From an uncultured Gammaproteobacteria bacterium (GTDB lineage: Bacteria; Pseudomonadota; Gammaproteobacteria; Steroidobacterales; Rariloculaceae), in assembly GCA_963817615.1 (NCBI GenBank), contig CAWFPH010000003.1, positions 30,718 through 94,717 of the forward strand: DNA of 64,000 bases. Reading direction: 5' to 3'. How positions within the stretch are numbered: position 1 is the first letter of the stretch; the number at the start of each line of letters is the position of its first letter. The translations under genes were made by a program, and so were the position numbers. This document shows, in pieces, positions 1 to 64,000 of the stretch. The notes under the pieces were generated by a model. It made no database searches. It saw nothing but the letters and a program-made list of their open reading frames with translations, and had not been told where the DNA came from.

Positions 1-1433
1 TGGATCGTGCCGACGTTCGTCTCGCCGGGCGCGATCTCGACGCGCGAGCGGAAGCGATAGAGATCGTTCTCGTTCGCGTCGAGCGTGCGCTCCATCGAGG
101 TCGCCATCATGCAGGTGTTCTGCAGCGGGTAGTACATCGTGCCCGTATCCGGGTCGTAGGTGCCGGCCGGGTAGTTCTTCCCGCCCGACGTGCTGGGACA
201 GATGAGCTTCTCCTGGCCCGGCGCGGTGTACAGCTTGTCGGGATTGATCGTGGCCGCGCCCGACTCGGTGTTGATGTCGGCGATCACGTTCTGTTGCACG
301 GTCTCGCGAGCCCACAGGAACTTGCCCGTGTCGGCGTCGAGGGTATAGACGAGGCCGGTCTTGCCGGGAATGCCGGTGATCACGCGGCGCTTCTCGCCCT
401 GATGCAGGCTCGGGTTGATCCAACGCACGTCCTTCGGATCGGGCGAGAGCGACGTGTCGACGATCAGCCGCTCGAACGGATGGTCGAGATCCCAGTTGTC
501 GACGACGTGCTGGAAGTACCAAATCATGTTGCCCGTGTTCACGTCGAGCGCGAGCGTCGAGTTGTTGTAGAGGTACTGCAGGCCGTTGCCCGCGAGCATG
601 AACTTCGGCGCGGGCGCGGTGACCGACGTGCCGACGTAGATGCGCTTCGTGGTCGGGTCGTAGCTCGGCACCATCCACATGCCGACGTGCCAGCGCTGCT
701 CGTAGGGGATGTTGCCCCAGGTCTCGTCGCCGGGCTCGCCGGGCTTCGGAATCGTGCGGTGCCGCCAGACTTCCTTGCCGGTCTTCGCGTCGAACGCGGT
801 GATCACGCAGGCCTCGGGACCGCCCTCTGGCTCGCAGCTGCGGCCCGAGATCACCTTGCCGTCCGCGACGATCGGTCCGGAGCTGTTCTTCGCGCCGTGG
901 CGATAGTCGAGAATTTTCGTTTCCCACTTGAGCTCGCCCGTGCGCGCATCGAGCGCGTACGCGTAGCCGTCGGCACCGTTGTCGAGAATCAGCGTGTCGT
1001 AGATCGCGAGGTTGCGGTTCGTCGCGGCGGCCGGGAAGTATTTGCCGACGTCGGACGGCACGCTGCGGCGGTACTGCCAGATGAACTCGCCCGTGGCCGC
1101 ATCGTAGGCCTCGGTGATGTCGTTCGGATTCGGGAAGTACAGGATGCCGTCGTACACGAGCGGCGTGCCTTCCTGATCGCCCTGCGCGAGGGGTCGCGTC
1201 CAGACGAGCCGCAGCTGATTCACGTTGCGGCGATTGACCTGGTCGAGCGGGCTGTAGCCCCAGTTGTTCAGAGTGCGCCGCCACATCGGCCAATCGGCCG
1301 GAGCCGGGTTCGCGAGCATCGCGTCCGTGACGGGCGTGAAGCTCGTGATCTTCTCTTGGCCTTGGCTCGGCGCTGCGAGCGCGAGCAAGGCAACGGCGCC
1401 GAAGGCGACGGCGAGGCGCGGAGCGCGGTCCAT
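1..1433 (-). CDS. PQQ-dependent quinoprotein dehydrogenase (methanol/ethanol family), 3' end cut by window edge
   Basis: Absent from the ORF track because it runs off the window. Reverse-complement translation from the ATG at 1433-1431 gives MDRAPRLAVAFGAVALLALAAPSQGQEKITSFTPVTDAMLANPAPADWPMWRRTLNNWGYSPLDQVNRRNVNQLRLVWTRPL... This is a signal peptide plus a quinoprotein N-terminus, followed by propeller repeats. The frame stays open to position 1. The listed ORF 294..1565(+) is its antisense shadow. Confidence 0.85.
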   Translation of the reverse strand, partial: MDRAPRLAVAFGAVALLALAAPSQGQEKITSFTPVTDAMLANPAPADWPMWRRTLNNWGYSPLDQVNRRNVNQLRLVWTRPLAQGDQEGTPLVYDGILYFPNPNDITEAYDAATGEFIWQYRRSVPSDVGKYFPAAATNRNLAIYDTLILDNGADGYAYALDARTGELKWETKILDYRHGAKNSSGPIVADGKVISGRSCEPEGGPEACVITAFDAKTGKEVWRHRTIPKPGEPGDETWGNIPYEQRWHVGMWMVPSYDPTTKRIYVGTSVTAPAPKFMLAGNGLQYLYNNSTLALDVNTGNMIWYFQHVVDNWDLDHPFERLIVDTSLSPDPKDVRWINPSLHQGEKRRVITGIPGKTGLVYTLDADTGKFLWARETVQQNVIADINTESGAATINPDKLYTAPGQEKLICPSTSGGKNYPAGTYDPDTGTMYYPLQNTCMMATSMERTLDANENDLYRFRSRVEIAPGETNVGTI

Positions 1434-1522
1434 CGAGTCCCCCTTATCGTTATGGTTCGAGCCATCTTAGCGCAAAGGCCGCGCAGCGCGGCACTGCGCC
1501 GGCCGCACGGCGCTGCGATCGA

Positions 1523-2053
1523 TCAATCCTGCGGCGTGCCGAAGTCCGCGACGGCGGGGCGATAGCCGCGGCTCTCGAGCCAGTCGCGCAGGCCCGGCCC
1601 CGTGCCTTGCGGCCACGGCCGCACACGCTCGAGCGGCACCTCCTTGTAGCCCGCGAGCTCGTCGGCACCGAGCGTGATCGGCGCGTCGCCGCCGTCGACG
1701 TGGTAGACGAAGATCACCTGATTCAGCCGCTCGAACGCGTAGATACCGACGAACGATGCGCGCGGCACGTCGAGCCCGAGCTCCTCCTGAATCTCGCGCA
1801 GCACCGCATCGTCGGGGTGCTCGCCCGACTCGAGGAAGCCCGCGACGAGCCCGTACCAATGCTCCGGCCGGCCATGGCTGCGCACGAGCACGACGCAGCC
1901 GGCCCGCTCGACGATGGCCGCAACGACGGGCACGGGATTGCGCCAGTAGACGAAATCGCAGCTCGGGCAAGCGAGCCGCTCGCGGCCGCCGTGCTGGCGC
2001 GGCTCGAGCTCGGCTCGGCAGTGCGGGCAATAGTGATAGTCGGAGGCGCTCAT
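1523..2053 (-). CDS. NUDIX hydrolase with N-terminal zinc ribbon (NudC-like)
   Basis: 176 aa. Has CPHC...CPSC zinc ribbon and Nudix box GFLESGEHPDDAVLREIQEELGL. Confidence 0.85.
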   Translation of the reverse strand: MSASDYHYCPHCRAELEPRQHGGRERLACPSCDFVYWRNPVPVVAAIVERAGCVVLVRSHGRPEHWYGLVAGFLESGEHPDDAVLREIQEELGLDVPRASFVGIYAFERLNQVIFVYHVDGGDAPITLGADELAGYKEVPLERVRPWPQGTGPGLRDWLESRGYRPAVADFGTPQD

Positions 2054-2097
2054 CCGGCTACAGTATAGTTCCGTGCGACGCGGACTCAGGGGGAACG

Positions 2098-3954
2098 ATG
2101 CGCTCGACGTCGATCGCGCTCGCGGCCGTGGCCCTTGCGCTAGGGCTCGCGCGGCCGCTCGCCGCTCAGACCGACGGCGCGGCGATTTACGCCGCCCACT
2201 GCGCGGTCTGCCACGAGGCGACGCCGAGCGCAGAGAATCGTGCGCCGCCGCGCGCGCTGCTCGAAAAGCTGTCCCCCGCGCGTATCGTCCGCACGATGGA
2301 CTTCGGCGCGATGATGAGCCTCACTTACATGCTCGACCGTGCGCAGCGTGACGCGGTTGCGCGCTTTCTCGGCCGCGGCGTCGACGACACGGAGCCGCCG
2401 GCCGCGGCCTACTGCGCCGACCGCACGGTCGCCGTGAGCGACGGGGCGGCCGGCGGCTGGAACGGCTGGAGTCCCGAGCCGACCAATACGCGTTATCAGT
2501 CCGCGGGCGGTCTCACGCGCGCGACGGTGCCGCGGCTCGCGTTGCGCTGGGCGTTCGGCTTCCCGGGCGACGTCAACGCGTTTGCATCGCCTGCCGTGCT
2601 CGGCCGCGCGCTCTTCGTCGGCAGCGCGGGCGGCGGCGTGTATGCGCTCGACGCGGCAAGCGGCTGCATTCGCTGGCACTTCCAAGCCGACGGTCCCGTG
2701 CGCACCGCGATGGTCGTCGCGCCGCTCGGGCCCGACGGCCGGCGGCACGCGGTGCTGTTCGGCGATCAAGCGGGGCGCTTCTACGCGGTGGACGCCGAGC
2801 GCGGGGCGTTGCTGTGGCGCATGCGCCCGGAGGCGCACGAATCGACGAAGCTCACGGGCGCGCCGCTCGCGCTCGACGGCGTCGTCTATGTGCCGGTCGC
2901 GTCCTGGGAAGAGAGTCGGCCACTGAACGCCGCTTACGAATGCTGCACGTTTCGCGGCAGCGTCGTCGCGCTCGCGATCGAGGACGGCCGGCAACTCTGG
3001 AAGACCTATCTCGTGAGCGAAACGCCCAGGCCGCTCGCGCCGGATGCGCGCGGCGCGCGGCGCTTCGGCCCATCCGGCGCCGGCACGTGGTCGGCGCCGA
3101 CGCTCGATCGCACGCGCGGCCTGCTATACGTCACGACCGGCAACAACTACACGGGGCAGACGCCGATGAGCGATGCGGTCGTCGCGCTGCGGGTGAGCGA
3201 CGGCGCGGTCGTTTGGTCGAAGCAGCTGACGCCGGGCGACGAGTTCAATCTCGGCTGCGGCCGCGGTGCGGGCTGCCCCGGCAAGGATTCGGACTTCGGC
3301 GCGTCCGCCGTGCTCGCGGCGACGCCGAGCGTCGAGCGGCTGATCGTCGGGCAGAAGTCGGGCGTGGTATACGGCCTCGATCCGAGCCGCGCGGGGGCGA
3401 TCGTCTGGCAACGGCGCGTCGGCGCGGGCGGCATCAACGGCGGCGTGCTCTGGGGGATGGCGAGCGACGGCGCGAACGTCTACGCGGCGGTGTCGGATCT
3501 CGGCCGGCGTGCGCGCACCGGCGCGACCGCGTTCGACTGGCAGCCGAGCGACGTCGATCCCGAGAAGGGCGGCGGGCTCACGGCGCTCGCGATCGCGGAC
3601 GGCGCGCCGGCGTGGCATGCGGCGCCCGCGCCGTGTCCCGCCGCGCAGCCCGTCTGCAGTCCCGCGCAGCCGGCCGCGGTCACCGCGGTGCCGGGCGCCG
3701 TGCTGTCGGGCTCGGTCGACGGCCATCTGCGCGCGTTCGCGGCCGACGACGGCCGCGTGCTCTGGGATTTCGACACCGCGCGCGAGTTCACGACGGTCAA
3801 CGGCGTGCCGGGGCGCGGCGGCTCGCTCGACGGCGCCGGGCCGGTCGTCGCGGGCGGAATGCTCTATACGACGTCCGGCTACGCCCGCAACGGCGGGATG
3901 CCCGGGAACGTGCTGCTCGCGTTCGGCGTGGAGCAACGCCGCGCAGCGGAGTGA
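2098..3954 (+). CDS. cytochrome c domain fused to PQQ beta-propeller dehydrogenase-like protein
   Basis: ORF 1756..3954 trimmed to ATG 2098, which has a GGGGGAA SD upstream. The 114 upstream codons are an Arg-rich shadow. Signal peptide MRSTSIALAAVALALGLARPLAAQ, heme site CAVCHE, and repeated propeller motifs (GGGVYALDAASG, AGRFYAVDAERG, DGHLRAFAADDGRVLW). Confidence 0.8.
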   Translation: MRSTSIALAAVALALGLARPLAAQTDGAAIYAAHCAVCHEATPSAENRAPPRALLEKLSPARIVRTMDFGAMMSLTYMLDRAQRDAVARFLGRGVDDTEPPAAAYCADRTVAVSDGAAGGWNGWSPEPTNTRYQSAGGLTRATVPRLALRWAFGFPGDVNAFASPAVLGRALFVGSAGGGVYALDAASGCIRWHFQADGPVRTAMVVAPLGPDGRRHAVLFGDQAGRFYAVDAERGALLWRMRPEAHESTKLTGAPLALDGVVYVPVASWEESRPLNAAYECCTFRGSVVALAIEDGRQLWKTYLVSETPRPLAPDARGARRFGPSGAGTWSAPTLDRTRGLLYVTTGNNYTGQTPMSDAVVALRVSDGAVVWSKQLTPGDEFNLGCGRGAGCPGKDSDFGASAVLAATPSVERLIVGQKSGVVYGLDPSRAGAIVWQRRVGAGGINGGVLWGMASDGANVYAAVSDLGRRARTGATAFDWQPSDVDPEKGGGLTALAIADGAPAWHAAPAPCPAAQPVCSPAQPAAVTAVPGAVLSGSVDGHLRAFAADDGRVLWDFDTAREFTTVNGVPGRGGSLDGAGPVVAGGMLYTTSGYARNGGMPGNVLLAFGVEQRRAAE

Positions 3955-4018
3955 TGCGCCGCAGCGGGACAGCAAGCCGCGACGCAGTAGCGCGCCGCGA
4001 CGCGGCAACGTGCTGCGG

Positions 4019-5008
4019 TCACTGCAGCAGCTCGTGATAGTCCTTGTTGTTTTCCGTGCAGATGTACTCGCCGATCTCCCACTCCGGATGCAGCGCGAGG
4101 TTGCCCGAGTAGACGACCGGCGCGGCGAACACGTTCGGATCCTCGACGGTCGCGCTATAGGCGATCGTGTCGAACGCGGTGCGCCGATACCGCTCGACCA
4201 CGTGCAGCGCTTCCGTGTGCTTCACGCCCGCGATCACGCTCTTGTCGTTGAAGCCGACCACGTCGACGACCAGCGTGTCGCCATCCCAATGCCCGACCGA
4301 ATGGCCGAGCCACGTCGGGTCGAGGTCGTCGCCGTGATCGCGGCCGATCGGGACGATCCGAAAGATGTTGTAGGCCTCGTAGAGGATCACGACCAAGTCG
4401 TGCTTCGCGACGATCTGCAGCGGGTAGGGCGCGAGCGTCGCGCCGGGCACGCCGGGCGGCAGGCAGCTCGCGCCCTGGCCGAGATCGTCGGCGCGCTGCG
4501 GGACGCGAAAGCGCTCGGCGCCGGGCGCGAGCTTCGGCGGCGCCGCGAGGTGAATGTCGCGGCCGCCGAGATAGACGCCCGAGAGGTCGGGCTCGCCGGT
4601 GGCGAGCTTCGGCACGGGTTTCGGGCCGGCGGCCGCCGCGGTCGCGGCCTCGGTCGTGCCCGTCACCGTGACCTTCGCGGTCGCGGTCCGGGTGCCGCCG
4701 CTGCCCGTGACCGTGAGCGTGTACGTGGTGGTCGCCGCCGGTGCGAGCGCACGGCTGCCGCGCGTTGCGACCGCGCCGATCGCGGGCGAGATCGAGACGG
4801 TATACGCGTTCAGCGCTTCCCAGCGGAGCGTCGCGGACTGGCCCGGATCGATCGCGGCCGGTGCGATCTCGAAGCGTTCGATCTTCACGGGCGGACCGGC
4901 CGGCGCACGGCCGGGAAAGCCGGCCGGAGGCGGCGCCTGCGCGAGCGCGACTCCGCAAAATGTCAAAGCAAAAACAGTGAGTTGTATGGATGTCTTGATG
5001 TAGATCAC
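4019..5008 (-). CDS. secreted hypothetical protein (Ig-like N-domain plus conserved C-domain)
   Basis: 329-aa ORF with signal peptide ...CGVALAQA. Good coding character. No family recognised with certainty. Confidence 0.6.
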   Translation of the reverse strand: MIYIKTSIQLTVFALTFCGVALAQAPPPAGFPGRAPAGPPVKIERFEIAPAAIDPGQSATLRWEALNAYTVSISPAIGAVATRGSRALAPAATTTYTLTVTGSGGTRTATAKVTVTGTTEAATAAAAGPKPVPKLATGEPDLSGVYLGGRDIHLAAPPKLAPGAERFRVPQRADDLGQGASCLPPGVPGATLAPYPLQIVAKHDLVVILYEAYNIFRIVPIGRDHGDDLDPTWLGHSVGHWDGDTLVVDVVGFNDKSVIAGVKHTEALHVVERYRRTAFDTIAYSATVEDPNVFAAPVVYSGNLALHPEWEIGEYICTENNKDYHELLQ

Positions 5009-5023
5009 GAGATTGGGAGCGCG

Positions 5024-5401
5024 CTAGACGCGCGACCACACGCGCAGCTGCGTGCCGTCCTGCAGCTCGACGATCGCGCCGCGCATCGCATTCGCGCCCG
5101 AGCGAGCAGGCGCGCCCGTGCAGCGGATCTCGTCGCCGACCTTGACCGTGTCCTTGGACCACCCGTAGCGGCGCAGCAGCACCGGGGGGTCGAGCTCCAT
5201 CGACCACTCGGGTTGCTCGGCGCCGTCCTCGGCTTTGAAGTAGACGAACACGTGCGGGCTCGTCCACTCGATCCGGGTCACGATGCCGGTCAGAGTCTTC
5301 AGATGGTCCGTGTCGTAGAGAGCGACGGAGTGGTGGGCGACCGCGGTCGCGGCCCATACGAGACCGAGCACCGCCGCGAGCGCGTGCAGGCGAGATTTCA
5401 T
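5024..5401 (-). CDS. small secreted protein, DUF6152-like
   Basis: 125 aa with signal peptide ending AVAHH. Lies directly upstream of 4019..5008 on the same strand (15-nt gap), so a likely operon. Confidence 0.55.
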   Translation of the reverse strand: MKSRLHALAAVLGLVWAATAVAHHSVALYDTDHLKTLTGIVTRIEWTSPHVFVYFKAEDGAEQPEWSMELDPPVLLRRYGWSKDTVKVGDEIRCTGAPARSGANAMRGAIVELQDGTQLRVWSRV

Positions 5402-5484
5402 TGGCGCGTCCTCCGGCGCAGATTATACATGCGCGTTGGGGCGCGGCCGGCGACTGGCGCCGGCAGGCCGATTGGAGAAACCCG

Positions 5485-6294
5485 ATGGTCGATCTCGATG
5501 CCTACTTCGAGCGGATCGGCTACGCCGGTCCGCGAGAGCCGACGCTCGCGACACTGCGCGAGCTGCAACTGCGCCACCCGGCCGCGATCGCATTCGAGTC
5601 GCTCGACGCGCTGCGCGGCGGCCCCGTGGCGCTCGATATCCGTGGGCTGCAGCGCAAGCTCGTCGCAAGCCGCCGGGGCGGCTATTGCTTCGAGCAAAAC
5701 TTGCTGTTCGCCGAGGTGCTCGCCGGGCTCGGCTTCACGACGACCGCGCTCGCGGCGCGCGTGCTGTGGCAGCGGCCCGCCGACGCGCCCGCCGGCGCGC
5801 GCACGCACATGCTGCTCGCGGTGGCCGTCGACGGCGACGATTACTTGTGCGACGTAGGCTTCGGCGGTCTCACGCCGACCGCGCCGCTCGCGCTGGTGGC
5901 GGATCGCGAGCAGCCGACGCCGCACGAGACGTTCCGGCTGCGAGCGAGCGGCGCCGAGCAGGTGCTAGAGGCGCGCCTCGGAGCGGAATGGCGCGCGCTC
6001 TACCGGTTCGATCGCCAGCCGCAGCTCACGATCGACATCGGCATGATGAACTTCTACGTGTCGACGCATCCGGATTCGCCGTTTCGCACGAATTTGCTCG
6101 CCGCGCGCCCGCTGCCGGGGCGGCGCCTCGGATTGCGCAATCGCCGCTTCACGGTGCAGCACGCGGACGGACGCCGCGAGGAGCGCGTGCTCGCGAACGC
6201 GGCGGAAATCACGGAGTTGCTCGAACGCGAATTCGACGTTGCGGTGCCCGATGACCCGCGTCTCGCGGCCGCTCTTGCCGAGCTGCCGGACTGA
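5485..6294 (+). CDS. arylamine N-acetyltransferase
   Basis: ORF 5401..6294 trimmed to ATG 5485 (MVDLDAYFERIGYAGP...). Catalytic-Cys motif RRGGYCFEQN. Length is typical of NAT. Confidence 0.85.
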   Translation: MVDLDAYFERIGYAGPREPTLATLRELQLRHPAAIAFESLDALRGGPVALDIRGLQRKLVASRRGGYCFEQNLLFAEVLAGLGFTTTALAARVLWQRPADAPAGARTHMLLAVAVDGDDYLCDVGFGGLTPTAPLALVADREQPTPHETFRLRASGAEQVLEARLGAEWRALYRFDRQPQLTIDIGMMNFYVSTHPDSPFRTNLLAARPLPGRRLGLRNRRFTVQHADGRREERVLANAAEITELLEREFDVAVPDDPRLAAALAELPD

Positions 6295-7044
6295 TCAGCC
6301 TTCGGGAATGGGGCGGCGCAGGCGCTGCGAGAAGTAGCGTACCTGGCCGGCCTCGAGCAGCCGGTAGCCGCCGTAACCGACGACGCCCGTCGAGTCCTTG
6401 TAGCGTTCGCGCAGCTCGCGGCTCGGCATCGCGTCGCAGAGCGCCGCGCGGCGTGCGCTGTCGCGCTTGAGGGCGCGGAGCACGTTGGCCGTGATCTCGC
6501 GCCGCTCGAGCACCTCGAAGCCGGCGCTCGCGAAGTCCTCGGTCGGCTCCTCGTCGGCCCACCAGTTGTCCGTATAGCAAAAATGGCCGCCCGGTCTCAG
6601 CACGCGAAACACTTCGGCGAGCAGCTGGTCGCGCTGGGTCTCGATGCCGTCGACCGCGATGCGGATCACGACGTCGAACGAGCTTGCCGCAAACGGCAGC
6701 TGCTCGCCGGCACCATGAACGAACTCCACGCCGTCGCGCGCGACGGAGCGGCGGGCACGCTCGACGCTCGCATCGCTCGAGTCGACGCCGATCAGCCGAT
6801 GCGGATGATAGAAACGGCTCACGAATTCCGCGCCGCCGCCGCAGCCGCAGGACAGCTCGAGCACGTCATGGTTCTCGAGCGGCGTGTACCGCAGCGCATG
6901 CTCGTAGAGCCGCAGACAATAGAAGTGCGGATCGTCGCTTGCGATCAGCGTGTTCTCGGGCTCGCTGCTGAAGCCGACGTTGAGTACCGCGACGCCGAGC
7001 TCACGCTCGGCGGCTGCACTGTCGGCGAACGACGGTTTCCCCAT
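6295..7044 (-). CDS. class I SAM-dependent methyltransferase
   Basis: 249 aa. SAM-binding motif I VLELSCGCGGG, followed by the acidic loop. Confidence 0.8.
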   Translation of the reverse strand: MGKPSFADSAAAERELGVAVLNVGFSSEPENTLIASDDPHFYCLRLYEHALRYTPLENHDVLELSCGCGGGAEFVSRFYHPHRLIGVDSSDASVERARRSVARDGVEFVHGAGEQLPFAASSFDVVIRIAVDGIETQRDQLLAEVFRVLRPGGHFCYTDNWWADEEPTEDFASAGFEVLERREITANVLRALKRDSARRAALCDAMPSRELRERYKDSTGVVGYGGYRLLEAGQVRYFSQRLRRPIPEG

Positions 7045-7133
7045 TCGATCTCGCCTCCGCGTAGTGCGCCGTCTTATCGACAGCGCGTGGCACGCCTAGG
7101 GCGCGTGCGGATCGAGGACTGCGGATTCGCGGT

Positions 7134-7161
7134 CGACGACGCGGCTCGAGCCGCGTCGTCG
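7134..7161. promoter_or_regulatory. 28-nt perfect palindrome in the 410-bp divergent intergenic region
   Basis: CGACGACGCGGCTC|GAGCCGCGTCGTCG, with 14-nt arms and no spacer. Lies between the methyltransferase (-) and the quinohemoprotein dehydrogenase (+). Could be an operator or a hairpin. Confidence 0.3.
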
Positions 7162-7453
7162 TTACCGCCGGCCGAACAAGCGCAGGTGCCTAACACCGGT
7201 CACGCGTTGCCTCACTCCCCCGCGCAGCCGCACCCGAGCACCAACCGCCGCTTTCCCCCCCGTTGCTATTCTTCTTTCGCCGGCTCATTCGTCCGGTCTT
7301 GGTGTTGCGTTTCGTTCTAATCGCATCGCGCCGCGCTGTCAAGCACGCGGCTCGGGAGCGGATTTCACGCGCGGCGCGCGGCTATACTGAGCTCGTCCGC
7401 GCTGCGATGCGTCGGTTCGAACGCAGCAGCCGCACGGGCGAAAGAGGGGTCGG

Positions 7454-9580
7454 ATGATCGTTCGCCGCCGGACGCGCGCCTGCGCGCACACTTTGGCTGC
7501 TGTGGTGCTAGCGTTCGGCGCGAGCGCGGCGTCGGCGCAATCCGAGACCGGCGCGCCGCTGCGCCGCGCGGGCCGGCTGCCGGCGCCGCTCGAGCAGCCG
7601 CGCGCGGGCTGGCCAACGAACGGCGGCAATCTGTTCAATCAGCGCTACTCGCCGCTCGTAGCGATCGATCGCGCCAACGTGGCGCAGTTGAAGGGCGTGT
7701 GGCGCACGCATCTCGAGGGTTCCGGGCTCGCGCCGCAATATTCCGGCGAAGCGCAGCCGCTCGTGCACGACGGCCTCGTGTTCGTGAGCACGGGCGCGGA
7801 CGACGTATTCGCGCTCAGGGTCACAACCGGCGAAATTCTCTGGCGTTACGAGGCGAAGCTCGATCCCGCCATCACGACCGTGTGCTGCGGCTGGGCGAAC
7901 CGCGGCGTCGCGCTCGGCGAAGGGAAGGTCTTTTTGGGGCAGCTCGACGGCAAGCTCGTCGCGCTCGACGAGCAGACCGGCAAGGTCGTCTGGTCGATTC
8001 AGGCGGAACGCTGGCAGGACGGCTTCACGGTCACGAGCGCGCCGCTGTACTACGACGGCATGGTGATCTCGGGATTCGCGGGCGCCGAGCTCGCGACTCG
8101 CGGCCGCGTGAAGGCTTACTCCGCGAGCCGCGGCAAGCTGCTCTGGACGTTCTACACGATTCCGGGCCCCGGCGAGCCGGGCCACGAGAGCTGGCCGCGC
8201 GACGGCGACGTTTGGAAGCACGGCGGCGCGTCGGTGTGGCAGACGCCCGCCGTCGATCCCGAGCTCGGGCTGCTGTACTTCTCGACCGGCAACCCGGGAC
8301 CGGATTTCAACGGCGCCGTGCGCGCGGGCGACAATCTGTATTCCTCGTCGATCGTGGCGATCGATGCGCATACGGGACGCTATCGCTGGCATTTTCAGCA
8401 GGTGCATCACGATCTCTGGGATTACGACGCGACGAATCCGGTCGTGCTGTTCGACGTGCGCATCGACGGTGCGCCCCGTAAGGGCATCGCCGAGGTCAAC
8501 AAGACCGGCTTCACTTACATCCTCGACCGCGAGACCGGCAAGCCGCTCGTCGGCATCGAGGAGCGGCCTGTGCCGCAAGAGCCGCGCCAGGCCACCGCCG
8601 CGACTCAGCCGTATCCGCTCGGCGACTCGATCGTGCCGCAGCACGTCGAGGTTGCGCCGGAAGGGCTCGAGCTCGCGAACGGCGGGCGGATCTTCACGCC
8701 GTTCTTGGGCGATCGAGGCGTCGCCGTGAACCCCGGGCTTTACGGCGGCGCGAACTGGCCGCCGAGCTCGTACGATCCCGAGCGGCAGCGATTGTTCGTG
8801 TGCGCGTCGTCCGCGGTCGGCAACTACGTTGGCGGCGACCGCGAGTTCGCGGTGCCGGCCGGCGGCACGAATTGGCTCGGCGGCGTCGTCGGCTTCGCCG
8901 CGCTGCCGCGCACCGGCATCTTCGCGGCGGTCGACGTCACGACGAACAAGCTCGTCTGGCGCTATCAGTGGCCCGACCAGTGCTATAGCGGCTCGGTTGC
9001 GACCGCCGGCGGCCTCGTGTTCGTCGGCCGCAACGACGGCCGCCTCACGGCGCTCGATTCGGACACGGGCAAGCAGCTCTGGGAGTTTCAGACCGGCGCC
9101 GGCATGAACTCGACGGCGAGCGTGTTCGAGCACGACGGGCGGGAGTACGTGGTCGCTTACTCCGCCGGCAATGCGTTGATCGGCTCGCCGCACGGCGACA
9201 GCGTTTGGCTGTTCGGCTTGAACGGCACGCTGCCGAGCGCATCGCCGCGCGACACCGAGCACGAGATCGCGGACGCGGCCGCCGCGGCCGCCGCGGCGCG
9301 CTCGGGCGCGCGCGCCAACTACGATCCGAAGAACCTCGCGCAGGATGGCGTGGCAATCTTCCAAACGACTTGCGTCGTCTGTCACGGCACGGACGGCAAG
9401 GGCGGGCACGGCGGCGGCGCGCCGCTCGACCGGCTGACCGACCGCGACGCCGTCGCGCAAACGATTACGGCCGGGCGCAACAACATGCCCCCGTTCGGCG
9501 CCGCGCTCACGCCGGAGCAGATCCGCGCGGTCGCGGCTTACATCGTCGAGGACCTGTTCGATAAGGACGCGAAGCCATGA
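7454..9580 (+). CDS. quinohemoprotein PQQ-dependent dehydrogenase (C-terminal cytochrome c)
   Basis: 708 aa. Signal peptide, PQQ propeller repeats throughout, C-terminal heme site CVVCHG. Stop overlaps the next start (ATGA at 9577). Confidence 0.85.
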   Translation: MIVRRRTRACAHTLAAVVLAFGASAASAQSETGAPLRRAGRLPAPLEQPRAGWPTNGGNLFNQRYSPLVAIDRANVAQLKGVWRTHLEGSGLAPQYSGEAQPLVHDGLVFVSTGADDVFALRVTTGEILWRYEAKLDPAITTVCCGWANRGVALGEGKVFLGQLDGKLVALDEQTGKVVWSIQAERWQDGFTVTSAPLYYDGMVISGFAGAELATRGRVKAYSASRGKLLWTFYTIPGPGEPGHESWPRDGDVWKHGGASVWQTPAVDPELGLLYFSTGNPGPDFNGAVRAGDNLYSSSIVAIDAHTGRYRWHFQQVHHDLWDYDATNPVVLFDVRIDGAPRKGIAEVNKTGFTYILDRETGKPLVGIEERPVPQEPRQATAATQPYPLGDSIVPQHVEVAPEGLELANGGRIFTPFLGDRGVAVNPGLYGGANWPPSSYDPERQRLFVCASSAVGNYVGGDREFAVPAGGTNWLGGVVGFAALPRTGIFAAVDVTTNKLVWRYQWPDQCYSGSVATAGGLVFVGRNDGRLTALDSDTGKQLWEFQTGAGMNSTASVFEHDGREYVVAYSAGNALIGSPHGDSVWLFGLNGTLPSASPRDTEHEIADAAAAAAAARSGARANYDPKNLAQDGVAIFQTTCVVCHGTDGKGGHGGGAPLDRLTDRDAVAQTITAGRNNMPPFGAALTPEQIRAVAAYIVEDLFDKDAKP

Positions 9581-10590
9581 TCATCGACTGTCACGGCCAC
9601 TACACGACTGCGCCCAAACCGCTCGGCGAGTACCGCGAGCGGCAGAAGGCCGAGCTCAAGAAGGACCCGCGGCACCAATCGGTGAAGGGCCAGATCGACG
9701 TCAGCGACGATCAGCTGCGCGAGAGCGTCGAGGGCGCGCAGCTGAAGCTGCAGCGCGAACGCGGCACGGATCTCACGATCTTCTCGCCGCGCGCGAGCTG
9801 GATGGGCCATCACGTCGGCAACGCGTCGACGAGCCTGGCGTGGACGGAGCACTGCAACGACCTGATCTATCGGCTCACGAAGCTCTATCCGCGAAACTTC
9901 GCGGGCGTCGCGCAGCTGCCGCAGTCGCCGGGCGCACCGATCGATTCCTCCGTGCGCGAGCTCACGCGCTGCGTGCTCGAGCTCGGCTTCGTCGGCTGCA
10001 ATTTGAATCCCGACACGAGCGGCGGCTTCTTCAACGGGCCGGGCCTCGCGGACCGCTATTGGTATCCGCTCTACGAGAAGATGTGCGAGCTCGAGGTGCC
10101 GGCGATGATTCACGTGAGCGAGGCCTGCAACGCGCCGTATTTCCAGACGACGGGGTCGTATTACCTGTGCGCCGACACGGTCGCGTTCATGCAGCTCATG
10201 ACGTCGGATCTGTTCAAGGATTTCCCGACGCTCAAGCTGATCATTCCGCACGGCGGCGGCGCGGTGCCCTACCACTGGGGCCGGTTCCGCGGGCTCGCGG
10301 ACATGCTGAAGCGCCCGCCACTGAAAGAGTCCGTGCTCGGCAACGTCTACTTCGACACCTGCGTGTATCACCAGCCCGGCGTCGATCTGTTGCTCGACGT
10401 GATCCCGACCGACAACATTTTGTTCGCGTCGGAGATGGTCGGCGCAGTGCGCGGCATCGATCCCGAGACCGGCCACTACTTCGACGACACGAAGCGCTAC
10501 ATCGACGGCAACGCGAAGCTCTCGGACGCGGATCGGCAGAAGATTTTCGAGGGCAACGCGCGCCGCGTGTTCAAGCGTCTGCCGCGCTAG
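9577..10590 (+). CDS. amidohydrolase-2 family protein (ACMSD/LigJ-like)
   Basis: 337 aa. The N-terminus MIIDCHGHY carries the HxH metal site typical of this family. Translationally coupled to the dehydrogenase. Confidence 0.75.
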   Translation: MIIDCHGHYTTAPKPLGEYRERQKAELKKDPRHQSVKGQIDVSDDQLRESVEGAQLKLQRERGTDLTIFSPRASWMGHHVGNASTSLAWTEHCNDLIYRLTKLYPRNFAGVAQLPQSPGAPIDSSVRELTRCVLELGFVGCNLNPDTSGGFFNGPGLADRYWYPLYEKMCELEVPAMIHVSEACNAPYFQTTGSYYLCADTVAFMQLMTSDLFKDFPTLKLIIPHGGGAVPYHWGRFRGLADMLKRPPLKESVLGNVYFDTCVYHQPGVDLLLDVIPTDNILFASEMVGAVRGIDPETGHYFDDTKRYIDGNAKLSDADRQKIFEGNARRVFKRLPR

Positions 10591-11131
10591 TCTTGCGGGC
10601 TTCCCACTCCGCGCGCGACTGTCCCCAGACGTCGATGAGGGTGGCTTCGTAAGGCGGCGGCAAACGCCCCGGCCCGCGATTGCGCGAGCCGAGCTTGCGC
10701 GCGACCGCGGCGGATGCCGCATTGTCGGCTGCGATCACGTGGATCACCTCGTCCCAGCCGAGCGCTGCGAACGTCCAGTCGATCGCCGCGGACGCCGCCT
10801 CCGTCGCGTAGCCGCGACCCCACGCGTCGCGAACGATTCCCCAGCCGATCTCCGGGCCGGGCCAGCCTTCCGGAAACCAAGGTCCGACCCGCCCGAGCCA
10901 GCGCCCCGTCGCCTTGTCGATCACCGAGAACATCGCAAAGCCTTGGATGGACCAGGCGCCCGCGATCGTGAGGAAGTTGCGCCACGCGACCGAGCGCGGC
11001 TGCACGCCGCCCAGGTAGCGAGCGGTTTCGGCGTCGGCCGCGAATGCGGCCCACGCGTCGAAATCCGCGCGGCGTGGCACGCGGAGCAATAGCCGAGGCG
11101 TCTCGAGCTGCGGTGCGCGGCGAAAGAGCAT
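10571..11131 (-). CDS. GNAT family N-acetyltransferase (RimJ/RimL-like)
   Basis: ORF 10571..11464 trimmed to ATG 11131 (MLFRRAPQLETPRLLLRVP...). Acetyl-CoA motif region GWGIVRDAWGRGYATEA. Confidence 0.8.
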   Translation of the reverse strand: MLFRRAPQLETPRLLLRVPRRADFDAWAAFAADAETARYLGGVQPRSVAWRNFLTIAGAWSIQGFAMFSVIDKATGRWLGRVGPWFPEGWPGPEIGWGIVRDAWGRGYATEAASAAIDWTFAALGWDEVIHVIAADNAASAAVARKLGSRNRGPGRLPPPYEATLIDVWGQSRAEWEARKTSAADA

Positions 11132-11341
11132 CGGCGCATCTTGCCGGGCCGGTACATCGCCGTCGACGAGCGCACGCGGTGTCTCGAGCCGTGATCGCCG
11201 ATTTCGTGGCGGCCGCGACGCCGAGCAGCGCGCGAGCTTCGCGCCCGCGCCGGTGTCCGGCCGACTACGTCCCGCGCTGGCCCTTTGCGGGTCCGCTGTT
11301 TTATCGTAGACGACTTTTTGACGCCACCGACGGGTTGAGGA

Positions 11342-12196
11342 ATGGATTTCATTTACTTCTTGGGCCGCTTTCACGTGCTGATGCTGCATTTGCCGATCGG
11401 CATCATCGTCGTGCTGTTCGTTCTCGAGTGGGCGAGCCGCAAGGAGAAGTATCGCTACCTGCAAAGCGCGGCGCCGTTTCTATGGGGCGCGCTCTCGATC
11501 TCCGCGCTCCTGACCGTTCTGCTCGGCTACATGCACTTCGCCGAGGGCGGTTTCGCGGGGCCGTCCGGGACGCAGCACCGCTGGTTCGGCACCTCGTTCG
11601 CCTTGCTCGCGACCGCAGTCGCTTTCTTGCGAACGAGCAGCTTCGCCGACGCGTACAAGCCGCTGTTCTTTCCGGCGTCCGCCGTGCTGCTCGTGATCGT
11701 GTCGATCACGGGGCACTTCGGCGGCAATCTCACGCACGGGTCCACGTTCCTCATCGAGTATGCGCCGCAGCCGCTACGCTCGTTATTCGGCATGGCGCCG
11801 CGCCGCGTGGTCACGAATTTGGCCGATGCCGATCCGTTCGAGGACGTGGTTCATCCGATGCTGAGGCAGCGGTGCAGCAGTTGCCACGGGCCGGACAAAC
11901 AGGAGAACGACCTCGACATGTCGACGTACGCGAAGCTGATGCGCGGCGGTGAGGATGGCAAGGTCATCGTGCCGCGCGACACGGAGCAGAGCGAGCTGCT
12001 GCGCCGCATCACGCTCGATCCAAGCGACGACGATTTCATGCCGGCCGAAGGCAAGACGCCGCTGACCGCGCGCCAGGTCGACATCATCCGGTGGTGGATC
12101 CAGGCGGGCGCGCCGAACGGCACGACGATCGGCATGCTCGACGTGCCGGTGGATACGAAGCAGGAGATCGCGGCCGAGCTCGGGTTGAGCTTCTAG
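11342..12196 (+). CDS. membrane protein with C-terminal c-type cytochrome-like domain
   Basis: 284 aa. Several N-terminal TM helices, then a CSSCHG motif in a domain resembling planctomycete-type cytochrome c. Confidence 0.65.
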   Translation: MDFIYFLGRFHVLMLHLPIGIIVVLFVLEWASRKEKYRYLQSAAPFLWGALSISALLTVLLGYMHFAEGGFAGPSGTQHRWFGTSFALLATAVAFLRTSSFADAYKPLFFPASAVLLVIVSITGHFGGNLTHGSTFLIEYAPQPLRSLFGMAPRRVVTNLADADPFEDVVHPMLRQRCSSCHGPDKQENDLDMSTYAKLMRGGEDGKVIVPRDTEQSELLRRITLDPSDDDFMPAEGKTPLTARQVDIIRWWIQAGAPNGTTIGMLDVPVDTKQEIAAELGLSF

Positions 12197-12423
12197 GCCG
12201 CTGCGCGGTGCAGGCAGCTCACGGCGCATGCACAAAGGGAGGGCGACTCGATCGCGCGAGGCGGCCGCCGCGAGTCAGCAACGGCTGCGTGTGCCGGTGA
12301 ACGTCTATTGGGCGCCGTAAGGCGCGCGCCACACTGCGCTCATTCGTGCGCTACGCCGCTGCCGGCCGCACGCCGTTCCGCGTGCCGTTGCCTTAGATAG
12401 CCCGTTGTGGAAGCATCGCCGGC

Positions 12424-13001
12424 GTGAAACGGAAGCGCGCCCGCTTAACCTATAATGCGTCCTCAGAGGTGCTGAGCGGCACCATCGGCGAAAAACACTT
12501 CCACGAAGTCGTGTACTCCGGCGGCGGGCGCGGCCACAAAGCCGAACCTCAGCGCGGACAAACGGGCGCGCTACTTGCACGATAGCCCACTGCAGGAATC
12601 TCTCGGCAGGCTCGCGACGACTCGCGAAGTCTACGACAAGAAGCGAGATGCCTATATTCAGCGCGGTGGCGCCATTCCGCCGGGGCACTATCGCTGCCGA
12701 GTACGTCGCCAATCACAAGGTTTTCAAGGAATGCATATTTTTGCGTCCCATGCGGGATGCGCATGCGATTTATTCGCCGTTTGCGAGCGTTCCGATCGTG
12801 CACCATCGCGGCGGATTCTTCATTCACGGCCATGGTCCGAAAGGCAGCGACGGGTGTTTGGTGCCGAGGGACGAATCTCGCCGCAAAGCGTTGAACTCAG
12901 CCGTCAAAGAGTTCGACGGAAATGTCGTGTTGGAGGTCACCCACGCCTCCTACATGCTGCCCGCAGAACGGGGGTTGGCGAGCGGCGGACGGTGGGCTTG
13001 A
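12424..13001 (+). pseudogene. Tlde1-like (DUF2778, L,D-transpeptidase-fold) protein, 2 frame changes
   Basis: Three frames joined. Frame 1: VKRKRARLTYNASSEVLSGTIGEKHFHEVVYSGGGRGHKAEPQRGQ. Frame 2 (change near 12570): LHDSPLQ...YIQRGGAIPPGHY. Frame 3 (change near 12690): IAAEYVANHKVFKECIFLRP...HHRGGFFIHGHGPKGSDGCLVP. The GPIPPGxY-like and HG...S-x-GC motifs are the DUF2778 hallmarks. Confidence 0.6.
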
Positions 13002-13226
13002 ACGCTGCGAAGGCGTGGCCGCGCAGGTCGGATCGCGCGCGGCTGCCGCACATCTAGTTCGTCCTGAGCCGACGCTCGAGCCATGTCGAGTGAACGCCGG
13101 AAGCCGCGTTCCTATTGACAATCACCGTCATTGAGTCAAGCTATGAAGCGCGCCTGGCGCCGCGGCGAGCGATAAACAAATAAAACGGATCACCAGCTCC
13201 GAGCGAGCCGGGACAATGGATAAGCG

Positions 13227-14278
13227 ATGCCCATGATCGACGTCGCGCGTTTCCTGCAGCCCACGGCGGCCGAACCGCCTTGCGGTCAGAACCTAGAGTA
13301 CGATCCCGCGTTCGGTGAGCTGGAGCGAGCCGCCGAAGGCAGGCCGGAGCAGGTGGAGGGCGATAAAGTCATCTCGAAGGCCGAGGATCCCGTATGGCGG
13401 GACGTATACGAGCGAGCCGAAGCGCTGCTCGATCGCACCCGCGACCTCCGCGTGGCCGTCCACCTCACGACTGCCGCAATGAACATCGAAGGCCTATCGG
13501 AGCTCGCCGACGGGGCTTCGCTTGATTACCGAGCTGCAGAAGAGTTTCTGGGATGACCTTCATCCCCGTCTCGACGAGGACGGCTCGGACCCTACCCTGC
13601 GGCTGAACAGCCTCTCTGATTTGGAATCGTTGCCGCCGCCGGGGACTAAGCACCGACCGACGTTGCTGCGCAGCCTCGACCGAATCGTTCTGGTACGGTC
13701 GAAACAGGCCGGCAGCTATACCTTCAGGGACATGAAGCTTGCGAAAGGCGAGGTGGCGCCCTCGGCATTGACAAGGAATCGTCCGCTCCGCAGCTTGCTC
13801 TGATCGAAGCCGCCTTTCACGACTGCGACCTCAAGGAGCTCGAGCAGACAGCCGCGGCTGCCGCACAGTGCGTGCGTACGGTCGCCGAGCTGCCGAGCTT
13901 TCTACGCGAGAAGGTCGGTCCCGAGCGCGCGCCCTGAGTTCGCGCAATTGCACAAGGAGCTCGACGGAATCGAGCGCGCGCTCGTCGAGCAACTCGCGCG
14001 CCGCGGCGTTGGGCGGACAACGGACGCGAGACGGTCCGATGCGGGCGCCGTAGCCGGCGCGAGCGGCGTCGGAGATACGGACGCGCGACGATGTCGTGCG
14101 GATTCTGGACCGGGTTTCCGACTATTTTCGGAAGTACGAGCCGTCCAGCCCCGTGCCGTTGTTGTTGCAAAGGGCGAAGCGGCTCGTGGCAAAGGACTTC
14201 ATGGAGATACTTCGGGACTTGACCCCCGCGGGCGTGTCGCAAGCGGAGGCGATTGGGGGCATCGAGAAGCAAAAGTGA
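13227..14278 (+). pseudogene. tssA: TssA (ImpA-family), about 4 frame changes
   Basis: ImpA N-domain (MPMIDVARFLQPTAAEPPCGQNLEYDPAF...). Continues in other frames (LITELQKSFWDDLHPRLDEDGSDPTLRLN; DKESSAPQLALIEAAFHDCDL; FAQLHKELDGIERALVEQL). C-terminus is ILDRVSDYFRKYEPSSPVPLLLQRAKRLVAKDF. Frame changes near 13515, 13770, 13935, 14075. Confidence 0.8.
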
Positions 14279-14334
14279 GCCGCAACCCGCGGCGCTCGTT
14301 TGATCGAAGAGCTTGAGAAGGCGGGAGGAACGTC

Positions 14335-14850
14335 ATGCCGAAGCAGAGTAGCCAAAAGTTCATTGCGAGGAATCGAGCGCCTCGCGTGCAGATCGAGTAC
14401 GACGTGGAGGTGTACGGGGCCGAAAAGAAGGTCCAGATTCCATTCATCATGGGAGTGCTCTCCGATCTTGCCGGTAAGCAGGAAGATCCCTTGCCGCCGA
14501 TCGAGCAGCGCAAGATGATGGAAATCGACATCGACAATTTCGACAGCCGCATGAAGGCCCTGAAGCCTAGGGTCGCCTTCGCCGTTCCGAACACATTGAC
14601 GGGCGAAGGGAATTTGAAAGTCGACATCACCTTCGAGAGCTTGGAGGACTTTTCGCCGGCTGCCGTAGCGCGCAAGGTCGCGGGACTCGACAAGCTTCTC
14701 GAGGCTCGAACGCAACTCGCGAATCTCGTGACGTTCATGGACGGCAAGGCCGGCGCCGAGCAGCTCATTACAAAGGCCCTGAAGGACGAAAGTCTGCTGC
14801 AGGCTCTGGCTTCCCAGAAGAAATCGGCAGACGAGCCGGCCGCGGAGTGA
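14335..14850 (+). CDS. tssB: TssB (VipA) small sheath subunit
   Basis: Intact 171-aa ORF. RVQIEYDVEVYGAEKKVQIPFIMGVLSDLAGK is the canonical TssB core. Confidence 0.95.
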   Translation: MPKQSSQKFIARNRAPRVQIEYDVEVYGAEKKVQIPFIMGVLSDLAGKQEDPLPPIEQRKMMEIDIDNFDSRMKALKPRVAFAVPNTLTGEGNLKVDITFESLEDFSPAAVARKVAGLDKLLEARTQLANLVTFMDGKAGAEQLITKALKDESLLQALASQKKSADEPAAE

Positions 14851-14855
14851 GATAG

Positions 14856-16353
14856 ATGGCAGAAGCAAAAACCGAAAAGGAAGGCGCGGCGCAGGCGCAA
14901 GAGTCGCTTGGGGCAGATGATTTCGCGCAGCTGCTAAAGAAGGAATTCCGCCCGAAGTCGGACCGCGCCCGCGAGCAGGTCGAAGCGGCCGTGCAAACCC
15001 TGGCTCAGCAAGTGCTGAGCGACCAGGATTTGATCCTCGACGACGCCGTCAACTCGATCAATGCGATCATCGCTGAAATCGATCTGAAGATGACGGAGCA
15101 GGTCAACCTGATCCTGCACCACCCGGAGTTCCAGCAGCTCGAGGGTGCCTGGCGCGGGCTGAGCTATCTCGTCAAGAACACCGAGACCGACGAGATGCTC
15201 AAGATCCGATTCATGCCCATTTCCAAAACGGAGCTGTCGAAGACACTCAAGAAGTTCAAGGGCGTTGCGTGGGATCAGAGCCCGCTGTTCAAGAAAGTTT
15301 ACGAGGAAGAGTACGGGCAGCTCGGCGGCTCACCGTTCGGCTGTCTCGTAGGCGACTATTCACTTCGACCATAGCCCGCCCGACGTCGAGATTCTTCAAG
15401 GGATGGCGCAGATCGCGGCCGCCGCGCATGCGCCGTTCATTGCCGGAGCGAGCCCGACCGTGATGCAGATGGACTCCTGGCAGGAGCTGACGAACCCGCG
15501 CGATCTGACGAAAATCTTCACGACGCCCGATTACGCGGCGTGGCGGTCGCTTCGCGAGTCCGAGGATTCGCGCTACATCGGTCTGGCCATGCCGCGGTTT
15601 TTGGCGCGGCTGCCCTATGGCGCGAAGACGGACCCCGTCGAAGAGTTCGATTTCGAGGAGGACATGCAGGGTTCCGACTCGAGCCGCTATGCTTGGGCGA
15701 ATTCTGCGTACGCGATGGCCGTGAACATCAACGCCGCATTCAAGCTGTACGGCTGGTGCTCGCGGATTCGCGGCGTCGAGTCGGGCGGCGCCGTCGAAGG
15801 ATTGCCCGTGCACACGTTTCCTTCGGACGACGGCGGCGTGGACATGAAGTGTCCGACCGAGATTGCGATCAGCGATCGTCGGGAAGCGGAGCTCGCGAAG
15901 AACGGGTTCATGCCGCTGATTCATCGAAAGAACACCGACATCGCGGCGTTCATCGGTGCTCAGTCGCTGCAAAAGCCCGCGCAGTACGAGGATCCCGACG
16001 CCACGGCCAACGCCGAATTGTCGGCGCGTCTGCCGTATCTGTTCGCGAGCTGCCGGTTCGCCCACTATTTGAAGTGCATCGTCCGCGACAAGATCGGCTC
16101 GTTCAAAGAGCGCGCAGACATGGAGAAGTATCTGAACGACTGGATTCTCCAGTACGTGGACGGTGATCCGGCAAACTCCACCGAGCAGGTCAAGGCGCGC
16201 AAGCCTCTGGCGGGAGCCGAGGTGACCGTCGAGGAGGTCGAAGGAAATCCAGGTTACTACACATCGAAGTTTTTCCTGCGGCCGCACTATCAGCTCGAAG
16301 GGCTGACAGTATCGTTGCGGCTCGTTTCGCGTCTGCCCTCGCAAAAGGGTTGA
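14856..16353 (+). pseudogene. tssC: TssC (VipB) large sheath subunit, 1 frame change
   Basis: ORFs 14856..15374 and 15403..16353 join into one TssC (ILHHPEFQQLEGAWRGLSYLV; MAQIAAAAHAPFIAGASP). The frame change near 15360 sits inside GDY-x-FDHSPPDVEIL. Confidence 0.9.
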
Positions 16354-16414
16354 CGGGATGAGCGGCGGCTAGGGACGGGAATTTTACATTTAAGAAGAAC
16401 GAGGAGAAGAAGCC

Positions 16415-16896
16415 ATGGCGGTCGACGCATTCTTGAAGATGGACGTGAAGGGCGAGTCGGTGGTGGATGGCCACGAAGACGAGATTCAGCTATTGTCGTG
16501 GTCGTGGGGCATGAGCCAGACCGGGACCACTCACCGCGGAACTCGGGCGGCGGCGCGGGCAAGGTGGACGTACAGGATCTCAGCTTCACACATCACGTCG
16601 ACGCCGCGTCGGCCAATTTGATGCTCGCGTGCTGTAATGGCAAACATTTTCCCGAGGTAAAGCTGACCGTGCGCAAAGCCGGTGAGAAGCCTCTGGATTA
16701 CCTCGTGATCGACGCTGACCGATATGCATCATCACGTCGGTTGCTCCGGGCGGCGCAAGCGGCGACGAGCTGATCACCGAGCACGTCACCTTGAATTTCG
16801 CGAAATTCAAGGTCTGCGTATCAACCGCAAGACAACAAAGGTGCGAAAACGGGCGGAGCCATCGAGGTCGAGTACGACATCGCGAAGAACAAGTAG
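16415..16896 (+). pseudogene. hcp: Hcp (TssD), about 4 frame changes
   Basis: Strong SD (AGGAGAAGAAGCC-ATG). MAVDAFLKMDVKGESVVDGHEDEIQLLSWSWGMSQTGTTH, then GGGAGKVDVQDLSFTHHVDAASANLMLACCNGKHFPEVKLTVRKAGEKPLDYLVI, then IITSVAPGGASGDELITEHVTLNFAKFKV, then YQPQDNKGAKTGGAIEVEYDIAKNK*. Changes near 16540, 16714, 16728, 16817. Confidence 0.85.
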
Positions 16897-16939
16897 CGCT
16901 CGCTGAGCGGTCCGCAATGACGGCCGACGGTCGGGGCCT

Positions 16940-17773
16940 ATGACCACGGACGCGCGCGAGCTACTGCGTCAAGGCGACGTGTCGGCGGCCCTCCAGTCGT
17001 TGCAAGCGCAAATCCGAGCCGAGCCGGCGAAGTCGGAGCACCGCGTTTTTCTTTTTCAGCTGCTCTGCGTGATCGGCGAGTGGGACCGGGCGCTGACACA
17101 GCTCGCTGTTGCGGGAGAGATGGATGCGGGCACGCTCGGGATGGTCCACGTCTATCGGTCGGCCGTGCTTGCCGAGGCGCTTCAGGCGGGAGGTTTTCGC
17201 CGGCCGGAAGACGCCGTTGATGTTCGGTGATCCCGAGGAATGGATCGCGCTGCTGCTCGAGTCGCTGAAGTTGACCGCGCTCAGCGAGATCGCGAAGGGC
17301 CAGGGGCTGCGCGAGCGAGCTTTCGAGCTCGCGCCTGCCGAGCGGCGGGCTCGTGAATGGGCGACCGTTCGAGTGGCTGGCCGATGCGGACGTCCGGCTC
17401 GGGCCGACGCTCGAAGCCATCATGAACGGCCGCTACTACTGGATTCCGTTCCATCGCATCGCAGAGTTGCGGATCGAGGAGCCCCAGGATCTCAGGGATC
17501 TCGTCTGGTTGCCGGCTCAGCTGAAGTGGACGAACGGCGGGCGAAGCCGTCGCGTTGCTGCCGACGCGCTACCCTGGTTCGGAGAGTCGGCGGATTTCGC
17601 GGATTCGTCTTGCGAGGCGCACGGAATGGGTGGACCAGGGGCAGGACGTCCATTTCGGTCTCGGTCAGCGGATCCTCGCGACCGACGTCGACGAAGTTCC
17701 GCTGATGGACGTGCGCACCGTAGTGTTTTCGGCGCCTCCTGCCGATCAGCCGAATCCCGGCGCGAATGGCTGA
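16940..17773 (+). pseudogene. tagJ: TagJ (ImpE-family T6SS accessory protein), at least 3 frame changes
   Basis: Four ORF pieces carry colinear ImpE-family sequence (REVFAGRKTPLMFGDPEEW; NGRPFEWLADADVRLGPTLEAIMNGRYYWIPF...PQDLRDLVWLPA; ALLPTRYPGSE...GLGQRILATD). Changes near 17195, 17348, 17540. Stop overlaps the tssE start. Confidence 0.8.
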
Positions 17774-18264
17774 GCTGACTCCACAGGAGCGGCTGCAGCC
17801 GTCGTTACTCGATCGTCTCACTGACCTCGAGCCCGACAAGAAGGTCGAGGCCCGAGACCGGCGGGTGCTCTCGGTCCGGCGTCTGCGGGAGAGCGTGCTG
17901 CGCGATCTTGCTTGGCTGCTCAACACCGGCCACCTCGAAACGGTGCAGTCGCTCGAAGCCTACCCCGCCGTCGCGGCGTCCGTCGTCAACTACGGCGTGC
18001 CGGATTTTTCCGGACTCGTCGCGGCGGCCATGGATTCTGCGCTGCTCGAGAAGTCCGTGCAGAAGGCCATCGTCGATTTCGAGCCGCGAATAGCACGCAA
18101 GTCTTTGCGAGTCACCGTGGTCGATTGCGAAAGAGTCGATGAGCCGCAACGCGATGACGTTCAAGATCGAAGGAGAGCTCTGGGCTGAGCCTACGCCGCT
18201 GGCGCTGTTTCTGAAGACGGAGCTCGATCTCGAGAGCGGTCACGTGACGGTTCGCGAGAGTTAG
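17766..18264 (+). pseudogene. tssE: TssE (gp25-like baseplate protein), 1 frame change
   Basis: QPSLLDRLTDLEP...LRESVLRDLAWLLNT core. After a change near 18135 the C-terminus reads [42 protein letters not shown]. Confidence 0.85.
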
Positions 18265-18274
18265 AGTCCCCCCC

Positions 18275-20156
18275 ATGGACCCCCGTCTCCTTCGCTACTA
18301 CAACCGAGAGCTGCAGCACATCAGCGAGATGGGCGCCGAGTTCGCGAAGGAGTTCCCGAAGATCGCCGGGCGCCTCGGCATGGAGAGCCTGCCGGTCGCG
18401 GACCCGTACGTCGAGCGTCTTCTCGAGGGCTTTGCGTTTCTCGCAGCACGCGTCCAGCTGAAGATCGACTCGGAGTTCCCGCGGTTCACGCAGAACTTGC
18501 TGGAGCTCGTCTATCCGCACTACCTGCCGCCTCTGCCGTCCATGGCGGTCGTGCAGTTTGCGCCGCTCTTGGAAGAAGGAGCCCTCGTCGACGGGTTCCT
18601 GCTGCCGCGCGAAACGAGCGTGCGAAGCAACATCGGGGGCGGCGACAAAACCGCGTGCGAGTTTCGAACGGGCCAGGACGTTAGGCTCTGGCCGATAGAG
18701 ATCACCGAGGCGAAGTACTTCGGCACGGCCGGCGCTTTGGCCACGATCGGAATCGATCGCCTCGACAAAGTTCGCGCGGGTATTCGACTGCGGCTAAGAA
18801 CGACCGGCAGCGTTGCGTTCGATCAGCTGCCGCTCGACGAGCTCATGTTCTACTTGAAAGGGACCGGCACGCCGCAGCTCGTAGCGCGCCTCTACGAGCA
18901 GCTGCTCGGCAACGCTCTCGGTTTCGTCGTTCGGCCGAAAGGTGGCGCCCAAGCCTGGCAAGACTATCACGAGGGCAGCGAGTCTGCGGGCCGTGGGGTT
19001 CGAGCGTTCGCAGGCGCTGCTCCCGCCGGTGCTACGGACCTTCGAAGGCTACCGATTCCTGCAGGAATATTTTGCGTTCCCCGGGCGATTCCTATTCGTG
19101 GAGTTCTGCGGTCTCAACAAATCGATTCGTAAATGCACGAGCACGGAGCTCGAGGTCGTCGTGCTTCTTGAACCGGCGCGACCCCGAGCTCGAAAACGTC
19201 GTCGACAGGGAGCACTTCGCGCTGAATTGCGCGCCGGTGGTGAACCTCTTTCCCAAACGAATGGACCGTATCCATCTCGGTCACGGTCAGCACGAGTATC
19301 ACGTCGTCGCGGATCGCACGCGACCGATGGACTTCGAAGTGTGGTCCGTCTCCGAGGTGCAAGGCTTTGGCGCCGGCGCTCAGCCCGAGAAGACGTTCTT
19401 CCCATTTTACGCTCATCACAATCGAAGCTCCTCGGCGGATACCGCGTTCTACAGCGTTCACCGCGAAGCGCGGCGGCCGTCGTCGGGACAGCGAGAACGC
19501 GGCGCCCGGTCGAGCTATTTGGGAAGCGAAACCTATATCTCGATCGTGGACCCGAATCACGCGCCGTATCAGTCGAGCTTGCGCCAGCTGGGCGTGCAGG
19601 GAATCTGCACGAATCGCGACCTGCCGTTGCATATGCCGCTCGGCCGTGGATCGACTGACTTCACGCTCGAAACCGGCGCGCCCGTGGAGTCCATTCGCTG
19701 CGTGGCGGGTCCGACGAAGCCGCGACCGTCGGCTGCCCAGGGCGAGACGACATGGCGGCTCATCAACCAACTGTCCCTCAATTACTTGTCCCTCGTCGAC
19801 GACGCGCCGGCGGCGGCGCGGATGCGATTCGCGCGCTGCTCGAGCTTTACGCCGATGCCAATGACCCCGTCACGCGGCGGCAGATCGAAGGCGTGAAGTC
19901 CGTGAGCTCGCGTCCGGTCAACCGGCGAATACCGACCAGCGGCCCGATTACCTTCGGTCGCGGAGTCGAGATCGGCGTGACTTGCGACGAGGCGGCTTTC
20001 GAGGGTGTCGGTGCGTTTCTATTCGGCACGGTGCTGAACCAGTTTTTTGCCAAATACGTTTCGATCAACTCATTCACCGAAACCGTGCTCACTTCCACCG
20101 AGCGCGGCGAGATCATGCGATGGCGGCCAACGTTGGGGCGAACGCAAATACTCTGA
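18275..20156 (+). pseudogene. tssF: TssF baseplate subunit, 3 frame changes
   Basis: MDPRLLRYYNRELQHISEMGAEFAKEFPKIAGRLG... is the canonical TssF start. Four colinear ORF pieces, with changes near 18940, 19172, 19805. Confidence 0.9.
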
Positions 20157-21145
20157 GCGTGCTCGCAGCGTTCGAGCGGGACGCGCACGAGCTCGACTTT
20201 TTCGCCGTGCTGCGTTTTCTCGAATGCCTGCATGCGGATGCGCCGCGTTTCGGGGCGGCGGCCCGACCCGTCGACGAGGCCGTGCGGATGGGCCAGGAGC
20301 CGAGTCTTGCATTCGCGCCGTCGACGCTGGCGAGCTTCACGGCGGGCGACACGGGCCGGCCGCACCGCCTCAGCACCTATTTTTTCGGTTTGTTCGGTCC
20401 GCAGGGTCCGTTGCCGTTGCACTTGACGGAATTCGCGAGGGAGCGCGAGCGCAACGCAGACGATCCGACATTTCGGGCGTTCGCCGACATGTTCCACCAT
20501 CGTTTGGCGCTGCTGTTCTACCGAGCCTGGGCCGACGCTGAACCGTGCACGAGTCTCGATCGGGCGGCGTCGAGACGTTTCGATGCGTACGTCGGCAGCA
20601 TGTTCGGAATCGGAACTCCGGACTTCAACGGCCGCGACAGCGTGCCGGACGACGCGAAGCGGCATCTCGCTGGCTTGTTCGCGATGAGCACCCGCCCGGT
20701 CGTTGCGCTCCGATCAGTCTTGGAAGAGTTCTTTCGTCTGCCGTTCGCGATCAGGGAATTCGTCGGAGAGTGGCTGCGAATTCCGGCGGACGATTGGTGC
20801 TTACTCGGTTCGTCCGCGGCGCGGCTCGGCGTCGACGCCGTCGTGGGACGTTCCGTCTGGACCTGCCAGCACAGGTTTCGAGTTCTCTGCGGCCCGTTGA
20901 GCTTCGACGACTTCACGGCGATGCTGCCCGGCAACCTCAGCCTGCGCAGATTGCGCGATCTCGTGCGCGACTTCATCGGCCACCAGCTCGAATGGGACGT
21001 CAATTTGATCCTGAGGGCGACAGACGTTCCACGGCTCGAGCTCGGCCAGTCGGGCGCGCTCGGTTGGACCACCTGGCTCGGCGAGCGGCGGACGAGCGCC
21101 GACGCGTACGACGTGATCATTCATCCGGCCATCGCGTTGGCTTGA
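20120..21145 (+). CDS. tssG: TssG baseplate subunit
   Basis: ORF 19982..21145 trimmed to ATG 20120 (MAANVGANANTL...FDFFAVLRFLEC...). Intact. Overlaps the tssF end by 37 nt. Confidence 0.9.
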   Translation: MAANVGANANTLSVLAAFERDAHELDFFAVLRFLECLHADAPRFGAAARPVDEAVRMGQEPSLAFAPSTLASFTAGDTGRPHRLSTYFFGLFGPQGPLPLHLTEFARERERNADDPTFRAFADMFHHRLALLFYRAWADAEPCTSLDRAASRRFDAYVGSMFGIGTPDFNGRDSVPDDAKRHLAGLFAMSTRPVVALRSVLEEFFRLPFAIREFVGEWLRIPADDWCLLGSSAARLGVDAVVGRSVWTCQHRFRVLCGPLSFDDFTAMLPGNLSLRRLRDLVRDFIGHQLEWDVNLILRATDVPRLELGQSGALGWTTWLGERRTSADAYDVIIHPAIALA

Positions 21146-21185
21146 CGCTCGGCGCGAAGCGGTTACCAAGAGAGGCGGCATAGTC

Positions 21186-23919
<2,734 letters not shown>

Positions 23920-24059
23920 CGGCGCCGGTGCGAGAAGTCTTGCGAGCCCCGGCAAGCGTTGCCTCCGTTACGCGCCGACGCCGAGGCGATTCGGCTTGGG
24001 GAAACTGCTCACCGAGATACAAGCGGCCACATACGCCGGGTGAGCGGCAACGGCTTGGG

Positions 24060-25529
24060 CTAGCCGTTTGCGATGGACGCAATCTCGTGCGCCGCGATGT
24101 AGTCGACGTTCGCGCCTCCCGCGAAAGCGATCAGGCCGCTCTGCCGCACGGCTGACTCGAGCTCGCTCGCTCAGCACGATCTCGACCGGTGGCTGAACGG
24201 CTTGCCCGCCGCCGTCGTCGTAGACGGGCATCGGCAGGTCGGGTACCTCGAGCGCGCCATGGAGCGGCCAACGCCGGCGGTCGGTCGCGGCTGCGGTGCC
24301 AGCAGATACGCGCACGCGAAGGCCGGGATTGGCCCACAGAAAATGCTCTTTGCCGGGTCGGACCGGCAGCTCACGGAACGCGAACGAGTCGATCGAGTCC
24401 GTGCGCTTACCGAACGGTTGGCGCAGCAGGAAACGCGGCGTCGCGAGGCCGATCCAATTCGCCGCCGGGTGGCTGCGCACGTCGTTCCACAGCTGCGCCA
24501 GGTCCGAGTCGGCTGCCCAGTCCCACGGCGCTGTCGGCGTCGGCATCGGAGCGGCAACCGCATAGGCTCAGGTCGCCGTGCGCGAGAAGCGGAATTTCCG
24601 CGCGCCCCGCGATCGCGCCAACCGTCGTGAGTAGCAGCAGGTCTTCGGGATTCAGACCGAAGGTGTAGTCGGTGACGATCGACGTCCCAGTTCGCGTCGT
24701 CGACGCGTCCGTCGAGCAGAACGGATAGGGGCGCCGTGCCGAGACTGGTGGAGTGCGCATCGAGCTCGGCGCGCAACGCATCCTTCGCAAGGTCGACGAC
24801 ATACAGCTCCGCTTGGTCCTCCTCGAGCCGGCTGACGAGCCAATGCACGCTGCGCCAAGCGCGCTCGATGTCGCGAAAGTCCGGATGCGTCAATACCGCC
24901 CGCATTGCGCCCGTCAGCACGTCGAGCGCCTGCTGCCGGCGTTGCTTCGCCGTTGCCGAAGAGGGGCGAGCGTGCTCCCGAGCCGAGCGCATCGCGGATC
25001 AGCGATTGAACGACCTGCTTCGCCTTGCCGCCCTGCCGCTCGGAGGACGCTGACCCAGCAGTCTTTCGAGCAATTGCGTCTCCATCTTCTCGGCCTCGAG
25101 CGTCCGATTGTTCGGCCGGCGCCCGCGTAGTGGCTTCGGCCTGGCCGCCGTAGCGGCGATCCCAGTCGCGGAGCGCGGTTTCCTCCGTGAGCGGGTTCTC
25201 GAGGCGCCCGTAAAAGGTCAACGAGCTCTTGAAGCGCGCCGATGGCGGCGACCAGACGGTCGGGATGGAAATCCTGCAGCGCCGCGATCGCGAGCTTTCG
25301 TGTATCGCCACGGGGCCGTCGAGGCCGAGCGGATGCGCGGGTCGAACGCGGCGATTACGTCATCCAGGCTCTCCACCGAGACGCGGCGCGGGACGAGTGA
25401 TTCGGTCGGGTTCGACAATCGGCCCGAAAGGCCCGCGAGGATCAGCACCTGCAGCGGTCGCTCGCGGCGCGCGGCGCGGACGCCGGATCCACGACCCAGA
25501 CTGACCTCTAGCTGCGCGCGTCCGCTCAT
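24060..25529 (-). pseudogene. sheath-like paralogue: TssB-like N-terminus fused to TssC-like body, at least 6 frame changes
   Basis: N-terminus RAQLEVSL...PLQVLILAGLSGR...RRVSVESLDDVIAAFDPRI...LQDFHPDRL parallels TssB. Next, VLTHPDFRDIERAWRSVHWLV parallels the TssC motif ILHHPEFQQLEGAWRGLSYLV. Then WIGLATPRFLLRQPFGKRTDSIDSFAFRE...HFLWANPAFACAYLL...LPMPVYDD. Pieced from ORFs 25218..25529, 24652..25311, 24171..24992, 24407..24802 and 23968..24546. Confidence 0.6.
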
Positions 25530-25698
25530 GATGTAGACTAAGTGATTGAGACCTGCGTCTAAGTTAACTTACAATATTATTCAATAGCGTAGGTGGGGTA
25601 GTTAAAGTCGAATACGCTTCGAGGATGCTCGACGTAACGCTGCGTCCGTCGCTAGCGGCCAACTTGCATGATGGACCAACATCTTTGCGGAGTCACTC
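25530..25698. promoter_or_regulatory. AT-rich divergent intergenic region
   Basis: Local GC is far below the flanks (e.g. TAAGTTAACTTACAATATTATTCAATAGCG). Lies between the start of the minus-strand sheath-like gene and a plus-strand ORF. Confidence 0.3.
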
Positions 25699-25980
25699 AT
25701 GGCGCGTCCGACGATCGTTGACATCGACTACTATCGCTTTCGCCAAGCGTTGCGTCGCGCCACCGACTCTGGCGAGCGCATCGAGCCCGCGGACAAGAAA
25801 CGTTGGACGGATTGGGTTCGCGAGAATCGGATCAAGGAAGGCGCCTTCAGGTCGTTCGCCAACGGGAAGTACCAAGGCCTCGAGCCGGTGATCATCGACA
25901 ATAACGGCGAGTGGCGGGGCTACTATTTATTCTCCGAAGAGGAGGAAGCTTGCCTGAAGTGGGAGCGCAGCACGACTTGA
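25699..25980 (+). CDS. hypothetical small protein (93 aa)
   Basis: ATG preceded by GGAG 8 nt upstream. Lower GC than its surroundings. No recognisable family. Sits just upstream of the vgrG promoter candidate. Confidence 0.4.
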   Translation: MARPTIVDIDYYRFRQALRRATDSGERIEPADKKRWTDWVRENRIKEGAFRSFANGKYQGLEPVIIDNNGEWRGYYLFSEEEEACLKWERSTT

Positions 25981-25996
25981 TCGATCCCGAGCCCGG

Positions 25997-26024
25997 TTGA
26001 CACGCTCCGGGCCGTCCGTATAAG
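25997..26024 (+). promoter_or_regulatory. sigma70-type promoter candidate upstream of vgrG
   Basis: TTGACA (25997-26002), 16-nt spacer, TATAAG (26019-26024). About 100 nt upstream of the vgrG ATG. Confidence 0.45.
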
Positions 26025-26127
26025 TAGAAGCGTGCCGCCGTCTACGCGACGCCGACGAGTGCGGTACGCCTGGCACCGCAACAACAACGACAAACTGACG
26101 AGGCGCGGCCGATTTGCGGCCTATTTC

Positions 26128-28359
26128 ATGAGCAGCCAGCCGGTCCGCGTAAAGACGCCCCTCGGAGAGGATCTTGCTGTTCAGCGGCATGGAGCTTACG
26201 GAGGAGCTTGCGCGCCTGTACTACTGCGAGCTCGATCTCTTGAGCGCGAAGGAGGACATCGAGCTCGACGACGTGCTCGGCAAGGACGTGACGGTCGAGA
26301 TCGATCAACCGGACGCGGACACGCGTTATTTTCACGGGATCGTCACGGAATTTGCGCAGACGGGTCGTGAGGGCGACTATGCGCGTACACGGCGATCGTG
26401 CGTCCGTCATTGTGGTTCCTGACTCGCACCGCGGACTGCCGTATCTTTCAGGAGCTCAAGGCTCCGGAGATACTCAAGGAGGTATTCGACGATCACGGAT
26501 TTCCCGTGAAGTTCTCCCTGAGTGCCACCTATCGGAAGTGGGAGTACTGCGTGCAGTACCGCGAGACCGACTTCAACTTCGTGAGTCGGCTCATGGAGCA
26601 GGAAGGCATCTACTACTTCTTCGAGTACGAGTCCGGGAAAGCACACATTGGTACTCGCAGATGCCTACGGTGCCCACAACGCCATTCCGGGGTACGCGAA
26701 GATTCCGTACTTTCCCACCGTCCGCGAACGTCGTCCGCGAGCTGCATATTTACGATTGGCATTTGCGGCGCTCGGTGCAGTCCGGGGCTTATGTGCTGAA
26801 CGCGTTCCACTTCAAGAAGCCGCGCGCGGATCTCAAGGCGAACAGCTCCGTGTCGCGCGACCATGCATTGGCGGAGCACGAGGTCTACGACTACCCGGGC
26901 GAGTATTACGAGAAGTCGGAGGGTAACGAATACGCGCGCACGCGCATCGAGGAGCTCCAAGCGCAGTACGAGCGCGTTCGGGGCCAGACCAACGTGCGTG
27001 CGCTGTTCCCGGGCGGTCTATTCGAGCTCACGGACTATCCGCGGAAGGACCAAAACCGCGAATACCTCGTCTTGTCGACGCGCCACAGCTTGCACCTCGG
27101 CGACTATGGCAGCGCGGGCGGCGAGGGGCTCACGTATAGCTGTACATTTTCGGCGATGAGCAGCCGCGAGCCGTTTCGGCCGGAGCGGACCTCTCCGAAG
27201 GTGTTCGTGCAAGGGCCTCAGACCGCGATCGTCGTCGGGCCCGTCCGGAGAAGAGATTCACACGGACGAGTTCGGCCGGGTGAAGGTGCAATTTCATTGG
27301 GATCGCTACGGCAAGTCCGACGAGAACAGCTCCTGCTGGATACGCGTGGCGTCGGTGTGGGCCGGTAAGCAATGGGGCGGCATCGCGATCCCGCGAATCG
27401 GCCAAGAGGTCATCGTCGACTTCATCGAAGGGGATCCGGATCGCCCGATCATCACGGGCCGCGTCTACAACGCCGACAACAAGCCGCCGTACGACTTGCC
27501 GGCGAACAAGACGCAGAGCGGCATGAAGAGCCGCAGCTCGAAGGGCGGCTCGCCGGCGAATTTCAACGAAATCCGCTTTGAAGATCTGAAGGGCTCGGAG
27601 GAGATGTACATCCACGCCGAGAAGAACCAGACGATCATGGTCGAGAACGACAAGGCGGAGACGGTCGGCCACGATAACACGGAGAGTATCGGTCACAATG
27701 AAAAGATCGACGTCGGGAACAATCGCGATAAGACGGTCGGCGTGGACCAGTCGGAGAAGATCGGCAGCAACAAGACCATCTCGGTCGGCTCGAACCATAC
27801 CGAGACGATCGGCGCCAACAAGAAGCTCGATGTCGGGAGTAATCACACCGAAACCGTTGGCTCGAACATGACGATCACCGTGGGCTCGAACCTCACGGAG
27901 ACGGTGGCGATCAACTATGCGGAAACGGTCGGCGCGGCCATGGAGCTTACCGTGGGTGCCGCAATGACCGAGACGGTCGGCGCGAACAAGACCCAGACGA
28001 TCGGCCACGACAAGTCCGAGACGATCGCCGCGAACAAGACCGTGAGCGTCGGCAAGGACGAATCGGTCACGATCGGCAAGAACGCCTCCGCGAGCATCGG
28101 CGAGTCGCGAACGTTGTCGGTCGCCAAGGATCAGAACGTCGACATCGGCAAGAATCTCGTGATCAACGCCGGTGACGCGATCACTATCCAGACCGGCAGC
28201 GCGACGATTTCGATGAAGAAGGACGGCACGATCTCGATCAAGGGCAAGGACATCACGATCGAAGGCAGCGGCAAGATCAACGTGAAGGCGTCCAGCGACG
28301 TCACGATCAAGGGATCGAAGAGTGCTGCAGAACTGATTGGACGAGTATGCGGAGGCTGA
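26128..28359 (+). pseudogene. vgrG: VgrG spike protein, about 6 frame changes
   Basis: Colinear VgrG sequence across 6 ORF pieces: RYFHGIVTEFAQTG; LWFLTRTADCRIFQ; YCVQYRETDFNFVSRLMEQEGIYYFFE; GPQTAIVVGP; GRVKVQFHWDRYGKSDENSSCWIRVASVWAGKQWGGIAIPRIGQEVIVDFIEGDPDRPIITGRVYN. A gp5-like beta-helix follows. Changes near 26168, 26385, 26645, 26715, 27245. A probable change near 28320 would give the typical end GSK-VLQN* at 28336. Confidence 0.9.
27658..28179 (+). repeat. VgrG beta-helix: degenerate tandem 24-nt (8-aa) coding repeats
   Basis: About 20 units of x-x-x-T/S-x-x-V/I-G (ETVGHDNT ESIGHNEK IDVGNNRD KTVGVDQS EKIGSNKT ISVGSNHT ETIGANKK ...). This is protein-structural periodicity, not a CRISPR array. 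Confidence 0.7.
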
Positions 28360-28363
28360 GGAG

Positions 28364-28878
28364 ATGAGTCCGTTGGGGTTGGATCAAGTCGAAGCGAGAG
28401 GAAACGATGCGGCGCAAGAGCCGGAGGTTGCGCCGGCCCAGGCTGACCGAATCGCCGGCGTAGTGCTCGGCACCTTGATCGGTTTCAAGGACGGCGGGCG
28501 AACGCCGCTCGTGTTGTTCCCCGGCCAGACGAGCAGCGGCGGCCGTCGCCGCGCGCACGACCGTCGACTTGCACGGTGCGCACATCGGCGGGCCGGTCGT
28601 GCTGATGTTCGAGAACGGCGAGCCGGATCGCCCGATCGTGCTGGGCCGGCTGCGTCAGGACGAGGGCTGGCCGCTCGACGAGCGGCCCGGAAGCGTCGAA
28701 GTGCAGGCCGATGGCGAGCGGCTCGTCGTCGGCGGCGAAGCAGCAGCTCGTGCTGCGCTGCGGCAGCGCGAGCATCACGCTGACCAGGGCCGGTAAGGTG
28801 CTGATCCAGGGGACGTTCGTGCTGCACCGCTCGTCGGGGGTGATGCGGATCAAGGGTGGGTCGATTCAGCTCAACTGA
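28364..28878 (+). pseudogene. DUF6484-like protein (PA0096-like position), 2 frame changes
   Basis: SD GGAGGCTGAGGAG then ATG. IAGVVLGTLIGFKDGGRTPLVLFPGQ / VDLHGAHIGGPVVLMFENGEPDRPIVLGRL / QQLVLRCGSASITLTRAGKVLIQG...IQLN*. Changes near 28540 and 28735. Confidence 0.6.
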
Positions 28879-28918
28879 GCGGAGCGCTTGGACGCGAGCG
28901 GCAGGGTCGGGAGAGCGC

Positions 28919-30026
28919 GTGGAGCTCATCAACGCAACGCGGATGTTGGCCGGTTACACGATGGGCCTGGAGCCCAGCGGGCGCGAGCTGCTCGTCGTGG
29001 TGATCAAGGGAACGTTCCGTTTGCCCGTCAGCCGCCGAGGAGCAACTGCGACTGCACGAGGAGCAGCTGCCGCTCGTGATGGCCGACACGTTCACCGGTG
29101 CGCCGGGATTTCTCGGCCCGATGCACGAGGCGGACTTCGTGCCGCGCAAGAAACAGGTCGACGTACTTTTGCTCGGCAGCGCCTACGCGCCAGGCGGCCG
29201 GCCCGCAACGACGGTGCCGGTCGGACTGCGGGTGAACGGCATCACGAAGACGTTCGCCGTGGTCGGCGACCGGCAGTGGGATGCGGGCATCTCGGGTCTC
29301 GGCATCAGCCCGGCGCAGCCGTTCACGAAAATGCCGATCAGCTACGACCGCGCATTCGGCGGCGTGGATGACCGGAACGAGGACCCCGCGAAGCACGCGG
29401 CGTTCATGCGCAACCCGGTGGGCCGGGGGTTTCGCAAGCACTCCTCGAACGAGCTGCTGACCGGCACGCCGTTGCCGAATACGCAGGAGCTCAACCGCGC
29501 GGTGTCGAGCCCGGACGCCGACTACGCCCCGATGAGCTTCGGCCCGATCGGCCGCGGCTGGGAACCGCGCTACCGCTACGCCGGCACCTACGATGACGAG
29601 TGGCTCGAGAAGCACTTTCCGTTCTTGCCGCCCGACTTCGATGAGCAGTATTACCAGTCGGCGCCGCTCGACCAGCGCTTCGCAGGACCGTTGGGCGGCC
29701 ACGAAGTGACGCTCGTCAATCTCACGCCGGACGGCCGGCGCGAGCTTCAAGATCCCGGCGTTCGAGGCGCCGGTCGTGGTGTTCCCGAAGAGGGGCGAGC
29801 GCGAGGATCTCACCGCGACGCTCGACACGCTCGTGCTCGAGCCCGACGAGGAGCGGCTCACGATGACGTGGCGTCGTAGCGCGGCCGCTCAAGAGGAACA
29901 TGTTCGAGATCGCGCAGGTGCTCGTCGGCAAGAAGGGCAGGGAGTGGTGGCAGCTGCGGGAGGAGGTCACGTTTCCGATTCCCGATCGTGGTCGAGCCGA
30001 TGGTGCGGCCGACGGAAACCGCCTGA
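28919..30026 (+). pseudogene. DUF2169 family T6SS adaptor-like protein, about 4 frame changes
   Basis: GTG start, then (M)ELINATRMLAGYTMGLEPSGRELLVVVIKGTFRLP... and KKQVDVLLLGSAYAPGGRP...FAVVGDRQW, typical of DUF2169. Changes near 29035, 29740, 29875, 29985. Confidence 0.8.
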
Positions 30027-30036
30027 GCGTCAGCCG

Positions 30037-31068
30037 ATGCCTGCACCGCCCATTGCGATTCGCTCCGTCGGACTCGTCACCTCCGTCGGCTTGAGCGCGC
30101 CGGCGGCCTGCGCTGCGATGCGCTGCAAGATCAGCAACCCCAGCGAGACGCGGTTCATCGATTCGGCTGGCGAGTGGATCATGGCGCATAGCGTGCCGCT
30201 CGAGAACGCCGTGGCGCGGCTTGACAAAGCTCGCGAAGATGGCGGCGCTTGCTATCGATGAGTGTCTCTCCGAGGTTCCGCCGGAGAAATATGCCGCGTT
30301 GCCGTTGTTGCTCTGTGTCGCGGAGCGGGAGCGGCCGGGCCGGCTCGATGGACTCGACGATCGACTTTTCGACGACATTGCGAGCGGAGCTGAGATATGT
30401 GTTTCGCACGCGACGTCGGCCGTGATTGCGAACGGACGCGTGAGCGTTGCGGTTGCTCTCGCTCATGCGCGGCGAATGATCTCATGAGCAGCGAGTGCCG
30501 CAAGTACTTGATCGCGGCCACCGATTCGCTACTCACGTGGCCGACGTTGTCGCACTTCGAGCGCAACGATCGCTTGCTCACAGCGCAGAATTCGAACGGT
30601 TTCATGCCCGGAGAAGGGGCTGGCGCGTTACTCATCGCGGTGCCCAAGGGCGGAGAGGAGCTGCTCTGCACCGGACTGGGATTCGGCGTCGAGAAGGCGC
30701 ACATCGATTCGGGCGAGCCGTTGCGCGCCGATGGCCTCACGACAGCGGTCAAGGCATCGCTCGCGGACGCCGGGCGCAATATGCACGACTTCGATTTCCG
30801 GATCACGGACATCTCTGGGGAGCAGTACTACTTCAAGGAAGCGTCTCTGACGTTGGGTCGGACGCTCCGCAAGCGCAAGGAGGAATTCGACCTCTGGCAT
30901 CCCGCCGAGTGTATCGGAGAGAGTGGCGCCCTAGCCGGGATGCCGGTCGTGGGATTGGCTGACGCGGCGTGCCGCAAACGGTACGCGCCTGGTCCGAATA
31001 TCGTCGCTCACCTCGCGAACGACGCTGGCGAGCGTGCGTCCATGGCTCTCCAATTTCGCGCGAGCTAG
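30037..31068 (+). pseudogene. beta-ketoacyl-synthase-like (thiolase-fold) protein, PA0098-like, 2 frame changes
   Basis: MPAPPIAIRSVGLVTSVGLSAPAACAAMRCKISNPSETRF... is a KAS-type N-terminus. Later NGFMPGEGAGALLIA and ITDISGEQYYFKE...LWHPAECIGESGALAG. Changes near 30222 and 30480. Confidence 0.7.
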
Positions 31069-31070
31069 CG

Positions 31071-31314
31071 ATGGGCAACCAGGTCTACGCGAACACGATT
31101 GGAGATATGGTGCAAGGCCGCGACCGATCTGCAGCTTCCCGACGTGTGCCTCAGACCGGCCGCAGTTCCTGCGACTTCGCCGGGCGGGGCTTCGGATGCG
31201 ACGGACGGCTCGACAAGCGTGAAGAGCTCCGGTCAGGAGGTGATGCTCAAAAACAAGTCTCACTTCAAATGTCGCCTGTGTGATGACGGCGGGGGTGTGC
31301 CTTTGCGAAAGTGA
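31071..31314 (+). pseudogene. remnant of a DUF4150 (PAAR-like) gene N-terminus
   Basis: MGNQVYAN...(frame change)...KAATDLQLPDVCLRPAAVPATSPG--ASDATDGSTSVKSSGQEVMLKNKS aligns with residues 1 to about 85 of the intact gene at 31659 (MANKVFAN...KAASGKSICAFPDVCMTPPQTPATPPGVPIPYPNTALASDTTDGSSTVKISGQEVVLKNNS). It has an internal deletion and is truncated near 31310. Confidence 0.6.
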
Positions 31315-31605
31315 TGGGCTCGTGCACGCGATTAAAGACGCTCCGCCCGATGCACGATGCGACGCGCACGTCTTTTGGTTTCCGATTCCGGATATGTCGG
31401 GCGAACAGTACTACTTCAAAGAAGCGGTACGTGCTTGGGTTGCGTACTCCGACAGAAGAAGGCAAAAAAGGAGAAGTTCGATATCTGGCATCCGGCTGAA
31501 GCCATCGGCGAAACGGCTGCAATGATCGGTATTGTCGTGCTCGCCGTGGCCGATGCGGTCTGCCGCAAGGGCAATGCGCCGGGAGGCGACATACTGGCCC
31601 CGTAG
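31310..31605 (+). pseudogene. remnant of the C-terminal third of a KAS-like gene (second copy)
   Basis: DGLVHAIKDA...DMSGEQYYFKEA...KKEKFDIWHPAEAIGETAAMIGIVVLAVADAVCRKGNAPGGDILAP* aligns with DGLTTAVKAS...DISGEQYYFKEA...RKEEFDLWHPAECIGESGALAGMPVVGLADAACRKRYAPGPNIVAH of 30037..31068. Lacks an N-terminus and has at least 2 frame changes. Confidence 0.6.
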
Positions 31606-31658
31606 ATCGAACGACAGCAGCCTGCGCGCGCCATCGGTTTGGCGCTGAGGATTTCCGA

Positions 31659-32831
31659 TTGGCCAATAAAGTCTTCGCGAACAACATGGAAGTCGCCTGC
31701 AAGGCGGCAAGCGGTAAGTCCATTTGCGCCTTCCCGGACGTTTGCATGACTCCGCCGCAGACTCCCGCGACACCGCCGGGTGTGCCGATTCCGTATCCCA
31801 ACACAGCGCTCGCCTCGGATACGACAGACGGATCGAGCACCGTGAAGATTTCCGGCCAAGAGGTCGTACTCAAGAACAACTCCTGCTTGAAGCGAAGCAG
31901 CGGCGACGAAGCAGGTTGTGCCCCGCAGAAGGGGGTCATGAACAGTCAGAACATGGGCAAAGTTTTCTTCGTGCAGTGGTCGATGGATGTGAAAGTCGAA
32001 GGAGAGAATGTTGCGCGCCACCTCGATCTCACGACTCACAACCATGGTTCGAATGCGAACGAGGCGGCGCCTTGGCCCTATATCGATACACTGAACATGC
32101 CGGCGGACCATCCGTGCAAGAAGTCTGTGGATGAAGAGAAAGCAGCGTGTGATCCAAACAAGACTCCGCCTGGGTCCAGTGCAAGAGCGGATGGCCGGGG
32201 TTTGAATTGCACGCCGGCGTGCGCCAAGGCGAGGGCCTGTGCCTTGCCCAAGAAGAAGGATGACAAGAAGACTTGCTGCGCTCCTAATAGCACGGGAGAT
32301 CATCTGGTAGAGGTTGCCTCCTTCACACAAACCGGTGGGCGCGGCGGGCTGGACATCGGCTCCTTCGACAGCCTTGCGCAAGCCGGTATCTCCGTCTCAG
32401 CACCGAATCGTCCTGCGAGTACCGGCGGTTTCCAAGACTCGGTGGACCTCGCCAGCCCCAAGAGCAGACCCCGACGGTTGTCCGATTTCGAAGACTACGA
32501 CGACGAAGAAGCACCGACAGCGTGTGTACGACCGCCCGGAGCGGGCACGAACCACAATCGCATGCAGGCACACCGCGATTCGATTAAACGCAGCCATCGC
32601 ACCGGCAACGGCGGAGTGCCATTGCATGTATTCCCCACAGGCGAAGAGTCACATTGGACATACGACGATGCGGCCAAGGCAGGCGTGGCGTCGCACCAGC
32701 GCGAGAATCCGCATTGCAATCCGGAGTGCACGCGAAAGCAACTCGACGCGTATCACCATGAGGTGATTCCGGGAGACAAGCCAGCGGAGAAGAACGCGAC
32801 ACCAGTGCGGACTTACATCCCGAGGAATTGA
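31659..32831 (+). CDS. DUF4150 (PAAR-like) T6SS effector with C-terminal toxin domain, Tse7-like architecture
   Basis: Intact 390 aa. TTG start supported by a GAGGA SD 7 nt upstream and by homology with the ATG of the remnant copy. N-terminus is the DUF4150 PAAR-like fold (to about ...DLTTHNHGSN), followed by a Cys-rich linker. The C-domain has His-rich motifs (TGDHLVEV, NHNRMQAH). Confidence 0.8.
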   Translation: MANKVFANNMEVACKAASGKSICAFPDVCMTPPQTPATPPGVPIPYPNTALASDTTDGSSTVKISGQEVVLKNNSCLKRSSGDEAGCAPQKGVMNSQNMGKVFFVQWSMDVKVEGENVARHLDLTTHNHGSNANEAAPWPYIDTLNMPADHPCKKSVDEEKAACDPNKTPPGSSARADGRGLNCTPACAKARACALPKKKDDKKTCCAPNSTGDHLVEVASFTQTGGRGGLDIGSFDSLAQAGISVSAPNRPASTGGFQDSVDLASPKSRPRRLSDFEDYDDEEAPTACVRPPGAGTNHNRMQAHRDSIKRSHRTGNGGVPLHVFPTGEESHWTYDDAAKAGVASHQRENPHCNPECTRKQLDAYHHEVIPGDKPAEKNATPVRTYIPRN

Positions 32832-33736
32832 ATGTGATCTCATCATCCATCACAGATGGCATCTCGCTGGGGCCGGGACGGAGTGTCGTGGCGATTCAGC
32901 CCTACGATTCCGATGCGAGTGAAGTCGAGTTCGAAAGTATCGTGCTGATTGTCGCGGACGGGGAGGTGCGTTCGACTCTGAAACCACCGTTTGTGGTCTC
33001 GAGTATCGTCGAAAGTACGACAGGGGAAATATTGATGCTCGGTCGCTTGGGTCACGTCGCCTTGCTCACGAACGACGCGTTCGATGAAGAGCGGATCAGC
33101 GGCCCAGACGCGTTGGGTTTCCTCACCGACATTCGAGCTATTGGACAGGCAATCTACGCGACTGGAATGCGTCGCCAGGTGTACGTCCGCAAAGGAAGCA
33201 GTTGGACGAGGGCCGATGTAGGCGTTCGCGATGAGAGTAATAGCGTTGAGCACGTAACCGGGTTCCGCTCGATAGACGGGCCGTCGTCACAGGACATCTA
33301 CGCAGTCGGTCTAGATGGTGAGATATGGAATTGTCTCGCGGGTGTCTGGCAAGCAGTGCAGTCACCGACCAACGTGATCTTGGAACAGGTGCGGTTGGGT
33401 GGGCAGGGCGAAGTGTATGCAGCGGGACAGGCCGGCGTTCTCTTGCGTGGAGTACGGCATGCATGGTCCGTCATCGAGCAGCTGCAGACGGAGGAAGATT
33501 TCTGGGGGCTGGAGTGGTTCAACGGCGCTCTGTATGTTGCAACAGGAGCAGAAGTGTTTCGTCTGCTGCCGAGTGAGTCGCAATTGGCGCGCGTAGAGAC
33601 TGGCGGAGCTTCGTTCGCGAGGTTGCGAGCAGGGCACGCCGCGCTCTGGTCGTTCGGACCGGACGACGTCCGCTGGACCGCCGATGGCAGGACGTGGCAT
33701 CACGTGGCAATTCCAAAGGCCCATCGACTTCCGTAG
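32828..33736 (+). CDS. candidate cognate immunity protein (repeat-rich, possibly beta-propeller-like)
   Basis: 302 aa. Start overlaps the effector stop (TTGA). No signal peptide. Repeated D-I-Y-A-V/G-G...G-x-V/I-Y-A-x-G motifs suggest propeller blades. Low GC, like the effector. Confidence 0.55.
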   Translation: MNVISSSITDGISLGPGRSVVAIQPYDSDASEVEFESIVLIVADGEVRSTLKPPFVVSSIVESTTGEILMLGRLGHVALLTNDAFDEERISGPDALGFLTDIRAIGQAIYATGMRRQVYVRKGSSWTRADVGVRDESNSVEHVTGFRSIDGPSSQDIYAVGLDGEIWNCLAGVWQAVQSPTNVILEQVRLGGQGEVYAAGQAGVLLRGVRHAWSVIEQLQTEEDFWGLEWFNGALYVATGAEVFRLLPSESQLARVETGGASFARLRAGHAALWSFGPDDVRWTADGRTWHHVAIPKAHRLP

Positions 33737-33755
33737 CTATACATCAGAAAAGACA

Positions 33756-33840
33756 GTGATTTCACGCTCGCCGATCGCAACCGTTCTGACTCAGCATATT
33801 GCTGATGCAGCCGTGCTGTGGCAGCAGCGAAATGTAACTA
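33756..33840 (+). pseudogene. short remnant of a TIGR02270-family N-terminus
   Basis: VISRSPIATVLTQHIADAAVLWQQRNV aligns with AGCPIPTVASQHAEESVILRNVRSV at the start of the full gene about 190 nt downstream. The similarity then ends. Confidence 0.45.
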
Positions 33841-33943
33841 CTGATAATGCGAATGAGGATCCACGAATCGAAGACGTCTGCCGAGCGCTTCGTTGTCCCA
33901 ACTTGCGCCTATCTCGTGCTCGAAACCTGGAATGTTGAGCCCA

Positions 33944-35212
33944 ATGCCCCATCCCACAGCAGGATGTCCGATTCCGACTGTAGCCTCTCAGCACGCCGAG
34001 GAATCGGTGATCTTGCGCAATGTCCGCTCGGTCCTGGTGAACTCCGCGCACGTGCGGCTGCTGCACCTCCTCCGGCTCGACAACCGACTTGCTGCTCATC
34101 TCGATGGATTGGCGGTGACAGCCGAGTTTGGCTGGAGCGTGTGCGAGGCTCAACTTGACGTCCCGAGTATCGGTTCGCTATTCGTGGCGACACAGCGCGC
34201 TATCCAAGATGCCGACTCTTCGAGGCTCGAACGATTCCTTCGACTTGGAGAGACGGTATCGGTGCTGGAGCCAGGCCTTGTTTCGGCTTTCGGCTGGACA
34301 TCCGCACAATTCCTACGCGGCACGGTCAAGGCCCTGCTTGAATCCTCTACTACTTTCCGTCGTCGCGTCGGCATTTCCGCGTGCGCCATGCACGCAGTCC
34401 ACCCCGGTGCCCCTCTTGACGCAGCTCTGCGAGACCCTGACACTGCCCTACGTGCGCGCGCACTGCGCGCAATCGGCGAGCTCGGTAGGCTGGATTTGAG
34501 CACCGCCGTGCGGCGCGCAGTCGATGACCCCGACGAGACCTGCCGCTATTGGGCCGCGCGGTCCGCTGTTTTGCTCGGTGACCGCGGCAAAGGGCTCAAC
34601 CTGTTAATCGGCGGGTGTCGAGCACCGGGACCGTGTCGCGAGAGTTCGCTTCACCTTGCGCTACGTGCGATGGAGTTGCCTGCCGCGCGCGAGTTACTGC
34701 GCCTCATCAGCAGCGAGCCGAAAGACGTACGAGCACTCATCGAGGCCGCAGGCATCGTCGGCGATCCGCACTACGTGCCCTGGCTCATCAAGCAGATGGG
34801 CGACCCGAAGCTCAGCCGCCTCGCCGGCGAATCGTTTTCGCTCATCACTGGGCTCGATCTGGCGTATCTAGATCTCGATCGCCGCCCCCCCGAGGGCGAA
34901 GAGCTCGGACCGACGGCGGATCCAGACGACGAGAACGTCGCAATGGACCCGGATGAAGGGCTGCCGTTGCCCGACCCCGAAAAACTCGCCAAATGGTGGG
35001 AGGCGAACCGGCACGCATTCGCCGTCGGCACACGCTACTTCATGGGCCGGCCGCTCAGTCGGGAACACTGCCTGCAAGTGCTCAAAGAGGGTTTCCAGCG
35101 CCAGCGCGCTGCGGCCGCGCTCTATCTATCGTTGCTGCAACCGGGAACGCCGTTGTTCAACTGGCGCGCGCCGGCGTGGCGGCAGCAACGCTGGCTTGCG
35201 AGTATGCGTTGA
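33944..35212 (+). CDS. TIGR02270-family (HEAT-like repeat) protein, PA0101-like position
   Basis: ORF 33893..35212. The start is probably ATG 33944 (MPHPTAGCPIPTVASQHAEE...). LDNRLAAHLDGLAV and repeated D-P-D-x-x-x-R...A motifs are typical of this family. Intact. Confidence 0.7.
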   Translation: MPHPTAGCPIPTVASQHAEESVILRNVRSVLVNSAHVRLLHLLRLDNRLAAHLDGLAVTAEFGWSVCEAQLDVPSIGSLFVATQRAIQDADSSRLERFLRLGETVSVLEPGLVSAFGWTSAQFLRGTVKALLESSTTFRRRVGISACAMHAVHPGAPLDAALRDPDTALRARALRAIGELGRLDLSTAVRRAVDDPDETCRYWAARSAVLLGDRGKGLNLLIGGCRAPGPCRESSLHLALRAMELPAARELLRLISSEPKDVRALIEAAGIVGDPHYVPWLIKQMGDPKLSRLAGESFSLITGLDLAYLDLDRRPPEGEELGPTADPDDENVAMDPDEGLPLPDPEKLAKWWEANRHAFAVGTRYFMGRPLSREHCLQVLKEGFQRQRAAAALYLSLLQPGTPLFNWRAPAWRQQRWLASMR

Positions 35213-35328
35213 CTGGTGACGACGCTCGTGGGCCATCGACCTAGGTTTCGCACCGGCCAACCGTTACCCTTGCAGCCGATGTTGGCAACAGCGAGTCGCT
35301 CATTCGGATTGATCGTTGCGAGGCAAAC

Positions 35329-35518
35329 GTGCTGACAGCGCCGGCCGTCCCCGTCGTCTTCGTCGCCATCGCGGTGATCTTCGTGACCCTCGCGCTGCGC
35401 GATTTTCTCAAAGGCGAGTCGAAGCTGAGCCCCGCACGCAGCGCCTGGCTGCGCGTTGCGACGATTTTCGCCGTGATCGCGATTGCGCTCGTTCATCGTG
35501 AACACGTTCATGAGTTAA
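35329..35518 (+). CDS. small two-TM membrane protein (3' end uncertain)
   Basis: GTG start with GAGG 5 nt upstream. MLTAPAVPVVFVAIAVIFVTLAL...AWLRVATIFAVIAIALV gives two hydrophobic helices. This frame has no stop until 36279, but coding signal moves to the 35537 frame. The end given assumes a frame slip to TAA at 35516-35518. Confidence 0.3.
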
Positions 35519-35536
35519 CGGATCCGAGAGGCGAAG

Positions 35537-36279
35537 ATGGGTGGAAAGACACCTGGCCCGGTCGGCCAAACCGACAAGGCGCAAGACATCGACGATGGCA
35601 CGCTGGCGCGCACGAGCACGCCGAAGCCGGGTCCCAACAATGGGGCAGCGGGGCAAACCGCCGCCACGGACCACGCGCTGTCCGTGCCGCTCGACGTCTA
35701 TCTGATCAATCTCCAGATCGTCGCCGAGGAGATCGAGAGCTACGAGGTCTCGGTCGGGAAGGAGAAACGGACGCAGCGAAGGAAGGTTCGCAAGGTCGTC
35801 GAGACGGTGAAGAGCGGTCAAACCGAAGAGACGATCAATGCTTCGATCGCCCGTGCCAACGAGATCTGGAAACAGGCCGGTATCGCATTTCGACTACATC
35901 AACTCGTGCCGAAAGACGTCGAGTTCGACACGAAGACGGTGAGCGAGGAGGGTTTTCTGTCGCTGGTTGCCAGCTTGAAGCTGCCGGCCTGCCGGGACTC
36001 AGCATGATGTTCGTGCGGAATTTCGAGAGCCCGCATCTCGGCGGCCAGGCCGTGGACTCGCTCGGCGCGGGAATCGTGACCTATTTGGGGAATCCGACGC
36101 AGGGCAACACCCTGGCTCACGAGCTTGGCCATCTGCTTGGGCTGCCCGACCTGAAGCACGTCGCAAACTCGATCAAGAACCGCTACAACTTGATGTACGA
36201 GGCCAGCGCGGCGGGGTACGAGATCACGGCCGACCAGGCGAAGACCGCAGTGGAGAGAGCCAAGCTAAAGCAGAATTAG
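35537..36279 (+). pseudogene. zinc metallopeptidase-like protein with HExxHxxGxxD (snapalysin-type) motif, 1 frame change
   Basis: ATG with a GAGAGG SD and an in-frame TAA just upstream. MGGKTPGPVGQTDK... has no signal peptide. After a change near 35990 it reads MMFVRNFESPHLGGQAV...GNTLAHELGHLLGLPDLKH...*. Confidence 0.55.
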
Positions 36280-36380
36280 CGGGTCGACGGAGGCACGAAC
36301 GGCAGAACCGAACTCGGCGTAGCGATAGATTGTCGCGTAGAAACACATAGTTGGCAACTTGATCTCATGCAGTTTCCGCC

Positions 36381-36409
36381 TCGCCAATCGATACAGATCC
36401 CGCTAGTAT
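36381..36409 (+). promoter_or_regulatory. weak sigma70-type promoter candidate upstream of fha
   Basis: TCGCCA, 17-nt spacer, TAGTAT. About 37 nt upstream of ATG 36446. Confidence 0.25.
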
Positions 36410-36445
36410 CACGAACTTGCCGCTAATTGCTCCGGGGAGCCATGA

Positions 36446-37798
36446 ATGCCGCTCGTGTTGCGAGTCTTGAGTTCGCAGAACCACACGACGGCTTTCGACG
36501 GCGCGAAGACCTTCGAGACGGACGGGACCATCGGCCGGACGGTCGACAACGATTGGGTGCTGCCCGATCCTGAACGTTTCATCTCGAGCCGCCACGCGGC
36601 GATCAGTTATGAAGGCGGGCGCTACTTCATCAACGATCGCAGCACGAACGGCATTGGCCGTCAACGGCCGCGAGATGGAGAAGGGCGGCCGTCTCGAGCT
36701 CAAGATCGGGCGACCACATGACCATCGGCGGCTATCAGATTGCCGTCTCGGTCGAGGGTCCGGTTGCGCCGGGGCCGATCGGCGCTGCATTCGCCTCGGC
36801 TCCTCCGCCGGCCTCGATCGACGACATTTTTTCGGACCCCAACCCTTTCGCGGCTACTCGCGAGGCGCCAATGCCTCGATCCGCTGGTGGCGCTCGGCGG
36901 CGCGGAAGGGCCGCGTCCCAGTGCCGCGCCGGCGCCGCGTACGGTGGACGATCATCCCGCGCGGAGTCGGAGTTCTTCGAGCCGCCGCGCATGATCAAAG
37001 CGCCGCCACCGGCCAGGCGGCCGGCAGAGATTCCGGAGGACTGGGACTCAACGGGCTTCTCGGCGGCCGCGGCCGGCTGCGCCCTCGGGCGCGCCGACCG
37101 AACCTCCCGCTCCGCCGCCCCCGCACGGCGCTTCGACGCCTCCCCCTGCGGACTGGGCCGCCGAGCAAACTCCGTCGCCGCCGCCGGCGAGAACGATGGC
37201 CTCCCCGGCACAGCCGGTCGATGTCTCGGGCTTGCTGCGGGCTGCGGGCATCGATCCCGCCGCGGCCGATCCAGCGCTAGTAGCGTCTCTCGGCGAGGTG
37301 CTGCGAGTCGTCGTCGAGGGCTTGATGGGCGTGCTCAAGGCGCGTGCGGAGATCAAGAATCAGTTCCGGGTTGCGATGACGACGCTGAAGCCGCTCGACA
37401 ACAACCCACTGAAGTTCTCCGTGGACGCAAACGACGCTCTGTTCAATTTGTTCGGAAGAAAAACAGCTAGTTTTCAGTCACCTGTAGATGCTTTCAGAGA
37501 TGCGTTCGAAGATCTAAAGGCGCATCAAATGGCAATGATGGCGGGTATGCGGGCGGCATTCACGGAGCTGATGGGGCGGTTCGATCCCGATCAGTTGCAG
37601 GAGGCTTTCGACCGCGGAATGAAGCGCGCTGCGATCCTCGATGTCATCAACCGGACGAAGTATTGGGACCTCTATCGAGAGATGTACAAATCGCTCGGCG
37701 ACGACGATTCGAGCTTCAGACGGCTGTTCGGCGACGAGTTCGCTCAGGCGTACGAGGAGCAGATGCAGCGTCTTACGGCGCTGCGCAGAAGGCGGTAA
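36446..37798 (+). pseudogene. tagH: Fha/TagH FHA-domain T6SS scaffold protein, 3-5 frame changes
   Basis: FHA core GTIGRTVDNDWVLPDPERFISSRHAAISYEGGRYFINDRSTNG, then AVNGREMEKGGRLELKIG, then HMTIGGYQIAVS, a Pro-rich linker with IPEDWD, and an intact C-domain (ORF 37196..37798). Changes near 36655, 36712, about 37065, and perhaps 36870 and 36960. Confidence 0.8.
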
Positions 37799-37862
37799 AT
37801 GGCCTATCATCTCCGCAACAAACAGAATAACTAGACGTTCAGCCGCCCCGCGGGGAGATGCA

Positions 37863-38361
37863 ATGAAGCCCGCTCGCATTCACAAGCCGTGGCTTCGTCG
37901 TGGTGCTCGTAGCCTGCGCGTTCGCGCCTATCGGCGCGCATGCCAAGGAGACGAAGCTCGTGAGCCAGGTCGTGGCCGCGGCCAAGATCAACCCGAACCT
38001 TCACGGCACGCCGCAGCCGGTCAAGCTCCACATCTACTATCTGGCCAAATCCGACGCGTTCATGCAGGCCAATTTCGGCGATCTGATCGCGCCGAAGGCG
38101 CCGGTGCTCGGTCCGGATCTAATCCGGCAAACTGAGACGCTCATCGGCCCCGGCGAGATGGCCGCGCTCGACGACAAGTTCGATGCGGCTGCACAGTTCA
38201 TCGGGGTCGTGGCCGAGTTCACCGACATCGACAACGCTTCCTGGAGAGCGGTCGCGGCCGTGCCCGCCAAGAAGTGGTCGGATGTGGTAAAGCTCTTCAG
38301 TCACAAGAAACTTCTGATCTCGGTCGACGGCACGTCCGTGACTTGTGAGATCGAGCATTGA
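37863..38361 (+). pseudogene. tssJ: TssJ outer-membrane lipoprotein, 1 frame change in the signal peptide
   Basis: ORF 37900..38361 carries the TssJ body (VKLHIYYLAKSDAFMQANF...). A proper lipoprotein signal (MKPARIHKP-x-GFVVVLVAC, lipobox LVAC) needs ATG 37863 plus a frame change near 37888. Confidence 0.7.
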
Positions 38362-38382
38362 GTCCTTCACAAAGGCTGGTCG

Positions 38383-39717
38383 ATGTCCTGGAAGAACAAA
38401 GTCTTATGGTTCGAAGGTCTGTTTCTGCGCCCGCATCATTTTCAGCAGCACGACCGCTATCTCGAGGATTACGTGGAAGGCCGGTGTCGCGGCCTGCGCA
38501 ACCACGGCTGGGGGTTTACGGAGCTGACGCTCGATCAGGATCTGCTCGCGATCGGTAAAGTGGCCGTCGCCAGCGCGGCGGGCGTGTTTCCGGACGGTAC
38601 GCCTTTCAACATACCGGACGACGACCGCCCCCCGGTTGCGCTCGACCTCGACACGTCCGTGAGGGAGTGCCGTGTGCATCTCGCGTTGCCCGCGCGGCGG
38701 TTGGGCGAGCGCGAGGTCGAAGGCGGGGATCAACGGGAAGGATTGGCGCGTTACGTGCCGCGGGAATTCGAGACGCAAGATACGAGCGGCGATCTGCAAA
38801 GCGTCGCGCAAATGCGGGTCGGCACGTTGCGCACGCGGTTGTTGCTCGACACCGATCAGCGCGAGGAGTACGCGTGCCTCGGCGTCGCGCAGGTCGTCGA
38901 GGTGAAAGCGGACCGTAGCGTCTCGCTGCGCAAGGACTACATACCGCCGGTGCTCGATTGCCAGGTTTCGCCCGTGTTGGCCGGCTTCATCGCGGAGTTG
39001 AGCGGCCTGCTGCACCATCGTGGTGAAGCGCTTGCCGGCCGGGTTACCGCGTCCGGGCGCGGCGGCGCCGCGGAGATCGCCGAGTTCTTGTTCCTCCAGG
39101 CCGTGAATCGGTACGAGCCGACCGCGGCTCACCTCGCCGGGCTGACCGGGTTACACCCTGAGGAGCTCTATCGAGCTCTGATCGAGATCGCCGGAGAGCT
39201 CGCTACGTTCACGCACGCTGCGAAGCGGCCGCCGCAGTTTGCCACGTACCGGCACGACGACCTACGCGCGACGTTCGAGCCCGTGATGGCCTCGCTGCGG
39301 GAGTCGCTCGGCGCGGTCATCGAGCAAATGGCGATCCGGATTCCGCTCAAAGAGCCGCGCTACGGCATTCGGGCCGCACCGCTCGCCGATCGGTCGTTGC
39401 TCGGCTCAGCGAGCTTCGTGCTCGCGGTTCGCGCCGACGTTCCGACTGAGGAGCTGCGAGCACATTTCCCGGCGCAGACGAAGATCGGGGCGGTCGAAAA
39501 AATCCGCGATCTCGTGATGTCGCAGCTTCCGGGAGTCGCGATTCGACCGTTGCCGGTCGCACCGCGGCAGATTCCTTACCATGCCGATTTCGTCTATTTC
39601 GAGCTCGATCGCTCGAGCGAATACTGGCCGAACATGCAGGACTCGGGGGGCTTCGCGATTCACGTCGGCGGCGAGATTCACGGCCTCGACATGCAATTCT
39701 GGGCAATCCGCAAGTAA
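38383..39717 (+). CDS. tssK: TssK baseplate subunit
   Basis: Intact 444 aa. MSWKNKVLWFEGLFLRPHHFQQHDRYLE is the canonical TssK N-terminus. Confidence 0.95.
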   Translation: MSWKNKVLWFEGLFLRPHHFQQHDRYLEDYVEGRCRGLRNHGWGFTELTLDQDLLAIGKVAVASAAGVFPDGTPFNIPDDDRPPVALDLDTSVRECRVHLALPARRLGEREVEGGDQREGLARYVPREFETQDTSGDLQSVAQMRVGTLRTRLLLDTDQREEYACLGVAQVVEVKADRSVSLRKDYIPPVLDCQVSPVLAGFIAELSGLLHHRGEALAGRVTASGRGGAAEIAEFLFLQAVNRYEPTAAHLAGLTGLHPEELYRALIEIAGELATFTHAAKRPPQFATYRHDDLRATFEPVMASLRESLGAVIEQMAIRIPLKEPRYGIRAAPLADRSLLGSASFVLAVRADVPTEELRAHFPAQTKIGAVEKIRDLVMSQLPGVAIRPLPVAPRQIPYHADFVYFELDRSSEYWPNMQDSGGFAIHVGGEIHGLDMQFWAIRK

Positions 39718-39719
39718 CG

Positions 39720-41026
39720 ATGACGGACGATCCTTTTTCCAGCGGCGAAGATCGAACGGTGTTGCGGCCGACGCCCGGCGGCAGGCGTCGAGAGGCTGCC
39801 GCGGCTCACGCCGCTGCTGCGGCGCCGGTGCGCTCGACACACGGCACGGCGCTACAGCGCATGGACGGATCGGACGTCAACCCGCTGACCGGTGCCGCTG
39901 CGCCGTTGCTCGCGCTGGCCGGTCAGCTGCGCAACACGATGAGCCATCCGGACCCCGAGGGCCTGTTTCGCCACGTCGCGCAGGAGATGAAGAACTTCGA
40001 GGCGGCGGCGGCGAAGCGCCGGAGTGCCGTCCGAGGCGGTGCTTGCGGCGCGTTACGCGTTGTGCACGCTGATCGACGAGGTCGTTCTCAATACGCCGTG
40101 GGGCAGCCAAAGTGCCTGGGCGAGCCAAACGTTGCTGAATCTATTCCACCGCGAAGGGTGGGGGGGAGAGAAGTTCTTCCAGATGGTCGATCGCGTGATG
40201 CAGCAGCCGGCCAGCCAACCTCGCGCTGCTGGAGCTGTTCTATCTCTGCATGGCCATGGGGCTCGAAGGCAAGTACCGCGTCGTGGCGGGCGGGCGGTCG
40301 ACACCTCGATACGCTGCAGACGAACGTCGCGCAGGCCATTCGGACGCAGCGCGGGGAATTCGAGAGAGAGCTCTCGCCGCATTGGCGGGGCGTGCAGGAT
40401 GCTCGCCCGAAGTTCGCGGAATACGTTCCGCTATGGACGGTTGCGGCGGCCGGCGTCGGCGTGCTGGTGTTGGTCTATTTCGCGTTTCTGTTCTTCTTGA
40501 ATCAGCGATCGGACCCCGTTACGCTCAGGTGGCCGCGCTCGGCCGCGAGGTGCCGCCGCTCGTGCAACGGCAAGGGTACGTCCAGCCACAAGCGCGCGCG
40601 GCTGCGCGATTGCTTGCGCCGCAGGCGAGGCAGGGCGCGCTCGAAGTGCAAGACCGCGGCGATACGGAGACCGTCATCCTGCGCGAAGGCCTGTTTCCGT
40701 CCGGCAGCGGCGAAGTGGACTCTGCGAAACTTCCGGTGCTCGAGGCCGTCGGCAATGCTTTGAACCGCCTGCCGGGTCAAGTCCTGATCACGGGCCATAC
40801 GGACAACATCCCGATCCGGAGTCTATTGTTCCCATCGAACTGGGCGCTTTCGAAACGACGCGCAGAGGCGGTGCGCGACATTCTCGCGCGATTCGTTCCG
40901 CCGCAGCGTCTGTCGGCGGAGCCGCGAGCCGACAGCGAGCCTCTGGTCGCGAACGACACGCCCGAGCATCGAGCGCTGAATCGTCGCGTCGAAATCACGT
41001 TGTTCTCGCTGCCGACGAGGGAGTGA
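39720..41026 (+). pseudogene. tssL: TssL (DotU) with C-terminal OmpA/MotB-like peptidoglycan-binding domain, about 4 frame changes
   Basis: DotU core (AARYALCTLIDEVVLNTPWGSQSAWASQTLLNLFH; LLELFYLCMAMGLEGKYR), TM helix (VPLWTVAAAGVGVLVLVYFAFLFF), and OmpA-like end (ITGHTDNIPI...NWALSKRRAEAVRDIL...NRRVEI). Changes near 40020, 40215, 40290, 40525. Confidence 0.85.
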
Positions 41027-41030
41027 AGAC

Positions 41031-44000
41031 ATGTTGAAGCTGCTCAAGAACCCTTGGCTGGTCAGGATTCCGGCCATGGTCGCTCGTGAGCGTGCTGATC
41101 TACGTGCTCGGTCCGTTGTTCGCGTTCGGACGCTATCGGCCGCTCGAGAGCGTCGAGGCACGCTACTTCGCGATCTTGATGGTCCTCGTTATTTGGCTCG
41201 TCCGTTTCGTGCTGAAGGCGCAACGTGCGGCGAACGCCGACAAGAAAATGGCGAACGCCATGGTCGCCGCGCCGATCACGCCTTTGCCGGCGGCCCCGGA
41301 CATGTCGGCGGAGGAGTTGAAGACGATTCGGGATCGCTTCGAGGAAGCGCTCGGTATCTTGAAGAAGTCTCGAGGCCGCAAAGGGCCGGCTCAGCCTTTA
41401 CGACTTCCTTGGTACATGATCATTGGCCCGCCGGGCTCTGGAAAAACCACCGCGCTCTTGAATTCCGGCTTGCGCTTTCCTCTCGCCGACCGGTTCGGCC
41501 CGGAAGCAATCCGCGGCGTCGGCGGCACGCGAAATTGCGATTGGTGGTTTACCGACGATGCGATCTTGATCGATACGGCGGGCCGATACACCACCCAGGA
41601 CAGCGATGCAAAGATCGATCAGGCGGGCTGGCTGGGGTTTCTCGATCTACTGAAGAAGCATCGCCGCCGCCGACCGATCAACGGGATTTTCGTCGCGATC
41701 TCCGTCGCCGATTTGCTAACGCAGTCCGAGCAGGAGCGTCGTGCGCAGGTGCTCGCCATCAAAGAGCGCGTCATGGAGCTCGACAAGCATTTCGGCATAC
41801 GCTTCCCCATCTACGTTTGTTCACGAAGTGCGATCTCGTCGCGGGCTTCACGGAGTTCTTCGAGGATCTTGGGCGAGGCGATCGAGAGCAGGTCTGGGGC
41901 GTCACGTTTCCGTACTCGGACGATGCGTCGGCGAGCCCCGCCGGCCAGTTCGGCGCGGAGTTCGATCGGCTGATTCGCCGTCTCAACGAGCGGCTGATCA
42001 GCCGTATCAGCCAAGAGCGCGACGTGCGCCGCCGCGGGCTGATTCACGGCTTCCCGAAGCAAATGTCGAGTCTGAGGGACGGCTTCACGTCGTTCGTCGG
42101 CGAGGTCTTCCAAAGCAGCCGCTACGAAACGAGCCCGCTGCTGCGCGGCGTCTATTTCACGAGTGGAACGCAGGAGGGTACGCCGATCGACCGGCTGATG
42201 AGCGTGCTCGCCAAGACGTTTCGCATCGATGCGCAGGCGTTGCCGCCGCAAACCGCGGCAGGCAAGAGCTTCTTCATCGCGGACGTGCTTCGGAAGATTG
42301 CGTTCGCCGAAGCGGGTCTGGCCGGAACGAATCGTCGCTTCGAGCTGCAACGCGCTTGGTTGCAGAAGGGGGCGTACGTCGGCGTGATGCGGGCTCGTTG
42401 CGTTGGCCGCCACTGCTTGGGTGTTCGCCTATTTCCACAATCGCGCGCTTCGTCGAGCGGGTCGGGGCGCAAGCGCGCCAGGCCCGCGAAGCGATCTCCG
42501 CAATCGACAATCGCGACTACGATCCGCTGTCGGTGCTTGCCGGCTCTGGACGCGGTTCGGCAGTTGCCGGGCGGCTATGCTGATCGTGAGCGCGGCGGCT
42601 CCTGGTTCGGCGATTTCGGCCTCTCGCAGCAGGACAAGATCGGCGACGCCGCCGTCGCTACTTACCGGCGGCTGCTCAATCAGTTGTTCCTCTCGAGAAT
42701 CATGCTGCGGTTGGAGGATCAGCTGCAGCGCGGCGGACCTACGCCCGACTACACTTACGAGGCGCTCAAGGCCTACCTAATGCTCGACTCACGTGAGCAC
42801 TACGATGCGGACGCGATCAAGGCGTTCGTGCAGCTCGACTGGGACACGAATCTGCAGCGCCAGGTGAGCACCGAGCAACGTCAGGCGCTTGCGGCGCATC
42901 TGAAAGCCACGTTCGAAGAACGGCCGTTGCCGTTGCCGTTGCCGCTCGATGATGCGGTGGTCGCGCAGGCGCGCCGCGACGTTCGGGCCATTCCACTCGA
43001 GGATCGGATCTACGGACGGTTGCGCCGCACGTTCCAGGGCGACGTCCCGGGCTTCAACATTCGCGACGCGGCGGGCGGCGCTACCGCCGAACTCGTCTTC
43101 GTCCGGAAGAGCGGTGCACCGCTCGCTCAAGCGCTCCCGCCGCTGTTCACCAAACAGGCGTATCAGCAGGTATTCGTCGCGAAGAGTCGCGAATTGACTT
43201 CGGAGCTTGCCGGTGAGTCGTGGATACTCGGCGACCAGCAGACCATCGATGCCGCCGAGCAGGAGCGCCTGCTCGCGCGCGTGCGCGAGCGGTATTTGGA
43301 CGAGTTCGCTCGTCTTTATAGCGACGCGATTCTCGACGTCGGCCTGGCGCCGTTCAACACGCCCGAGGAGGCTGCACGCATCTTCAATATCCTGTCGCGG
43401 CCGGAGGACTCGCCGCTCCTGTTGTTGCTGCAGGAGATCTCGCGGCAGACGTCGCTGGACAAGGTCGACGACAAGGGCGGGTTGGCTGCTCAGGTCGGCG
43501 GCAAGGTGACCCAGTTGCAGGAGCAGCTGAAGCAGGTGATCGGCGCGGCCGGTCAGGCACCGCAATCCCTGACCGACGCGCTCGTCCGCAACGGCGTCGA
43601 GCAGCGTTTCCGAGCGCTGAATGCGCTCGTGCAACCCGCCGCCGACGGCAAGCCGCGGCCGGTGGACCACTTGCTCGACCTGATGCGGCAGCTCTACCAA
43701 TACATGAGCGTTGTCGCGAGCGAGGCGGCCGGTGGTGCGATTCCGCCGCAGGTCCAGCAGCAAGGTCAGGCCGTGCTGCAACAGTTTCGCGCGGAGGCGC
43801 CGGCTCAGCCCAATATGCTCGTGGGCGATTTGCTGCAAACGGCCGCGGCCCGAACGGCCGCGCTCACGACCGGAGGATTGCGCGCTTACCTGAACGACCT
43901 TTGGCAGTCCGGGCCGCTCCAAGTGTGCCGCCAGGCAATCGCCAATCGATACCCGATCGTCCGCGGCTCGGAGCAGACCATCCGTCTCGACGACTTCGGC

Positions 44001-44589
44001 GCGTTCTTCGGCTACGGCGGCCAGATGGACCGGTTCTTCAACGAGCATTTGCGCCAGTACGTCGACGCAACGAGCCTCGCCGTGGCGCACGCGGCAGACC
44101 GGCAACGTGCCGATCCAGCTCTCGCAAGCGGCGCTGCGGGCGTTCGAGAACGCCGACGTCATCAAACAGACGTTCTTCCGGCCGGGCAGCATGATGCCGT
44201 CCGTTTCCTTCGACCTGCGGCCGCTCGAAATGGACCCGGGTCTCAGCCGGTTCCTACTGTCGCTCGAAGGCAAGGTGGTGGTCTACGAATTCGGACCGCG
44301 GACCTCGACGCTGATGCAGTGGCCCGGTCCCGAGCCGGGCACCGAGGTGCGGCTCGAGTTCCGTGACCGGCAGAACGGTCAGACCGCGATGGAGCGCGTC
44401 CAAGGACCCTGGGCGTGGTTCAGAGTGCTCGACAAGTCGCATCTCGCGCCGACCAACGTCCCCGAGCAATTCCAGGTCTCGTTCTCATCTGGCTCGCGCT
44501 CGGCTCAATACGAGCTCATCGCACGCAGCGCCTTCAATCCTTTCGCCCTGACGCAGCTGCAACAGTTCGAGTGCCCCGGTTCTCTCTGA
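41031..44589 (+). pseudogene. tssM: TssM (IcmF), about 6 frame changes
   Basis: ATG 41031 with a GGGAG SD. TM helices, Walker A GPPGSGKTTALLNSG, DTAGRY, and a long IcmF periplasmic domain ending FECPGSL*. Changes near 41082, 41818, 42385, 42445, 42540, 44075. Confidence 0.9.
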
Positions 44590-44590
44590 G

Positions 44591-46072
44591 ATGGCCGAGT
44601 TTGGCGTCCCGGGGTTTTTCGGCAAGCTCCCGTCGCGCGGCGACTTCGTCAGTCGGCGCTTGCCGCCCGAGTTCGTAACCGGCTGGGATCGCTGGCTTCA
44701 GGCCGCTCTTGCGGCCAGCGAAGCGAAGCTCGGCGAGCAGTGGCTCGACGTGTATCTGACGAGTCCAATTTGGTGCTTCGCCTTATCGCCGGGGATCTGC
44801 GGCGACGTCGGCTATGCGGGCGTGATGATCCCGAGCGTCGACAAGGTCGGCCGATACTTTCCGCTCGTCGCGGCGCTTCCATGTGGCCGCGCTGCGCCGT
44901 TGGTTGTGCGCCGCGAGCTCGCTGCCTGGTATGCCGAGGCACAAGACCTGCTGTTGGAGACACTTGCCGACCCGCCGCTCGATGTCGAACAGCTCGATGT
45001 ACGGCTCGCGAATCTCGGTGCAGTCGGCGAGGTCACGTCGCTCGAATGGACGCCGCCGGCGACGTTTGACGAGCCGCGATCGCTTGCTTGGCGGTTTCTC
45101 GTGGCGGGGGCCACCTCCGGCGAGCTCGATTCGGCTGTGCTGTCGAGCATAGTCGTTCGCGACTCCGGTCGCTGCGGCGTCTGGTGGACCGAGGGTTCGG
45201 AGCGCGTCGGCGACTGTGTGCTGGTCGTGCCGGGGCTTCCGACCCCCGCCGCATACGGAGCGATGCTCGACGGCGAGTTCGACCCGACGGAGTGGAGCTG
45301 CGGCGTACTGCACGCCGGCGCCGCGTCTGCCCCGCCGGGTCAGGCAGTGTCGTCGGCCGCGCGCAGCGACACGGGTAAGGTGCGTGCAATCAACGAGGAC
45401 TCGTTCGCATGCAGGGACGACCGCGGCGTCTGGCTCGTGGCCGACGGTCTGGGCGGCCACCAGGCCGGCGATCTCGCGAGCCGCATGGTCGCGAGCATTG
45501 CCGACCAGATGCCGGCGTCGGGAACGCTCGAGGATCTCGTCGAATGTCTGAGACGCAACGCGCGTGTCGTCAACGGCTGTCTGCGAGTGCTGGCGGAGCT
45601 CAGCTCGGAGGTCACCTCGACGGGAAGCACGCTGGCCGCGCTGATCGTGGCGCGATCGAGAGCAGCCGCACTCTGGGCCGGCGACAGCCGCGTCTACCGG
45701 CTGCGTGCTGGGCAGTTGCAACAGCTCACGCGCGACCACGCCGAAGAGGTCGATGGGTGGTCCGCCGCCGAGCCGCACAATCGCGCCGTGACGCGCGCCG
45801 TCGGCGGCTCCGACGATTTGAACATCGACGTAGTCTATACGGGAGTCCAATTCGGTGACCGGTACCTGCTCTGCACCGACGGCCTATACACGACGATCAA
45901 CGACTCGGACATCGTACGAGCGCTCTCTTTGGACTCCATCGAGCACGCTTGCGATGAGCTCCAGCGAATTGCGCTCGAAGGCACGGCGAGCGACAACGTG
46001 ACGGCGGTCATCGTCCACGTGGCGGGTACCGCAGAACGCGAAAACGCGCCGGAGGACGGCGCACATGGATGA
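44591..46072 (+). CDS. tagF-pppA: TagF-PppA fusion (TagF domain plus PP2C Ser/Thr phosphatase)
   Basis: Intact 493 aa. The N-terminus FFGKLPSRGDFVSRRLP...YLTSPIWCFAL is TagF. The C-half has PP2C motifs (RSDTGKVRAINEDS, VADGLGGH, GDSRVYR, CTDGL, SDNVTAVIV). Confidence 0.85.
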   Translation: MAEFGVPGFFGKLPSRGDFVSRRLPPEFVTGWDRWLQAALAASEAKLGEQWLDVYLTSPIWCFALSPGICGDVGYAGVMIPSVDKVGRYFPLVAALPCGRAAPLVVRRELAAWYAEAQDLLLETLADPPLDVEQLDVRLANLGAVGEVTSLEWTPPATFDEPRSLAWRFLVAGATSGELDSAVLSSIVVRDSGRCGVWWTEGSERVGDCVLVVPGLPTPAAYGAMLDGEFDPTEWSCGVLHAGAASAPPGQAVSSAARSDTGKVRAINEDSFACRDDRGVWLVADGLGGHQAGDLASRMVASIADQMPASGTLEDLVECLRRNARVVNGCLRVLAELSSEVTSTGSTLAALIVARSRAAALWAGDSRVYRLRAGQLQQLTRDHAEEVDGWSAAEPHNRAVTRAVGGSDDLNIDVVYTGVQFGDRYLLCTDGLYTTINDSDIVRALSLDSIEHACDELQRIALEGTASDNVTAVIVHVAGTAERENAPEDGAHG

Positions 46073-47891
46073 GCGCATTTCTTCTGTCGAACGTTTCCTG
46101 CGCGGCGAGCTCACGCTCGCCGACCTCGAGCCGATTCTGCGGTCGGCCGCCACGTCGCAGGCTGCCGGGGACAGTGCCGCGGTTGCGCGCTACCTAGACG
46201 AGCTCTATCAGTCCGGCCGGCTGCCGTTGCAAGTCCATGCTTCGCTGATGGCGGCGGTTGCGGTCTCCGCGGACGGCACGGTGCGGCGTCACGCTGCCGA
46301 GCAGCAAGCGGCAGATTCGACGCGGATCGGCTCCCCGCCGGAGGAGCGTACGCGGATGGCGGCCTCCGGGCCGCACACGCCCGTTCAAGCAGCCTGGGAG
46401 CCGACGCGTGTCCGGCTGCCAGACGGGCAAAGCCACGTCGAGCCCGCGATCGATTCCACGCGCGTTCGGCGACCGGAGACGGCCGAGGAGAGCCTGCGCT
46501 GGCAGACATCGGTGGTCGAGCGCACGGCCGGCCCGGGTGCGGCGACGATGCCGACGTCGACTGGATCGAACTGGGCGCACCCCGAGCAATGGACGCAGCG
46601 ACACGAAGGACCACTCGGCCCAGGCTCGGTGATCAAGGAGCGGTTCGTATTGGAGTCCGTGCTAGGTCAGGGAGGCATGGGCGTCGTCTACAAGGCGCTC
46701 GACCGCCGCAAGCAGGAGGCGCGCGACCGCGATCCGTACGTCGCGCTCAAGATTCTCAACGAGGAATTCCGCCAACACCCCGATTCCCTCATCGCGTTGC
46801 AGCGCGAGGCCGTCAGAGCGCAGACGCTGTCACATCCGAACATCATCAACGTGTTCGATTTCGATCGCGACGGCACCGTCGTGTTCATGCCGATGGAGCT
46901 GCTCGAAGGCCAGCCGCTCAACCGCCTGATCTCTGCGAACAAGACGGCCGGCGTCGCCAAGGAACGAGCCGTGGCGTTGATTCGCGCAATGACCGAGGCG
47001 CTCGCGTACGCGCACAAGAAGGGGATCGTGCATTCGGACCTCAAGCCGAGCAACGTGTTTTTGACGCGCACCGACGAGATCAAAGTGCTCGACTTCGGAA
47101 TCGCGCGCGCGGTGACCACGGATCTGCGGCCGGCGGCGGACGACACGGTGTTCGATGCGGCCAAGCTCGGTGCGCTGACACCCGCGTATGCGAGCGCGGA
47201 AATGCTACGCGGAGAGCCGCCGCTTCCGGCGGACGATGTGTTCGCGCTCGGAGTCATTGCGTACGAGCTTTTGAGCGGTCGTCATCCGTTCGATCGTGAG
47301 CCGGCAGACGCCGCTCGCATGCGCGGGTTGACTGCCGCGCCCCTCACCGGCGTCACGCGCCGTCAGCGCAAGGCAATCGCCAAGGCGCTATCGCTCGAGC
47401 GGTCCGACCGTCAACCCGACGCGCGTTCGTTCCTTCGCGAATTCGAGGGCCCGACGCCGATTCGCAAGTCCGTCTACGCAGCGATCGGCGTCTTGGCCAT
47501 CGCGCTGCTCTACGCGCTTTATCTCAATTTGCAGGTCAGGCCGGACGTTCCGTTCGAAAGTCTGTCGACGCAGGACCAAGAGCGCTTTCTCGACGCCGTC
47601 GCGCACGGCGACGCCGCCCTGCGGATCGGTGACACGACGTTGGACGATGCGCTCGAAGCCTACTCCACGGCGTATGAGATACATCGAAACAATCCGGCTG
47701 CCATTGCAGGGCTCGAAGAGGTCGCGAAACGTACTCTCGCGGCCATGGCAGTGAACGACCACAACCAGCAGGAACGCGCTGTCCGGCGTCTTTTTTGCCA
47801 GGAGTACTTGTCCACGTATAGGCCGGTGGTGCGCGCTTGCGAGGCCGTGCACGGTGCGCCGTGCTCGGCCCAAGCCATGCGCTGCGACTGA
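46065..47891 (+). CDS. ppkA: Hanks-type Ser/Thr kinase (PpkA-position), atypical architecture
   Basis: Intact 608 aa, with an 8-nt overlap with the preceding gene. The kinase domain is central (GQGGMGVVYKA, VALKIL, HSDLKPSNVF, DFGIAR) and follows an N-terminal extension of about 190 aa. One TM helix (VYAAIGVLAIALLYALYL), then a C-terminal domain of about 110 aa. Confidence 0.85.
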   Translation: MDERISSVERFLRGELTLADLEPILRSAATSQAAGDSAAVARYLDELYQSGRLPLQVHASLMAAVAVSADGTVRRHAAEQQAADSTRIGSPPEERTRMAASGPHTPVQAAWEPTRVRLPDGQSHVEPAIDSTRVRRPETAEESLRWQTSVVERTAGPGAATMPTSTGSNWAHPEQWTQRHEGPLGPGSVIKERFVLESVLGQGGMGVVYKALDRRKQEARDRDPYVALKILNEEFRQHPDSLIALQREAVRAQTLSHPNIINVFDFDRDGTVVFMPMELLEGQPLNRLISANKTAGVAKERAVALIRAMTEALAYAHKKGIVHSDLKPSNVFLTRTDEIKVLDFGIARAVTTDLRPAADDTVFDAAKLGALTPAYASAEMLRGEPPLPADDVFALGVIAYELLSGRHPFDREPADAARMRGLTAAPLTGVTRRQRKAIAKALSLERSDRQPDARSFLREFEGPTPIRKSVYAAIGVLAIALLYALYLNLQVRPDVPFESLSTQDQERFLDAVAHGDAALRIGDTTLDDALEAYSTAYEIHRNNPAAIAGLEEVAKRTLAAMAVNDHNQQERAVRRLFCQEYLSTYRPVVRACEAVHGAPCSAQAMRCD

Positions 47892-47959
47892 GCCGTGCTT
47901 CGTCGCGGTGCGCAGTTCGAGGCAAAATGCGCCTCTCGTTGCGACGTCCGGCCGTTCGT

Positions 47960-47988
47960 TTGACATCCAATTTGTCGAGCATTAGTGT
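47960..47988 (+). promoter_or_regulatory. sigma70-type promoter candidate for the 48.0-55.4 kb operon
   Basis: TTGACA (47960-47965), 17-nt spacer, TAGTGT (47983-47988), within a locally AT-richer stretch. Confidence 0.4.
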
Positions 47989-48034
47989 GCTTGGGCCGAA
48001 CAAACAAAAATCCAAACCGCGGGCCACTTCTCCC

Positions 48035-49666
48035 GTGAACCCCTTACTGCCACAGCGCGTTGCCGCCCTCGTCGGGGCCGCCGTTGCCCTGCTGCCGCTG
48101 ACGCTGCTCGCGCAAAAGGCGCAGGACGCCGCGCGCGAGGGTTACACGGCCGTTCAGGATTTGCAGATTGTCGACTGCTTGTTGCCCGGGCAAGTGCGGG
48201 TGGTCGGCGGTCGCACCTATCTCACGCCCCGACGGCCTGCGCGCACGACCGCAGCCAATTGCCGGAGCGCCGGTGGCGAATACCTCGATTACGATCGCGC
48301 GGACGCCAAGTCCGCATTGAACGTTTGGATGGCCGCCGCCCAGAGCGGCGATGCAGAAGCCCAAACGAACGTCGGCGAGATCTACGAGCGCGGGACCGGT
48401 GCGCAACCGGACTACCAGGCTGCCGCCGTATGGTACCGAAAGGCCGCGGAGCAGAATTACCGGCGCGCGCAGTACGACCTCGGCGCTTTGTACGAGCGCG
48501 GCTTGGGCGTGCCGGCGGACCCGCTCGAGGCGTTGAATTGGTACCGTCGCTCGTGGGGGCTACCCGCCGATTCGGTGATCTGGAAGACGGCGGCGACCGC
48601 CGAGGAGGAGAAGCTCAGGTCGGATCTTAAGACCCAGATCGCGCAGCAAGACAAAGAGATTACAACGCTGCGCGAGCAGGTCGACGAGCTCACCAAGAAG
48701 CTCCGCGCGGAGGGCAAACAGGCGTCGGACCAGATCGACGTGCTGAACGGGCTCGTCGCTCGCCTCACGCAGACGCGGGACGCGGATTCCGCGCGGCTCG
48801 CGGATCTCCCGCCGCCGGCCGGCGCCGCGCCGCCCGCCGAAGGCAAGTTCACGGATCGCGAAAGCCGTACGTATCACCAAAAGGATTTCGGGCGCTTCTT
48901 CGCATTGATCATAGGCGTTCAGGATTACGACAAGCTCGAGCCGTTGTCGTCGCCGTTGAGCGATATCGCGAAGCTCAAAGCCGTGCTCGAGAACCGCTAC
49001 GGGTTCAGCGTGAAGGCACTGCCGAATCCGACGAATCTCGCGCTCATGTTGGCCGTCAACGAGCTCAGCTGCGGGGACGACAAGAAGGGGAAGGACGCGA
49101 ACGAGCATTCGTGCCTCCGGGACTCCGACAATTTGTTGATCTACTTCACCGGTCGGGGGAGTCGCTTGCATAGCGGGGAGACGGAGACGGGTTATTGGCT
49201 TCCCACAAATGCCGATCAGCCGCCGAACGATACGCTTTGGGTGCCGAATGATTTCATCACGCGACACCTTGGGCGCATTGCGGCGAAGCGCGTGCTCGTT
49301 ATCTCCGACTCTTCCTATGCCGATCTGCTCGCCTCCGAGCCCGGGCTGCTGATGGTAGGCGACGGCCGCTACGGCGACGATTACATTCAGTACAAGTTGC
49401 CGAAGCGGTCGCGATTGCTGTTGGCTTCAGGAGGCGATCAGCCGGTCCCCGACGGCGGAGCCGACAACGAGTCCGTCTTCGCTCATGCCTTGCTGACCGT
49501 GCTGCAGACCAACGATCAGGTGCTCACCGCGCCCGAGCTGTATCTGCGAGTTCGCGACCAACTCAAGCGATCGCAGTCCTCGTCGGCAAGTATCAAGGAG
49601 CCGGAGCTCAAAGCGATCAAAGCCGCCGGACACGAAGTCGGTGATTTCTTCTTCGTACCGGGTTGA
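48035..49666 (+). CDS. secreted Sel1-repeat / coiled-coil / caspase-like (peptidase C14 fold) protein with substituted catalytic dyad
   Basis: ORF 47837..49666 trimmed to GTG 48035, giving signal peptide (M)NPLLPQRVAALVGAAVALLPLTLLAQ. Sel1 repeats (AQTNVGEIYERGTG...AAVWYRKAAEQ...AQYDLGALYERGLG), a coiled coil, then a caspase-like block FALIIGVQDY...LLIYFTGRGS...VLVISDSSYA. Confidence 0.75.
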   Translation: MNPLLPQRVAALVGAAVALLPLTLLAQKAQDAAREGYTAVQDLQIVDCLLPGQVRVVGGRTYLTPRRPARTTAANCRSAGGEYLDYDRADAKSALNVWMAAAQSGDAEAQTNVGEIYERGTGAQPDYQAAAVWYRKAAEQNYRRAQYDLGALYERGLGVPADPLEALNWYRRSWGLPADSVIWKTAATAEEEKLRSDLKTQIAQQDKEITTLREQVDELTKKLRAEGKQASDQIDVLNGLVARLTQTRDADSARLADLPPPAGAAPPAEGKFTDRESRTYHQKDFGRFFALIIGVQDYDKLEPLSSPLSDIAKLKAVLENRYGFSVKALPNPTNLALMLAVNELSCGDDKKGKDANEHSCLRDSDNLLIYFTGRGSRLHSGETETGYWLPTNADQPPNDTLWVPNDFITRHLGRIAAKRVLVISDSSYADLLASEPGLLMVGDGRYGDDYIQYKLPKRSRLLLASGGDQPVPDGGADNESVFAHALLTVLQTNDQVLTAPELYLRVRDQLKRSQSSSASIKEPELKAIKAAGHEVGDFFFVPG

Positions 49667-49715
49667 AGCTTCGTTGCCACTCGAGAACGACTTCAGTGAC
49701 AAAGGAACGATAGTC

Positions 49716-51383
49716 ATGCCGAAGCGACGGGACACGGGTTCTGGCCAATTTCTCGAGAGCCTGGCGGCGCTCGCATGCGGACGAGGACCGGGTGCGTGCG
49801 GCGACACTGTGCGCCGGCAGGGGTTCGCGCGATCGCTGCGCGTGCGCGCGGTGCCGATAGCGCTCGCGGTCTGCTGCGCGAGCGTCGCATTTGCCCAGAC
49901 CAACCAGGGTAATTTGGGGCCGGGTCTGAACGGGCTGACTTACGAGAACGAGATCGAACGCGGCGCGGCGGCGGCAAACGAGGTTGTGTTTCGCTCGCTC
50001 GACAGCGACTGCAACCCGAACGGTGTGCTCGACCGGCTGCCGGCGCCTCAGTACAGCGACATCGTGAACCCGGGGCCAAGCTGCACGCAGGACACGTTCT
50101 TCGTTTATCTGAATTCCCGGGAGTTGTTCGAGACGGCAAACGAGCTGCAAGACCAAGGACCGACGGTCGCGAGCCTCGGGCTCGATCAAACGGGATTGGG
50201 GTTGGCTCTGCGGTGGACCGCGGCGGAGGAGATCGCGGCGTTGGGGTCCGCCGCCACCAAGTTCGCGAATAGCCAAATGTCGACGCTCGCGGCGCGGCTC
50301 ACGGCGTTGCGTTTCGGCGCGACCGGTTTTCAGACGGCGGCGTTCTACGATCGGCTGCGCGGCGAATCGCCGTTGCTCGCGCAGAACGGTGATGCACCGG
50401 CTGCGGAGACGAACGGGGAGAAATACAGCCCGTGGGGCGGCTTCCTGAATTACGGTTTCGGCTACGGTGAGAAGGCGCCGACTGCGCTCGAGGACGCGTT
50501 CGACTTCGACGGCTCCGAGACCACGCTCGGAGTCGATTATCGGCTTCGCAGCAACCTCGTGTTGGGAGGCGTCGTGGGGCTGTCGCGGCAAAGAATCGAT
50601 TTCGACCCGGCCGCGAGCGCGATCAGCGTAGTGGATGGCAACGTCAAAACGGACGGCAACAGCTTCATGGTTTTCGCGCTTGCCCAAGGCAAGCGGATGA
50701 CGATCAGCGGCTCGTTGGGCACGCAAACGCTGGACTATGCAGTGGAGCGCAACATCCAGTACCCGTCCTTCAACCCGAACACGCCGAGCGTGTACTCGGT
50801 CGCGAACAGCAAACCGAGCGCAGACGTCAACACCGCTAGTTTCTCGTTCAGCTACGCCTTCACGTGGGGTAAGTTCACGTTGGAGCCGCTCCTGAACGTG
50901 GACCGGCTCGATGTCACGATCGGCTCGTTCGCGGAGCAGCGCAGCATCAACAAGCTCAGTGCGCAGAATGTCAGTCGTCGCTTCGATCTCGTCGTATCGC
51001 GGCAGGACATCGAGAGCTTGAAGACGTCGGTCGGCGCCAGGTTCCAGTACGTGGTGACGCCAAGGTTCGGCGTGATCGTGCCGTACTGGAGCGTGGCCGG
51101 CTATCACGAGTCGCGCGACGGTTCGCGCACGATCACGGCAGGCTACGCTGCGCTCGCCAACATACTCGGGAGCACGACCTTCGCCCTGCCGACCGATGCT
51201 CCGGACAAGCAGTACCTCATGGCGGCCGCGGGGGCGTCTGCGGTGCTGCGGGGCGGGCGTCAGCGCAAGGCGGGCGGCCCGATCGCCGGCGGCGCGTCGG
51301 GTTTTCTGCAGTTCCAGACGGTCAAGGATCTACAGAACTACACCGACAACGTGCTAACAGCCGGTTTCCGTTACGAGTTTTGA
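49716..51383 (+). CDS. autotransporter-type outer-membrane beta-barrel protein
   Basis: ORF 49641..51383 trimmed to ATG 49716 (AAGGAA SD). Signal peptide ...AVCCASVAFAQ, a passenger of about 230 aa, alternating beta-strand pattern, and a C-terminal GFRYEF. Confidence 0.75.
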   Translation: MPKRRDTGSGQFLESLAALACGRGPGACGDTVRRQGFARSLRVRAVPIALAVCCASVAFAQTNQGNLGPGLNGLTYENEIERGAAAANEVVFRSLDSDCNPNGVLDRLPAPQYSDIVNPGPSCTQDTFFVYLNSRELFETANELQDQGPTVASLGLDQTGLGLALRWTAAEEIAALGSAATKFANSQMSTLAARLTALRFGATGFQTAAFYDRLRGESPLLAQNGDAPAAETNGEKYSPWGGFLNYGFGYGEKAPTALEDAFDFDGSETTLGVDYRLRSNLVLGGVVGLSRQRIDFDPAASAISVVDGNVKTDGNSFMVFALAQGKRMTISGSLGTQTLDYAVERNIQYPSFNPNTPSVYSVANSKPSADVNTASFSFSYAFTWGKFTLEPLLNVDRLDVTIGSFAEQRSINKLSAQNVSRRFDLVVSRQDIESLKTSVGARFQYVVTPRFGVIVPYWSVAGYHESRDGSRTITAGYAALANILGSTTFALPTDAPDKQYLMAAAGASAVLRGGRQRKAGGPIAGGASGFLQFQTVKDLQNYTDNVLTAGFRYEF

Positions 51384-51446
51384 AGTGCTTGAGCAGCCAA
51401 GGACGCAGAGCCTGGAATCAAGAAGAGCAAGAAGGACAAGCGACCG

Positions 51447-54400
51447 ATGAATGAGCGGAAGTGTGGTTTCGTGTTCATGCTGGTCTGCGCGGTTGGCCTT
51501 GCGGCGGCCGGGTGCAGCAGCGGTTCCGGCGGCAGCAAGGTCGGCAAGCAGACGAATTCGCCGCCGGTCGCGCGCGCCCTAGTGCTCAACAGCGGGGACA
51601 GCAACACGGTGCGGGAAGGCGCGGAGGTGCTCCTGAGCGGGCGCGACAGCGATGACGCCGACGGCCCCGTGCTGACATGGGAGTGGACGGCGCCGCCGGG
51701 CGTCGACCTCGTGACTCGGTCCAAGACCACCGTGAGCTTCACTGCTCCGCACGTGGACGCGCCGACCACGCTGACGTTCTCGTTGAAAGTGACCGATGCG
51801 GACTTCACGAGCGCCACGACCAACGATCGACGTGCAAGTGGTGCCGGCAGACGATCAAAACCTATTTCTCGAGACCAGCGCGGCGGACCAGCCGGCCCCC
51901 GACCGATTTTCGGTAACGGCCGCGCTGCGACCCCGAGAAACGGCCGGGCTTTTGGATGGCCCGTTCACGGTATCGCTCAAAGCCACCGTTACCTATCTGA
52001 ATCGCGCGAACGGCCAGGAAACGGTCGACCTCGACGTGCCGGCGTTCGCGACGCCGATCTCGGGCGTTTGGCGAGCCAATGAGACGATCACTTGCACAGC
52101 GGGCCAAGCCGAAACGGACTGTATGCGCGCGTCATTCGTCAATCCCCACTACGAGTTTCAGGTGCCGCGTCTCGATATCGCCGACCTGAACCAGCGTTTT
52201 CTGGCGTCCGGTGAGCTCGATCGACAATTGGACCCGGATCGTGCCGACACGGCCGTCGTCCAGATCACGGCGACCCTCGACGCCGCCGAACTGCAAGACA
52301 AGGCGAGGCTATTGATCTCGACGGGCAACACCGTCATTGCGGAGTCGCCGGGCGCGATCATCGGCGTTGCCGACTCGGTGATGCTTTCGGCCGACACGCT
52401 GTTGGCCGGCATTGGCGGGGAAGAGCATCGCGATACCGCCGATGCCTACTATCGCACGATAGATCCGCAGAATCGTCGCACGACGTTGAACGATTGGCTG
52501 TTCCTAGCGGGCTTCGCTCAGGACAACAAGGGCAGCTTGAAGCCGGACGCCGTCAGTGGAGTGGGCGAGTTCGCGCACGCGAAGTACACCAACAACTTCG
52601 ACCTCGGGTTCGGCCGCGACATGTATATGCGAACCGACCCGTCGGGAGACGTGTATGCGTTCGTAGTGAACTACCCGACGCTCGAGGCGGCGATCAAGAA
52701 CATCGACAACTTCGTTGCCGTCGTAATGGAATTCACGCCGCCGGACGATACGGCGCTCGAGGCGAGCTGCGCTACCAAGGGTCGATTCGTAAAGTTCCTC
52801 ACGTTCGTGCCGGACAATTCCGGCAATGCGCCGCGTGTGGGTTCGATGAACTTCGACGGGCGCGGTGAGCGTTACACGCCGGGTAATTGCATTGCTTGTC
52901 ACGGCGGCGACGTCGCGAATCTCGACCAACTTGTCGCCGCCGGCAACTCGAACCAGATGGTTTATCGGAACTGCGGAGATACCAACGCCGCTTTCATGCT
53001 CTGGGACCTGGATTCGTTCTTGTACAGCGACACCGATCCGGCAATCGCGAACGGCGTGCCGAAATTCGGCGGTGCGAGCCTTTTGGACGAAACGGATCCG
53101 GCTCATAAGTATTCCAGGCAGGCTCAAGAGGAGCAGTTCCGCAAGCTCAACGCCGGTGCTTTGCAAACTTACGAGACGTTCGCGACCGAAGGCGGCGATC
53201 CGAATCGCGTCGCGGCGGCGATGGCGCTCGTGCATGGCTGGTATCACGATCGAACGACGGTAGCCGGGACGCCGTTCGATGGCACTTATACGCCGGACGG
53301 TTGGAACACCTCGCCCGCGGTGGCAGACGCGTATCAGAACGGCTTCGCGCGCTATTGCCGCGCGTGCCACACGATGCTTGCCGACAGCAGCAAGCACTTC
53401 GACAGCTACGACAACTTCACGATCGACCCCATGAGCCAGACCCCGCGTGATCTCGAAGACATCGTCTATCGTCGCGGTGTCATGCCGCTCGCGCGGCTGT
53501 CGATGGACCGCTTCTGGGTGCCCTTTCATGGCACCGCCGTGCCGGCCGAGACGTTGGCGAACGTGCTCGCAGCGGATATCGGACTCGATCCGACTGCGCG
53601 CCCCGGCGCGCCCGTATTCCAGATTACACGTACGCCGGATCCGGCCAAGGAACGCGACATCGTGCGATTGAACGCAGCCGACAGCGCGTTCGTTCGCTCG
53701 CCGCAATGGACCGCACTCGCGAGCACGGCTAACGGCGCCTGCGAGCAACCCACGCTATCGGGTGCGAACACGATGGAGGTTGCATTCCGTGCGGCGACGC
53801 CGGGGCACTATTGCATCCAACTCGCGAGCGGGGCGAGCTCGCGGGTCGAGGAATTCGATGTCAACGCAGACGCTCCGCCGGTGCGCGTTCAGAAGACCGC
53901 GTTGACAATAGACGAGAACGCCGGGCCGACCGCCATCGATCTCGAATACAGCGATGCGGACGATCCGCCGGCGAATCTCGTCTATTCGCTTGTCAGTGCG
54001 TTGAACGGGACGGTGAGTCTCAACGGTGTTGCTCTCGCATCGGGCGACACCTTCACGCAGCAGCAAATCTCTGCGGGGCTTGTGCGTTTCAAGCCAAGCC
54101 TAGGCGGCGTGAACCTCGCGGCAGGTGTGCTCGTCGATGGCGGCTTGGACTACACGCTTACCGATGGGATCACCGTGCTCGGACCGCCCGCGCTGCAATA
54201 CCGCGTGAACATTCTCGGCGTAAACGACGGGCAACCGACCGTGACCGTTTCACCGGTCACCGCATCGCAGCTCGTGTTCGGCGGCAACGTGTCGATTGGC
54301 GCCAGCAGAATCAGCGCGAGCGATCCAGACACCGCTGCGGCCGGTCTGACGGTATCGATCTCCGTAGCGGGGACTCCCGCCGGCACGGTCACGCCGGCGT

Positions 54401-54906
54401 CCTTGACTTATCAGCAGATACTGAACGGGTCTTCGTTCACGTATCACCACCTTGGAGCTTTCCCGATCGACCTCAGCGATCAGCTGCAGGTGGTTGTGAG
54501 TGACGGAACGAACACGAGTAGCCCCGTACCGCTTGCGGTGACCGCGCGAGTCTCGTTCGCGCAGAACGTCATCCCGGTGATGACGAGCGCCACCGGTAAC
54601 GCCGACACCAACAGCTGCATGTCTTGTCACTCGACCGCGGGTCCGGGGCCCGCTTTTGGCACCGGCACCGGGCCCTACACGGTCACCTATACGGCGGTGG
54701 ACAATGAGGTCGTCGGCACGTTGCCTGCAGGTGAACCCGCATGCAATGCCACGCCGGGTACGGCCGCGAGCGCGCTGCTGCGCAGGCCGAGCGGCTTGGA
54801 TGGGCATAGCGGGGGAGTTCGTGCCGGATTCGGCCTCAATGGAAATCTGAATAACTACGAGCTGTTCAGGACTTGGATCTGCGGCTTCGGAGCCGGCAAC
54901 AACTGA
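51447..54906 (+). pseudogene. large lipoprotein (about 1150 aa) with PKD-like and cadherin-like domains and three CxxCH motifs, 1 frame change
   Basis: Lipobox LAAAGC. The PKD-like N-domain (ORF 51447..52082) joins ORF 51796..54906 after a change near 51812 (...FTSATTN | IDVQVVPADDQ...). Motifs CIACHG, CRACHT, CMSCHS. Confidence 0.7.
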
Positions 54907-54929
54907 CGGCGAGCGCGGAGGTTTCACGA

Positions 54930-55445
54930 GTGACGATTCGAGTAGTCGCCATGCCGAGGATCACCTGGGGGCTCTTCCGGACCGTTTCGTCGATCCCTGA
55001 CACGACGGAGGAAGCACAGATCGCGCCCGAGCTGCCGGCGGTGAACGGCTTGCGACCTCAGCGGACTGCTGCCGGCAGTTTTCGTCTGCCTTCGTTCACA
55101 TTGCACGTCGGCCTGAACCGCTCGAAGACCATGGTCCTGCGCACGGCCAACAAGACGGCGGACCTTCTCAAGCACGAGCAGGGTCACTACAACTTGCTCG
55201 TGCTCGTAAGCCGGGCGTTTGCGCGCGACCTCGAATCACTCGAAGCGGCGTCCGTCGCCGAGCTCGGTACGCTGTTGAGCACCGCTCGCGACACCCACGA
55301 CGATCGTGCCCAGGCCATCGATGCGAAGTACGACAGCGAAACCGACCATAGCCGGAACCGCGCCGCGCAGGCGCGCTGGGACAATGCGATCGTCGCCGCG
55401 CTTGCGCAGGCTCGGTGCGATGCGATCGCGAACCTGCCGCTCTGA
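54930..55445 (+). CDS. DUF922-like putative Zn-dependent protease
   Basis: GTG 54930 with GGAGG 8 nt upstream (alternative ATG at 54951). ITWGLF... and LLKHEQGHYNLL (an HExxH motif) match my recollection of DUF922. Lies 24 nt after the lipoprotein stop. Confidence 0.55.
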   Translation: MTIRVVAMPRITWGLFRTVSSIPDTTEEAQIAPELPAVNGLRPQRTAAGSFRLPSFTLHVGLNRSKTMVLRTANKTADLLKHEQGHYNLLVLVSRAFARDLESLEAASVAELGTLLSTARDTHDDRAQAIDAKYDSETDHSRNRAAQARWDNAIVAALAQARCDAIANLPL

Positions 55446-55726
55446 GGCCGCGGTCCGGCATCGCGTGCGATGTCGCTCTAGTACCTGATCTGCAGCGTCG
55501 CAGACGCAGCAACTGATCGGTGTCGCCTGCACCCATCCCAGGCGCTCCGCCGCGTGCGCGCACTAATTGAGGGCGGCCGCCCTCGTCCGGACAGCGGATC
55601 GCCAAGCTGCGGCGGGACTGTGCCGCTGCCCGATACGTGGCATGGAAGCTGCATTTGGCCCCTCGAAAGTCCGTCGGGCATCCGCGGCCGACGCCGCTAC
55701 AGGCGCGGCTGCAGGCGGGGAGCCAC

Positions 55727-56422
55727 ATGGCGCAATTCAACGAGTTCGCGAGCCGCGACGAGGCCGTTGCCGCGCTCGCGCGGCGCGTCGGCGAGCGGCT
55801 GCGCTTCGCGGTGTACAGGCGCGCGACCGCGTCGCTGATCGTGAGCGGCGACGCATCGCGTCGCGGGCTGTTTCGTGCGCTCAGGCTATTGCCGGTGCCT
55901 TGGTATCTCGTGAAGATCGTGCCGAGCGACGAGGGCTGGGTACCGGTCAATGATGGCGAGAGCAACGAGGGCATGATTCGCCGCGAGCTCGACGCGGGCG
56001 CGGGCGAGCCAGGGTTTGCGAGCTTCGTGAGCCTGTATCGACGCAACCGCGCGGCGCCCGAGTCGCTGCCCGCGCTGCAAGCGTCGCTCGCCGAGGTCCA
56101 GAGGCCCTTCGACACGGTCGTGCTCGACATGGGCCTGGACGGTCACATGGCGTCTCTGTACCCGGATTCTCCCGATCTGCGCGACGCGCTCGCGAGCGAC
56201 GCGCAGTGCGTATTACAGCGTCCGCCGCGGCTTGCGCATCCGCGGGTCAGTCTCACGCCGCACGCGTTGCTCGATACGCAGGAGGTCAATCTTTTGTTCT
56301 TCGGCGCGACCAAGCGCTCCGTTTACGAGGAGACGTTGCAGCCGGGCCCGATCGAGCAGTATCCGATCCGCGCGCTCGTGTGCCAGCAGCGCGTGCCGGT
56401 GAACGTGTACTGGGCGCCGTAG
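55727..56422 (+). CDS. pgl: 6-phosphogluconolactonase (divergent)
   Basis: ORF 55637..56422 trimmed to ATG 55727. LDMGLDGHMASLYPDSP matches the Pgl GxDGHTASLFP motif. Position upstream of edd-eda supports the call. Confidence 0.75.
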   Translation: MAQFNEFASRDEAVAALARRVGERLRFAVYRRATASLIVSGDASRRGLFRALRLLPVPWYLVKIVPSDEGWVPVNDGESNEGMIRRELDAGAGEPGFASFVSLYRRNRAAPESLPALQASLAEVQRPFDTVVLDMGLDGHMASLYPDSPDLRDALASDAQCVLQRPPRLAHPRVSLTPHALLDTQEVNLLFFGATKRSVYEETLQPGPIEQYPIRALVCQQRVPVNVYWAP

Positions 56423-56429
56423 CGAACGC

Positions 56430-58251
<1,822 letters not shown>

Positions 58252-58255
<4 letters not shown>

Positions 58256-58926
58256 GCAGCCCGGCGCCGCCGGCGGCAGCCGCGGCCGACTCCACGGACG
58301 TTCGCGCCGTGCTCGAGCTGTCGCCGGTGATTCCGGTCGCGACGATCGGGCGGCCCGACGACGCGGTGCCGCTCGCCGAGGCGTTGCTCGAGGGCGGCGT
58401 CGCCGTGATCGAGGTGACGTTGCGCTCGGACGCGGCGCTCGCCGCGATCGAGGCGATCCGCCGGGAGTGTCCCGACATGGCGGTCGGCGCCGGCACGATT
58501 TGGACCGCGCAGCATGCGCTGCAAGCCGCGAGCGCGGGTGCGGAGTTCCTCGTTTCGCCCGGCGTCACCGATGCAGTCGGCGACATCGCTGCGAGCCAGC
58601 GGTTGGCGTACCTGCCGGGCGCTCAGACCGCGACCGAGATCGCGCACCTCGTCGGGCGCGGCGCGAAAGCCGTGAAGTTCTTTCCGGCCGGACCCGCCGG
58701 CGGCACGGCAGCGCTCGGCGCGCTCGCCGCGGTCTTTCCGGGTCTCGAGTTCTGTCCCACGGGCGGAATCAGCGAGGCGTCCGCGCGCGACTATCTCGCG
58801 CTCGAGTGCGTGCCGTGCGTCGGCGGGAGCTGGCTCGCGCCCGCCGCGCTGCTCGACCGGCACGACTGGTCCGCGATTCAAACGCTTGCCGCGCGCGCGG
58901 CCGCGCTCGCACCGCGGCGCCGTTGA
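58252..58926 (+). CDS. eda: KDPG / KHG aldolase
   Basis: ATGA overlap with the edd stop. PVIPVATI...[12 protein letters not shown]...GAGTI...FLVSPG...KFFPA are Eda motifs. It is the 3' part of the listed 800-aa ORF 56524..58926. Confidence 0.9.
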
Positions 58927-58936
58927 GCGCGCAGCG

Positions 58937-61732
58937 ATGCTTGCGCCGCGCGACAACCATCTCGACAAGTCCTGGAGCATCGTCTTCCAGTTGCTGCACG
59001 GGCGGCTCACGCTCGAGGATGTTGCGAAGCAGATCACCGACGCGAGTCTGCCGGCGTTGCAGGCGCGCGCCGACGGCTTGCTCCGGCAGCTCGCGTTCCA
59101 CAAGGAGGCGGACAACGAGGCGCGGGTGCGCGACCTGATCGCTGCGCTCGCCGTCGACGGCGCCGAGCGCGTGCCGTTCGAGCGCTTTGCGGCGCTGCTC
59201 GGGACCGAGCTCGCGGGCATCGTCTTCACCGCGCATCCCACGTTCTCGCTGTCGTCGGAGGCGAACGACATCGCGCTCGGCCTCGTGCGTTCGGGCGCGG
59301 TGAGTCCTCGGCCCGGCGGCGGCAACGCGGCCGCCACGCGCGGGCCGCGCGTGCATCGCCTCGAGGCGCCGAGCTTGCAAGAGGAGCTCGACGCATCGAC
59401 CGCCGCGATCCGCAATCTGCGCAACGCGCTGCGGCGGTTGTTGCGCATCGCCGTGGACGTTGCCGCGGAGCTCTATCCCGGCGATTACCGGCGCCTGCGC
59501 CCCGCGTTCTTCACGGTCGCGACTTGGGTGGGCTTCGACCTCGACGGCCGCACCGACATCGGCTGGAATCGCAGCTTGAGCTGCCGCTACCAGCTCGCGT
59601 TGACCGGGCTCGAGGAGCTCGATGCCGCGCTCGCCGCGATCCGCGACGCGTATCCCGAATCCGCCGCGGTCGGCGAGACGCTCGACGTGATCGCCCGCAG
59701 CCTCGCGGCCTTCAGCGAGTCGTTCACGATCGGGCTCGATGCGCTCGGCCGCGAGGCCGATGACGCTCTCAAGCTCGGCAAGCTCAACCGGCTCGCGCTC
59801 GAGAAGCGCGCGCTGAAACAGGACGCGATGGGCGCGATCGATGCATCGCTCGCGGCGCTGCTCGAGGGCTCGCTGCCCGACGCCTTGTGCAAGGCGCTGA
59901 TCGTGTTTCGCGCGGAATGGGAGACGATCGGGCTCGGTCTTGCACGGCTGCACTTCCGGCTGAACTCGGTGCAGCTCCACAACGCGATCCGGCCCGATTT
60001 GTCGATGCGCTCGTCCCCCGGCAGCAGCCCGTCGCGCCGACACTATCTCGCGGAGATCACGCGTCTGCTCGACGGCGTCACGGCCGTGAACGTCCATTAC
60101 GGTACGGTCGCGCGCGAGCAGACGACCGCGAAGCGCGTGTTCATGCTCGCCGCGCAGTTCCAAAAGCATTTCGACGGCCGAACGCCGATTCGCCTGCTGA
60201 TCGCGGAGTCCGACACGCCTTTTACTCTGCTCACGGCGCTCTACTACGCGCGGCTCTTCGGCGTCGAGCGGCACGTCGAGATCTCGCCGCTGTTCGAGAC
60301 GGCCGACGGGCTGCACCACGGCGACCGCGTGATCGCGGAGCTGCTCGACAATCCGCACTTTCTCGCCTACATCCGCGGCCAAGGCCGTTTCTGCATCCAG
60401 CTCGGATTCTCGGACTCCGGCCGCTACATCGGTCAGCCGGCTGCGTCGCTCGCAGTGGAGCGGTTCAAACTGCGTTTGGTGCGGCTGTGGCAGGCGCGCG
60501 GGTTGAGCGATACGCAGCTCCTGTTCTTCGACACGCACGGGGAATCGATCGGCCGCGGCGCGCATCCGCGCGGGCTGGCCGACCGGTTCCTCTATACGCA
60601 TCCCCGGGAGGTGCGCGTGCGGCTCGAGGAGCTTGCGGCGCCGCACAAGCACGAGGTGAGCTTTCAAGGCGGCGAGGGCTATCTCTGGTTCGCGTCGGAG
60701 CGCACCGCGTTCGCGGTGGTCGCCGATCTCTTGAGCGCGCGCCTCGGCTCACGCGCGGCGGCGGCCGACGGCCTCTACTCGCACAGCGGCTGGGCACTCG
60801 ATTTCTTTCTGACGCTCAAGGAGTATCAGGAGCGCCTCACTCGTCATCCGGGCTACCTCGGGCTCGTGAGCACGATCGGCAGGAACTTGCTGTACCCGAC
60901 CGGCTCGCGGCCGATGAAGCGCCAGTCCGTGGGCCGCTCGTCGACGAGCATCGAAAACATCGCCGAGATGCGCGCGATCCCGAACAACGCCATCGTTCAG
61001 CAGCTCGCGTACTTCGTGAATAGCTTCGCCGGCCTCGGCCGCGCGACGAACCAATCGCCCGAGACGTTTCTCGCGGTGCTCGATCGCTCCGAACGTCTCG
61101 AGCGTGTGCTGTCGCTCGCGCTCGCGGCGCGCGAGCGCTCCGACCTCACGATGTTCGAGGCCTACGTGCAGCTCGCAAATCCCAACTATTGGCTCGACCG
61201 GACGACGCAATCTCTCGATCGCGGCTGGAACGGAGTGCTGAGGCGCGTCTCGCGCGTGCTCGAGGACGCGTTCGATTACGACACGATGGCGAGCTTCGTG
61301 CGCACGCTGCGCCGCGACGCGGCCGAGCTCGACGACGTGCTCGAGCAGCGTCAGGTGGCCGGCGCCCCGGCCTCGGCCGACGCGCTCGCCCGCCTGCACA
61401 CGCTGCGGCTCGCGTTGATTCAGCTGATCTATCTGAAGGCGATGGAGATCCCGCAGTTCAGCTCGCGCCTCGAGATCTCGCTTGCCACGCTGACGGAGCG
61501 GCTGCTCAAGCTCGACGTGCCGGACACGGTCGAGACGCTGCGCGAGATCTTTCCCGCCGCCGCGCCGTCGGACGACACCGAGGTCTATGCCGAGCGCGAC
61601 ACCTACGTGCGTACGGGCCCTTCAGGCTACGCGGCCGAGCATGCGCAGATCTTCGATCCGATCGAGCGTGCGTACACGCTGATATTGGAAACCAGCGCGT
61701 TGATCGCGCTGCATCTCGGCGCTTACGGCTGA
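58937..61732 (+). CDS. ppc: phosphoenolpyruvate carboxylase
   Basis: ORF 58886..61732 trimmed to ATG 58937. FTAHPTF (the PEPC TAHPT motif), [14 protein letters not shown], about 930 aa, intact. Confidence 0.8.
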
Positions 61733-61745
61733 CCCGCGCCGCCCA

Positions 61746-63406
61746 CTAACGCGAATGTCGGCCGGCCTCGTCTCGGCCGCGCGAGGCCGCGTTGCCGCGC
61801 ACGCCGCCTCGCGACTGCGGTGCGCGCTCGATGCGCTGCGGCTGCACGCGCTCGGAGGGCGTCGGGCGAGCCAGCGGCCCGCCGCGTCCCGGCGGTCCGA
61901 CGTAAGTCGGCCGCGACGAGGCGGCGCTCGGTGGCGAGACCGAACGCTGGGTTTGCTGCGGCACCGCGGCTTGCGGGCGCGCGGCGACTTGCGGCGGCGG
62001 CGGCGCCTGACGCGCGGCACCGACGACGCCGCCGAGCGTGCGCGGTGCTCCGAGCGCACGCCTGCTCGACGGTGCCGGAACGCGGTACTGGGGCGTGCGC
62101 GGTACCGCCCCCGCGACGAAATCGTTGTGGCGGCCGTCGTCACGAGTGTCCGATTGCGGCGCGCGCTGCACCTCACGCGTCGATCCTTGCGGGGTGCTCG
62201 GCCGCTGCTGGAACTTCGGCGGCGCACCGGCGCTGCCCGCATCGCGACCGCTCGTCTGCGGCGCGCGCTGCGCATCGTTCGTCGCTCGCTGCGGTGCGCT
62301 CGGCCGCTGCCGATACTTTGGCGGCACGCCGGTCGAGCCGGTGTCGCGTTGCGGCACGACGTTGCCACCGCGTACGCCCGGCACGCCGCCGTTGGCTCGG
62401 CTGTCCTCGTGCGGCCCGGCGAACCGGCCGCCGTTGGCCACCGTGCCGCGCTCGCGGCGGCCGCCCGCGTACGGGTTGCCGACGCGGCGCTCGTCGCTGA
62501 CCGCGAACGGACGCCCGTGGTCGCGAGGCCGCGGCTGCCACACCTCGCCGCCGCGGTGCACGTTCACGACGTTCACGTGGATGTCGTTCCGCACGTAGAA
62601 CGGCTCGTAGTAGTGACGGCCGTAGTACGGATGGCCGGCGAAGCCGCAGTGCTCGATGATCAAGTGATGGGTGTGCCAGCCGATCACGAACGCCGTCGTC
62701 ACGCCCCAGAAGAAACCCGTGTCGAACGCGTAGTTGACCGGATAGGGGTAGTAGTAGAGCGGATAGCCGATCGGGTAGTAATGGAAGACCGGCGCCGGCT
62801 GATAGACGACCACTTCGCTCGGCTCGTAGTAAGGCACGTAGACGACCTCGGGGTTCGCCGGTGCGATCGCGATTGCGCCTTCGTCGTCCTTCTTCACGGT
62901 CTGCTTGCCGTCGGAGTCGCAAATTGCCGGCGGCGTAAGCGCTGTCGCGGAACTGCTGCACCGCGTCGAGCACGTCGCCGCGCTGGTTCAGCACGGCTTC
63001 GCCGAGCTGCCAGGTCCAGTCGAGGTCGTCGTTCATCAAGTGCAGCACGTCGGGGTAGTTCAGCAGCGCGACGACCGAATCGTCCCAATCCGGGTTGGCC
63101 TTGAGGCTCTGATCCTTCTGGCGCTGATCGAGGAAACGCGCGGCCTCGACGACCTGCAGCGGATACGTGGAAGCGGGCAGCACGATGCCGACCAGATCGT
63201 CCGGATACAGCGCGATCGGACCCACGAGCTTCTGCAGCTCGTCGGCGCCGAGCGGCGCCTGAGCGGTCGCGCGGAGGCGCGGCGTCTTGCTGAGCGTATG
63301 CGGGTGGAACGAGCCCGGCGCCGAACGCGACCAAGCCGAGCGCGAGCCCGAGCATAGCCGCGGGCCTTGCGGCGCGGCGGTCGTTGGCGAAAGTGTCGGT
63401 GCTCAT
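61746..63406 (-). pseudogene. DUF3300 family secreted protein with Pro/Gln/Arg-rich repeat tail, 2 frame changes
   Basis: Signal peptide MSTDTF...AFGAGLVPPAYA, then ELQKLVGPIALYPDDLVGIVLPASTYPLQVVEAARFL...WDDSVVALLNYPDVL (DUF3300 core), then IAIAPANPEVVYVPYYEP. Changes near 63255 and 62925. Confidence 0.7.
62153..62356 (-). repeat. two tandem repeats of about 102 nt (34 aa) inside the DUF3300 tail
   Basis: Protein units GVPPKYRQRPSAPQRATNDAQRAPQTSGRDAGSA and GAPPKFQQRPSTPQGSTREVQRAPQSDTRDDG. The matching plus-strand units both begin TGCGGCGCGCGCTGC. Confidence 0.5.
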
Positions 63407-63557
63407 AGCGCAGCCCTCCGAGGAAGTCCGGACGGACGGTCCGCCGGATCGTATGGAGCTACCATAGCCCCGTTGAGCTGAATGGGGCCTTAATAAATGG
63501 AGCGCGATGGAGGGCCGGCCGGCCCGTGCTGCAGGGCGCGTCTCTCGGGGACCGCGC

Positions 63558-64000
63558 TCACCAGCCTTCGCGCAGGCCGCCGTCGAACCAGTCCCAGAGC
63601 AAATAGAAAATGAACTCGTTCGGGCGTCCGGAACGCTCGGTCACGGGCATGCGGTAGCCGGCCGCCGCCATCAGGTGCTGCCGCTTGTTGAGCGAGACTT
63701 GGAACTGGGGCACAACGTCCCATTCAGTCGGTGCCCCGCCGTCGAGCTCGTGCGCTCCGATCACCTCGATCATCGGCGTCCAAGCGCGGCCGAACGGGCC
63801 GCCCGTGGTCCAGGTGCGTCCGAGTGCCGCACGCATCGACACCTCGTTCTCGACCATCGGTGCTTGCGGAAATTCCGCGATGCCCTGCAGCTCGAGGAAC
63901 GCGTTACGCGGCAGCAGCTTGTCGTACAGCACGAAGGACTCGAACGTCGTGCTGCCGGTGCCGAACCCTCTCGAGTCGTCCCCAGTGGGCAAACCGACCT
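63558..64000 (-). CDS. outer-membrane-like protein, C-terminal part (5' end outside window)
   Basis: The minus-strand frame stays open from the window end to the stop at 63558. Ends ...YLLWDWFDGGLREGW. Weakly resembles MetA-pathway/transporter-type beta-barrels. Family assignment is uncertain. Confidence 0.4.
   Translation of the reverse strand, partial: VGLPTGDDSRGFGTGSTTFESFVLYDKLLPRNAFLELQGIAEFPQAPMVENEVSMRAALGRTWTTGGPFGRAWTPMIEVIGAHELDGGAPTEWDVVPQFQVSLNKRQHLMAAAGYRMPVTERSGRPNEFIFYLLWDWFDGGLREGW

Follow-up and report, generated by a model that had tools for sequence, protein, structure and literature searches.

The window, that is, the whole analyzed stretch of 64,000 nucleotides, carries a type VI secretion system (T6SS) cluster with tssA–M, hcp, vgrG, clpV and a PAAR-type tip gene. 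Pfam matches were obtained for TssK, DotU, IcmF, VgrG/Gp5, PAAR-like and TagF, and frame-corrected alignments to the annotated clusters L083–L085, as well as to the L086 and L001 loci, cover tssA, B, C, hcp, tssE, F, G, H, J, K, L, M and vgrG. With the frames corrected, gene content and order match those of L086 (tssA-B-C-hcp-tagJ-tssE-F-G-clpV ... vipAB on the minus strand ... vgrG-DUF6484-DUF2169-KAS-like-PAAR/GHH2) and those of L001 (fha-tssJ-K-L-M-tagF/PP2C-ppkA-Sel1/caspase-autotransporter). This is the layout of T6SS clusters of the TssA–M type under threonine-phosphorylation control (Fha, PpkA, TagF-PP2C), to which L086 and L001 belong. The effector cassette located between clpV and the antisense vipAB in L086 is absent from the window, where, as a further difference, a Tlde1-like gene lies upstream of tssA.

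Between 12.4 and 44.1 kb, 68 frame changes were counted by frameshift-aware protein-to-DNA alignment, in which a script aligned reference proteins with the window DNA, combined with three-frame reading. The references were the isolate plasmid T6SS clusters L083–L085, 80 genome loci and the syntenic relatives L001, L086, L089 and L090; the break positions were identical whichever reference protein was aligned. The blocks and genes are as follows (+1, one extra nucleotide):

12400–30900, both strands and intergenic DNA, first disrupted block: 51 single-base frame changes, 2.76 per kb
12445–12998, plus, Tlde1-like effector gene: two +1 (~12571, ~12705; three-frame reading); the joined protein has a Pfam Tlde1_dom match below the cut-off (25.2 bits)
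13227–14275, plus, tssA: four events (13510, 13765, 13931, 14060)
14335–14850, plus, tssB: intact; exact protein present in the public record
14856–16353, plus, tssC: one +1 (15363); both fragments in the public record
16415–16893, plus, hcp: four events (16544, extra CG; 16711, 16726, 16815)
16949–17770, plus, tagJ (ImpE): three +1 (17181, 17339, 17539)
17766–18261, plus, tssE: one +1 (18122)
18275–20153, plus, tssF: three events (18983 +1, 19165 +1, 19802 -1)
20120–21145, plus, tssG: intact
21186–23919, plus, clpV/tssH: ten +1 (21639, 21733, 21808, 22100, 22314, ~22809, 22941, 23608, 23723, 23751); corrected protein 907 aa
24069–25529, minus, VipA-VipB fusion (second, divergent sheath-like gene): about ten events, eight of them +1, counted against a single reference (L086, 47% identity); Pfam run on the L086 orthologue
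26131–28359, plus, vgrG: six events (26172, 26384 -1, 26634, ~26715, 27235, 28320)
28442–28875, plus, DUF6484 gene: two +1 (28533, 28731)
28919–29962, plus, DUF2169 gene: three +1 (~29030, 29742, ~29885)
30037–31050, plus, KAS-like gene: two events (30210 +1, 30480 +2); weak Pfam ketoacyl-synt match in the L086 orthologue
30900–35900, event-free block
31659–32831, PAAR-like GHH2 nuclease toxin gene: no events
32828–33736, 302-aa ORF: no events
33893–35212, HEAT-repeat gene: no events
35900–44100, second disrupted block: 17 events, 2.07 per kb
35537–36279, plus, HExxH metallopeptidase gene: one event (-1/+2) at ~35987
36446–37798, plus, fha/tagH: about five events (36653, 36701, 36918, 36976, 37068), less certainly placed in a low-complexity linker
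37863–38361, plus, tssJ lipoprotein gene: one +1 straight after the ATG (~37866; three-frame reading); the alignment with L001 TssJ starts only at residue 20
38383–39717, plus, tssK: intact; identical to public protein P0001, on a 2,030,089-bp contig
39720–41026, plus, tssL (DotU-OmpA): four events (40001, 40215 and 40300 +1; 40520 -1)
41031–44589, plus, tssM: six events (41085 +1, 41817 -1, 42387 +1, 42460 +1, 42536 +1, 44076 +1)
44100–56400, event-free block: tiled throughout by full-length ORFs (tagF-PP2C, ppkA, Sel1-caspase, autotransporter, a 1036-aa cadherin-like gene, a DUF922 gene and pgl)
56442–58255, plus, edd (6-phosphogluconate dehydratase), outside the T6SS cluster: two +1 (56622, 57568)

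Some of the frame changes are masked by long ORFs; for example, the +1 events at 42387, 42460 and 42536 jointly restore the frame within a 1111-aa ORF (41031–44366). The initial annotation had put the total at about 70, with about 50 changes in 12.4–31.1 kb and about 17 in 35.5–44.6 kb. The present count of 51 in 12.4–30.9 kb and 17 in 35.9–44.1 kb agrees with it nearly gene for gene, the numbers being equal for the Tlde1-like gene, tssA, tssC, hcp, tagJ, tssE, tssF, clpV, vgrG, the DUF6484 and KAS-like genes, the peptidase gene, tssJ, tssL and tssM. The values for fha (three to five noted earlier) and for the sheath-like gene (at least six noted earlier; about ten found with the one 47%-identical reference) are also compatible. 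The DUF2169 gene is indeed hit, with three events instead of the four proposed. The hits in the housekeeping gene edd and the event beside a T-run, placed earlier at 41818, were found as well, the latter at 41817 adjoining a TTT run.

The events are clustered far beyond chance. No frame changes were found in 1–12.4, 30.9–35.9 and 44.1–56.4 kb; at the density of 12.4–30.9 kb, the probability of zero events is 1e-15, 1e-6 and 2e-15, respectively, which bears out the sharp clustering described before. These zero counts in the flanks are based on full-length ORF tiling, coding-like GC3 and complete Pfam domain coverage, with homologue alignment made for some of the genes. Inside the first disrupted block, counts per 500-nt bin follow a homogeneous Poisson distribution (variance/mean 1.06), and gene identity, gene borders and strand have no bearing on placement; the intergenic position 21151 also carries an event. 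The second block includes an event-free stretch at 37.87–40.0 kb, with tssK in it. The block edges do not track gene borders: the density does fall near the tssM/tagF junction, as had been noted, but the last event (44076) lies about 0.5 kb before the border. Similarly, clustering in T6SS structural genes holds as a description and fails as a specificity, since tssB, tssG and tssK are spared and the non-structural Tlde1-like, peptidase and KAS-like genes are hit. The earlier argument that uniform error cannot explain such density steps stands; the steps fit two states, namely, clean stretches and unpolished or poorly supported ones.

As for the type of event, 57 of the 68 add a single nucleotide, and the remaining 11 are -1/+2 changes (p = 1e-8). 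At 28 well-placed sites, the run length was one in 19 cases, two in seven and three in two, a distribution equal to background, so that no homopolymer link was seen there; the inserted base matched a neighboring base in 9 of the 28. No 4-mer was enriched (best p = 0.035 among 95 tested), and the inspected break sites showed no slippery sequence, 0-frame stop or rare codon. The profile lacks the homopolymer runs and prevailing deletions of a systematic nanopore, 454 or Ion-type signature, insertions being dominant. Nanopore consensus errors typically favor deletions and homopolymers, as do spontaneous indels in bacteria; the events in the window may rather be likened to the stochastic insertions of PacBio-CLR data.

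Comparison with the orthologous locus in close genomes, which had been suggested earlier, shows in nucleotide alignment with two to three intact relatives that at each break the window alone has an additional base, the DNA being otherwise colinear. These relatives come from JGI short-read metagenomes, three intact relatives of this origin being available overall. Deletion of 22 bases and addition of one fully restore tssC through clpV, with no in-frame stops in the corrected sequence; removal of the extra bases yields full-length, highly conserved proteins, and frame-corrected alignment with L086 shows all genes to be colinear and full-length. The alignments thus confirm the single slips with immediate resumption of the protein, and the lack of nonsense codons, that had been read from the DNA. 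The corrected ClpV departs from 1 of the 358 columns invariant in 120 homologues and from three columns conserved at 95% or more, the latter number being the median of intact homologues. In the relative-rate test (2,246 codons, L086 as outgroup), 52 private changes were found in the window vs. 88 in the intact L090. By these two measures, the corrected genes show no excess amino-acid change and no sign of relaxed selection. The searched collections contained no independent sequence of the same species, the best matches having 87–96% amino-acid identity (ClpV 87%, TssF 89%). The same broken gene fragments are found, letter for letter, on a single 2.03-Mb contig in NCBI/ENA; therefore, nothing was added to the window, and the events are real in the deposited sequence: mostly insertions, context-free and locally Poisson.

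We infer a technical cause: the frame changes are very probably patchy consensus or polishing error in an assembly of the long-read type. The balance moves to error because of the insertion excess, the context-free and Poisson-uniform placement in the disrupted blocks, the lack of excess substitution and nonsense codons, and the defects in edd and in tssL of L001, which carries one +1. As with consensus error, single-base indels fall independently of gene, strand and function, affecting minus-strand vipAB, intergenic 21151 and edd. In stretches where the consensus had little support or had not been polished properly, single surplus bases, and occasionally a missing one, would have remained; low local read support, blocks skipped by polishing, long-read gap-filling between accurate short-read contigs or interference from co-occurring strains may have produced such stretches. 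Residual indels are known from long-read metagenome assemblies that were polished only once, among them Nanopore-only genomes given a single Medaka round (PMC12313526). The window shares with such assemblies single-base changes that break ORFs with the protein sequence conserved, hits in unrelated genes, a large public contig and a similarly assembled relative with the same defect; unlike them, it has its events only in blocks of kb scale, the blocks in between having none, and unlike usual nanopore errors these events are insertion-dominated and have no homopolymer link. According to Watson and Warr (2019), residual indels in long-read (PacBio CLR/Nanopore) assemblies reportedly truncate predicted proteins.

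A sub-case of artefact would also account for the blocks: reads of two co-occurring haplotypes would have been merged and, where a wobble position differed between them, both SNP alleles written in tandem. The extra base should then lie beside third codon positions where the population is polymorphic. In the best-resolved region, with at least two close references, none of 15 insertions fell unambiguously at codon slot 2 or slots 1–2, as compared with 24% of 2,773 simulated random insertions passed through the same pipeline, and 10 of 15 lay at slot 1 and/or slot 3 (43.5% expected); in addition, the inserted base is mostly unlike the adjacent third-position base. The signal is, however, weak (p ~0.02 for 0/15, after several looks at the data), the events at 14060 and 44074 resolve to slot 2 with single references, and GC-rich third and first positions could yield the same bias through sequence context. 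It is also not evident that common pileup or partial-order-alignment methods would write both alleles into a consensus, and we consider this origin rather unlikely.

Very recent silencing of the T6SS, after which the cluster gathered dozens of real single-base indels, would agree with the presence of the breaks in the deposited sequence and with their concentration in an island of lower GC content that was acquired horizontally and is not needed in many settings, as well as with the sparing of toxin, immunity and regulatory genes, which might stay under selection. Yet the first frameshift kills a gene, and ten hits in clpV would need long neutral evolution. At a ratio of about 10:1 between base substitutions and indels, tssC through clpV should have gained well over 100 additional substitutions; no nonsense codon or larger deletion is seen in this region or in the colinear alignment with L086, and the 57:11 insertion excess at background run lengths contradicts the known deletional bias. 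Moreover, tssB, tssG and tssK are spared, as is the gene for the PAAR toxin, which would serve no purpose without a T6SS, and edd, outside the island, is hit twice. As in the pseudogene fields of Mycobacterium leprae, Shigella and Burkholderia mallei, many adjacent genes are frameshifted, but the nonsense mutations, deletions, IS insertions and elevated non-synonymous change of those fields are absent from the window, which has up to ten hits per gene on conserved sequence. An insertion-only process with up to ten hits per gene and no substitutions is not natural pseudogene decay, and a recent pseudogene field is improbable. The initial annotation had argued against long-term decay and offered local indel error or very recent inactivation; both positions are upheld, the evidence moving the balance within the pair firmly to error. 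Bypass of real extra bases by programmed +1 ribosomal frameshifting, transcriptional slippage or editing would explain the same sign of nearly all events and the apparent +1 break with immediate protein resumption, as in prfB frameshifting and endosymbiont poly-A slippage. Unlike those systems, the window has tens of sites of mixed sign (11 opposite), some of them intergenic, with no shared, slippery or homopolymer motif, and neighboring genes and flanks are free of events. No known bacterial system tolerates ten such shift sites in one gene, and the chance of this reading is practically negligible. A very recent context-free burst of real single-nucleotide insertions in kb-scale tracts, by a localized mutagenic process, or a novel recoding, is highly improbable; it would mean that the T6SS was silenced or recoded without accompanying substitutions.

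With consensus error as the preferred explanation, the T6SS cluster of the organism, of the Fha/PpkA/TagF-PP2C-regulated type, is most likely complete, intact and functional, as predicted from the corrected genes, and most likely includes a VgrG-DUF6484-DUF2169-PAAR-like GHH2 toxin module. The record name of the relative L001 is styled like that of a Flye metagenome contig.

The GC content of the window is approximately 65%, and the T6SS island, which occupies about 12.4–51 kb, has a GC content of 0.58–0.66, below the 0.67–0.73 of its flanks. According to the Pfam analysis, clear matches in intact ORFs were obtained for TssK, DotU, IcmF, VgrG/Gp5, a PAAR-like GHH2 toxin, TagF-PP2C, a Ser/Thr kinase, a Sel1-caspase protein, and an autotransporter. 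PQQ dehydrogenases are encoded in the left flank of the window.

From 12.4 to 31 kb, the preferred frame in the GC3 frame plot changes at intervals of a few hundred bases, and it is constant across whole genes in the flanks. The frame changes (hereafter, events) were located using tblastn and our own frameshift-aware protein-to-DNA alignment script, which gave the same break positions regardless of the reference. This script replaced frame painting by the best tblastn match of stop-to-stop ORFs from high-GC relatives, which was dropped because of spurious antisense and off-frame calls. The references included the syntenic relative L001 (TssK 78% identical), 80 genome loci around tssC, three annotated T6SS clusters from isolate plasmids (L083–L085), and three intact JGI short-read metagenome contigs: L086 (30.5 kb, spanning the whole left half, clpV 85%), L089 (clpV 87–88%), and L090 (6.9 kb, 82.5% nucleotide identity to window positions 15051–21946). 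Protein searches found no sequence of the same species in the searched collections. A scan of genome contigs with a TssC fragment returned only relatives of 80–85% identity, TssC being too conserved, and these were kept as references rather than as close relatives. The breaks in the Tlde1-like, peptidase, and tssJ genes were confirmed by three-frame reading and by weak Pfam matches of the joined proteins. Placement of the extra base at the protein level was too ambiguous; at the nucleotide level it was workable only with at least two close relatives.

As a result, the frame changes described in the initial annotation were found at the same positions with every reference, and its per-gene counts were reproduced almost exactly. 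In total, 68 events were detected between 12.4 and 44.1 kb, distributed as follows:

Events and their density in consecutive blocks of the window
1–12.4 kb: 0 events, 0 per kb
12.4–30.9 kb: 51 events, 2.76 per kb
30.9–35.9 kb: 0 events, 0 per kb
35.9–44.1 kb: 17 events, 2.07 per kb
44.1–56.4 kb: 0 events, 0 per kb

The zero counts in the flanks are based on tiling ORFs with coding-like GC3 and on complete Pfam domain coverage. Within 12.4–30.9 kb, the counts per 500 nt have a variance/mean ratio of 1.06, corresponding to a homogeneous Poisson process; at this rate, the probability of observing no events is 1e-15 for 1–12.4 kb, 1e-6 for 30.9–35.9 kb, and 2e-15 for 44.1–56.4 kb. A uniform dirty block beside improbably empty ones indicates a two-state pattern, with blocks either dirty or clean. 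The edges of these blocks are independent of gene borders, the last event (44076) lying 0.5 kb inside tssM. Three genes of the cluster, tssB, tssG, and tssK, are free of events, and events also occur in intergenic DNA and in the minus-strand vipA-vipB fusion gene. Some events are missed by ORF finding: the frame of tssM is regained after three +1 events within 150 nt, with the transmembrane helix GLVALAATAWVFAYF readable only in the alternate frame; similarly, three +1 events of clpV restore the frame inside a 383-aa ORF (21186–22337). Outside the island, the housekeeping gene edd (6-phosphogluconate dehydratase, 56442–58255), previously listed as affected, has two +1 events (56622 and 57568). 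The eda gene located 3' of edd (58297–58908) is intact. A minus-strand DUF3300 gene occupies two frames, the split lying near 62.9 kb (ORFs 62173–63225 and 61746–62897), with Pfam profile positions 10–120 in one ORF and 126–199 in the other.

One extra nucleotide accounts for 57 of the events, and 11 are of the -1/+2 type (p = 1e-8 versus equal shares). The comparison with the orthologous locus proposed in the initial annotation showed that the short-read relatives are intact: in three-way nucleotide alignments, each event is a base that only the window has, with the sequence otherwise colinear. For example, the ten bases on either side of the event at 21639 are identical to those of L090. Deletion of 22 bases and addition of one made the region from tssC through clpV align uninterrupted with all three short-read relatives. 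At 28 well-placed sites, the run length was 1 in 19 cases, 2 in seven, and 3 in two, which matches the background and reveals no homopolymers; the inserted base repeated a neighboring base at nine of them. No 4-mer enrichment was found at the sites, nor was there enrichment of methylation or other sequence motifs, including GCGC and CGCG.

The event density tracks neither GC content, the clean 31.7–35.2 kb block having the lowest GC, nor protein conservation, and neither property explains why particular blocks are dirty. Thus, tssK (78% identity to L001), tssB (85% to L086), and tssG (62%) contain no events, and tssC (87%) contains one, vipAB (47%) about ten, and clpV (85%) ten. The lack of a relationship to conservation speaks against the simple cross-mapping of related species' reads as the cause. 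The block lengths, ~18.5 and 8–9 kb, are reminiscent of polishing chunk sizes.

The genes corrected by restoring the frame show no sign of decay. Corrected ClpV (907 aa) has no stop and aligns over its full length at 87% identity with JGI proteins. Compared with 120 homologues, it differs at one of 358 otherwise-invariant columns (V for L) and at three columns conserved at 95% or more; all three differences are conservative, and their number equals the median of intact homologues. In addition, a relative-rate test with L086 as the outgroup was performed on 2,246 codons of seven genes (window 15051–21946: partial tssC, hcp, tagJ, tssE, tssF, tssG, and the first 253 codons of clpV), a stretch including 15 events. 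The window has 52 private amino acid changes versus 88 in the intact L090 (p = 0.003), a direction opposite to that of decay; possible reasons are unequal branch lengths, or else errors or mixed strains in L090. The usual ratio of substitutions to indels is ~10:1, and 15 real neutral indels should therefore be accompanied by over 100 additional substitutions along with several stop codons.

Taken together, the data indicate that the frame changes are very probably an error in the deposited assembly. Events that are insertion-only, context-free, locally uniform, as many as ten in a single gene, and unaccompanied by substitutions fit no known natural mutational history and do fit stochastic consensus error, which would have arisen in poorly supported or unpolished stretches of the assembly. 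The same defect in edd, outside the island, supports this explanation, as does the closest large-contig relative, L001 (ena:ERZ25039495 contig_24064, 5.45 Mb), whose record name is in the style of Flye metagenome contigs and whose tssL contains a +1 frameshift of its own (about L001 11986). No break occurs in its tssM, fha, or tssK, and the public gene calls at its tssL consist of a fragment with OmpA alone and an antisense ORF that is spurious. Residual indels are documented, among other sources, for soil genomes sequenced by nanopore only and given one round of Medaka polishing (PMC12313526); the window spectrum, however, is insertion-rich and homopolymer-free, unlike that of classic nanopore errors.

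The initial annotation had argued against long-term decay and for either local indel error or very recent inactivation, and the present results support this view and narrow it to error. A genuine, very recent pseudogene field seems improbable, given the lack of stops, the lack of excess amino acid change, and the insertion-only spectrum without substitutions. Recoding of real insertions is less credible still. Real indels of either kind would imply an unknown mutational or recoding process, and the evidence is strongly against this. Mixed-strain interference, with both wobble alleles of a collapsed strain polymorphism written in tandem, finds a suggestive trace at the 15–24 kb sites, where the extra bases tend to adjoin and differ from codon third positions (as in gcg[C]gag or gc[A]ggg); of 15 events, none lies unambiguously at slot 2 or slots 1–2, versus 24% in a simulated null (p ~0.02). 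This preference is weak and only suggestive against the null, and it may just be a sequence-context effect; the tandem-allele idea was not adopted.

As for the public record, a 383-aa ClpV fragment whose internal frames are scrambled, the two halves of TssC, a 285-aa N-terminal TssF fragment, and a 140-aa TssE fragment are present verbatim in a public protein collection, so the frameshifts belong to the deposited assembly. All these broken fragments are on one 2,030,089-bp contig in NCBI and ENA, which also encodes the intact TssB, TagF, and PQQ dehydrogenase. Automatic annotation of the public genome shows the T6SS shattered into dozens of fragments, and surveys of pseudogenes, T6SS presence, or protein families using this genome would be misled. 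With the 68 single-base corrections, an ordinary and complete T6SS cluster is obtained. The two-state pattern could point to unpolished stretches of other assemblies when reads are unavailable, by ~2–3 insertions per kb beside error-free blocks, insertion-only and context-free, with no substitution signal.

Several other features of the locus were observed. Antisense between clpV and vgrG lies a divergent second sheath-like gene (window 24069–25529, minus strand; L086 15190–16623), whose product is a single VipA-VipB (TssB-TssC) fusion protein. Its L086 counterpart, from short reads, is intact at 477 aa; the fusion is thus a conserved feature rather than an artefact of the window's assembly. 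The module 3' of tssM (44591–51383) encodes a TagF-PP2C fusion, PpkA, a Sel1-repeat caspase (Peptidase_C14), and an autotransporter beta-domain protein, and is conserved in the same order in L001 (16214–21332). Caspase-family genes also adjoin the T6SS clusters of Azospirillum (L084) and Pseudoroseomonas (L085). In the left flank, the minus-strand ORFs 5422–5024 and 5023–4019 share one frame and coding-like GC3, with a single stop codon between them. These ORFs may represent two genes 15 nt apart or one gene interrupted by an in-frame stop.

Follow-up and report, generated by a model that had tools for sequence, protein, structure and literature searches.

What does an additional sheath-like gene do in a T6SS cluster that already encodes both ordinary sheath subunits? 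This question is raised by a locus in the DNA of an uncultured Gammaproteobacteria bacterium (GCA_963817615.1, CAWFPH010000003.1:30718-94717). The whole stretch analysed, 64,000 nucleotides in length, is referred to here as the window. On its minus strand, in the gap between clpV and vgrG, an initial annotation made from the sequence placed a reading frame of about 490 codons that converges on clpV. It described the product as a TssB-like N-terminus fused to a TssC-like body. In the wild-type sheath, linkers tie each subunit to the ring on its baseplate side, and TssE, which is homologous to Domain 1, has been proposed as the acceptor for the first ring (PMC5813253). The way in which a sheath is started at the baseplate and brought to a stop at its other end is understood only in part, and the composition of the distal end is unclear (PMC5813253). 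The gene in the window is a single-chain copy of the sheath protomer that lacks TssC Domain 1, and it is a member of a conserved accessory T6SS family. This identity and architecture are established with hardly any doubt. The role of the family is a separate matter, and the claims made about it below are graded accordingly.

The locus and its reading frames

The gene is represented on the minus strand by five overlapping ORF pieces (25218-25529, 24652-25311, 24171-24992, 24407-24802 and 23968-24546). A frameshift-tolerant alignment to P0001, an intact orthologue, joins these pieces into one path from 25529 to 24075, which is 49% identical to P0001, shifts frame about ten times and meets no in-frame stop. 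The gene begins with an ATG at 25529 and ends with a stop near 24061. The ORF pieces and the alignment agree with the coordinates and gene order first assigned to it. P0001 itself is an uninterrupted ORF of 487 aa in a MAG of the same genus (G015; loci L002/L015), where it sits at the corresponding position, pointing towards clpV and away from vgrG. Upstream of the fusion gene, a scan for sigma-70-like promoters returned two sites against 0.5 expected. The small ORF that separates the gene from vgrG was also detected by tblastn in L015, L018, L038, L040 and L041. The features of the locus are collected in Table 1.

Table 1. Coordinates of the fusion gene, its parts and its neighbours in the window.
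Feature	Position	Strand	Basis
Fused TssB-like / TssC-N-domain sheath paralogue ("FUS"), ~490 codons	24061..25529	-	ORF pieces; frameshift-tolerant alignment to P0001; invariant residues kept
TssB/VipA-like part: N-terminal linker-strand motif, beta2 motif PLQVLILAGLSGR, FHPD helix	25190..25529 (limits approximate)	-	PF05591 in P0001 and in the M. marinus member
Low-complexity linker including the LLxRLLG helix (counterpart of the TssC N-terminal helix)	24926..25189 (limits approximate)	-	AF2 pLDDT; column conservation; alignment with M. xanthus TssC
VipB (TssC) N-terminal domain; protein end at the expected start of the VipB_2/gp25-like domain	24075..24925	-	PF05943 on three pieces
Sigma-70-like promoter match TTAACT-18-AATAAT, 9/12, ~45 nt upstream of the ATG at 25529	25576..25605	-	Consensus match only
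Divergent sigma-70-like promoter match TTGAGA-18-TACAAT, 10/12, facing the small ORF and vgrG	25546..25575	+	Consensus match
Small ORF (93 aa, intact) separating the fusion gene from vgrG; conserved in relatives	25699..25980	+	73% identity to a 98-aa ORF at the equivalent position in L095
clpV (ClpV1-type), convergent neighbour, ~10 frame changes	21186..23916	+	84% identity to L015 ClpV; no stops
vgrG, divergent neighbour, ~5 frame changes	26134..28188	+	51% identity to L015 VgrG; no stops
Canonical tssB (14341-14847) and tssC (14856-16347), same cluster	14341..16347	+	83% and 84% identity to L095 proteins; tssC with one frame change, VipB matches in two frames

Do the broken frames belong to the organism or to the assembly? 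The fusion gene had been called the most heavily frame-broken gene in the window, but it is not uniquely so. Among the T6SS genes tested, 37 frame events were counted, ten in the fusion gene and 27 in nine other genes (11.5 kb), with no in-frame stop in any of them. clpV also carries ten events, and hcp, with four events in 0.47 kb, has a higher density than the fusion gene. The events are mostly single-base insertions without enrichment at homopolymers, although their placement is approximate at the 72-79% nucleotide identity of the alignments. In the rest of the genome, the frames of rpoB, ileS, valS and leuS are uninterrupted, and a single split was seen among about 70 ABC_tran domains. Frame errors are concentrated about 100-fold in the T6SS island, which counts against reading them as artefacts. 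The figures for the rest of the genome come from family-based sampling, which was used instead of a genome-wide frameshift map obtained by GC3-phase hidden Markov segmentation (contig C3); that map was too noisy and called large stretches "non-coding", the fusion gene among them.

The frame breaks nevertheless most probably arose as consensus errors when long metagenome reads were assembled across a strain-variable island, and therefore the gene is probably intact in the organism. A pattern that is indel-only and insertion-biased, that lacks nonsense changes and that leaves the constrained residues all in place is expected of consensus error in a poorly covered, strain-variable island, and not of neutral decay. 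The alternative is that the window copy is a true pseudogene, with the whole T6SS island decaying and the frame changes being real mutations. The restriction of the damage to the island agrees with this alternative, and so does the rarity of the system. Among the 23 same-genus genomes searched, a T6SS was found only in the window's genome and in G015, both of which carry the fusion gene, so that loss is plausible. However, the reading paths contain 37 frame events and no nonsense codon, and the identity of ClpV and TssC to their orthologues is still as high as 84%. In alignment A2, the window copy keeps 16 of the 16 invariant and 41 of the 44 near-invariant residues of the family. The predominance of +1 insertions away from homopolymers also speaks against decay. 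Natural bacterial indels are expected to be deletion-biased and associated with repeats. Decay is accordingly an unlikely account of this copy. Within its family the window copy is unremarkable, and the broken frames probably reflect the assembly more than the biology.

Domain content of the fusion protein

In the window, VipB (PF05943) was matched by three of the ORF pieces with E values of 4e-7, 6e-3 and 3e-13, over profile positions 10-271. The N-terminal piece taken alone scored below threshold against the TssB model TIGR03358 (E 0.068, 12.9 bits) and gave no VipA match in Pfam. Intact relatives are more informative. In P0001, Pfam VipA (PF05591) covers residues 9-111 with 32.3 bits against a cut-off of 24, and VipB covers residues 198-483 with 151.5 bits, at profile positions 6-299 of 301. 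The family member of Methylobacter marinus reaches 55.7 bits for VipA over residues 38-148, against the same cut-off. Similarity is thus found to both sheath subunits and is not limited to TssC, which upholds the description of one extra sheath-like gene with a TssB-like N-terminus and a TssC-like body. Sequence matches of P0001 in the PDB divide in the same way, with TssB chains over residues 20-109 and TssC chains over residues 204-483. In the alignment with M. xanthus TssC, the linker stretch of P0001 pairs with the N-terminal helix. The N-arm of the fusion protein corresponds to beta1 and beta2 in the TssB encoded by the cluster and lacks the TagJ-binding extension (QKFIARNRAP) present in that TssB.

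The further claim that the rest of the protein parallels TssC is correct for the N-terminal domain of VipB and incorrect for TssC as a whole. VipB_2 (PF18945, the C-terminal gp25-like domain with the acceptor strands of the handshake and the C-terminal linker) was absent from P0001 and from the members of M. marinus and Parasedimentitalea marina, while the ImpC and ImpD controls were positive. The match of P0001 to the NCBIfam TssC model TIGR03355 ends at position 344 of 473 (146.8 bits, below the equivalog cut-off of 271.5), and the chain stops at the point at which the gp25-like domain, needed for polymerisation, would start. The NCBIfam TssB model TIGR03358 gave 32.3 bits, which is likewise below its equivalog cut-off of 97.25, and no curated NCBIfam model names the fusion family. 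In sum, the fusion protein keeps the N-terminal linker strand, the strands and the helices of TssB together with the N-terminal helix and the middle domain of TssC. It is without the inner gp25-like Domain 1 of TssC and without the C-terminal linker strand.

Predicted structure and conserved segments

The AlphaFold2 (AF2) model of the orthologue, built on a 105-sequence alignment, is a confident single unit (pLDDT 85.7, pTM 0.82). Its low-confidence stretches are residues 1-18, 129-146 and 157-164, with pLDDT below 60 given for residues 129-189, in the disordered linker. The top Foldseek matches of the model are TssC chains of the P. aeruginosa, V. cholerae and M. xanthus sheaths (5n8n_B, 3j9g, 5urw), and weak matches to baseplate and sheath chains of CIS follow at ranks 10-19. 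In the published anatomy of the sheath, the strands of TssC Domain 1 accept the N-terminal strand of TssB and the C-terminal strand of TssC, Domain 2 is a mixed sheet of TssB and TssC, and the TssC N-helix is part of the helical bundle that makes up Domain 3 (PMC5807055). Tubule formation by HsiC has been shown to require the HsiC C-terminus (PMC3597794). On this anatomy, the fusion protein can be read as Domains 2 and 3 with the TssB arm, Domain 1 and the C-terminal arm both being missing.

Two segments stand out in the family alignment. The N-arm (columns 1-13) has a conservation of 2.3 bits and the LLxRLLG helix (columns 147-158) of 2.65 bits, compared with 1.4-1.6 bits in the neighbouring linker and loop; the helix is conserved to the same degree as the protein core. 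Both segments are conserved yet modelled with low confidence, a pattern that would fit segments folding on a partner. As for the conserved LLxRLLG helix, it may be a handle for ClpV instead of a sheath contact.

Distribution and phylogeny of the family

Is the fusion particular to this genome? Among 5.8 billion proteins, 162 relatives of the fusion protein were retrieved, most of them already annotated with PF05591 and PF05943. Family members with at least 90% query coverage measure 449-538 aa and have one VipA-like part each. In species-representative genomes, a single peptide pattern recovered 193 loci (at least 190 species). The carriers belong to Acidobacteriota, Gemmatimonadota, Planctomycetota, Verrucomicrobiota, Myxococcota, Desulfobacterota and, within Pseudomonadota, Competibacteraceae; M. 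marinus and M. luteus are cultured carriers. More than 100 relatives keep the fusion within one ORF. By comparison, a DNA search of 40 relatives returned one orthologue only, that of G015, because the fusion gene diverges too fast for DNA matching. A protein search of the PLSDB plasmids yielded only partial matches of the canonical TssC type and no full-length family member.

In a maximum-likelihood tree, the fusion proteins, including the read-through translation of the window copy, form one clade, and TssC and ImpD lie across a branch with 100% SH-aLRT. The row labelled "L028_TssC" in this tree is the fusion gene of locus L028. The window copy is sister to P0039 inside the fusion clade (98% and 99% SH-aLRT), and its best identity to any retrieved member is 54%. 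The phylogeny thus sets the fusion proteins apart from both TssC and ImpD, and the sequences point to a single origin of the family.

Genomic context

Four settings recur among 80 loci. The fusion gene occupies the gap between clpV and vgrG, in either orientation, in about 20 loci that include the window and the roseobacter case; it lies directly upstream of tssB-tssC-hcp-tagJ in 14 loci from Acidobacteriota and Gemmatimonadota; it lies beside vgrG, with no other core gene detected nearby, in about 22; and it stands alone amid unrelated genes in 16. Where at least 3 kb was available on both flanks (61 loci), a T6SS core gene was found within 8 kb in 45 loci and vgrG within 1 kb of the fusion gene in 20, and both counts are lower bounds because the reference set is small. 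That vgrG is so often adjacent would suit a role at the spike about as well as the end-specific docking proposed below.

The gene does not replace the ordinary sheath genes. tssB and tssC accompany it in every genome tested, and a canonical TssC with VipB_2 was found elsewhere in all five of the tested genomes in which the fusion gene is solitary or has only vgrG as a neighbour. One fusion gene is present in four of the five genomes tested for copy number and two in the fifth, each genome having one tssBC pair. Most of the host clusters belong to the P. aeruginosa H1 type, usually with TagJ.

A proposed role and its alternatives

How could a protomer without Domain 1 contribute to a sheath? 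An accessory, non-polymerising role of the fusion protein is quite likely. Without Domain 1, the protein would be unable to accept the linkers of other subunits, to contact Hcp or to polymerise. It would still have two outgoing connectors, the TssB-type N-arm and the TssC-type N-helix, which canonical protomers use to reach their neighbours. Such a protein may dock one-sidedly on a Domain-1 acceptor, so that it attaches in one direction and nothing builds on top of it. If the acceptor were the last sheath ring, the fusion protein would act as a cap and stop elongation; if it were TssE in the baseplate, it would complete a "ring zero". In both cases it would be an end-specific assembly factor rather than a second spring. 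The retention of the outgoing arm and N-helix together with the absence of the acceptor domain makes an end-specific, non-polymerising sheath module the best reading.

These proposals differ in strength. An end-specific docking mechanism, predicted from the sequence and a single-chain model, is put forward tentatively. Similar caution applies to its particular form, a one-sided protomer whose TssB-type arm would sit either in the Domain-1 acceptor of the last ring, as a cap that sets sheath length in the manner of phage tail-terminator proteins, or in TssE, with which it would make up a complete pseudo-protomer at the baseplate; this form is possible but less probable than not. The explanation that serves best as a whole, an accessory, non-polymerising, one-sided sheath protomer with this copy probably intact in the organism, is moderately probable. 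The H1 system of P. aeruginosa and many other T6SSs function without the fusion protein, which is thus not a general requirement. The possibility of a self-sufficient second sheath was rejected; the domain needed to build a sheath is missing from the fusion protein.

Could the protein be directed at ClpV instead? It might be a regulator or substrate specific to the ClpV1/TagJ branch, a soluble mimic of the sheath that offers a TssC-type N-helix to ClpV as decoy, adaptor or assembly checkpoint, and that forms no structural end piece. The LLxRLLG helix, which is almost invariant, falls in the alignment on the part of TssC whose N-helix binds ClpV, the fusion gene often directly adjoins clpV, and the clusters are of the ClpV1/TagJ type, in which canonical TssC is without the LLDEII motif (PMC4239648). 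However, Arg6 and Asp87, the two residues that block the helix-binding groove of P. aeruginosa ClpV1 (PDB 4uqw; PMC4239648), are also present in the N-domain of the orthologous ClpV. The TagJ-binding N-extension of TssB is missing from the fusion protein, and many copies are distant from clpV or solitary. Such a role is quite unlikely.

A VgrG-specific loading or adaptor protein that moves with the spike module is a still less probable reading. In its favour are the vgrG neighbour in 20 of 61 loci, some of them vgrG islands with no other core gene detected nearby, and the divergence between the window and L015, which is VgrG-like for the fusion protein (49% identity, against 51% for VgrG) and much lower for ClpV and TssC (84% identity). 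This faster divergence may mean weaker constraint only, as TssG, TssE and Hcp are also just 62-65% identical. Moreover, the Acidobacteriota and Gemmatimonadota copies head a tssB-tssC-hcp operon with no vgrG beside them, most genomes tested have a single copy, and the protein has a sheath fold and does not resemble known adaptors. The Tvp paper on VgrG accessory proteins mentions no sheath-like protein.

With a one-sided sheath protomer as the preferred reading, the family presents itself as a candidate end-specific assembly factor and as a natural form of "dominant-negative" design, in which the outgoing connectors are kept and the accepting, polymerising domain is lost. If the docking reading is true, the family would represent an end-specific sheath subunit so far unrecognised in T6SS research. 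The family is widespread, spanning hundreds of mostly uncultured species beside otherwise ordinary H1-like systems, but it is functionally unstudied.

Comparison with known sheath proteins

One reference is the canonical pair TssB/TssC (VipA/VipB, HsiB1/HsiC1; PDB 5n8n, 3j9g, 5urw). The fusion protein is homologous to it over TssB residues ~20-125 and TssC residues ~16-344, has the same fold and shares the motifs FHPD, ERAWR, PRFLLRxPYG and LWGNPA. The canonical pair consists of two chains, whereas the fusion protein is one chain without Domain 1, the C-terminal linker strand and the TagJ-binding N-extension. TssB is a stand-alone protein of ~170 aa, while the TssB-like part of the fusion protein is joined to VipB and starts at the beta1 motif. 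The canonical proteins also evolve more slowly, and the fusion protein falls below both NCBIfam cut-offs.

A second, divergent TssC-related gene inside a T6SS cluster is also known from ImpD/TssC40 (the imp locus of Rhizobium; Atu4340 of Agrobacterium). TssC40 is not redundant with TssC41, and Agrobacterium TssC40 is required for Hcp secretion (PMC3702570). ImpD of Rhizobium etli has VipB and VipB_2 and no TssB-like part, is encoded directly after ImpC (tssC) and groups with canonical TssC, and the fusion protein differs from it in all of these respects. It is highly improbable that the window holds an ordinary second TssC of the ImpD/TssC40 type, or two separate genes after frame correction: second TssC genes are known, as in Agrobacterium (PMC3702570), and the TssB score of the window's N-terminal piece is weak, but the first option is rejected by the domain architecture, with no VipA in R. 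etli ImpD, and by the fully supported branch, and the second by the intact relatives, which are uninterrupted single ORFs of 473-515 aa carrying both domains.

The idea of a sheath end with a subunit of its own has a parallel outside the T6SS. Extracellular contractile injection systems have specialised sheath paralogues at one end of the sheath, for example Pvc3/Pvc4 and Afp3/Afp4. These proteins come from another sheath lineage, in which the single chain is ancestral, and their likeness to the fusion protein is one of concept, beside the weak Foldseek matches to CIS chains.

Has a single-chain form been described before? The initial annotation knew of none, and this has to be corrected, as TssCL of the roseobacter T6SS1 clusters has already been published (Suria et al., 2022, PMC9515649). 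Apart from TssCL, no TssB-TssC fusion was found in the literature searched. TssCL measures 1,684 aa, with VipA present twice and VipB once; it was reported from Alphaproteobacteria only and was described by its domain content (PMC9515649). One of its VipA domains is nearly identical to the TssB of the cluster, and its VipB part is only ~31% identical to the cluster's own TssC (PMC9515649). TssCL and the present family share VipA and VipB in one polypeptide and an H1-like cluster with separate tssB and tssC. They differ in length, in the number of VipA parts and in range, with ~490 aa, one VipA-like part and many phyla in the present family.

A homologue in the roseobacter P. marina probably links the two. 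This 512-aa "sheath large subunit" is encoded between tssH and tssI, the same slot as that of the fusion gene in the window. It matches the fusion-family profile over columns 98-523 (probability 100%, E 8e-49) at only ~24-27% identity to the family, and the ORF just upstream of it carries the N-arm motif. Through this homologue, with TssCL of Leisingera ANG-M7 compared by its description, TssCL and the present fusion family appear from their sequences to be branches of one kind. The published TssCL would then be one branch of a broad family and not an oddity of roseobacters.

A small conserved ORF beside the fusion gene

An intact open reading frame of 93 codons separates the TssB/TssC-like fusion gene from vgrG (Table). 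Its product is 73% identical to that of the ORF in the same position at L095, a retrieved locus carrying a relative of the fusion gene. It is thus better conserved than VgrG (51%) and the fusion protein (approximately 49%), both compared with the proteins of the same-genus MAG G015. Counterparts of the ORF are also present in L015 (the G015 locus), L018, L038, L040 and L041.

Coordinates of the small ORF and of features linked to fusion-gene relatives
Feature	Location	Strand	Remarks
93-aa ORF, intact	window 25699-25980	+	between fusion gene and vgrG
Roseobacter homologue	L102 3953-5898		Parasedimentitalea marina pW43D; annotated as two genes
Methyltransferase-like genes	L096 11455-14443		beside fusion gene; also L019, L030, L055, L072, L076, L084, L089, L091, L094
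Ser/Thr protein kinase gene	L029 9503-11404		Methylobacter marinus A45; directly after fusion gene

Frame damage and distribution of the T6SS

Frameshift-tolerant alignment to orthologues revealed 37 frame events and no nonsense codons in ten T6SS genes of the window (14341-28188). Most were single-base insertions located away from homopolymers. They were densest in hcp, with four events over 0.47 kb, and absent from tssB and tssG. The canonical tssC of the Terriglobia MAG carrying L063 is also split across frames (G041:C5:284655-286542), so T6SS frame splits are found in another MAG as well. Along the window's contig, a crude and noisy GC3 model marked abrupt coding-phase changes, at or above the level of the T6SS island, in 10-kb bins at approximately 610, 770, 810 and 1840 kb. 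These bins may represent further patches of local damage. Within the genus, the T6SS island seems to be accessory, because a TssC-like match was found in only two of the 23 same-genus genomes searched (the genome under study and G015).

The fusion gene in other T6SS loci

The roseobacter homologue comprises a 136-aa 'hypothetical' ORF with the conserved N-arm/beta2 motif of the fusion family, abutting a 512-aa 'sheath large subunit'. This pair may be one gene that was split by annotation or by a frameshift. In T6SS clusters of several phyla, one or two methyltransferase-like genes (DUF7059-MTS-DUF7782) adjoin the fusion gene. The two may form a functional partnership, for example in protein methylation. 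In M. marinus A45, the fusion gene and the kinase gene belong to a DUF6931-vgrG / fusion-kinase island, and canonical tssBC lie approximately 29 kb away.

Follow-up and report, generated by a model that had tools for sequence, protein, structure and literature searches.

An intact toxin gene lying among fragments of its own neighbours raises the question of how such an arrangement arose. The locus sits in the window (the whole 64,000-nt stretch of DNA that was analysed) and, judged by its gene content, is a Tse7-type T6SS effector island within a T6SS cluster. Its gene order (vgrG, DUF6484, DUF2169, PRK06147/KAS-like, PAAR-like-GHH2 nuclease toxin, immunity gene, TIGR02270) is common to about 70 related loci and was counted at 35 loci from genomes and 45 from metagenomes; as in the window, the toxin gene of L036 and of many further loci sits 3' of the vgrG, DUF6484, DUF2169 and PRK06147 accessory genes. 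Canonical loci place the KAS stop no more than about 80 nt from the toxin start, whereas the window has a 590-nt gap there, occupied by stubs. The features are as follows.

26029..28333, + strand: VgrG spike gene of the resident module, frame broken about six times (ORF fragments matched Pfam Phage_GPD, Phage_base_V and Gp5 repeats)
28390..28875, + strand: DUF6484 (TvpC-like) gene, three frame changes (102/161 residues identical to the L036 DUF6484 protein)
28901..30039, + strand: DUF2169 (TvpA/Tap-like chaperone) gene, four to five frame changes (Pfam DUF2169, 248 bits)
30037..31068, + strand: resident KAS-like/PRK06147 (TvpD-like) gene (NCBIfam PRK06147, 240 bits, on 30397-31068)
31071..31303, + strand: 5' stub of the resident effector gene (PAAR-like, DUF4150), spanning codon 1 to codon ~80 (self-BLASTN and profile match)
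31291..31304, no strand: left junction, placed by alignment ends and direct sequence reading
31304..31648, + strand: 3' remnant of a second KAS-like gene, PRK06147 position about 232 to the end
31659..32831, + strand: predicted Tse7-like effector, 390 aa, intact (PAAR-like (DUF4150) N-domain and Tox-GHH2 HNH/EndoVII nuclease domain)
32834..33736, + strand: immunity candidate, 300 aa, directly 3' of the toxin gene
33747..33842, + strand: remnant of a TIGR02270 N-terminus, about 32 codons (profile match)
33843..33910, no strand: 68 bp containing the right junction (L067 homology begins at 33911)
33911..35212, + strand: resident TIGR02270 (HEAT-repeat) gene, frame intact, ATG at 33944 preceded by 33 bp of its own upstream sequence

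Resident genes and sequence quality

The VgrG, DUF6484, DUF2169 and PRK06147 genes are all full-length, yet each carries 2-6 frame changes in the present sequence. Those of VgrG were located by frameshift-aware alignment to the L004 VgrG, and Pfam matches to DUF6484 on 28390..28875 were weak. The resident KAS-like gene, originally predicted as a full gene, is full length but not one open frame, with shifts near 30208 (+1) and 30480 (+2) and tblastn frames running 1>2>1. Frame interruptions are many in the window and affect T6SS genes, edd and tssM; this is probably an assembly of long metagenomic reads in which frame errors are frequent, and the frameshifts in the window are probably long-read MAG consensus errors. 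Because edd and tssM have them too, the frame changes of the accessory genes may be consensus errors, and in so error-prone an assembly those of the stubs are weak evidence of decay. An independent k-mer assembly (Logan, ERR11523651) reproduced 32264-33926 exactly, including the immunity gene, the TIGR02270 stub and the spacer, over a span lying wholly 3' of the left junction. We caution that calls of 'intact' or 'pseudogene' in a window so rich in frame errors need read-level confirmation.

Partial duplicates of the flanking genes

Self-BLASTN of 26000-37000 revealed that 30711-31268, comprising the 3' end of the KAS-like/PRK06147 gene and the 5' end of the PAAR-like gene, recurs at 31293-31891 (60.6% identity, 612 columns, E=4e-32), the sole non-trivial pair in that interval besides VgrG internal repeats. 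Profiles made exclusively from other loci identified the same duplication: the PAAR N-terminal profile matched 31099-31269 (E=1e-13) and 31659-31898 (E=5e-47), while the KAS C-terminal profile matched 30715-31062 (E=6e-49) and, in two different frames, 31313-31435 (E=5e-7) and 31417-31596 (E=5e-12). The two remnant ORFs likewise matched NCBIfam PRK06147, one over positions 232-287 and the other over 277-327 of the 349-position model. The second KAS stub has two frame changes, ends at its own stop (TGA, 31646-31648) 10 nt 5' of the toxin start, and is identical to homologues at 55-57 of 111 positions, with two frameshifts in almost all alignments. The PAAR stub is frameshifted once, near 31097, and is missing about 10-12 codons, the conserved PIPYPN segment among them; 68 of its 80 residues are alignable, and its best matches are L017, L021 and L014 (47/68, 69%), far from L036 (59%), whereas the intact PAAR domain is closest to L036 (85%).

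The two KAS/PAAR copies are about 60% identical to each other, compared with 58-70% to orthologues of other genera, and they differ in nearest neighbours. Homology between the remnant and full copies, which the original prediction had proposed, is borne out, and so is its view of them as xenologous rather than recently tandemly duplicated, although its estimate of two-thirds nucleotide identity was too high. Neither a KAS/PAAR partial duplicate nor small genes between KAS and toxin were found in the roughly 70 related loci, which argues that the duplicates are scars and not conserved functional small genes.

On the other side of the toxin and immunity genes, a profile made from 33 TIGR02270 N-termini matched 33747-33842 (profile positions 6-37; E=4.7e-7 among 1459 six-frame window peptides, runner-up E=2.6), confirming with slightly wider bounds a remnant previously placed at 33756-33840 and missed by both DNA self-BLAST and the full-length NCBIfam model (hmmscan). 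This stub lies directly 3' of the immunity gene and 100 bp 5' of the full TIGR02270 gene, at the position where canonical loci start TIGR02270 and with the spacing seen in L036; it is too short for phylogenetic placement. The full gene scored 316 bits (NCBIfam cutoff 206.8) with a dN/dS of about 0.21. L011 and L026 carry diverged partial TIGR02270 duplicates as well (63-65% nt identity), which makes such scars a recurrent feature of the locus type.

Predicted effector and immunity genes

By its domains and gene context, the toxin is predicted to be a Tse7-type PAAR-like/GHH2 T6SS effector. It matched the PAAR-like DUF4150 domain (PF13665; 116 bits, residues 21-131, cutoff 31) and the Tox-GHH2 domain (PF15635; 33.9 bits, residues 277-366, cutoff 25), the latter also precomputed on the deposited 390-aa protein, P0043, and on most homologues. 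The gene has a TTG start with a Shine-Dalgarno-like GAGGA upstream. It is identical to the L036 toxin at 321 of 388 positions, without frameshift or stop (dN 0.136, dS saturated), and the nearest toxin is 82% identical in amino acids, with saturated dS.

The 300-aa product of the next gene, which has an alternative TTG start at 32828 overlapping the toxin stop, is a candidate cognate immunity protein: its homologues directly follow PAAR/GHH2 toxins, 5' of TIGR02270, in at least 13 loci. It matched no Pfam family, and its repeat pattern resembles a beta-propeller, with weak matches to designed propellers; P0001 is 100% identical and the second-best match 56%. No second gene of the immunity family was found between the toxin and TIGR02270 or elsewhere in the window.

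Collinearity, junctions and base composition

The window is collinear twice with the intact canonical locus L036, positions 132-4213 of which match window 27171-31301 and positions 3619-6064 of which match window 31324-33726, so that L036 3619-4213 is covered by both. The block between the junctions follows the canonical gene order and spacing, and it is closest to loci other than L068-L070, to which the resident left flank is closest (~70.4% nt identity). At the left junction, resident-type alignments end at 31301-31302, including those of the left flank, with L068 continuing to 31328; similarity to the KAS 3' end sets in at 31294-31334, varying by locus. The join contains no filler DNA, and a few of its bases are assignable to either side. 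At the right junction, 33843..33910 showed no similarity to any locus or to the remaining window.

The closest relative of the right flank is L067 (81.5% nt identity, L067 1797-3092 versus window 33911-35209; 73% across window 35320-35757), whose homology ends about 33 bp 5' of the TIGR02270 start and which has a different toxin C-terminus and a different immunity gene upstream. Between KAS and TIGR02270, loci differ in their toxin C-termini and immunity genes, and the toxin/immunity pair of L067 beside an 81.5% identical flank accords with the expectation that relatives carry alternative cassettes between conserved genes. No relative above 85% nt identity was found for the block or the left flank, and for this reason neither parental arrangement was directly observed.

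The block (31304-33842) has 58.3% GC (toxin 58.8%, immunity gene 58.9%), compared with 63.5% in the VgrG-KAS left flank, 63.7% in TIGR02270 and 65.2% in the window, and the toxin and immunity genes have a GC3 of 0.65-0.67 versus 0.79 for the resident KAS 3' part; 33737-33943 has 51% GC. The lower GC of the block that was originally noted therefore stands, but the contrast had been overstated at 48-56%: the drop is modest, and a lower GC is in any case common among cargo genes.

Insertion of a mobile element or site-specific insertion (IS, integron cassette or integrase island) was considered and rejected: there were no terminal or att-like repeats, no repeats bracketing 31304 and 33842 except the diverged duplicate itself, and no recombinase-like ORF in the block.

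Proposed origin of the block

We favour, with a probability of roughly 0.6, the interpretation that a foreign fragment of about 2.54 kb (31304-33842) replaced the 3' part of the resident effector gene and its immunity gene via two non-homologous joins. The donor would have been the equivalent locus of a distantly related lineage, supplying a linear fragment that ran from KAS-like codon ~232 through the toxin and immunity genes to TIGR02270 codon ~32 and displaced the resident effector from codon ~80 on, together with the resident immunity gene. No crossovers lie at aligned homologous positions: each flank is partly duplicated, with one join about 590 bp and the other about 200 bp away from the corresponding site. 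Since the flanks, only ~60% identical, would be too diverged for homologous crossovers, both ends may have been joined by illegitimate recombination (end-joining or microhomology) away from the homologous positions. Such an exchange would leave three stubs as scars, namely the 5' end of the resident effector gene and, from the donor, the KAS-like 3' end and the TIGR02270 5' end; these would then have decayed through deletion of the PIPYPN segment and changes of frame. The new toxin gene would presumably be read within the vgrG operon and its product loaded on the resident VgrG with the resident chaperones.

This origin had been predicted in outline, as an incoming block with a KAS 3' end, a toxin, an immunity gene and a TIGR02270 5' end of foreign origin, whose non-homologous joins would lie within the resident PAAR-like gene and just 5' of the resident TIGR02270 gene; the collinearity with L036, the divergence of the copies, the different cassette of L067 and the lack of small genes between KAS and toxin in related loci all support it. 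We infer the single event and the illegitimate nature of the joins, as we do the block's role as the incomer and the route by which its DNA would have entered.

An alternative interpretation starts from an older tandem array with two effector modules, A (KAS_A, toxin_A, immunity_A) and B (DUF2169_B, KAS_B, toxin_B, immunity_B), in which one deletion from toxin_A codon ~80 to KAS_B codon ~232 produced the left scar and the TIGR02270 stub arose separately. Tandem modules do exist in this locus type, as in L026, where a truncated 5' part of TIGR02270 lies between modules, and a clean left junction without filler is what a simple deletion leaves. We nevertheless consider this unlikely because the TIGR02270 stub of the window follows the B immunity gene instead of separating the modules (that of L026 precedes the second module), so that at least two independent events are required; moreover, copies as diverged as those of different genera would still require an earlier horizontal arrival of module B, and the deletion alone leaves unexplained why L067 homology ends at the right edge of the block. 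If the KAS-3'/PAAR-5' segment had been tandemly duplicated in situ and its copies had then diverged for a long time, their adjacency and shared orientation would fit, but such a history is highly improbable: the copies are as unlike each other as orthologues of other genera and have different nearest neighbours, non-functional stubs would not last to 40% divergence, and the TIGR02270 stub, the GC dip and the different cassette of L067 would go unexplained.

The sequence itself could also mislead, if the cassettes of two co-existing strains had been merged in series by the assembler (a false haplotypic duplication). The source, a 2.03-Mb contig, looks like a long-read soil MAG, its nearest relatives belong to uncultured Gammaproteobacteria and include many MFD-labelled MAGs, taken as nanopore assemblies, the frame interruptions extend to edd and tssM, and the Logan contig ends at 33926, some 18 bp short of the TIGR02270 start, possibly at a graph branch between strains. 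However, copies only 60% identical would not be taken as overlaps by an assembler, a 2.5-kb block is shorter than typical long reads, so that single reads should span both junctions, and that same contig independently confirms the immunity gene, stub and spacer. Nor would a haplotype switch create the ~30-bp deletion of the PAAR stub or its non-homologous, non-canonical truncation, and L026, with a contig name (k141_7736007) that resembles MEGAHIT short-read output, has partial TIGR02270 duplicates of a similar kind. We regard such an artefact as a little less likely even than the tandem-array deletion.

Comparison with known systems

Which strains can coexist is decided by the exchange of T6SS effector-immunity pairs, a process usually inferred from clean replacements in which the mechanism is hidden. 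In the window, where both junctions survive, the extent of the fragment (~2.5 kb) and the lack of homologous crossovers are directly readable; taken with the partial TIGR02270 duplicates of two further loci, they suggest that part of the cassette turnover between distant lineages proceeds by non-homologous integration. More tentatively, and at somewhat less than even odds, effector-immunity cassettes at loci of this type may move between lineages whose ~60% identical flanks are too diverged to recombine homologously, by double non-homologous integration of fragments of the equivalent locus, leaving recurrent, datable duplicate footprints such as those of the window and, for TIGR02270, of L011 and L026. 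A stronger variant would apply if the frame breaks in the vgrG and chaperone genes were real: an intact toxin-immunity-TIGR02270 trio would then persist in a decaying T6SS.

In Rhs/CDI loci, as Jackson et al. 2009 and Koskiniemi et al. 2014 (both cited in PMC5361080) are said to have described, C-termini are displaced by recombination in a conserved core, and the old toxin tip and immunity gene reportedly move downstream as 'orphans'. Those loci and the window share toxin-immunity diversification by recombination, with non-functional fragments beside an active gene, but the join in the window lies outside aligned homology and its fragments are stubs of neighbouring accessory genes. In Acinetobacter baylyi, double illegitimate recombination during natural transformation is known from rare laboratory events; there, as proposed here from the scar, foreign DNA enters via two non-homologous joins and replaces recipient DNA.

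The vgrG1b island of P. aeruginosa (PA0095-PA0100: vgrG1b, DUF6484/TvpC-like, DUF2169/TvpA, PRK06147/TvpD, tse7, tsi7) has the same order and domain content as the window, its Tse7 combining DUF4150/PAAR-like and Tox-GHH2 domains as the window effector does. Islands of this type have been termed 'Class II Tvp' (PMC13373197) and 'synteny type A' (PMC11883445), and PRK06147 genes adjoin DUF2169 genes, with Tox-GHH2 the commonest neighbouring toxin (PMC7714669). The tse7-tsi7 position is polymorphic among P. aeruginosa isolates, the DUF4150 N-domain being kept while the C-terminal toxin and immunity gene are exchanged (Tsd1/TsdI1) (PMC9846239). By contrast, the whole effector gene of the window, its PAAR-like domain included, appears to have been replaced, and both flanking genes left stubs; its downstream conserved flank is TIGR02270, and its accessory genes are frame-interrupted. 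In agrobacterial vgrG loci, one study describes DUF2169/DUF4150 effector loci diversified by horizontal transfer and recombination 3' of the adaptor gene, and discusses hot spots and the constraint keeping cognate partners together (PMC8546570). There, clean exchanges are inferred from gene-synteny networks, whereas the window has scars; a keyword search of that text matched no partial duplicates of flanking genes.

In T6SS clusters of Vibrio cholerae, effector-immunity modules are sequentially displaced (Kirchberger et al. 2017, PMC5361080). The Vibrio model involves a homologous upstream anchor (homology-facilitated illegitimate recombination) and pushes old immunity genes and effector 3' ends downstream into orphan immunity arrays. 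The window, however, has no orphan immunity gene, and the leftover of its resident effector is a 5' end lying upstream; with both flanks partly duplicated, no homologous anchor appears to have been used. In both systems, horizontally acquired modules seem to replace resident effectors in a conserved T6SS locus, illegitimate recombination is invoked and footprints stay behind. The window locus is a clear instance of an already known process, effector-immunity exchange.

Partial gene copies on both sides of a toxin–immunity cassette

The locus contains, between a PRK06147/KAS-like gene and a TIGR02270 gene, a toxin gene and an immunity candidate bordered by partial gene copies (stubs), in the following order.

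30037-31068, resident KAS-like (PRK06147) gene
31071-31303, PAAR stub
31304-31648, KAS stub
31659-32831, toxin gene
32834-33736, immunity candidate
33747-33842, TIGR02270 stub
33944-35212, full TIGR02270 gene

Sensitive self-comparison of window 26000-37000 aligned 30711-31268 with 31293-31891 (60.6% identity, 612 columns, E=4e-32), the only self-match pair in that region apart from internal VgrG repeats, confirming the KAS/PAAR partial duplicates originally predicted. Copy 1 consists of the 3' third of the KAS-like gene and the ~80 first codons of a PAAR-like gene, and copy 2 of a KAS-like 3' fragment and the beginning of the intact toxin gene. The KAS-like gene upstream, described earlier as full, is complete in length but does not lie in one frame, with changes near 30208 and 30480. 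Profiles built from other loci only, with the window left out, matched the PAAR stub at 31099-31269 (PAAR N-terminus, E=1e-13) and the KAS stub at 31313-31435 and 31417-31596 (KAS C-terminus, two different frames); the two ORF fragments of the KAS stub match positions 232-287 and 277-327 of 349 in the NCBIfam PRK06147 model. The PAAR stub lacks ~10-12 codons, the conserved PIPYPN segment among them, and ends at codon ~80. From the start of the KAS stub ~230 codons are missing. To judge from the sequence, this degeneration, with its missing PIPYPN codons and truncations, is beyond what frame errors can explain.

The TIGR02270 stub escaped both DNA self-BLAST and the full-length NCBIfam model (hmmscan), so a dedicated N-terminal profile of 33 TIGR02270 N-termini was required. 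It matched 33747-33842 (E=4.7e-7; next match in the window, E=2.6), which bears out the proposal of a third remnant near 33756-33840. The stub begins ~10 nt past the immunity stop codon, the position at which TIGR02270 starts in the intact canonical locus L036, and is too short for its donor lineage to be assigned. The full gene belongs to the TIGR02270 family, scoring 316 bits where the cutoff is 206.8. Its deposited protein (P0163, 401 aa) implies a GTG start at 34007, 21 codons past the ATG at 33944; the ATG is the more likely start, because starting at 34007 would remove a conserved N-terminal motif (IPTVASQHAEES) found in all homologues.

The toxin gene encodes 390 aa with Tox-PAAR-like (DUF4150) and Tox-GHH2 nuclease domains. 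The immunity candidate (300 aa) adjoins its 3' end and matches no Pfam family, and at least 13 other loci have homologues in the same place, with a PAAR/GHH2 toxin on one side and TIGR02270 on the other. G-x-(I/V)-(Y/W) segments recur in its sequence, and it weakly resembles designed six-bladed propellers of the Kelch-like kind (E about 0.002), which suggests a beta-propeller immunity protein for GHH2 toxins. VgrG, DUF6484, DUF2169 and the PRK06147/KAS-like gene lie 5' of the scar region, an architecture that is that of the Pseudomonas aeruginosa vgrG1b/tse7-tsi7 island, named Class II Tvp with PRK06147 as TvpD (PMC13373197) or synteny type A (PMC11883445); PRK06147 is a proposed adaptor (PMC7714669). 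Neither a sigma-70-like promoter nor a relevant terminator was found when looked for.

Comparison with related loci

The same gene order was found in 34 genome loci (retrieved with the TIGR02270 protein) and 45 metagenome loci (retrieved with the KAS C-terminal part), across which toxin C-termini and immunity genes differ and the distance from KAS stop to toxin start is about 80 nt or less. A second KAS-3'/PAAR-5' segment was absent from all of about 70 loci checked; the stubs are therefore not conserved functional small genes, in line with their prediction as scars. L036 (JGI metagenome 3300048997) aligns collinearly with the window twice (132-4213 with 27171-31301, and 3619-6064 with 31324-33726), with two copies of L036 positions 3619-4213 in the window where a normal locus has one. 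Identity between the two copies is 60%, and orthologues from other genera match them at 58-70%. The copies also differ in their nearest neighbours. The PAAR stub is nearest to L017, L021 and L014 (69%; 59% to L036), and the intact PAAR domain to L036 (85%). From 28.5 kb onward the resident left flank has its nearest relatives in L068-L070 (about 70.4% nt), in alignments that end at 31301-31302, and PAAR-type homology gives way to KAS-type homology inside 31291-31304 with zero filler.

On the right, contig L067 encodes P0164, at 80% aa the nearest relative of the full TIGR02270 protein, and matches the window at 81.5% nt over 33911-35209 and at 73% over 35320-35757. Similarity vanishes 5' of 33911, and the break therefore coincides with the proposed right edge of the block. 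The right junction lies between 33843 and 33910. The anticipated alternative cassette was found here: L067 shares the right flank and carries another GHH-like toxin C-terminus and another, 304-aa immunity-family gene. The 68-100 bp separating the TIGR02270 stub from the TIGR02270 start matched nothing, nor did the 68 bp up to 33911; the block is not bracketed by direct or inverted repeats, and no recombinase was found inside it. GC content is 58.3% in the block (31304-33842), 63.5% in VgrG-KAS, 63.7% in TIGR02270 and 65.2% in the window, with GC3 values of 0.79 for the resident KAS 3' part but 0.65-0.67 for toxin and immunity genes; the GC dip noted earlier is real, but the contrast is smaller than hand counts had indicated.

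Further 3' of TIGR02270 (window 35329-36279; L067 3091-3553) are the gene for a small membrane protein, 68 aa long in L067, and a second gene with a HELGH motif of zinc-metalloprotease type at its end and a weak Peptidase_M66 match. Both are kept in L067; in the window the former has no stop and the latter changes frame near 35990.

Frame changes and the possibility of an assembly artefact

Frame changes also affect VgrG (about 6), DUF6484 (3) and DUF2169 (4-5), and TssA, TssC, Hcp, TssF, ClpV, the FHA protein, TssM and the gene after TIGR02270 are interrupted. Many split genes lie in window 13200-45000 and 56500-58300, for example:

14856-15374 and 15352-16353, TssC
16415-16621 and 16498-16773, Hcp
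43894-44589, IcmF_C of TssM, in another frame
56524-58926 (ORF with N-domain) and 57542-58255 (C-domain), edd (housekeeping)

Pseudogenisation restricted to the T6SS cluster was rejected, since edd is split across frames too. The 56524-58926 ORF (800 aa) joins the Edd N-domain to a KDPG aldolase (Eda) domain; it could be a genuine Edd-Eda fusion, or the edd frame changes could have produced it. The downstream end of the T6SS cluster (44591-51383) carries a TagF-PP2C fusion and further genes, the last two listed being unusual neighbours for such a cluster:

46065-47891, Ser/Thr kinase
47837-49666, Sel1-repeat/caspase-like (Peptidase_C14) protein
49641-51383, autotransporter beta-domain protein

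Real decay would be an alternative source of the frame changes. Most are probably long-read consensus errors, because no in-frame stop codons were seen in corrected VgrG-to-KAS alignments, most changes are +1, the nearest PEP-carboxylase relatives of the 2.03-Mb source contig are uncultured Gammaproteobacteria, many labelled MFD, and MFD loci L002, L006 and L011 give similar split matches; in our reading the MFD MAGs come from nanopore sequencing. Across the 3.5 kb of the toxin, immunity and TIGR02270 genes the frame never changes, a striking contrast with VgrG-KAS (about 3 changes per kb) but not with the rest of the window, where the rate is lower.

Could the duplicate structure itself be a chimeric consensus? 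The frame-interrupted, presumably long-read source assembly lends this explanation some support, but several points make it unlikely: the copies share only 60% identity, the block is short compared with long reads, and the truncations of the stubs fall at non-homologous points. Contig L035, from an independent Logan assembly of ERR11523651, also reproduces 32264-33926 exactly, from a left end inside the toxin gene. It stops 18 bp short of the TIGR02270 start codon, which could mark a strain branch; this right end may reflect a branch in the de Bruijn graph, with strains of another cassette co-existing, or merely low coverage. A further argument against a chimera is a comparable scar in L026, a contig whose name has a MEGAHIT short-read look.

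A proposed cassette swap through non-homologous joins

We favour, at odds of roughly six in ten, a history in which a ~2.5-kb piece of the corresponding locus in a distant lineage would have entered through two non-homologous joins and replaced the 3' part of the resident effector gene and its immunity gene. A single event is consistent with the order and spacing in the block, the partial duplication on both sides, the comparison with L067 and the composition, and the original cassette-swap interpretation is supported in its core. No close donor was found in the collections searched (best immunity homologue 56% identical, best toxin 82% aa). Look-ups by exact protein sequence gave no record for the toxin, P0043, TssK, TssB or two start variants of TIGR02270. 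We rejected a recent transfer as the reading of the toxin's 82% aa identity to L036 (neighbours 57-64%): dS is saturated and dN low (0.136), so the high identity reflects constraint, not recency. Between the TIGR02270 gene and that of L067, dS is 0.56 (dN/dS about 0.21); the two loci therefore came to differ in their cassettes within this span of divergence.

Scars of a comparable kind are present in other loci. In L011 (10001-12611) a full TIGR02270 gene is directly followed by a 5'-truncated second copy (11531-12611, 63% nt identity), mirroring the window. L026 (1-11224) has two tandem effector modules, the first with KAS, a PAAR toxin and two immunity-family genes and the second with DUF2169, KAS, a PAAR gene and, after it, a complete TIGR02270, and between them a TIGR02270 5' fragment (4996-5360; 65% nt to the full copy at 10005-10366).

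Turnover of effector-immunity cassettes in a Tse7-type island is a known process; this example is new, and its non-homologous scar unusually legible. In the Vibrio cholerae model displacement is homology-anchored and leaves orphan immunity genes downstream (PMC5361080), whereas the joins proposed here are non-homologous, and the tse7-tsi7 polymorphism of P. aeruginosa (PMC9846239) and agrobacterial vgrG loci (PMC8546570) show clean swaps, unlike this scarred locus.

Follow-up and report, generated by a model that had tools for sequence, protein, structure and literature searches.

Does the 390-residue protein encoded within this 64,000-nucleotide stretch of gammaproteobacterial DNA (the window) carry a toxin of a new kind, and is it still served by a working T6SS? 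The original prediction described a Tse7-like PAAR (DUF4150) effector with a divergent, unassigned C-terminal toxin domain. Here, we explored the gene, its product and its surroundings, and consider it very probable that it is a specialised T6SS effector of the Tse7 family, with a PIPY cap, a Tox-GHH2 nuclease domain and an adjacent immunity gene, probably stranded in a decaying cluster.

The Effector Gene and Its Locus

The open reading frame stands as first proposed (table 1): a GAGGA Shine-Dalgarno sequence lies at 31647-31651, 7 nt upstream of the TTG, and the alignment with homologues, several of which also have non-ATG starts, begins at residue 1. An exact look-up of the protein returned no record. 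The DUF4150 PAAR-like cap is confirmed by PF13665 (116 bits, cut-off 31; E=1e-33), and the P(I/V)P(Y/F) motif of PAAR-like DUF4150 domains, as defined for the PIPY group (PMC11883445), is present as P43-I44-P45-Y46. Both vgrG and the DUF2169 gene lie upstream on the same strand, the linkage expected of PIPY proteins, and both are frameshifted. The complete order, vgrG, DUF6484, DUF2169, PRK06147-like, PIPY effector, immunity and HEAT/TIGR02270, holds all seven genes of the PA0095-PA0101 "synteny type A"/Tvp arrangement, with which it is identical (PMC11883445), and agrees with two of the loci compared, L006 (P. chlororaphis) and L009. The neighbours had been named correctly from the outset, and the last of them matches the TIGR02270 profile with 316 bits (cut-off 206.8) as well as HEAT_2. 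A promoter and terminator scan of 30900-35500 gave nothing above shuffled controls.

From what is known of the family, the PAAR-like/PIPY cone would cap the tip of the cognate VgrG trimer, and the DUF2169 protein would act as a loading chaperone together with the PRK06147-like and DUF6484 proteins. A genome-collection scan for close relatives returned only two loci, which have the PAAR domain in common with the effector (66% identity over residues 1-159) and carry different toxins, showing modular exchange.

Table 1. Features of the effector locus (positions in the window)
Feature	Position	Strand	Description
vgrG spike gene	26171..28359	+	About four frame pieces
DUF6484 (TvpC-like) gene	28337..28875	+	At least two frame pieces
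DUF2169 (TvpA) chaperone gene	28919..29962	+	Four frame pieces
Resident PRK06147 (KAS-like, TvpD-type) accessory gene	30052..31068	+	Three frame pieces
Degraded N-terminus of an older PAAR-like effector	31099..31308	+	39% identical to a homologue by tblastn (E=3e-10)
Second PRK06147-like gene, 3' fragment, degraded and frameshifted	31310..31596	+	Aligned to residues ~231-323; cassette-replacement scar
Effector gene	31659..32831	+	390 aa, TTG start, TGA stop; PAAR-like/PIPY cap fused to Tox-GHH2 toxin
PAAR-like (DUF4150/PIPY) domain	31719..32051	+	Residues 21-131; PF13665
Cys-rich N-terminal part of toxin domain	32106..32291	+	Residues 150-211; outside the Pfam model, conserved
G213-D214-H215	32295..32303	+	Counterpart of family s[AGP]HH; H215 putative general base, D214 putative metal ligand
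Insertion	32337..32477	+	Residues ~227-273 (~47 residues), loop between two core strands; splits the Pfam Tox-GHH2 match
H299-N-R-M-Q303	32553..32567	+	Counterpart of family HxxxH, on helix 298-316; Q303 in place of His
Probable immunity gene	32834..33736	+	300 aa, GTG start 2 nt past the effector stop; GAGGA 32822-32826
TIGR02270/HEAT-repeat gene	33893..35212	+	Probable start ATG 33932; last gene of the synteny type, conserved

The Toxin Domain Belongs to Tox-GHH2

The C-terminal domain had been called divergent and unassigned, and this part of the prediction has to be given up. A profile search returned Pfam Tox-GHH2 (PF15635) above its gathering score of 25, the full protein scoring 33.9 bits and residues 136-390 alone 35.1. 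The Pfam match seems partial because the loop that follows the catalytic His holds an insertion of some 47 residues, modelled by AlphaFold2 with a pLDDT of 75-88; once residues 227-273 are deleted, the score is 35.7 bits over profile positions 2-122, the match runs end to end from T212, and GDH is aligned with the family GHH at the profile start. The apparent divergence is accounted for by this insertion together with a sub-family variant of the active site, GDH...HxxxQ for GHH...HxxxH. More than 100 full-length homologues have both domains, and precomputed annotation places PF15635 in the effector itself and in 109 of its 120 best homologues; no NCBIfam family matches the effector. Judged from its sequence, the domain is thus Tox-GHH2, a large, curated Pfam family with a characterised member, Tse7, and with PF13665 and PF15635 joined in a PA0095-PA0101-type locus the Tse7-like designation holds.

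The model of residues 136-390 is one compact domain with a pLDDT of 94.3. In its predicted secondary structure, residues 212-215 form a strand that terminates with H215, residues 286-290 form another, and a helix (298-316) bears H299 and Q303, an order of elements that fits a ββα metal finger. The HNH/EndoVII (His-Me finger) character foreseen for the domain is supported, on the Pfam assignment, that of Zhang et al. and this predicted order of elements rather than on three-dimensional superposition. One could argue instead for a novel, unassigned fold with a superficial HNH likeness, given that, despite the confident model, Foldseek found no match in PDB or in the viral models of BFVD (best E=3 and 0.4), and that searches with either the protein or a 101-sequence profile gave no PDB sequence match for the toxin domain, the single match being the PAAR-like N-terminus of 8qjc. 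Against an above-threshold match to a large family with a characterised member, we regard such a novel fold as highly improbable.

A Cys-Rich Scaffold

The toxin domain extends beyond the Pfam model. The Cys-rich stretch preceding GDH, initially taken for a linker with eight Cys, contains seven (C153, C164, C184, C188, C194, C206 and C207) and is integral to the toxin domain: six of them do not vary in 120 homologues, and the model places the region within the toxin fold (pLDDT 97-98). In all, nine Cys never vary among the 120 closest homologues; these probably hold structural zinc, and the Cys-rich region would thereby provide a structural metal scaffold. The C-terminal 255 residues would thus form a compact, Cys-rich domain around a Tox-GHH2 His-Me-finger (HNH/EndoVII-type) nuclease core.

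An Asp/Gln Variant of the Active Site

The motifs lie where they had been placed, GDH at 213-215, GTNHNRMQAHRD at 296-307 and AYHH at 364-367. The published Tox-GHH2 signature of the HNH/EndoVII fold comprises s[AGP]HH and HxxxH (PMC3482391, Zhang et al. 2012). Neither is reproduced exactly in the effector: T-G-D-H at 212-215 keeps the second His, presumably the general base, with Asp for the first, and the second motif ends in Gln. This is no private feature. Position 214 is Asp in 58 and His in 62 of 120 homologues, in all of which H215 and H299 are invariant. Among 189 relatives, the residues at 214 and 303 pair as H/H (107), D/Q (61), D/H (3), D/S (2), D/N (1) and E/S (1); His at 214 never occurs with a non-His at 303, and all D-type members have Gln at 303 save a few with His, Ser or Asn. 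GDH is therefore, on these alignments, the mark of a coherent sub-family and not a lone oddity. A neighbour-joining tree would require about seven switches between the two states, as if D/Q had co-evolved repeatedly and independently, but we rejected this reading since a nearest-neighbour analysis separates the classes fully, each having its nearest neighbours exclusively within itself. The pairing may reflect shared ancestry.

How would such a site work? The general base would be H215, with which the first core strand ends. D214, H299 and Q303 would coordinate the catalytic metal, in the places taken by three His in canonical members such as Tse7. A harder site, of the Mg2+ type, is suggested by this Asp/His/Gln combination. 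Since two of the three predicted ligands depart from the published signature, the sub-family might have lost or changed its catalysis and be a toxin that binds DNA but is inactive, or an RNase, or a nuclease using another metal; the Pfam score of D/Q-type members, about half that of the H/H type (34-37 vs 62-64 bits), and the loop insertion adjoining the active site fit such a change. We found in the literature neither nuclease activity shown for a D/Q-type member nor experimental work on D/Q-type homologues. However, the putative general base and H299 are invariant, a dedicated immunity gene is kept in every locus examined, and the domain is strongly conserved, with pN of 0.14 vs pS of 0.80 between the effector and a 78%-identical homologue, synonymous sites being saturated at this distance and dN/dS therefore uninformative on recent relaxation of selection. 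The effector departs from consensus at one of 90 highly conserved columns. Moreover, Asn, Asp, Glu or His is accepted before the catalytic His in His-Me-finger nucleases (PMC10902643), and Asp is normal there in Tox-DHNNK, Tox-EHHH and the "DH...Q" of NGO1392-like toxins (PMC10902643, PMC3482391). Lost or altered catalysis thus appears distinctly unlikely, and we retain the Tox-GHH2 nuclease.

The Downstream Partner

The gene that follows the effector matches no Pfam or NCBIfam family. Its product is modelled as a seven-bladed β-propeller (pLDDT 95.5; TM about 0.69 to Nup43/RACK1). Homologues 31-56% identical are found in four of the loci compared (L003, L006, L008 and L009) and in 41 database entries, as expected of an immunity partner, and the gene adjoins effectors of both the D/Q and the H/H type. 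The 300-residue propeller is, on its model and its setting, the likely immunity protein, and this translationally coupled partner would most likely bind the toxin and block it in producing cells and their kin.

Probable Replacement and Decay in the Cluster

The delivery genes are in a different state. VgrG, DUF6484, DUF2169, PRK06147, ClpV, TssC, TssF, Hcp, TssA and TssM are frameshifted, with about three frame changes in VgrG, at least one in DUF6484, three in DUF2169, two in PRK06147 and four in ClpV, so that the spike and accessory genes lack the intact frames of a functional system. Examples of the frameshift sites are 15352-15374, 22094-22099, 22310-22326, 27166-27275, 29029-29052, 30173-30207 and one near 41800. 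The effector and its partner had been counted among the few T6SS-linked genes without a frame change. Both are indeed intact beside many broken neighbours, but "few" was overstated, as the TIGR02270 gene, TssB, TssE, TssG, TssJ, TssK, TssL, TagF-PppA and PpkA also read through. In the same vein, we discarded selective preservation of the effector-immunity module: the module is conspicuous for its intact frames only in comparison with the neighbouring 10 kb and not with the cluster-wide rate, and an intact stretch of 3.5 kb is not unusual (P~0.13, estimated from ~20 shifts in 35 kb).

Immediately upstream of the effector, 31099-31596 forms a replacement scar. Its first part, the PAAR remnant, aligns to residues 10-91 of a homologue and is without the PIPY segment. 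Its second part, the PRK06147-like fragment, has a GC3 of 0.58-0.67, like the effector module. An arrival of this fragment with the present effector cassette was considered and rejected, since the PRK06147 gene beside the nearest effector homologue resembles it no more than others do, and shares no DNA similarity with it. By these comparisons, the scar is old.

Are the frame changes real? They are strongly clustered, at least 13 falling in 21.2-31.1 kb with TssJ, TssK, TssL and TagF-PpkA intact, a pattern unlike uniform neutral decay, and the broken genes are still highly similar to intact homologues (ClpV pieces 59-89% identical). Sequencing or assembly errors, for example in a low-coverage or chimeric region of a metagenome-assembled genome (MAG), could produce this picture over an H1-like T6SS that is fully functional and whose Tse7-type effector is active. 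Yet homopolymers, checked as a sign of sequencing error, were absent from the frameshift junctions, and the flanking non-T6SS and housekeeping genes give complete domain matches over ~30 kb, with no splits. An inverted tssC relic, the PAAR remnant and the PRK06147 fragment likewise speak of a real history. An intact system disguised by such errors is accordingly an unlikely reading, if one of some weight. Provided that the frameshifts are real, the effector-immunity pair is probably a module that, following an earlier swap of effectors, was left stranded as the cluster decayed.

Comparison with Known Carriers and Nucleases

The closest characterised counterpart is Tse7 (PA0099) of the P. aeruginosa H1-T6SS, whose immunity protein is Tsi7 (PA0100). 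Compared by description, the two share the DUF4150/PIPY cap, the C-terminal Tox-GHH2 domain and the gene order; Tse7 has HH (residues 229-230, substituted in its catalytic mutant), whereas the present effector has D-H with HxxxQ, about 47 extra residues in a core loop and frameshifted delivery genes. Nearer in sequence, the PAAR-like P0022 of P. chlororaphis (CP118153, locus L006) is 54% identical over its full length and has GDH...HxxMQ and a loop insertion. Its locus has identical synteny, including the same two genes after the effector, the partner and TIGR02270, but, unlike the present one, is intact. Other D/Q-type homologues, for example in a Nitrosospira MAG and a Gemmatimonadota MAG, also lie in intact loci and are uncharacterised.

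In the colicin E7 and E9 DNases a metal ligand stands directly before the general-base His and the next helix carries two more, separated by one helical turn, and the predicted site of the effector has the same layout. There is no sequence or fold match to these colicins, however; the present scaffold is much larger and Cys-rich, and its immunity protein is a β-propeller and not a small helical Im. The Tox-ColE7 signature reads HH, H, H (PMC3482391, Table 2). That of NGO1392-like toxins and T4 endonuclease VII reads CxxC, DH, CxxC, Q (PMC3482391, Table 2). The latter group and the effector have in common an Asp-His pair on the catalytic strand, an amide ligand and clustered Cys, but in the effector the Cys are spaced CxxxC (184/188 and 353/357), and the likeness is best read as an analogy for a working D/Q site. 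Agrobacterium Tde2 and V2c, Salmonella TseV and Vibrio VP1415 have the same DUF4150/PIPY cap and dependence on a DUF2169 chaperone, with C-terminal toxins that differ from the present one (Ntox15, Tox-SHH, VRR-Nuc).

As a tentative proposal, which we think possible without holding it likely, the D214/Q303 group could be a functionally distinct Tox-GHH2 branch, in which a joint change from His, His to Asp, Gln turned a colicin-like His3 transition-metal site into an EndoVII-like Mg2+ site, on a Cys-rich, probably zinc-stabilised 255-residue scaffold with an unusually large β-propeller immunity protein, the pair persisting after T6SS decay in the manner of an addiction module.

Overall, the effector is an ordinary member of the Tse7 family, already known to Pfam, and carries little weight as a discovery. 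Its value lies with the family: the published signature (s[AGP]HH, HxxxH) misses about a third of it, which has DH...HxxxQ, and this sub-family scores near the Pfam threshold, so that PF15635 is absent from the annotation of some full-length homologues (11 of the best 120). The toxin domain begins about 60 residues before the Pfam model does and takes in an invariant Cys cluster, in a family with no solved structure for any member, and a seven-bladed propeller is predicted for its cognate immunity protein. The locus itself would record an effector swap, marked by the PAAR and PRK06147 scar, and then a decay of the delivery genes with the toxin-immunity pair intact.

Effector and toxin domain

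The open reading frame of the Tse7-like effector, as the original prediction had drawn it, was recovered intact, with a GAGGA Shine-Dalgarno sequence 7 nt 5' of the start codon; homologue alignments begin at its residue 1, and some homologues use GTG. The proposed DUF4150 PAAR-like cap corresponds to residues 21-131 (PF13665, Tox-PAAR-like/DUF4150; E=1e-33 in Pfam), a match that excludes a chance open frame in this 65% G+C genome, and the motifs named beforehand lie at 213-215 (GDH), 296-307 (GTNHNRMQAHRD) and 364-367 (AYHH). Just 1 of 90 highly conserved columns departs from the family consensus, and thus the effector bears no sign of decay. Two related loci (L001, Pseudomonadota MAG; L002, Ketobacter sp. 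MAG; 10001-10477) have only the PAAR-like part in common with it (residues 1-159, 66% identity); therefore, the same cap is fused to other C-terminal toxins elsewhere.

The C-terminal toxin domain had been regarded as unassigned. A profile search against the Pfam toxin families instead matched it to Tox-GHH2 (PF15635), at 33.9 bits for the full protein and 35.1 bits for residues 136-390 alone, above the curated cut-off of 25 bits. In the native protein, just profile positions 29-122 are aligned, to residues 277-366, so that the match seems partial. When residues 227-273 are left out, the alignment spans positions 2-122 and starts from T212; therefore, the GDH of the effector sits where the family has GHH. 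The profile is also matched end to end by a short-loop homologue of the D type (P0034) and by two homologues with His at both positions 214 and 303 (H/H type; P0063 and P0082, 62-64 bits). By sequence criteria, the toxin domain is thus a Tox-GHH2 domain interrupted by an insertion of ~47 residues. Searching 5.8 billion proteins with the effector gave 2,688 matches among the candidates scored; the best 120 are all near full length, and 109 of these carry both PF13665 and PF15635 in precomputed annotation, and the effector itself is annotated in the same way. A filter-free search restricted to the toxin region yielded 74 representative clusters at 50% identity, which points to a real toxin family of moderate size.

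Active site

The published definition of Tox-GHH2 (Zhang et al. 2012, PMC3482391, Table 2) combines an HNH/EndoVII fold with two motifs, s[AGP]HH and HxxxH. Among 120 effector homologues, H215 and H299 are invariant and position 213 is G, P or A, matching the published signature, while position 214 carries D (58) or H (62), and position 303 mostly Q (56) or H (62). Across 189 sequences, distant representatives included, the 214/303 pairs are H/H (107), D/Q (61), D/H (3), D/S (2), D/N (1) and E/S (1), His214 never being combined with a non-His303. The nearest neighbour of every D/Q sequence is D/Q and that of every H/H sequence is H/H; on this pattern the effector is a member of a coherent D/Q sub-family. 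Several switches between the two types were hinted at by a neighbor-joining tree, which we did not judge robust given the full separation of the classes by nearest neighbours. Tse7 of P. aeruginosa, in contrast to the D214-H215 of the window effector, has HH at the catalytic strand, and the catalytic mutant in use is HH229-230AA. In a study of Agrobacterium His-Me-finger effectors (PMC10902643), Asn, Asp, Glu and His are given as options for the metal-binding residue that precedes the invariant catalytic His; other HNH toxin families have DH or [ED]H, one of them "DH ... Q" (PMC3482391). In the effector, H215 would act as general base, and D214, H299 and Q303 would hold the catalytic metal. 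The metal site of colicins E7 and E9 is formed by three His, and that of T4 endonuclease VII by Asp/Asn. By analogy with these enzymes, a site built with D and Q may be of the Mg2+ type.

Predicted structure

AlphaFold2 predicted residues 136-390 (101 aligned sequences) as one domain (mean pLDDT 94.3, pTM 0.89), with a strand at 212-215 ending at H215, a second strand at 286-290, and a long helix at 298-316 with H299 at its start and Q303 one turn on. The order of these predicted elements is compatible with a beta-beta-alpha metal finger whose hairpin loop is very long. Residues 150-211 had been described as a linker with eight Cys; we count seven, six of them invariant in the 120 homologues (as are C289, C353 and C357), and the segment is modeled at pLDDT 97-98. 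It lies outside the Pfam Tox-GHH2 model and is integral to the toxin domain; structural zinc is probably bound in this Cys-rich domain. Foldseek found no similar structure to the model in PDB (best E=3) or BFVD, and PDB searches by sequence and by profile retrieved 8qjc alone, for the PAAR-like part. As PDB holds no solved structure for any member of the toxin family, the fold is assigned from curated family membership and from the order in which the elements follow one another.

Probable immunity partner

The partner most likely starts at the GTG listed in the table, with the same Shine-Dalgarno spacing as the effector. No Pfam or NCBIfam family matched it, and its 41 homologues are ~300 aa long. 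At 31-56% identity, it lies directly 3' of the effector in every related locus examined, beside D/Q-type effectors (L003, L009 and the Pseudomonas chlororaphis locus L006, CP118153) and one H/H-type effector (L008). It diverges faster than the toxin (54% versus 78% identity in the same locus pair). AlphaFold2 gave an all-beta model (pLDDT 95.5), for which Foldseek retrieved seven-bladed propellers (Nup43, RACK1, designed WD40-like proteins; TM about 0.69, E down to 5e-9); the partner is thus confidently predicted as a seven-bladed beta-propeller. Its size is large for an immunity protein. We infer an immunity role from its position, coupling and conservation.

Locus order and probable decay of the cluster

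Coordinates of the features in the window
Feature	Position	Strand	Description
T6SS cluster	about 13.2-47.9 kb		whole H1-like cluster: TssA, B, C, Hcp, E, F, G, ClpV, Fha, TssJ, K, L, M, TagF-PppA, PpkA
Sheath-like ORFs	23968-24992	-	between clpV and vgrG
PAAR-like remnant	31099-31308		degraded N-terminal part without PIPY segment, between PRK06147 and effector
PRK06147-like fragment	31310-31596		frameshifted 3' fragment of a second gene, directly after PAAR remnant, just 5' of effector
Effector	31659-32831	+	TTG start, 390 codons, TGA stop
Low-GC3 segment	31659-34552		effector, partner, first half of TIGR02270
Partner	32834-33736	+	GTG start at 32834, 300 aa, 2 nt after effector stop, GAGGA + 7 nt
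Out-of-frame stretch	33757-33840		about 150 nt 5' of TIGR02270 protein start
TIGR02270	33893-35212		NCBIfam
HELGH ORF	35329-36279		between TIGR02270 and fha; motif at its end (~35929-36279)
Fha	36609-37798		T6SS_FHA_C domain in ORF 36995-37798
Flank proteins	47822-51383		directly 3' of ppkA

The expected PA0095-PA0101-type locus was confirmed: NCBIfam assigns TIGR02270 (316 bits, cut-off 206.8) and, 5' of the effector, PRK06147, and tblastn with proteins of the intact P. chlororaphis locus (TssF, TssG, ClpV, VgrG, DUF6484, DUF2169, PRK06147-like, effector, partner, HEAT) found all of them in unchanged order. This arrangement, shared with P. aeruginosa, has been termed "synteny type A" (Sachar et al. 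2025) and, in a 2026 paper, the Tvp accessory cluster. Here the PIPY cap has DUF2169 as its chaperone, and a pre-complex of DUF6484 with the PRK06147-like protein is predicted.

Between ~13200 and 44400, at least 20 frame changes are spread over ClpV (5 pieces), VgrG (about 4), DUF2169 (4), PRK06147 (3), TssF (at least 3), DUF6484 (at least 2), TssC (2), TssM (at least one shift), and Hcp and TssA, which are fragments; the reading frames of TssB, E, G, J, K, L, TagF-PppA and PpkA are unbroken. No homopolymers were found at the junctions, and ~30 kb of flanking non-T6SS genes are intact with complete domain matches; we therefore favor real pseudogenes over random sequencing error, although the frame changes could also stem from a local assembly problem. 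The 3.5-kb effector-immunity-TIGR02270 stretch has no frameshift. Given about 1.4 frameshifts per kb in the neighbouring 10 kb, this is unusual (P~0.007); given about 0.6 per kb over the whole cluster, it is not (P~0.13; both our estimates from counts). Fha is represented only by its C-terminal domain. The overlapping ORFs 5' of it gave no FHA domain match; the gene is therefore probably truncated or frameshifted.

Other ORFs were observed in and beside the cluster. The two between clpV and vgrG match separate parts of the TssC/VipB sheath profile (158-271 and 10-65) and resemble what would remain of a second sheath gene after inversion and breakage. The ORF with the zincin-like HELGH motif, whose upstream part seems out of frame, has weak metallopeptidase matches (M66, M6, reprolysin), all under cut-off, and could be the remnant of a toxin or a metallopeptidase gene that has been broken. 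Beyond ppkA, two proteins follow, one of 614 aa with Sel1 repeats and a caspase domain (Peptidase_C14) and one of 628 aa with an autotransporter beta-domain.

Probable cassette replacement and implications

GC3 is 0.64-0.71 from the effector to the first half of TIGR02270, versus 0.78-0.88 in neighbouring T6SS genes and 0.87 in flanking genes, consistent with horizontally exchanged cargo whose right-hand junction falls within TIGR02270. Together with this shift, the PAAR remnant and PRK06147 fragment suggest that an older replacement of the effector cassette left a scar here; such replacement is documented at the P. aeruginosa PA0099 locus (homology-facilitated illegitimate recombination). This scar is old, since the PRK06147 gene beside the nearest effector homologue is no more similar to the fragment than other PRK06147 genes are. 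A short stretch out of frame (PIATVLTQHIADAAVLWQQRN...) has weak similarity to the TIGR02270 N-terminus (36% over 28 aa); recombination may have left it as a duplicated 5' end.

Overall, domain membership, conservation pattern, synteny, predicted folds and frame state are established here. Beyond these results, the PIPY cap would sit on VgrG, aided by DUF2169, the effector would be delivered into neighbouring cells, its toxin domain would cleave DNA in a metal-dependent manner with H215 as base, and the propeller partner would inhibit it; today, the pair would be stranded. What remains distinctive of the effector is its sub-family active-site variant and loop insertion, both already present in dozens of database proteins, including those of P. 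chlororaphis and of Nitrosospira and Gemmatimonadota MAGs.

Follow-up and report, generated by a model that had tools for sequence, protein, structure and literature searches.

A kinase, caspase-fold protein, autotransporter and giant lipoprotein encoded together: a candidate trans-envelope sensing module beside a T6SS cluster

The window analyzed here, a stretch of 64,000 nucleotides from an uncultured gammaproteobacterium, contains a T6SS cluster with genes for Fha, TssA, B, C, E, F, G, J, K, L, M, ClpV and VgrG. The C-terminal part of its T6SS Fha gene, encoding the expected kinase substrate, lies at 36995-37798 on the + strand (Pfam T6SS_FHA_C, 9e-58). The last T6SS regulatory gene ahead of the kinase gene is a tagF-pppA fusion (44591-46072, + strand), which encodes a TagF N-domain (TagF_N, 8e-44) and a PP2C phosphatase (PP2C_2, 4e-11) and overlaps the start of the kinase gene (46065-47891, + strand) by 8 nt. 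Four + strand open reading frames (ORFs) follow, confirmed here as g1 (48035-49666), g2 (49716-51383), g3 (51447-54906) and g4 (54930 or 54951 to 55445); tagF-pppA, the kinase gene and g1-g3 are contiguous within this Fha- and PppA-bearing cluster. ORF calls and Pfam bear out an earlier, sequence-only reading that had proposed four co-directional genes with the domains described below. The intergenic distances that it gave (49, 63 and 23 nt) were reproduced with its choice of starts, the last becoming 44 nt if g4 begins at the ATG at 54951. The GC3 of g1-g4 is 0.75-0.80, like that of the T6SS genes, compared with 0.84-0.90 in the flanks, and the four genes, g4 included, are located within a low-GC island. 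Nearly all long genes of the window (tssC, tssF, clpV, vgrG, DUF2169, tssM and edd) are split by frameshifts.

A near-consensus promoter had also been proposed ahead of g1. A promoter-like site, TTGACA-17-TAGTGT, does exist at 47960-47988 (+ strand), within the 143 nt that separate g1 from the kinase gene. TTGACA-N16-18-TANNNT, a relaxed form of the pattern, has one match in the window against 0.05 expected, at least one match being obtained in 5 of 100 shuffles of the sequence. However, the site agrees with the consensus at 9 of 12 positions, its -10 hexamer at only 3 of 6, and a sigma-70 promoter scan of the 44-58 kb region reported none, TAGTGT failing the -10 criterion of that scan, so that "near-consensus" overstates it. 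In relatives the kinase gene and g1 abut or overlap, and a separate promoter upstream of g1 is therefore not a conserved feature.

The kinase (hereafter K) is a Hanks-type Ser/Thr kinase of 608 aa (Pfam Pkinase, 1.5e-41). Its kinase domain occupies residues 196-416 and has the catalytic motifs VALK226, HSDLKPSN323 and DFG343; it is followed by a single hydrophobic segment (around residues 469-489) and a predicted periplasmic C-terminal domain, in which about 118 aa include four Cys. The PpkA of Pseudomonas aeruginosa possesses a periplasmic von Willebrand A domain; outside the kinase domain, K showed no Pfam match and no recognizable domain of this type. By gene context K acts as PpkA and is predicted to phosphorylate Fha.

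The g1 product (C; 48035-49666, + strand) is a predicted secreted protein of 543 aa that combines Sel1 repeats (Pfam Sel1, 5e-18), a coiled coil and a caspase fold. Comparison with the PDB gave matches to Sel1 proteins, down to 1e-50, and the caspase fold was recognized by Peptidase_C14 at 6.7e-15 (55.8 bits against a cut-off of 21.4). The domains read from the sequence earlier are thus present, but both catalytic residues are missing from the window copy, in which the dyad motifs read GRG/DSS (His to Arg and Cys to Ser), whereas GHG/DSC is retained in 44 of 46 relatives. Because the dyad has been lost, C can act in the window only as a scaffold. A dyad-less C also occurs in a different lineage (locus L018), beside an apparently intact T6SS, which suggests that a scaffold-only state is tolerated. 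Bacterial metacaspases and orthocaspases share the C14 fold with C, and its relatives keep their His-Cys dyad; unlike metacaspases, C is predicted to be periplasmic, carries Sel1 repeats and a coiled coil in the same chain, and is linked to a kinase.

The g2 product (B; 49716-51383, + strand) has 555 aa and matches the Pfam Autotransporter family (PF03797) at 7e-28. The AF2 model (pLDDT 79.6, mainly >90 in the barrel and passenger) consists of a long signal region, a helical passenger of about 100 aa, a pore helix and a 12-strand barrel, and Foldseek matched it to EstA (2e-15) and NalP (6.5e-11), as well as to AaaA and EspP. The earlier description as an autotransporter-type barrel with a short passenger agrees with these results, and B is, as modeled, a true autotransporter of type Va. 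With EstA, AaaA and NalP it has in common the signal region, the N-terminal passenger, the helix through the pore and the barrel of 12 strands. Residues 128-172 of B are conserved. In contrast to these proteins, the passenger of B has only about 100 residues, is helical throughout and has no match among known domains of enzymes or adhesins, and, unlike genes of classical autotransporters, g2 is nearly always paired with a giant lipoprotein gene.

This lipoprotein, the g3 product (L; 51447-54906, + strand), is a predicted outer-membrane protein of 1152 aa after frame repair. It is composed of a lipobox (Cys23), a PKD region (K319L-like PKD, 9e-9), a central domain of about 600 aa, cadherin-like repeats (Cadherin_3, 2e-13) and a C-terminal class-I cytochrome c domain (Cytochrome_CBB3, 4e-6; 27.6 bits against a cut-off of 27). 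CxxCH motifs are found at residues 481 and 637 in the central domain and at residue 1057 in the cytochrome domain. Two of the three are invariant among g3 homologues and the third is conserved in at least 90%, and they are predicted to be conserved c-type haem-attachment sites; the lipobox Cys and many residues of the central domain are likewise invariant or nearly so. The gene is split between two frames (51447-52082 and 51796-54906) with a switch near 51825; the joined frames give the 1152 aa, within the range of intact relatives (1140-1200 aa). Since frameshifts likewise split nearly all the other long genes of the window, the break is most simply an assembly indel. Thus, the lipoprotein of roughly 1150 aa with PKD, cadherin and CxxCH features that had been read at this position stands as to domains, motifs and length, but it is not one open frame in the window. 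The AF2 model of the central domain has a pLDDT of 91.2, and a Foldseek search with it against solved structures (PDB) gave no match with E <0.01; a g3 profile searched against PDB sequences matched only the PKD and cadherin domains and, weakly, FoxE at the C-terminus (6e-4). The g3 family comprises 1131 clusters at 50% identity; it is a large family without annotation, whose fold is predicted with confidence and has no counterpart in the PDB, and in which two haem sites are invariant.

The last gene, g4 (54951-55445, + strand), encodes a protein whose HExxH motif is HEQGH, and matches DUF922 (PF06037) at 6.9e-7 (29.9 bits; cut-off, 27), the match covering the C-terminal half of the profile (positions 82-152 of 153). 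No signal peptide was evident by eye. DUF922 is present at only one of 87 loci, and there it closes a T6SS operon, after clpV. The DUF922 gene, counted as the fourth of the operon in the earlier reading, is therefore not a member of the conserved unit, and the kinase gene takes that place.

The conserved unit is the kinase plus g1, g2 and g3 (K-C-B-L), which is found in many environmental bacteria. In 74 of 80 species-level loci the gene for B lies immediately upstream of a co-directional gene for L, the two abutting or overlapping, and it is unusual for a classical autotransporter to have a lipoprotein as its obligate partner. K and C occur together in 41 of the 80 loci, their genes being frequently adjacent or overlapping, and a periplasmic caspase-fold protein is thus genetically tied to a Ser/Thr kinase. 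Where the flanks are complete (53 loci), K and C are both present at 35, one of them at three and neither at 15. The commonest architecture is B-L alone, with neither K nor C nearby (28/80), and the pair must therefore work without K and C nearby at these loci. The C-terminal part of K is kept in 30 loci, T6SS-linked and unlinked alike, so that this kinase family is defined by the K-C-B-L module. A word-indexed search with the C-terminus of K gave eight fragmentary matches, on very small contigs that provided no gene context. The upstream gene had been called ppkA; a Hanks kinase beside tagF-pppA is indeed encoded there, but the constant partner of the kinase family is g1 rather than the T6SS. 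When all ORFs of the 80 loci were clustered, K, C, B, L and T6SS genes were the only conserved partners detected. The other large ORF clusters at these loci appear to be antisense ORFs, as judged by strand and coordinates only.

At 17-18 of the 80 species-level loci, T6SS genes are found no more than 10 kb from the g3 homologue, in at least five gene orders, and these loci are spread over several clades of the g3 tree (ClpV-like matches in L028, which may be ClpB, were left out of the count). Culturable hosts with a T6SS-linked module include Povalibacter uvarum, Steroidobacter and Marinobacter suaedae. In about five loci the module or the B-L pair is embedded in the cluster, flanked by tssM-tagF/pppA and by the side that carries tssA-tssB-tssC, one such order being M-F-K-B-L-C-a-b-c. 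The kinase gene is located directly after tagF-pppA in every T6SS-linked locus that has a kinase. In contrast, T6SS genes are absent from the surrounding 10 kb at about three-quarters of the loci, among them those of the closest relatives (54-60% identity). Two T6SS clusters (L081 and L086) contain B-L with no kinase within the flanks, so that a kinase-independent link with the T6SS is possible. Co-occurrence of the genes with each other and with T6SS loci in other genomes, which had been suggested as a test of the operon, is thus largely borne out for g1-g3, whereas DUF922 does not accompany them. The module itself is not T6SS-specific, and the T6SS appears to be one of its outputs.

Outer-membrane or periplasmic inputs encoded beside ppkA have precedents in TagQRST and RtkS (PMC6653060) and in TssW, which binds both TssM and PpkA (PMC12607579). 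In the TagQRST-PpkA-Fha1-PppA pathway of the P. aeruginosa H1-T6SS, an outer-membrane lipoprotein and a periplasmic partner are encoded beside the kinase (PMC6653060, PMC13584744), and the same downstream logic (kinase, Fha, PP2C and TagF) is present in the window. Unlike TagQRST, however, K-C-B-L has an autotransporter, a caspase-fold protein, haem sites and a kinase without a recognizable von Willebrand A domain, and mostly lacks an adjacent T6SS. No TagR-type FGE-sulfatase-like Pfam domain (COG1262) was detected in g1-g4 or the scanned T6SS-cluster ORFs, and no ABC_tran or permease domain of a TagS/TagT pair in the ORFs scanned at 12-55 kb. The likeness to TagQRST "in logic though not in sequence" noted earlier therefore holds, the gene context beside kinase, Fha and PppA being present and the TagR and TagS/T domains absent. 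In Acidovorax citrulli (TssW-PpkA-Fha) and Serratia marcescens (RtkS), an accessory protein encoded beside ppkA controls T6SS initiation or positioning via the periplasmic side of PpkA. As far as their descriptions can be compared, TssW and RtkS are each one protein of unknown fold, whereas the kinase is accompanied here by three proteins (C, B and L) with defined, different domains. Pfam and NCBIfam gave no homology to listed Tag/Tss accessory proteins, with TssW, RtkS and TasL compared by description only. NCBIfam has no model for g2, g3 or g4, our literature search found no description of a K-C-B-L module, and a 2026 review of T6SS accessory factors (PMC13584744) mentions no autotransporter, caspase, cytochrome or Sel1 protein; the earlier reading, which recognized no described system here, is upheld. 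An anti-phage defence reading was dropped: no system-specific PADLOC model was matched, the hits being generic kinase-domain matches and one weak caspase match (4.5e-4), with none for g2-g4.

Functional coupling of a lipoprotein to an outer-membrane barrel is known from RcsF-OmpA/C/F and MtrB-MtrC. The Rcs pair reports the envelope state to an inner-membrane signalling protein, RcsF being small and haem-free, while in the Mtr pair the lipoprotein is a c-type cytochrome, a decahaem wire combined with a 26-strand porin. Porin-cytochrome conduits of the Mtr/Pcc type have at least eight haems and a 20-26-strand porin, and L, with three widely spaced CxxCH motifs in 1152 aa, and the 12-strand barrel of B do not conform to them.

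Our best reading, drawn from the gene neighbourhood, is that K-C-B-L is functionally analogous to TagQRST and unrelated to it in sequence. K-C-B-L may quite possibly be an undescribed trans-envelope sensing module for a Hanks-type kinase, wired in this genome into the threonine-phosphorylation pathway of the T6SS. From the observed gene content, domain architecture, conservation and synteny, we infer the physical interactions, the direction of signalling and the signal as follows. B would display its small conserved helical domain on the outer membrane, and L would be a haem-bearing outer-membrane lipoprotein, probably made in fixed proportion to B because their genes abut or overlap. The Ig-like domain array of L could span the periplasm; its topology is uncertain, since a haem-loaded L could not cross a 12-strand barrel. 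C would be a periplasmic adaptor or protease, in which the Sel1 repeats bind, the coiled coil oligomerizes and a caspase domain is added, and would convey the state of the B-L complex to the kinase through the latter's short periplasmic domain. Here, with the kinase gene translationally coupled to tagF-pppA in a complete T6SS cluster that includes Fha, the output would be phosphorylation of Fha and the release of T6SS assembly, a task that TagQRST, RtkS or TssW performs in other bacteria. The three conserved haem sites suggest a redox or small-ligand signal, and the PKD and cadherin domains a surface or cell-contact signal. Since C is catalytically dead and L frameshifted here, the window copy may not work as its relatives do; the module is nevertheless a plausible new trigger for the T6SS, even though this copy looks partly degenerate. 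Activating inputs of PpkA are known in only a few organisms (TagQRST, RtkS and TssW), and K-C-B-L is a candidate input built from wholly different parts. A bolder formulation, which we regard as somewhat doubtful, is that an autotransporter and a periplasm-spanning tri-haem lipoprotein with a new-fold core form a new class of trans-envelope device, sensing redox state or contact and signalling via a caspase-type protease to a Hanks kinase, and that this device has been recruited as a T6SS-firing trigger in several lineages. If true, TagQRST, RtkS and TssW would be joined by a third or fourth solution of independent origin.

Alternatively, B-L could be a self-contained redox or adhesion complex of the outer membrane, such as a c-type cytochrome enzyme, at the surface or in the periplasm, that has a barrel of its own; K and C would regulate or process it, and adjacency to the T6SS would reflect shared regulation or co-transfer in an island rather than signalling into the T6SS. 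The predominance of B-L alone, the enzyme-like combination of three haem motifs with a large conserved central domain, the weak match to the iron oxidase FoxE, the size of a family mostly not linked to the T6SS, and the low-GC island of the window all point in this direction. We nevertheless consider it unlikely: hitch-hiking is hard to square with embedding between T6SS core operons in several diverged loci with varied gene orders; the kinase gene, where present at T6SS-linked loci, invariably comes directly after tagF-pppA; and three haems over 1150 aa with a 12-strand barrel are unlike known electron conduits. Still less probable is an accessory role of the K-C-B-L proteins in the T6SS itself, in its structure, its positioning or its contact with the target, whether as an outer-membrane anchor (like TssW or TagV) or as a lipoprotein for contact or adhesion (like TasL, TslA or TagM1), rather than as a sensor. 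The kinase-less L081 and L086 clusters, the adhesion-type PKD and cadherin domains of L, the contact-role outer-membrane lipoproteins known as T6SS accessories (PMC13584744) and the dual binding of TssW would fit such a role, but most B-L loci are not near a T6SS, K and C vary together with the module irrespective of the T6SS, and the listed Tag/Tss accessory proteins showed no detectable homology. It is very improbable that the window operon is a decaying remnant with a dead protease, a frameshifted lipoprotein gene and no current function, as the dyad substitutions and the g3 frameshift might indicate, considering that the latter is most simply an assembly indel, that g1, g2 and the kinase gene are intact full-length frames with coding-type GC3, and that the dyad-less C of L018 stands beside an apparently intact T6SS.

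The sensing-module reading is open to genetic tests, since the carriers of the module include the culturable genera Povalibacter, Steroidobacter, Marinobacter, Simiduia, Cellvibrio and Aliikangiella.

The kinase gene and the genes following it are all on the forward strand of the window. The gene tagF-pppA (44591-46072) is followed by a Ser/Thr kinase gene (K, 46065-47891), g1 (C, 48035-49666; Pfam Sel1 5e-18 and Peptidase_C14 7e-15), g2 (B, 49716-51383; Autotransporter 7e-28), g3 (L, 51447-54906; PKD 9e-9, Cadherin_3 2e-13 and a borderline Cytochrome_CBB3) and g4 (54930/54951-55445; DUF922 7e-7). The sequence-only reading had taken g1-g4 for a promoter-led operon beside ppkA, and this observation is confirmed in part. 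Its domain assignments are upheld by Pfam, and its spacings of 49, 63 and 23 nt are correct given its start codons; the CxxCH motifs of g3 are present at residues 481, 637 and 1057, and the HExxH motif of g4 occurs as HEQGH. The promoter called near-consensus, TTGACA-17-TAGTGT, does lie at 47960-47988, and a relaxed pattern occurs only once in the window against 0.05 expected, but its -10 hexamer matches at just three of six positions and a promoter scan found nothing at 47960-47988.

Gene contexts of g3 homologues were inspected, together with 80 species-level loci taken from a genome scan and searched with the window's proteins. In 74 of the 80, g3 is immediately preceded by the autotransporter gene B in the same orientation, and the Sel1/caspase and kinase genes are both found in 41. 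Where full flanks were available (53 loci), C and K occur together in 35, only one of them in three and neither in 15. Because of these counts the conserved module is K, C, B and L, with B-L as its core. A conserved g1-g4 unit therefore does not hold: the kinase belongs in place of g4, DUF922 being found at a single locus, L067, and clustering of all ORFs of the loci gave no further conserved partner. The L067 DUF922 homologue (5314-5781, minus strand; 46% identity to that of the window) is convergent on g3 and closes a T6SS operon, following a clpV whose compared fragment shares 85% identity with the window's clpV; DUF922 may accompany T6SSs of this type as an accessory or cargo gene. Some T6SS-unlinked loci have additional envelope genes next to the module: in Simiduia g3 is followed by another autotransporter barrel gene (L089, 14844-16370), and in a member of the Cellvibrionaceae a gene for a 1662-aa cadherin/He_PIG repeat protein adjoins the kinase gene (L088, 15178-20166).

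Of the readings weighed we favor, tentatively and at close to even weight, K-C-B-L as a sensing module of the envelope that serves a Hanks-type kinase and is plugged here into the T6SS threonine-phosphorylation pathway; the interactions within it, the direction of signaling and the signal are all what we infer. It would join a known kind, the envelope input modules for PpkA-type kinases, and is analogous in proposed function to TagQRST, RtkS and TssW. It is not homologous to TagQRST, since no TagR, TagS or TagT type domain was found in g1-g4 or the Pfam-scanned ORFs of the T6SS cluster; the earlier likening to TagQRST in logic though not in sequence is in keeping with this. Nothing similar appears in a 2026 review of T6SS accessory factors or in the literature searched, and the gene set, which the sequence-only reading did not recognize as a described system, is undescribed.

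In the kinase the catalytic motifs are intact and a single hydrophobic segment precedes a periplasmic tail of ~118 aa that contains four Cys, and Pfam detected no vWA domain in the protein; the short periplasmic C-terminus is kept in 30 loci. Its N-terminal extension of ~190 aa ahead of the kinase domain (residues 1-190, 46065-46634) is common to just two of 87 loci, L016, with a PP2C gene directly upstream, and the T6SS-linked L018. The caspase His-Cys dyad (GHG...DSC) is kept in 44 of 46 relatives of C, and the window protein has Arg and Ser at these positions. The g1 homologue of L018 (Woeseiaceae, 7196-8353) has also lost both catalytic residues, with Arg and Thr instead, and because this second lineage lacks the dyad a recurrent scaffold-only state is suggested.

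B is predicted to have a signal region and a ~100-aa helical passenger ahead of a 12-strand barrel and its long pore helix, and the best fold matches of its model are EstA, AaaA, NalP and EspP. In L the lipobox Cys and two CxxCH motifs are invariant, the third motif is nearly so, and many invariant residues fall at positions 330-700. Residues 128-760 give a confident predicted fold (pLDDT 91.2, pTM 0.91) with no Foldseek match in the PDB at E < 0.01. Profile searches of the PDB recognized no more than the PKD and cadherin domains, apart from weak similarity of the C-terminal cytochrome domain to FoxE (6e-4). The central-domain family numbers 1131 clusters at 50% identity (E up to 1e-3) and has no Pfam or NCBIfam model. 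The CxxCH motifs and the large conserved central domain, and the loci with neither C nor K, would suit B-L as a self-contained redox or adhesion complex of the outer membrane; we consider this rather unlikely.

At 17-18 of the 80 loci T6SS genes are found no more than 10 kb away, and these loci are scattered over several clades of the g3 tree and show at least five gene orders (M, tssM; F, tagF-pppA; a, b, c, tssABC): M-F-K-C-B-L, the order of the window; M-F-K-B-L-C-a-b-c, in which T6SS core operons enclose the module; B-L convergent on C-K-F-M; M-F-B-L-b-c, without the kinase (L081); and K-C-B-L-a-b-c. The kinase, where present in these loci, always directly follows tagF-pppA. Because linkage recurs in rearranged orders, gene context speaks for a functional link between the module and T6SS in some lineages. 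About three quarters of the loci have no T6SS gene within 10 kb, among them the closest relatives (L001, L004 and L008; 54-60% identity) and all Cellvibrionaceae and Kangiellaceae loci. This unlinked majority shows, as judged from gene neighborhoods, that the module is no accessory specific to T6SS; the co-occurrence proposed earlier as a check is largely found for g1-g3, and the earlier interpretation is supported in part. A role of the proteins as structural or contact accessories to T6SS, which B-L inside a T6SS cluster without the kinase would fit, is accordingly improbable. In L081, a Povalibacter T6SS cluster with no kinase gene in its flanks, a TPR-methyltransferase gene (7059-8300, minus strand) is placed between tagF-pppA and the B-L pair. 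L001, the closest of the unlinked relatives, carries genes for an FHA-domain protein (Yop-YscD_cpl + FHA, 1-824) and a Trans_reg_C/TPR regulator (858-2486) a few kb upstream of its kinase gene, possible non-T6SS outputs of the kinase.

The g3 product, described as a lipoprotein of ~1150 aa, is 1152 aa once joined, in agreement with intact relatives (1140-1200 aa), but its gene is not one open frame, switching near 51825. Nearly all long genes of the window have similar breaks: tssC (14856-16353), tssF (18248-19132), clpV (21117-23742), vgrG (26292-28359), DUF2169 (29004-30261), tssM (40980-44589) and the housekeeping gene edd (56430-58255) are each split over two or three frames, or by estimate roughly one indel error per 3-4 kb. 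The simplest reading of the g3 break is therefore an indel-rich assembly, not a pseudogene; any lone frameshift here is weak evidence of a pseudogene, and local decay of the operon, to which the break might point, is very improbable.

A complete T6SS cluster occupies 13-48 kb of the window, with tssA, B, C, E, F, G, J, K, L and M, clpV, vgrG, DUF2169, fha, tagF-pppA and a PAAR-like Tox-GHH2 effector gene. Together with g1-g4 (~12200-55500) it has a G+C content of 0.58-0.66 against 0.67-0.73 in the flanks, and a GC3 of 0.72-0.82; g1-g4 (0.75-0.80) resemble the T6SS genes, unlike the flanks (0.84-0.90). These lower values suggest a horizontally acquired island, ending just short of pgl-edd-eda. 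Downstream of vgrG and DUF2169 is the PAAR-like toxin gene (31500-32831), which encodes a Tox-GHH2 (HNH/EndoVII nuclease) domain; ~1 kb past it, beyond a single intervening unannotated ORF, comes a HEAT-repeat gene (33857-35212) whose product could be the immunity protein to this toxin.
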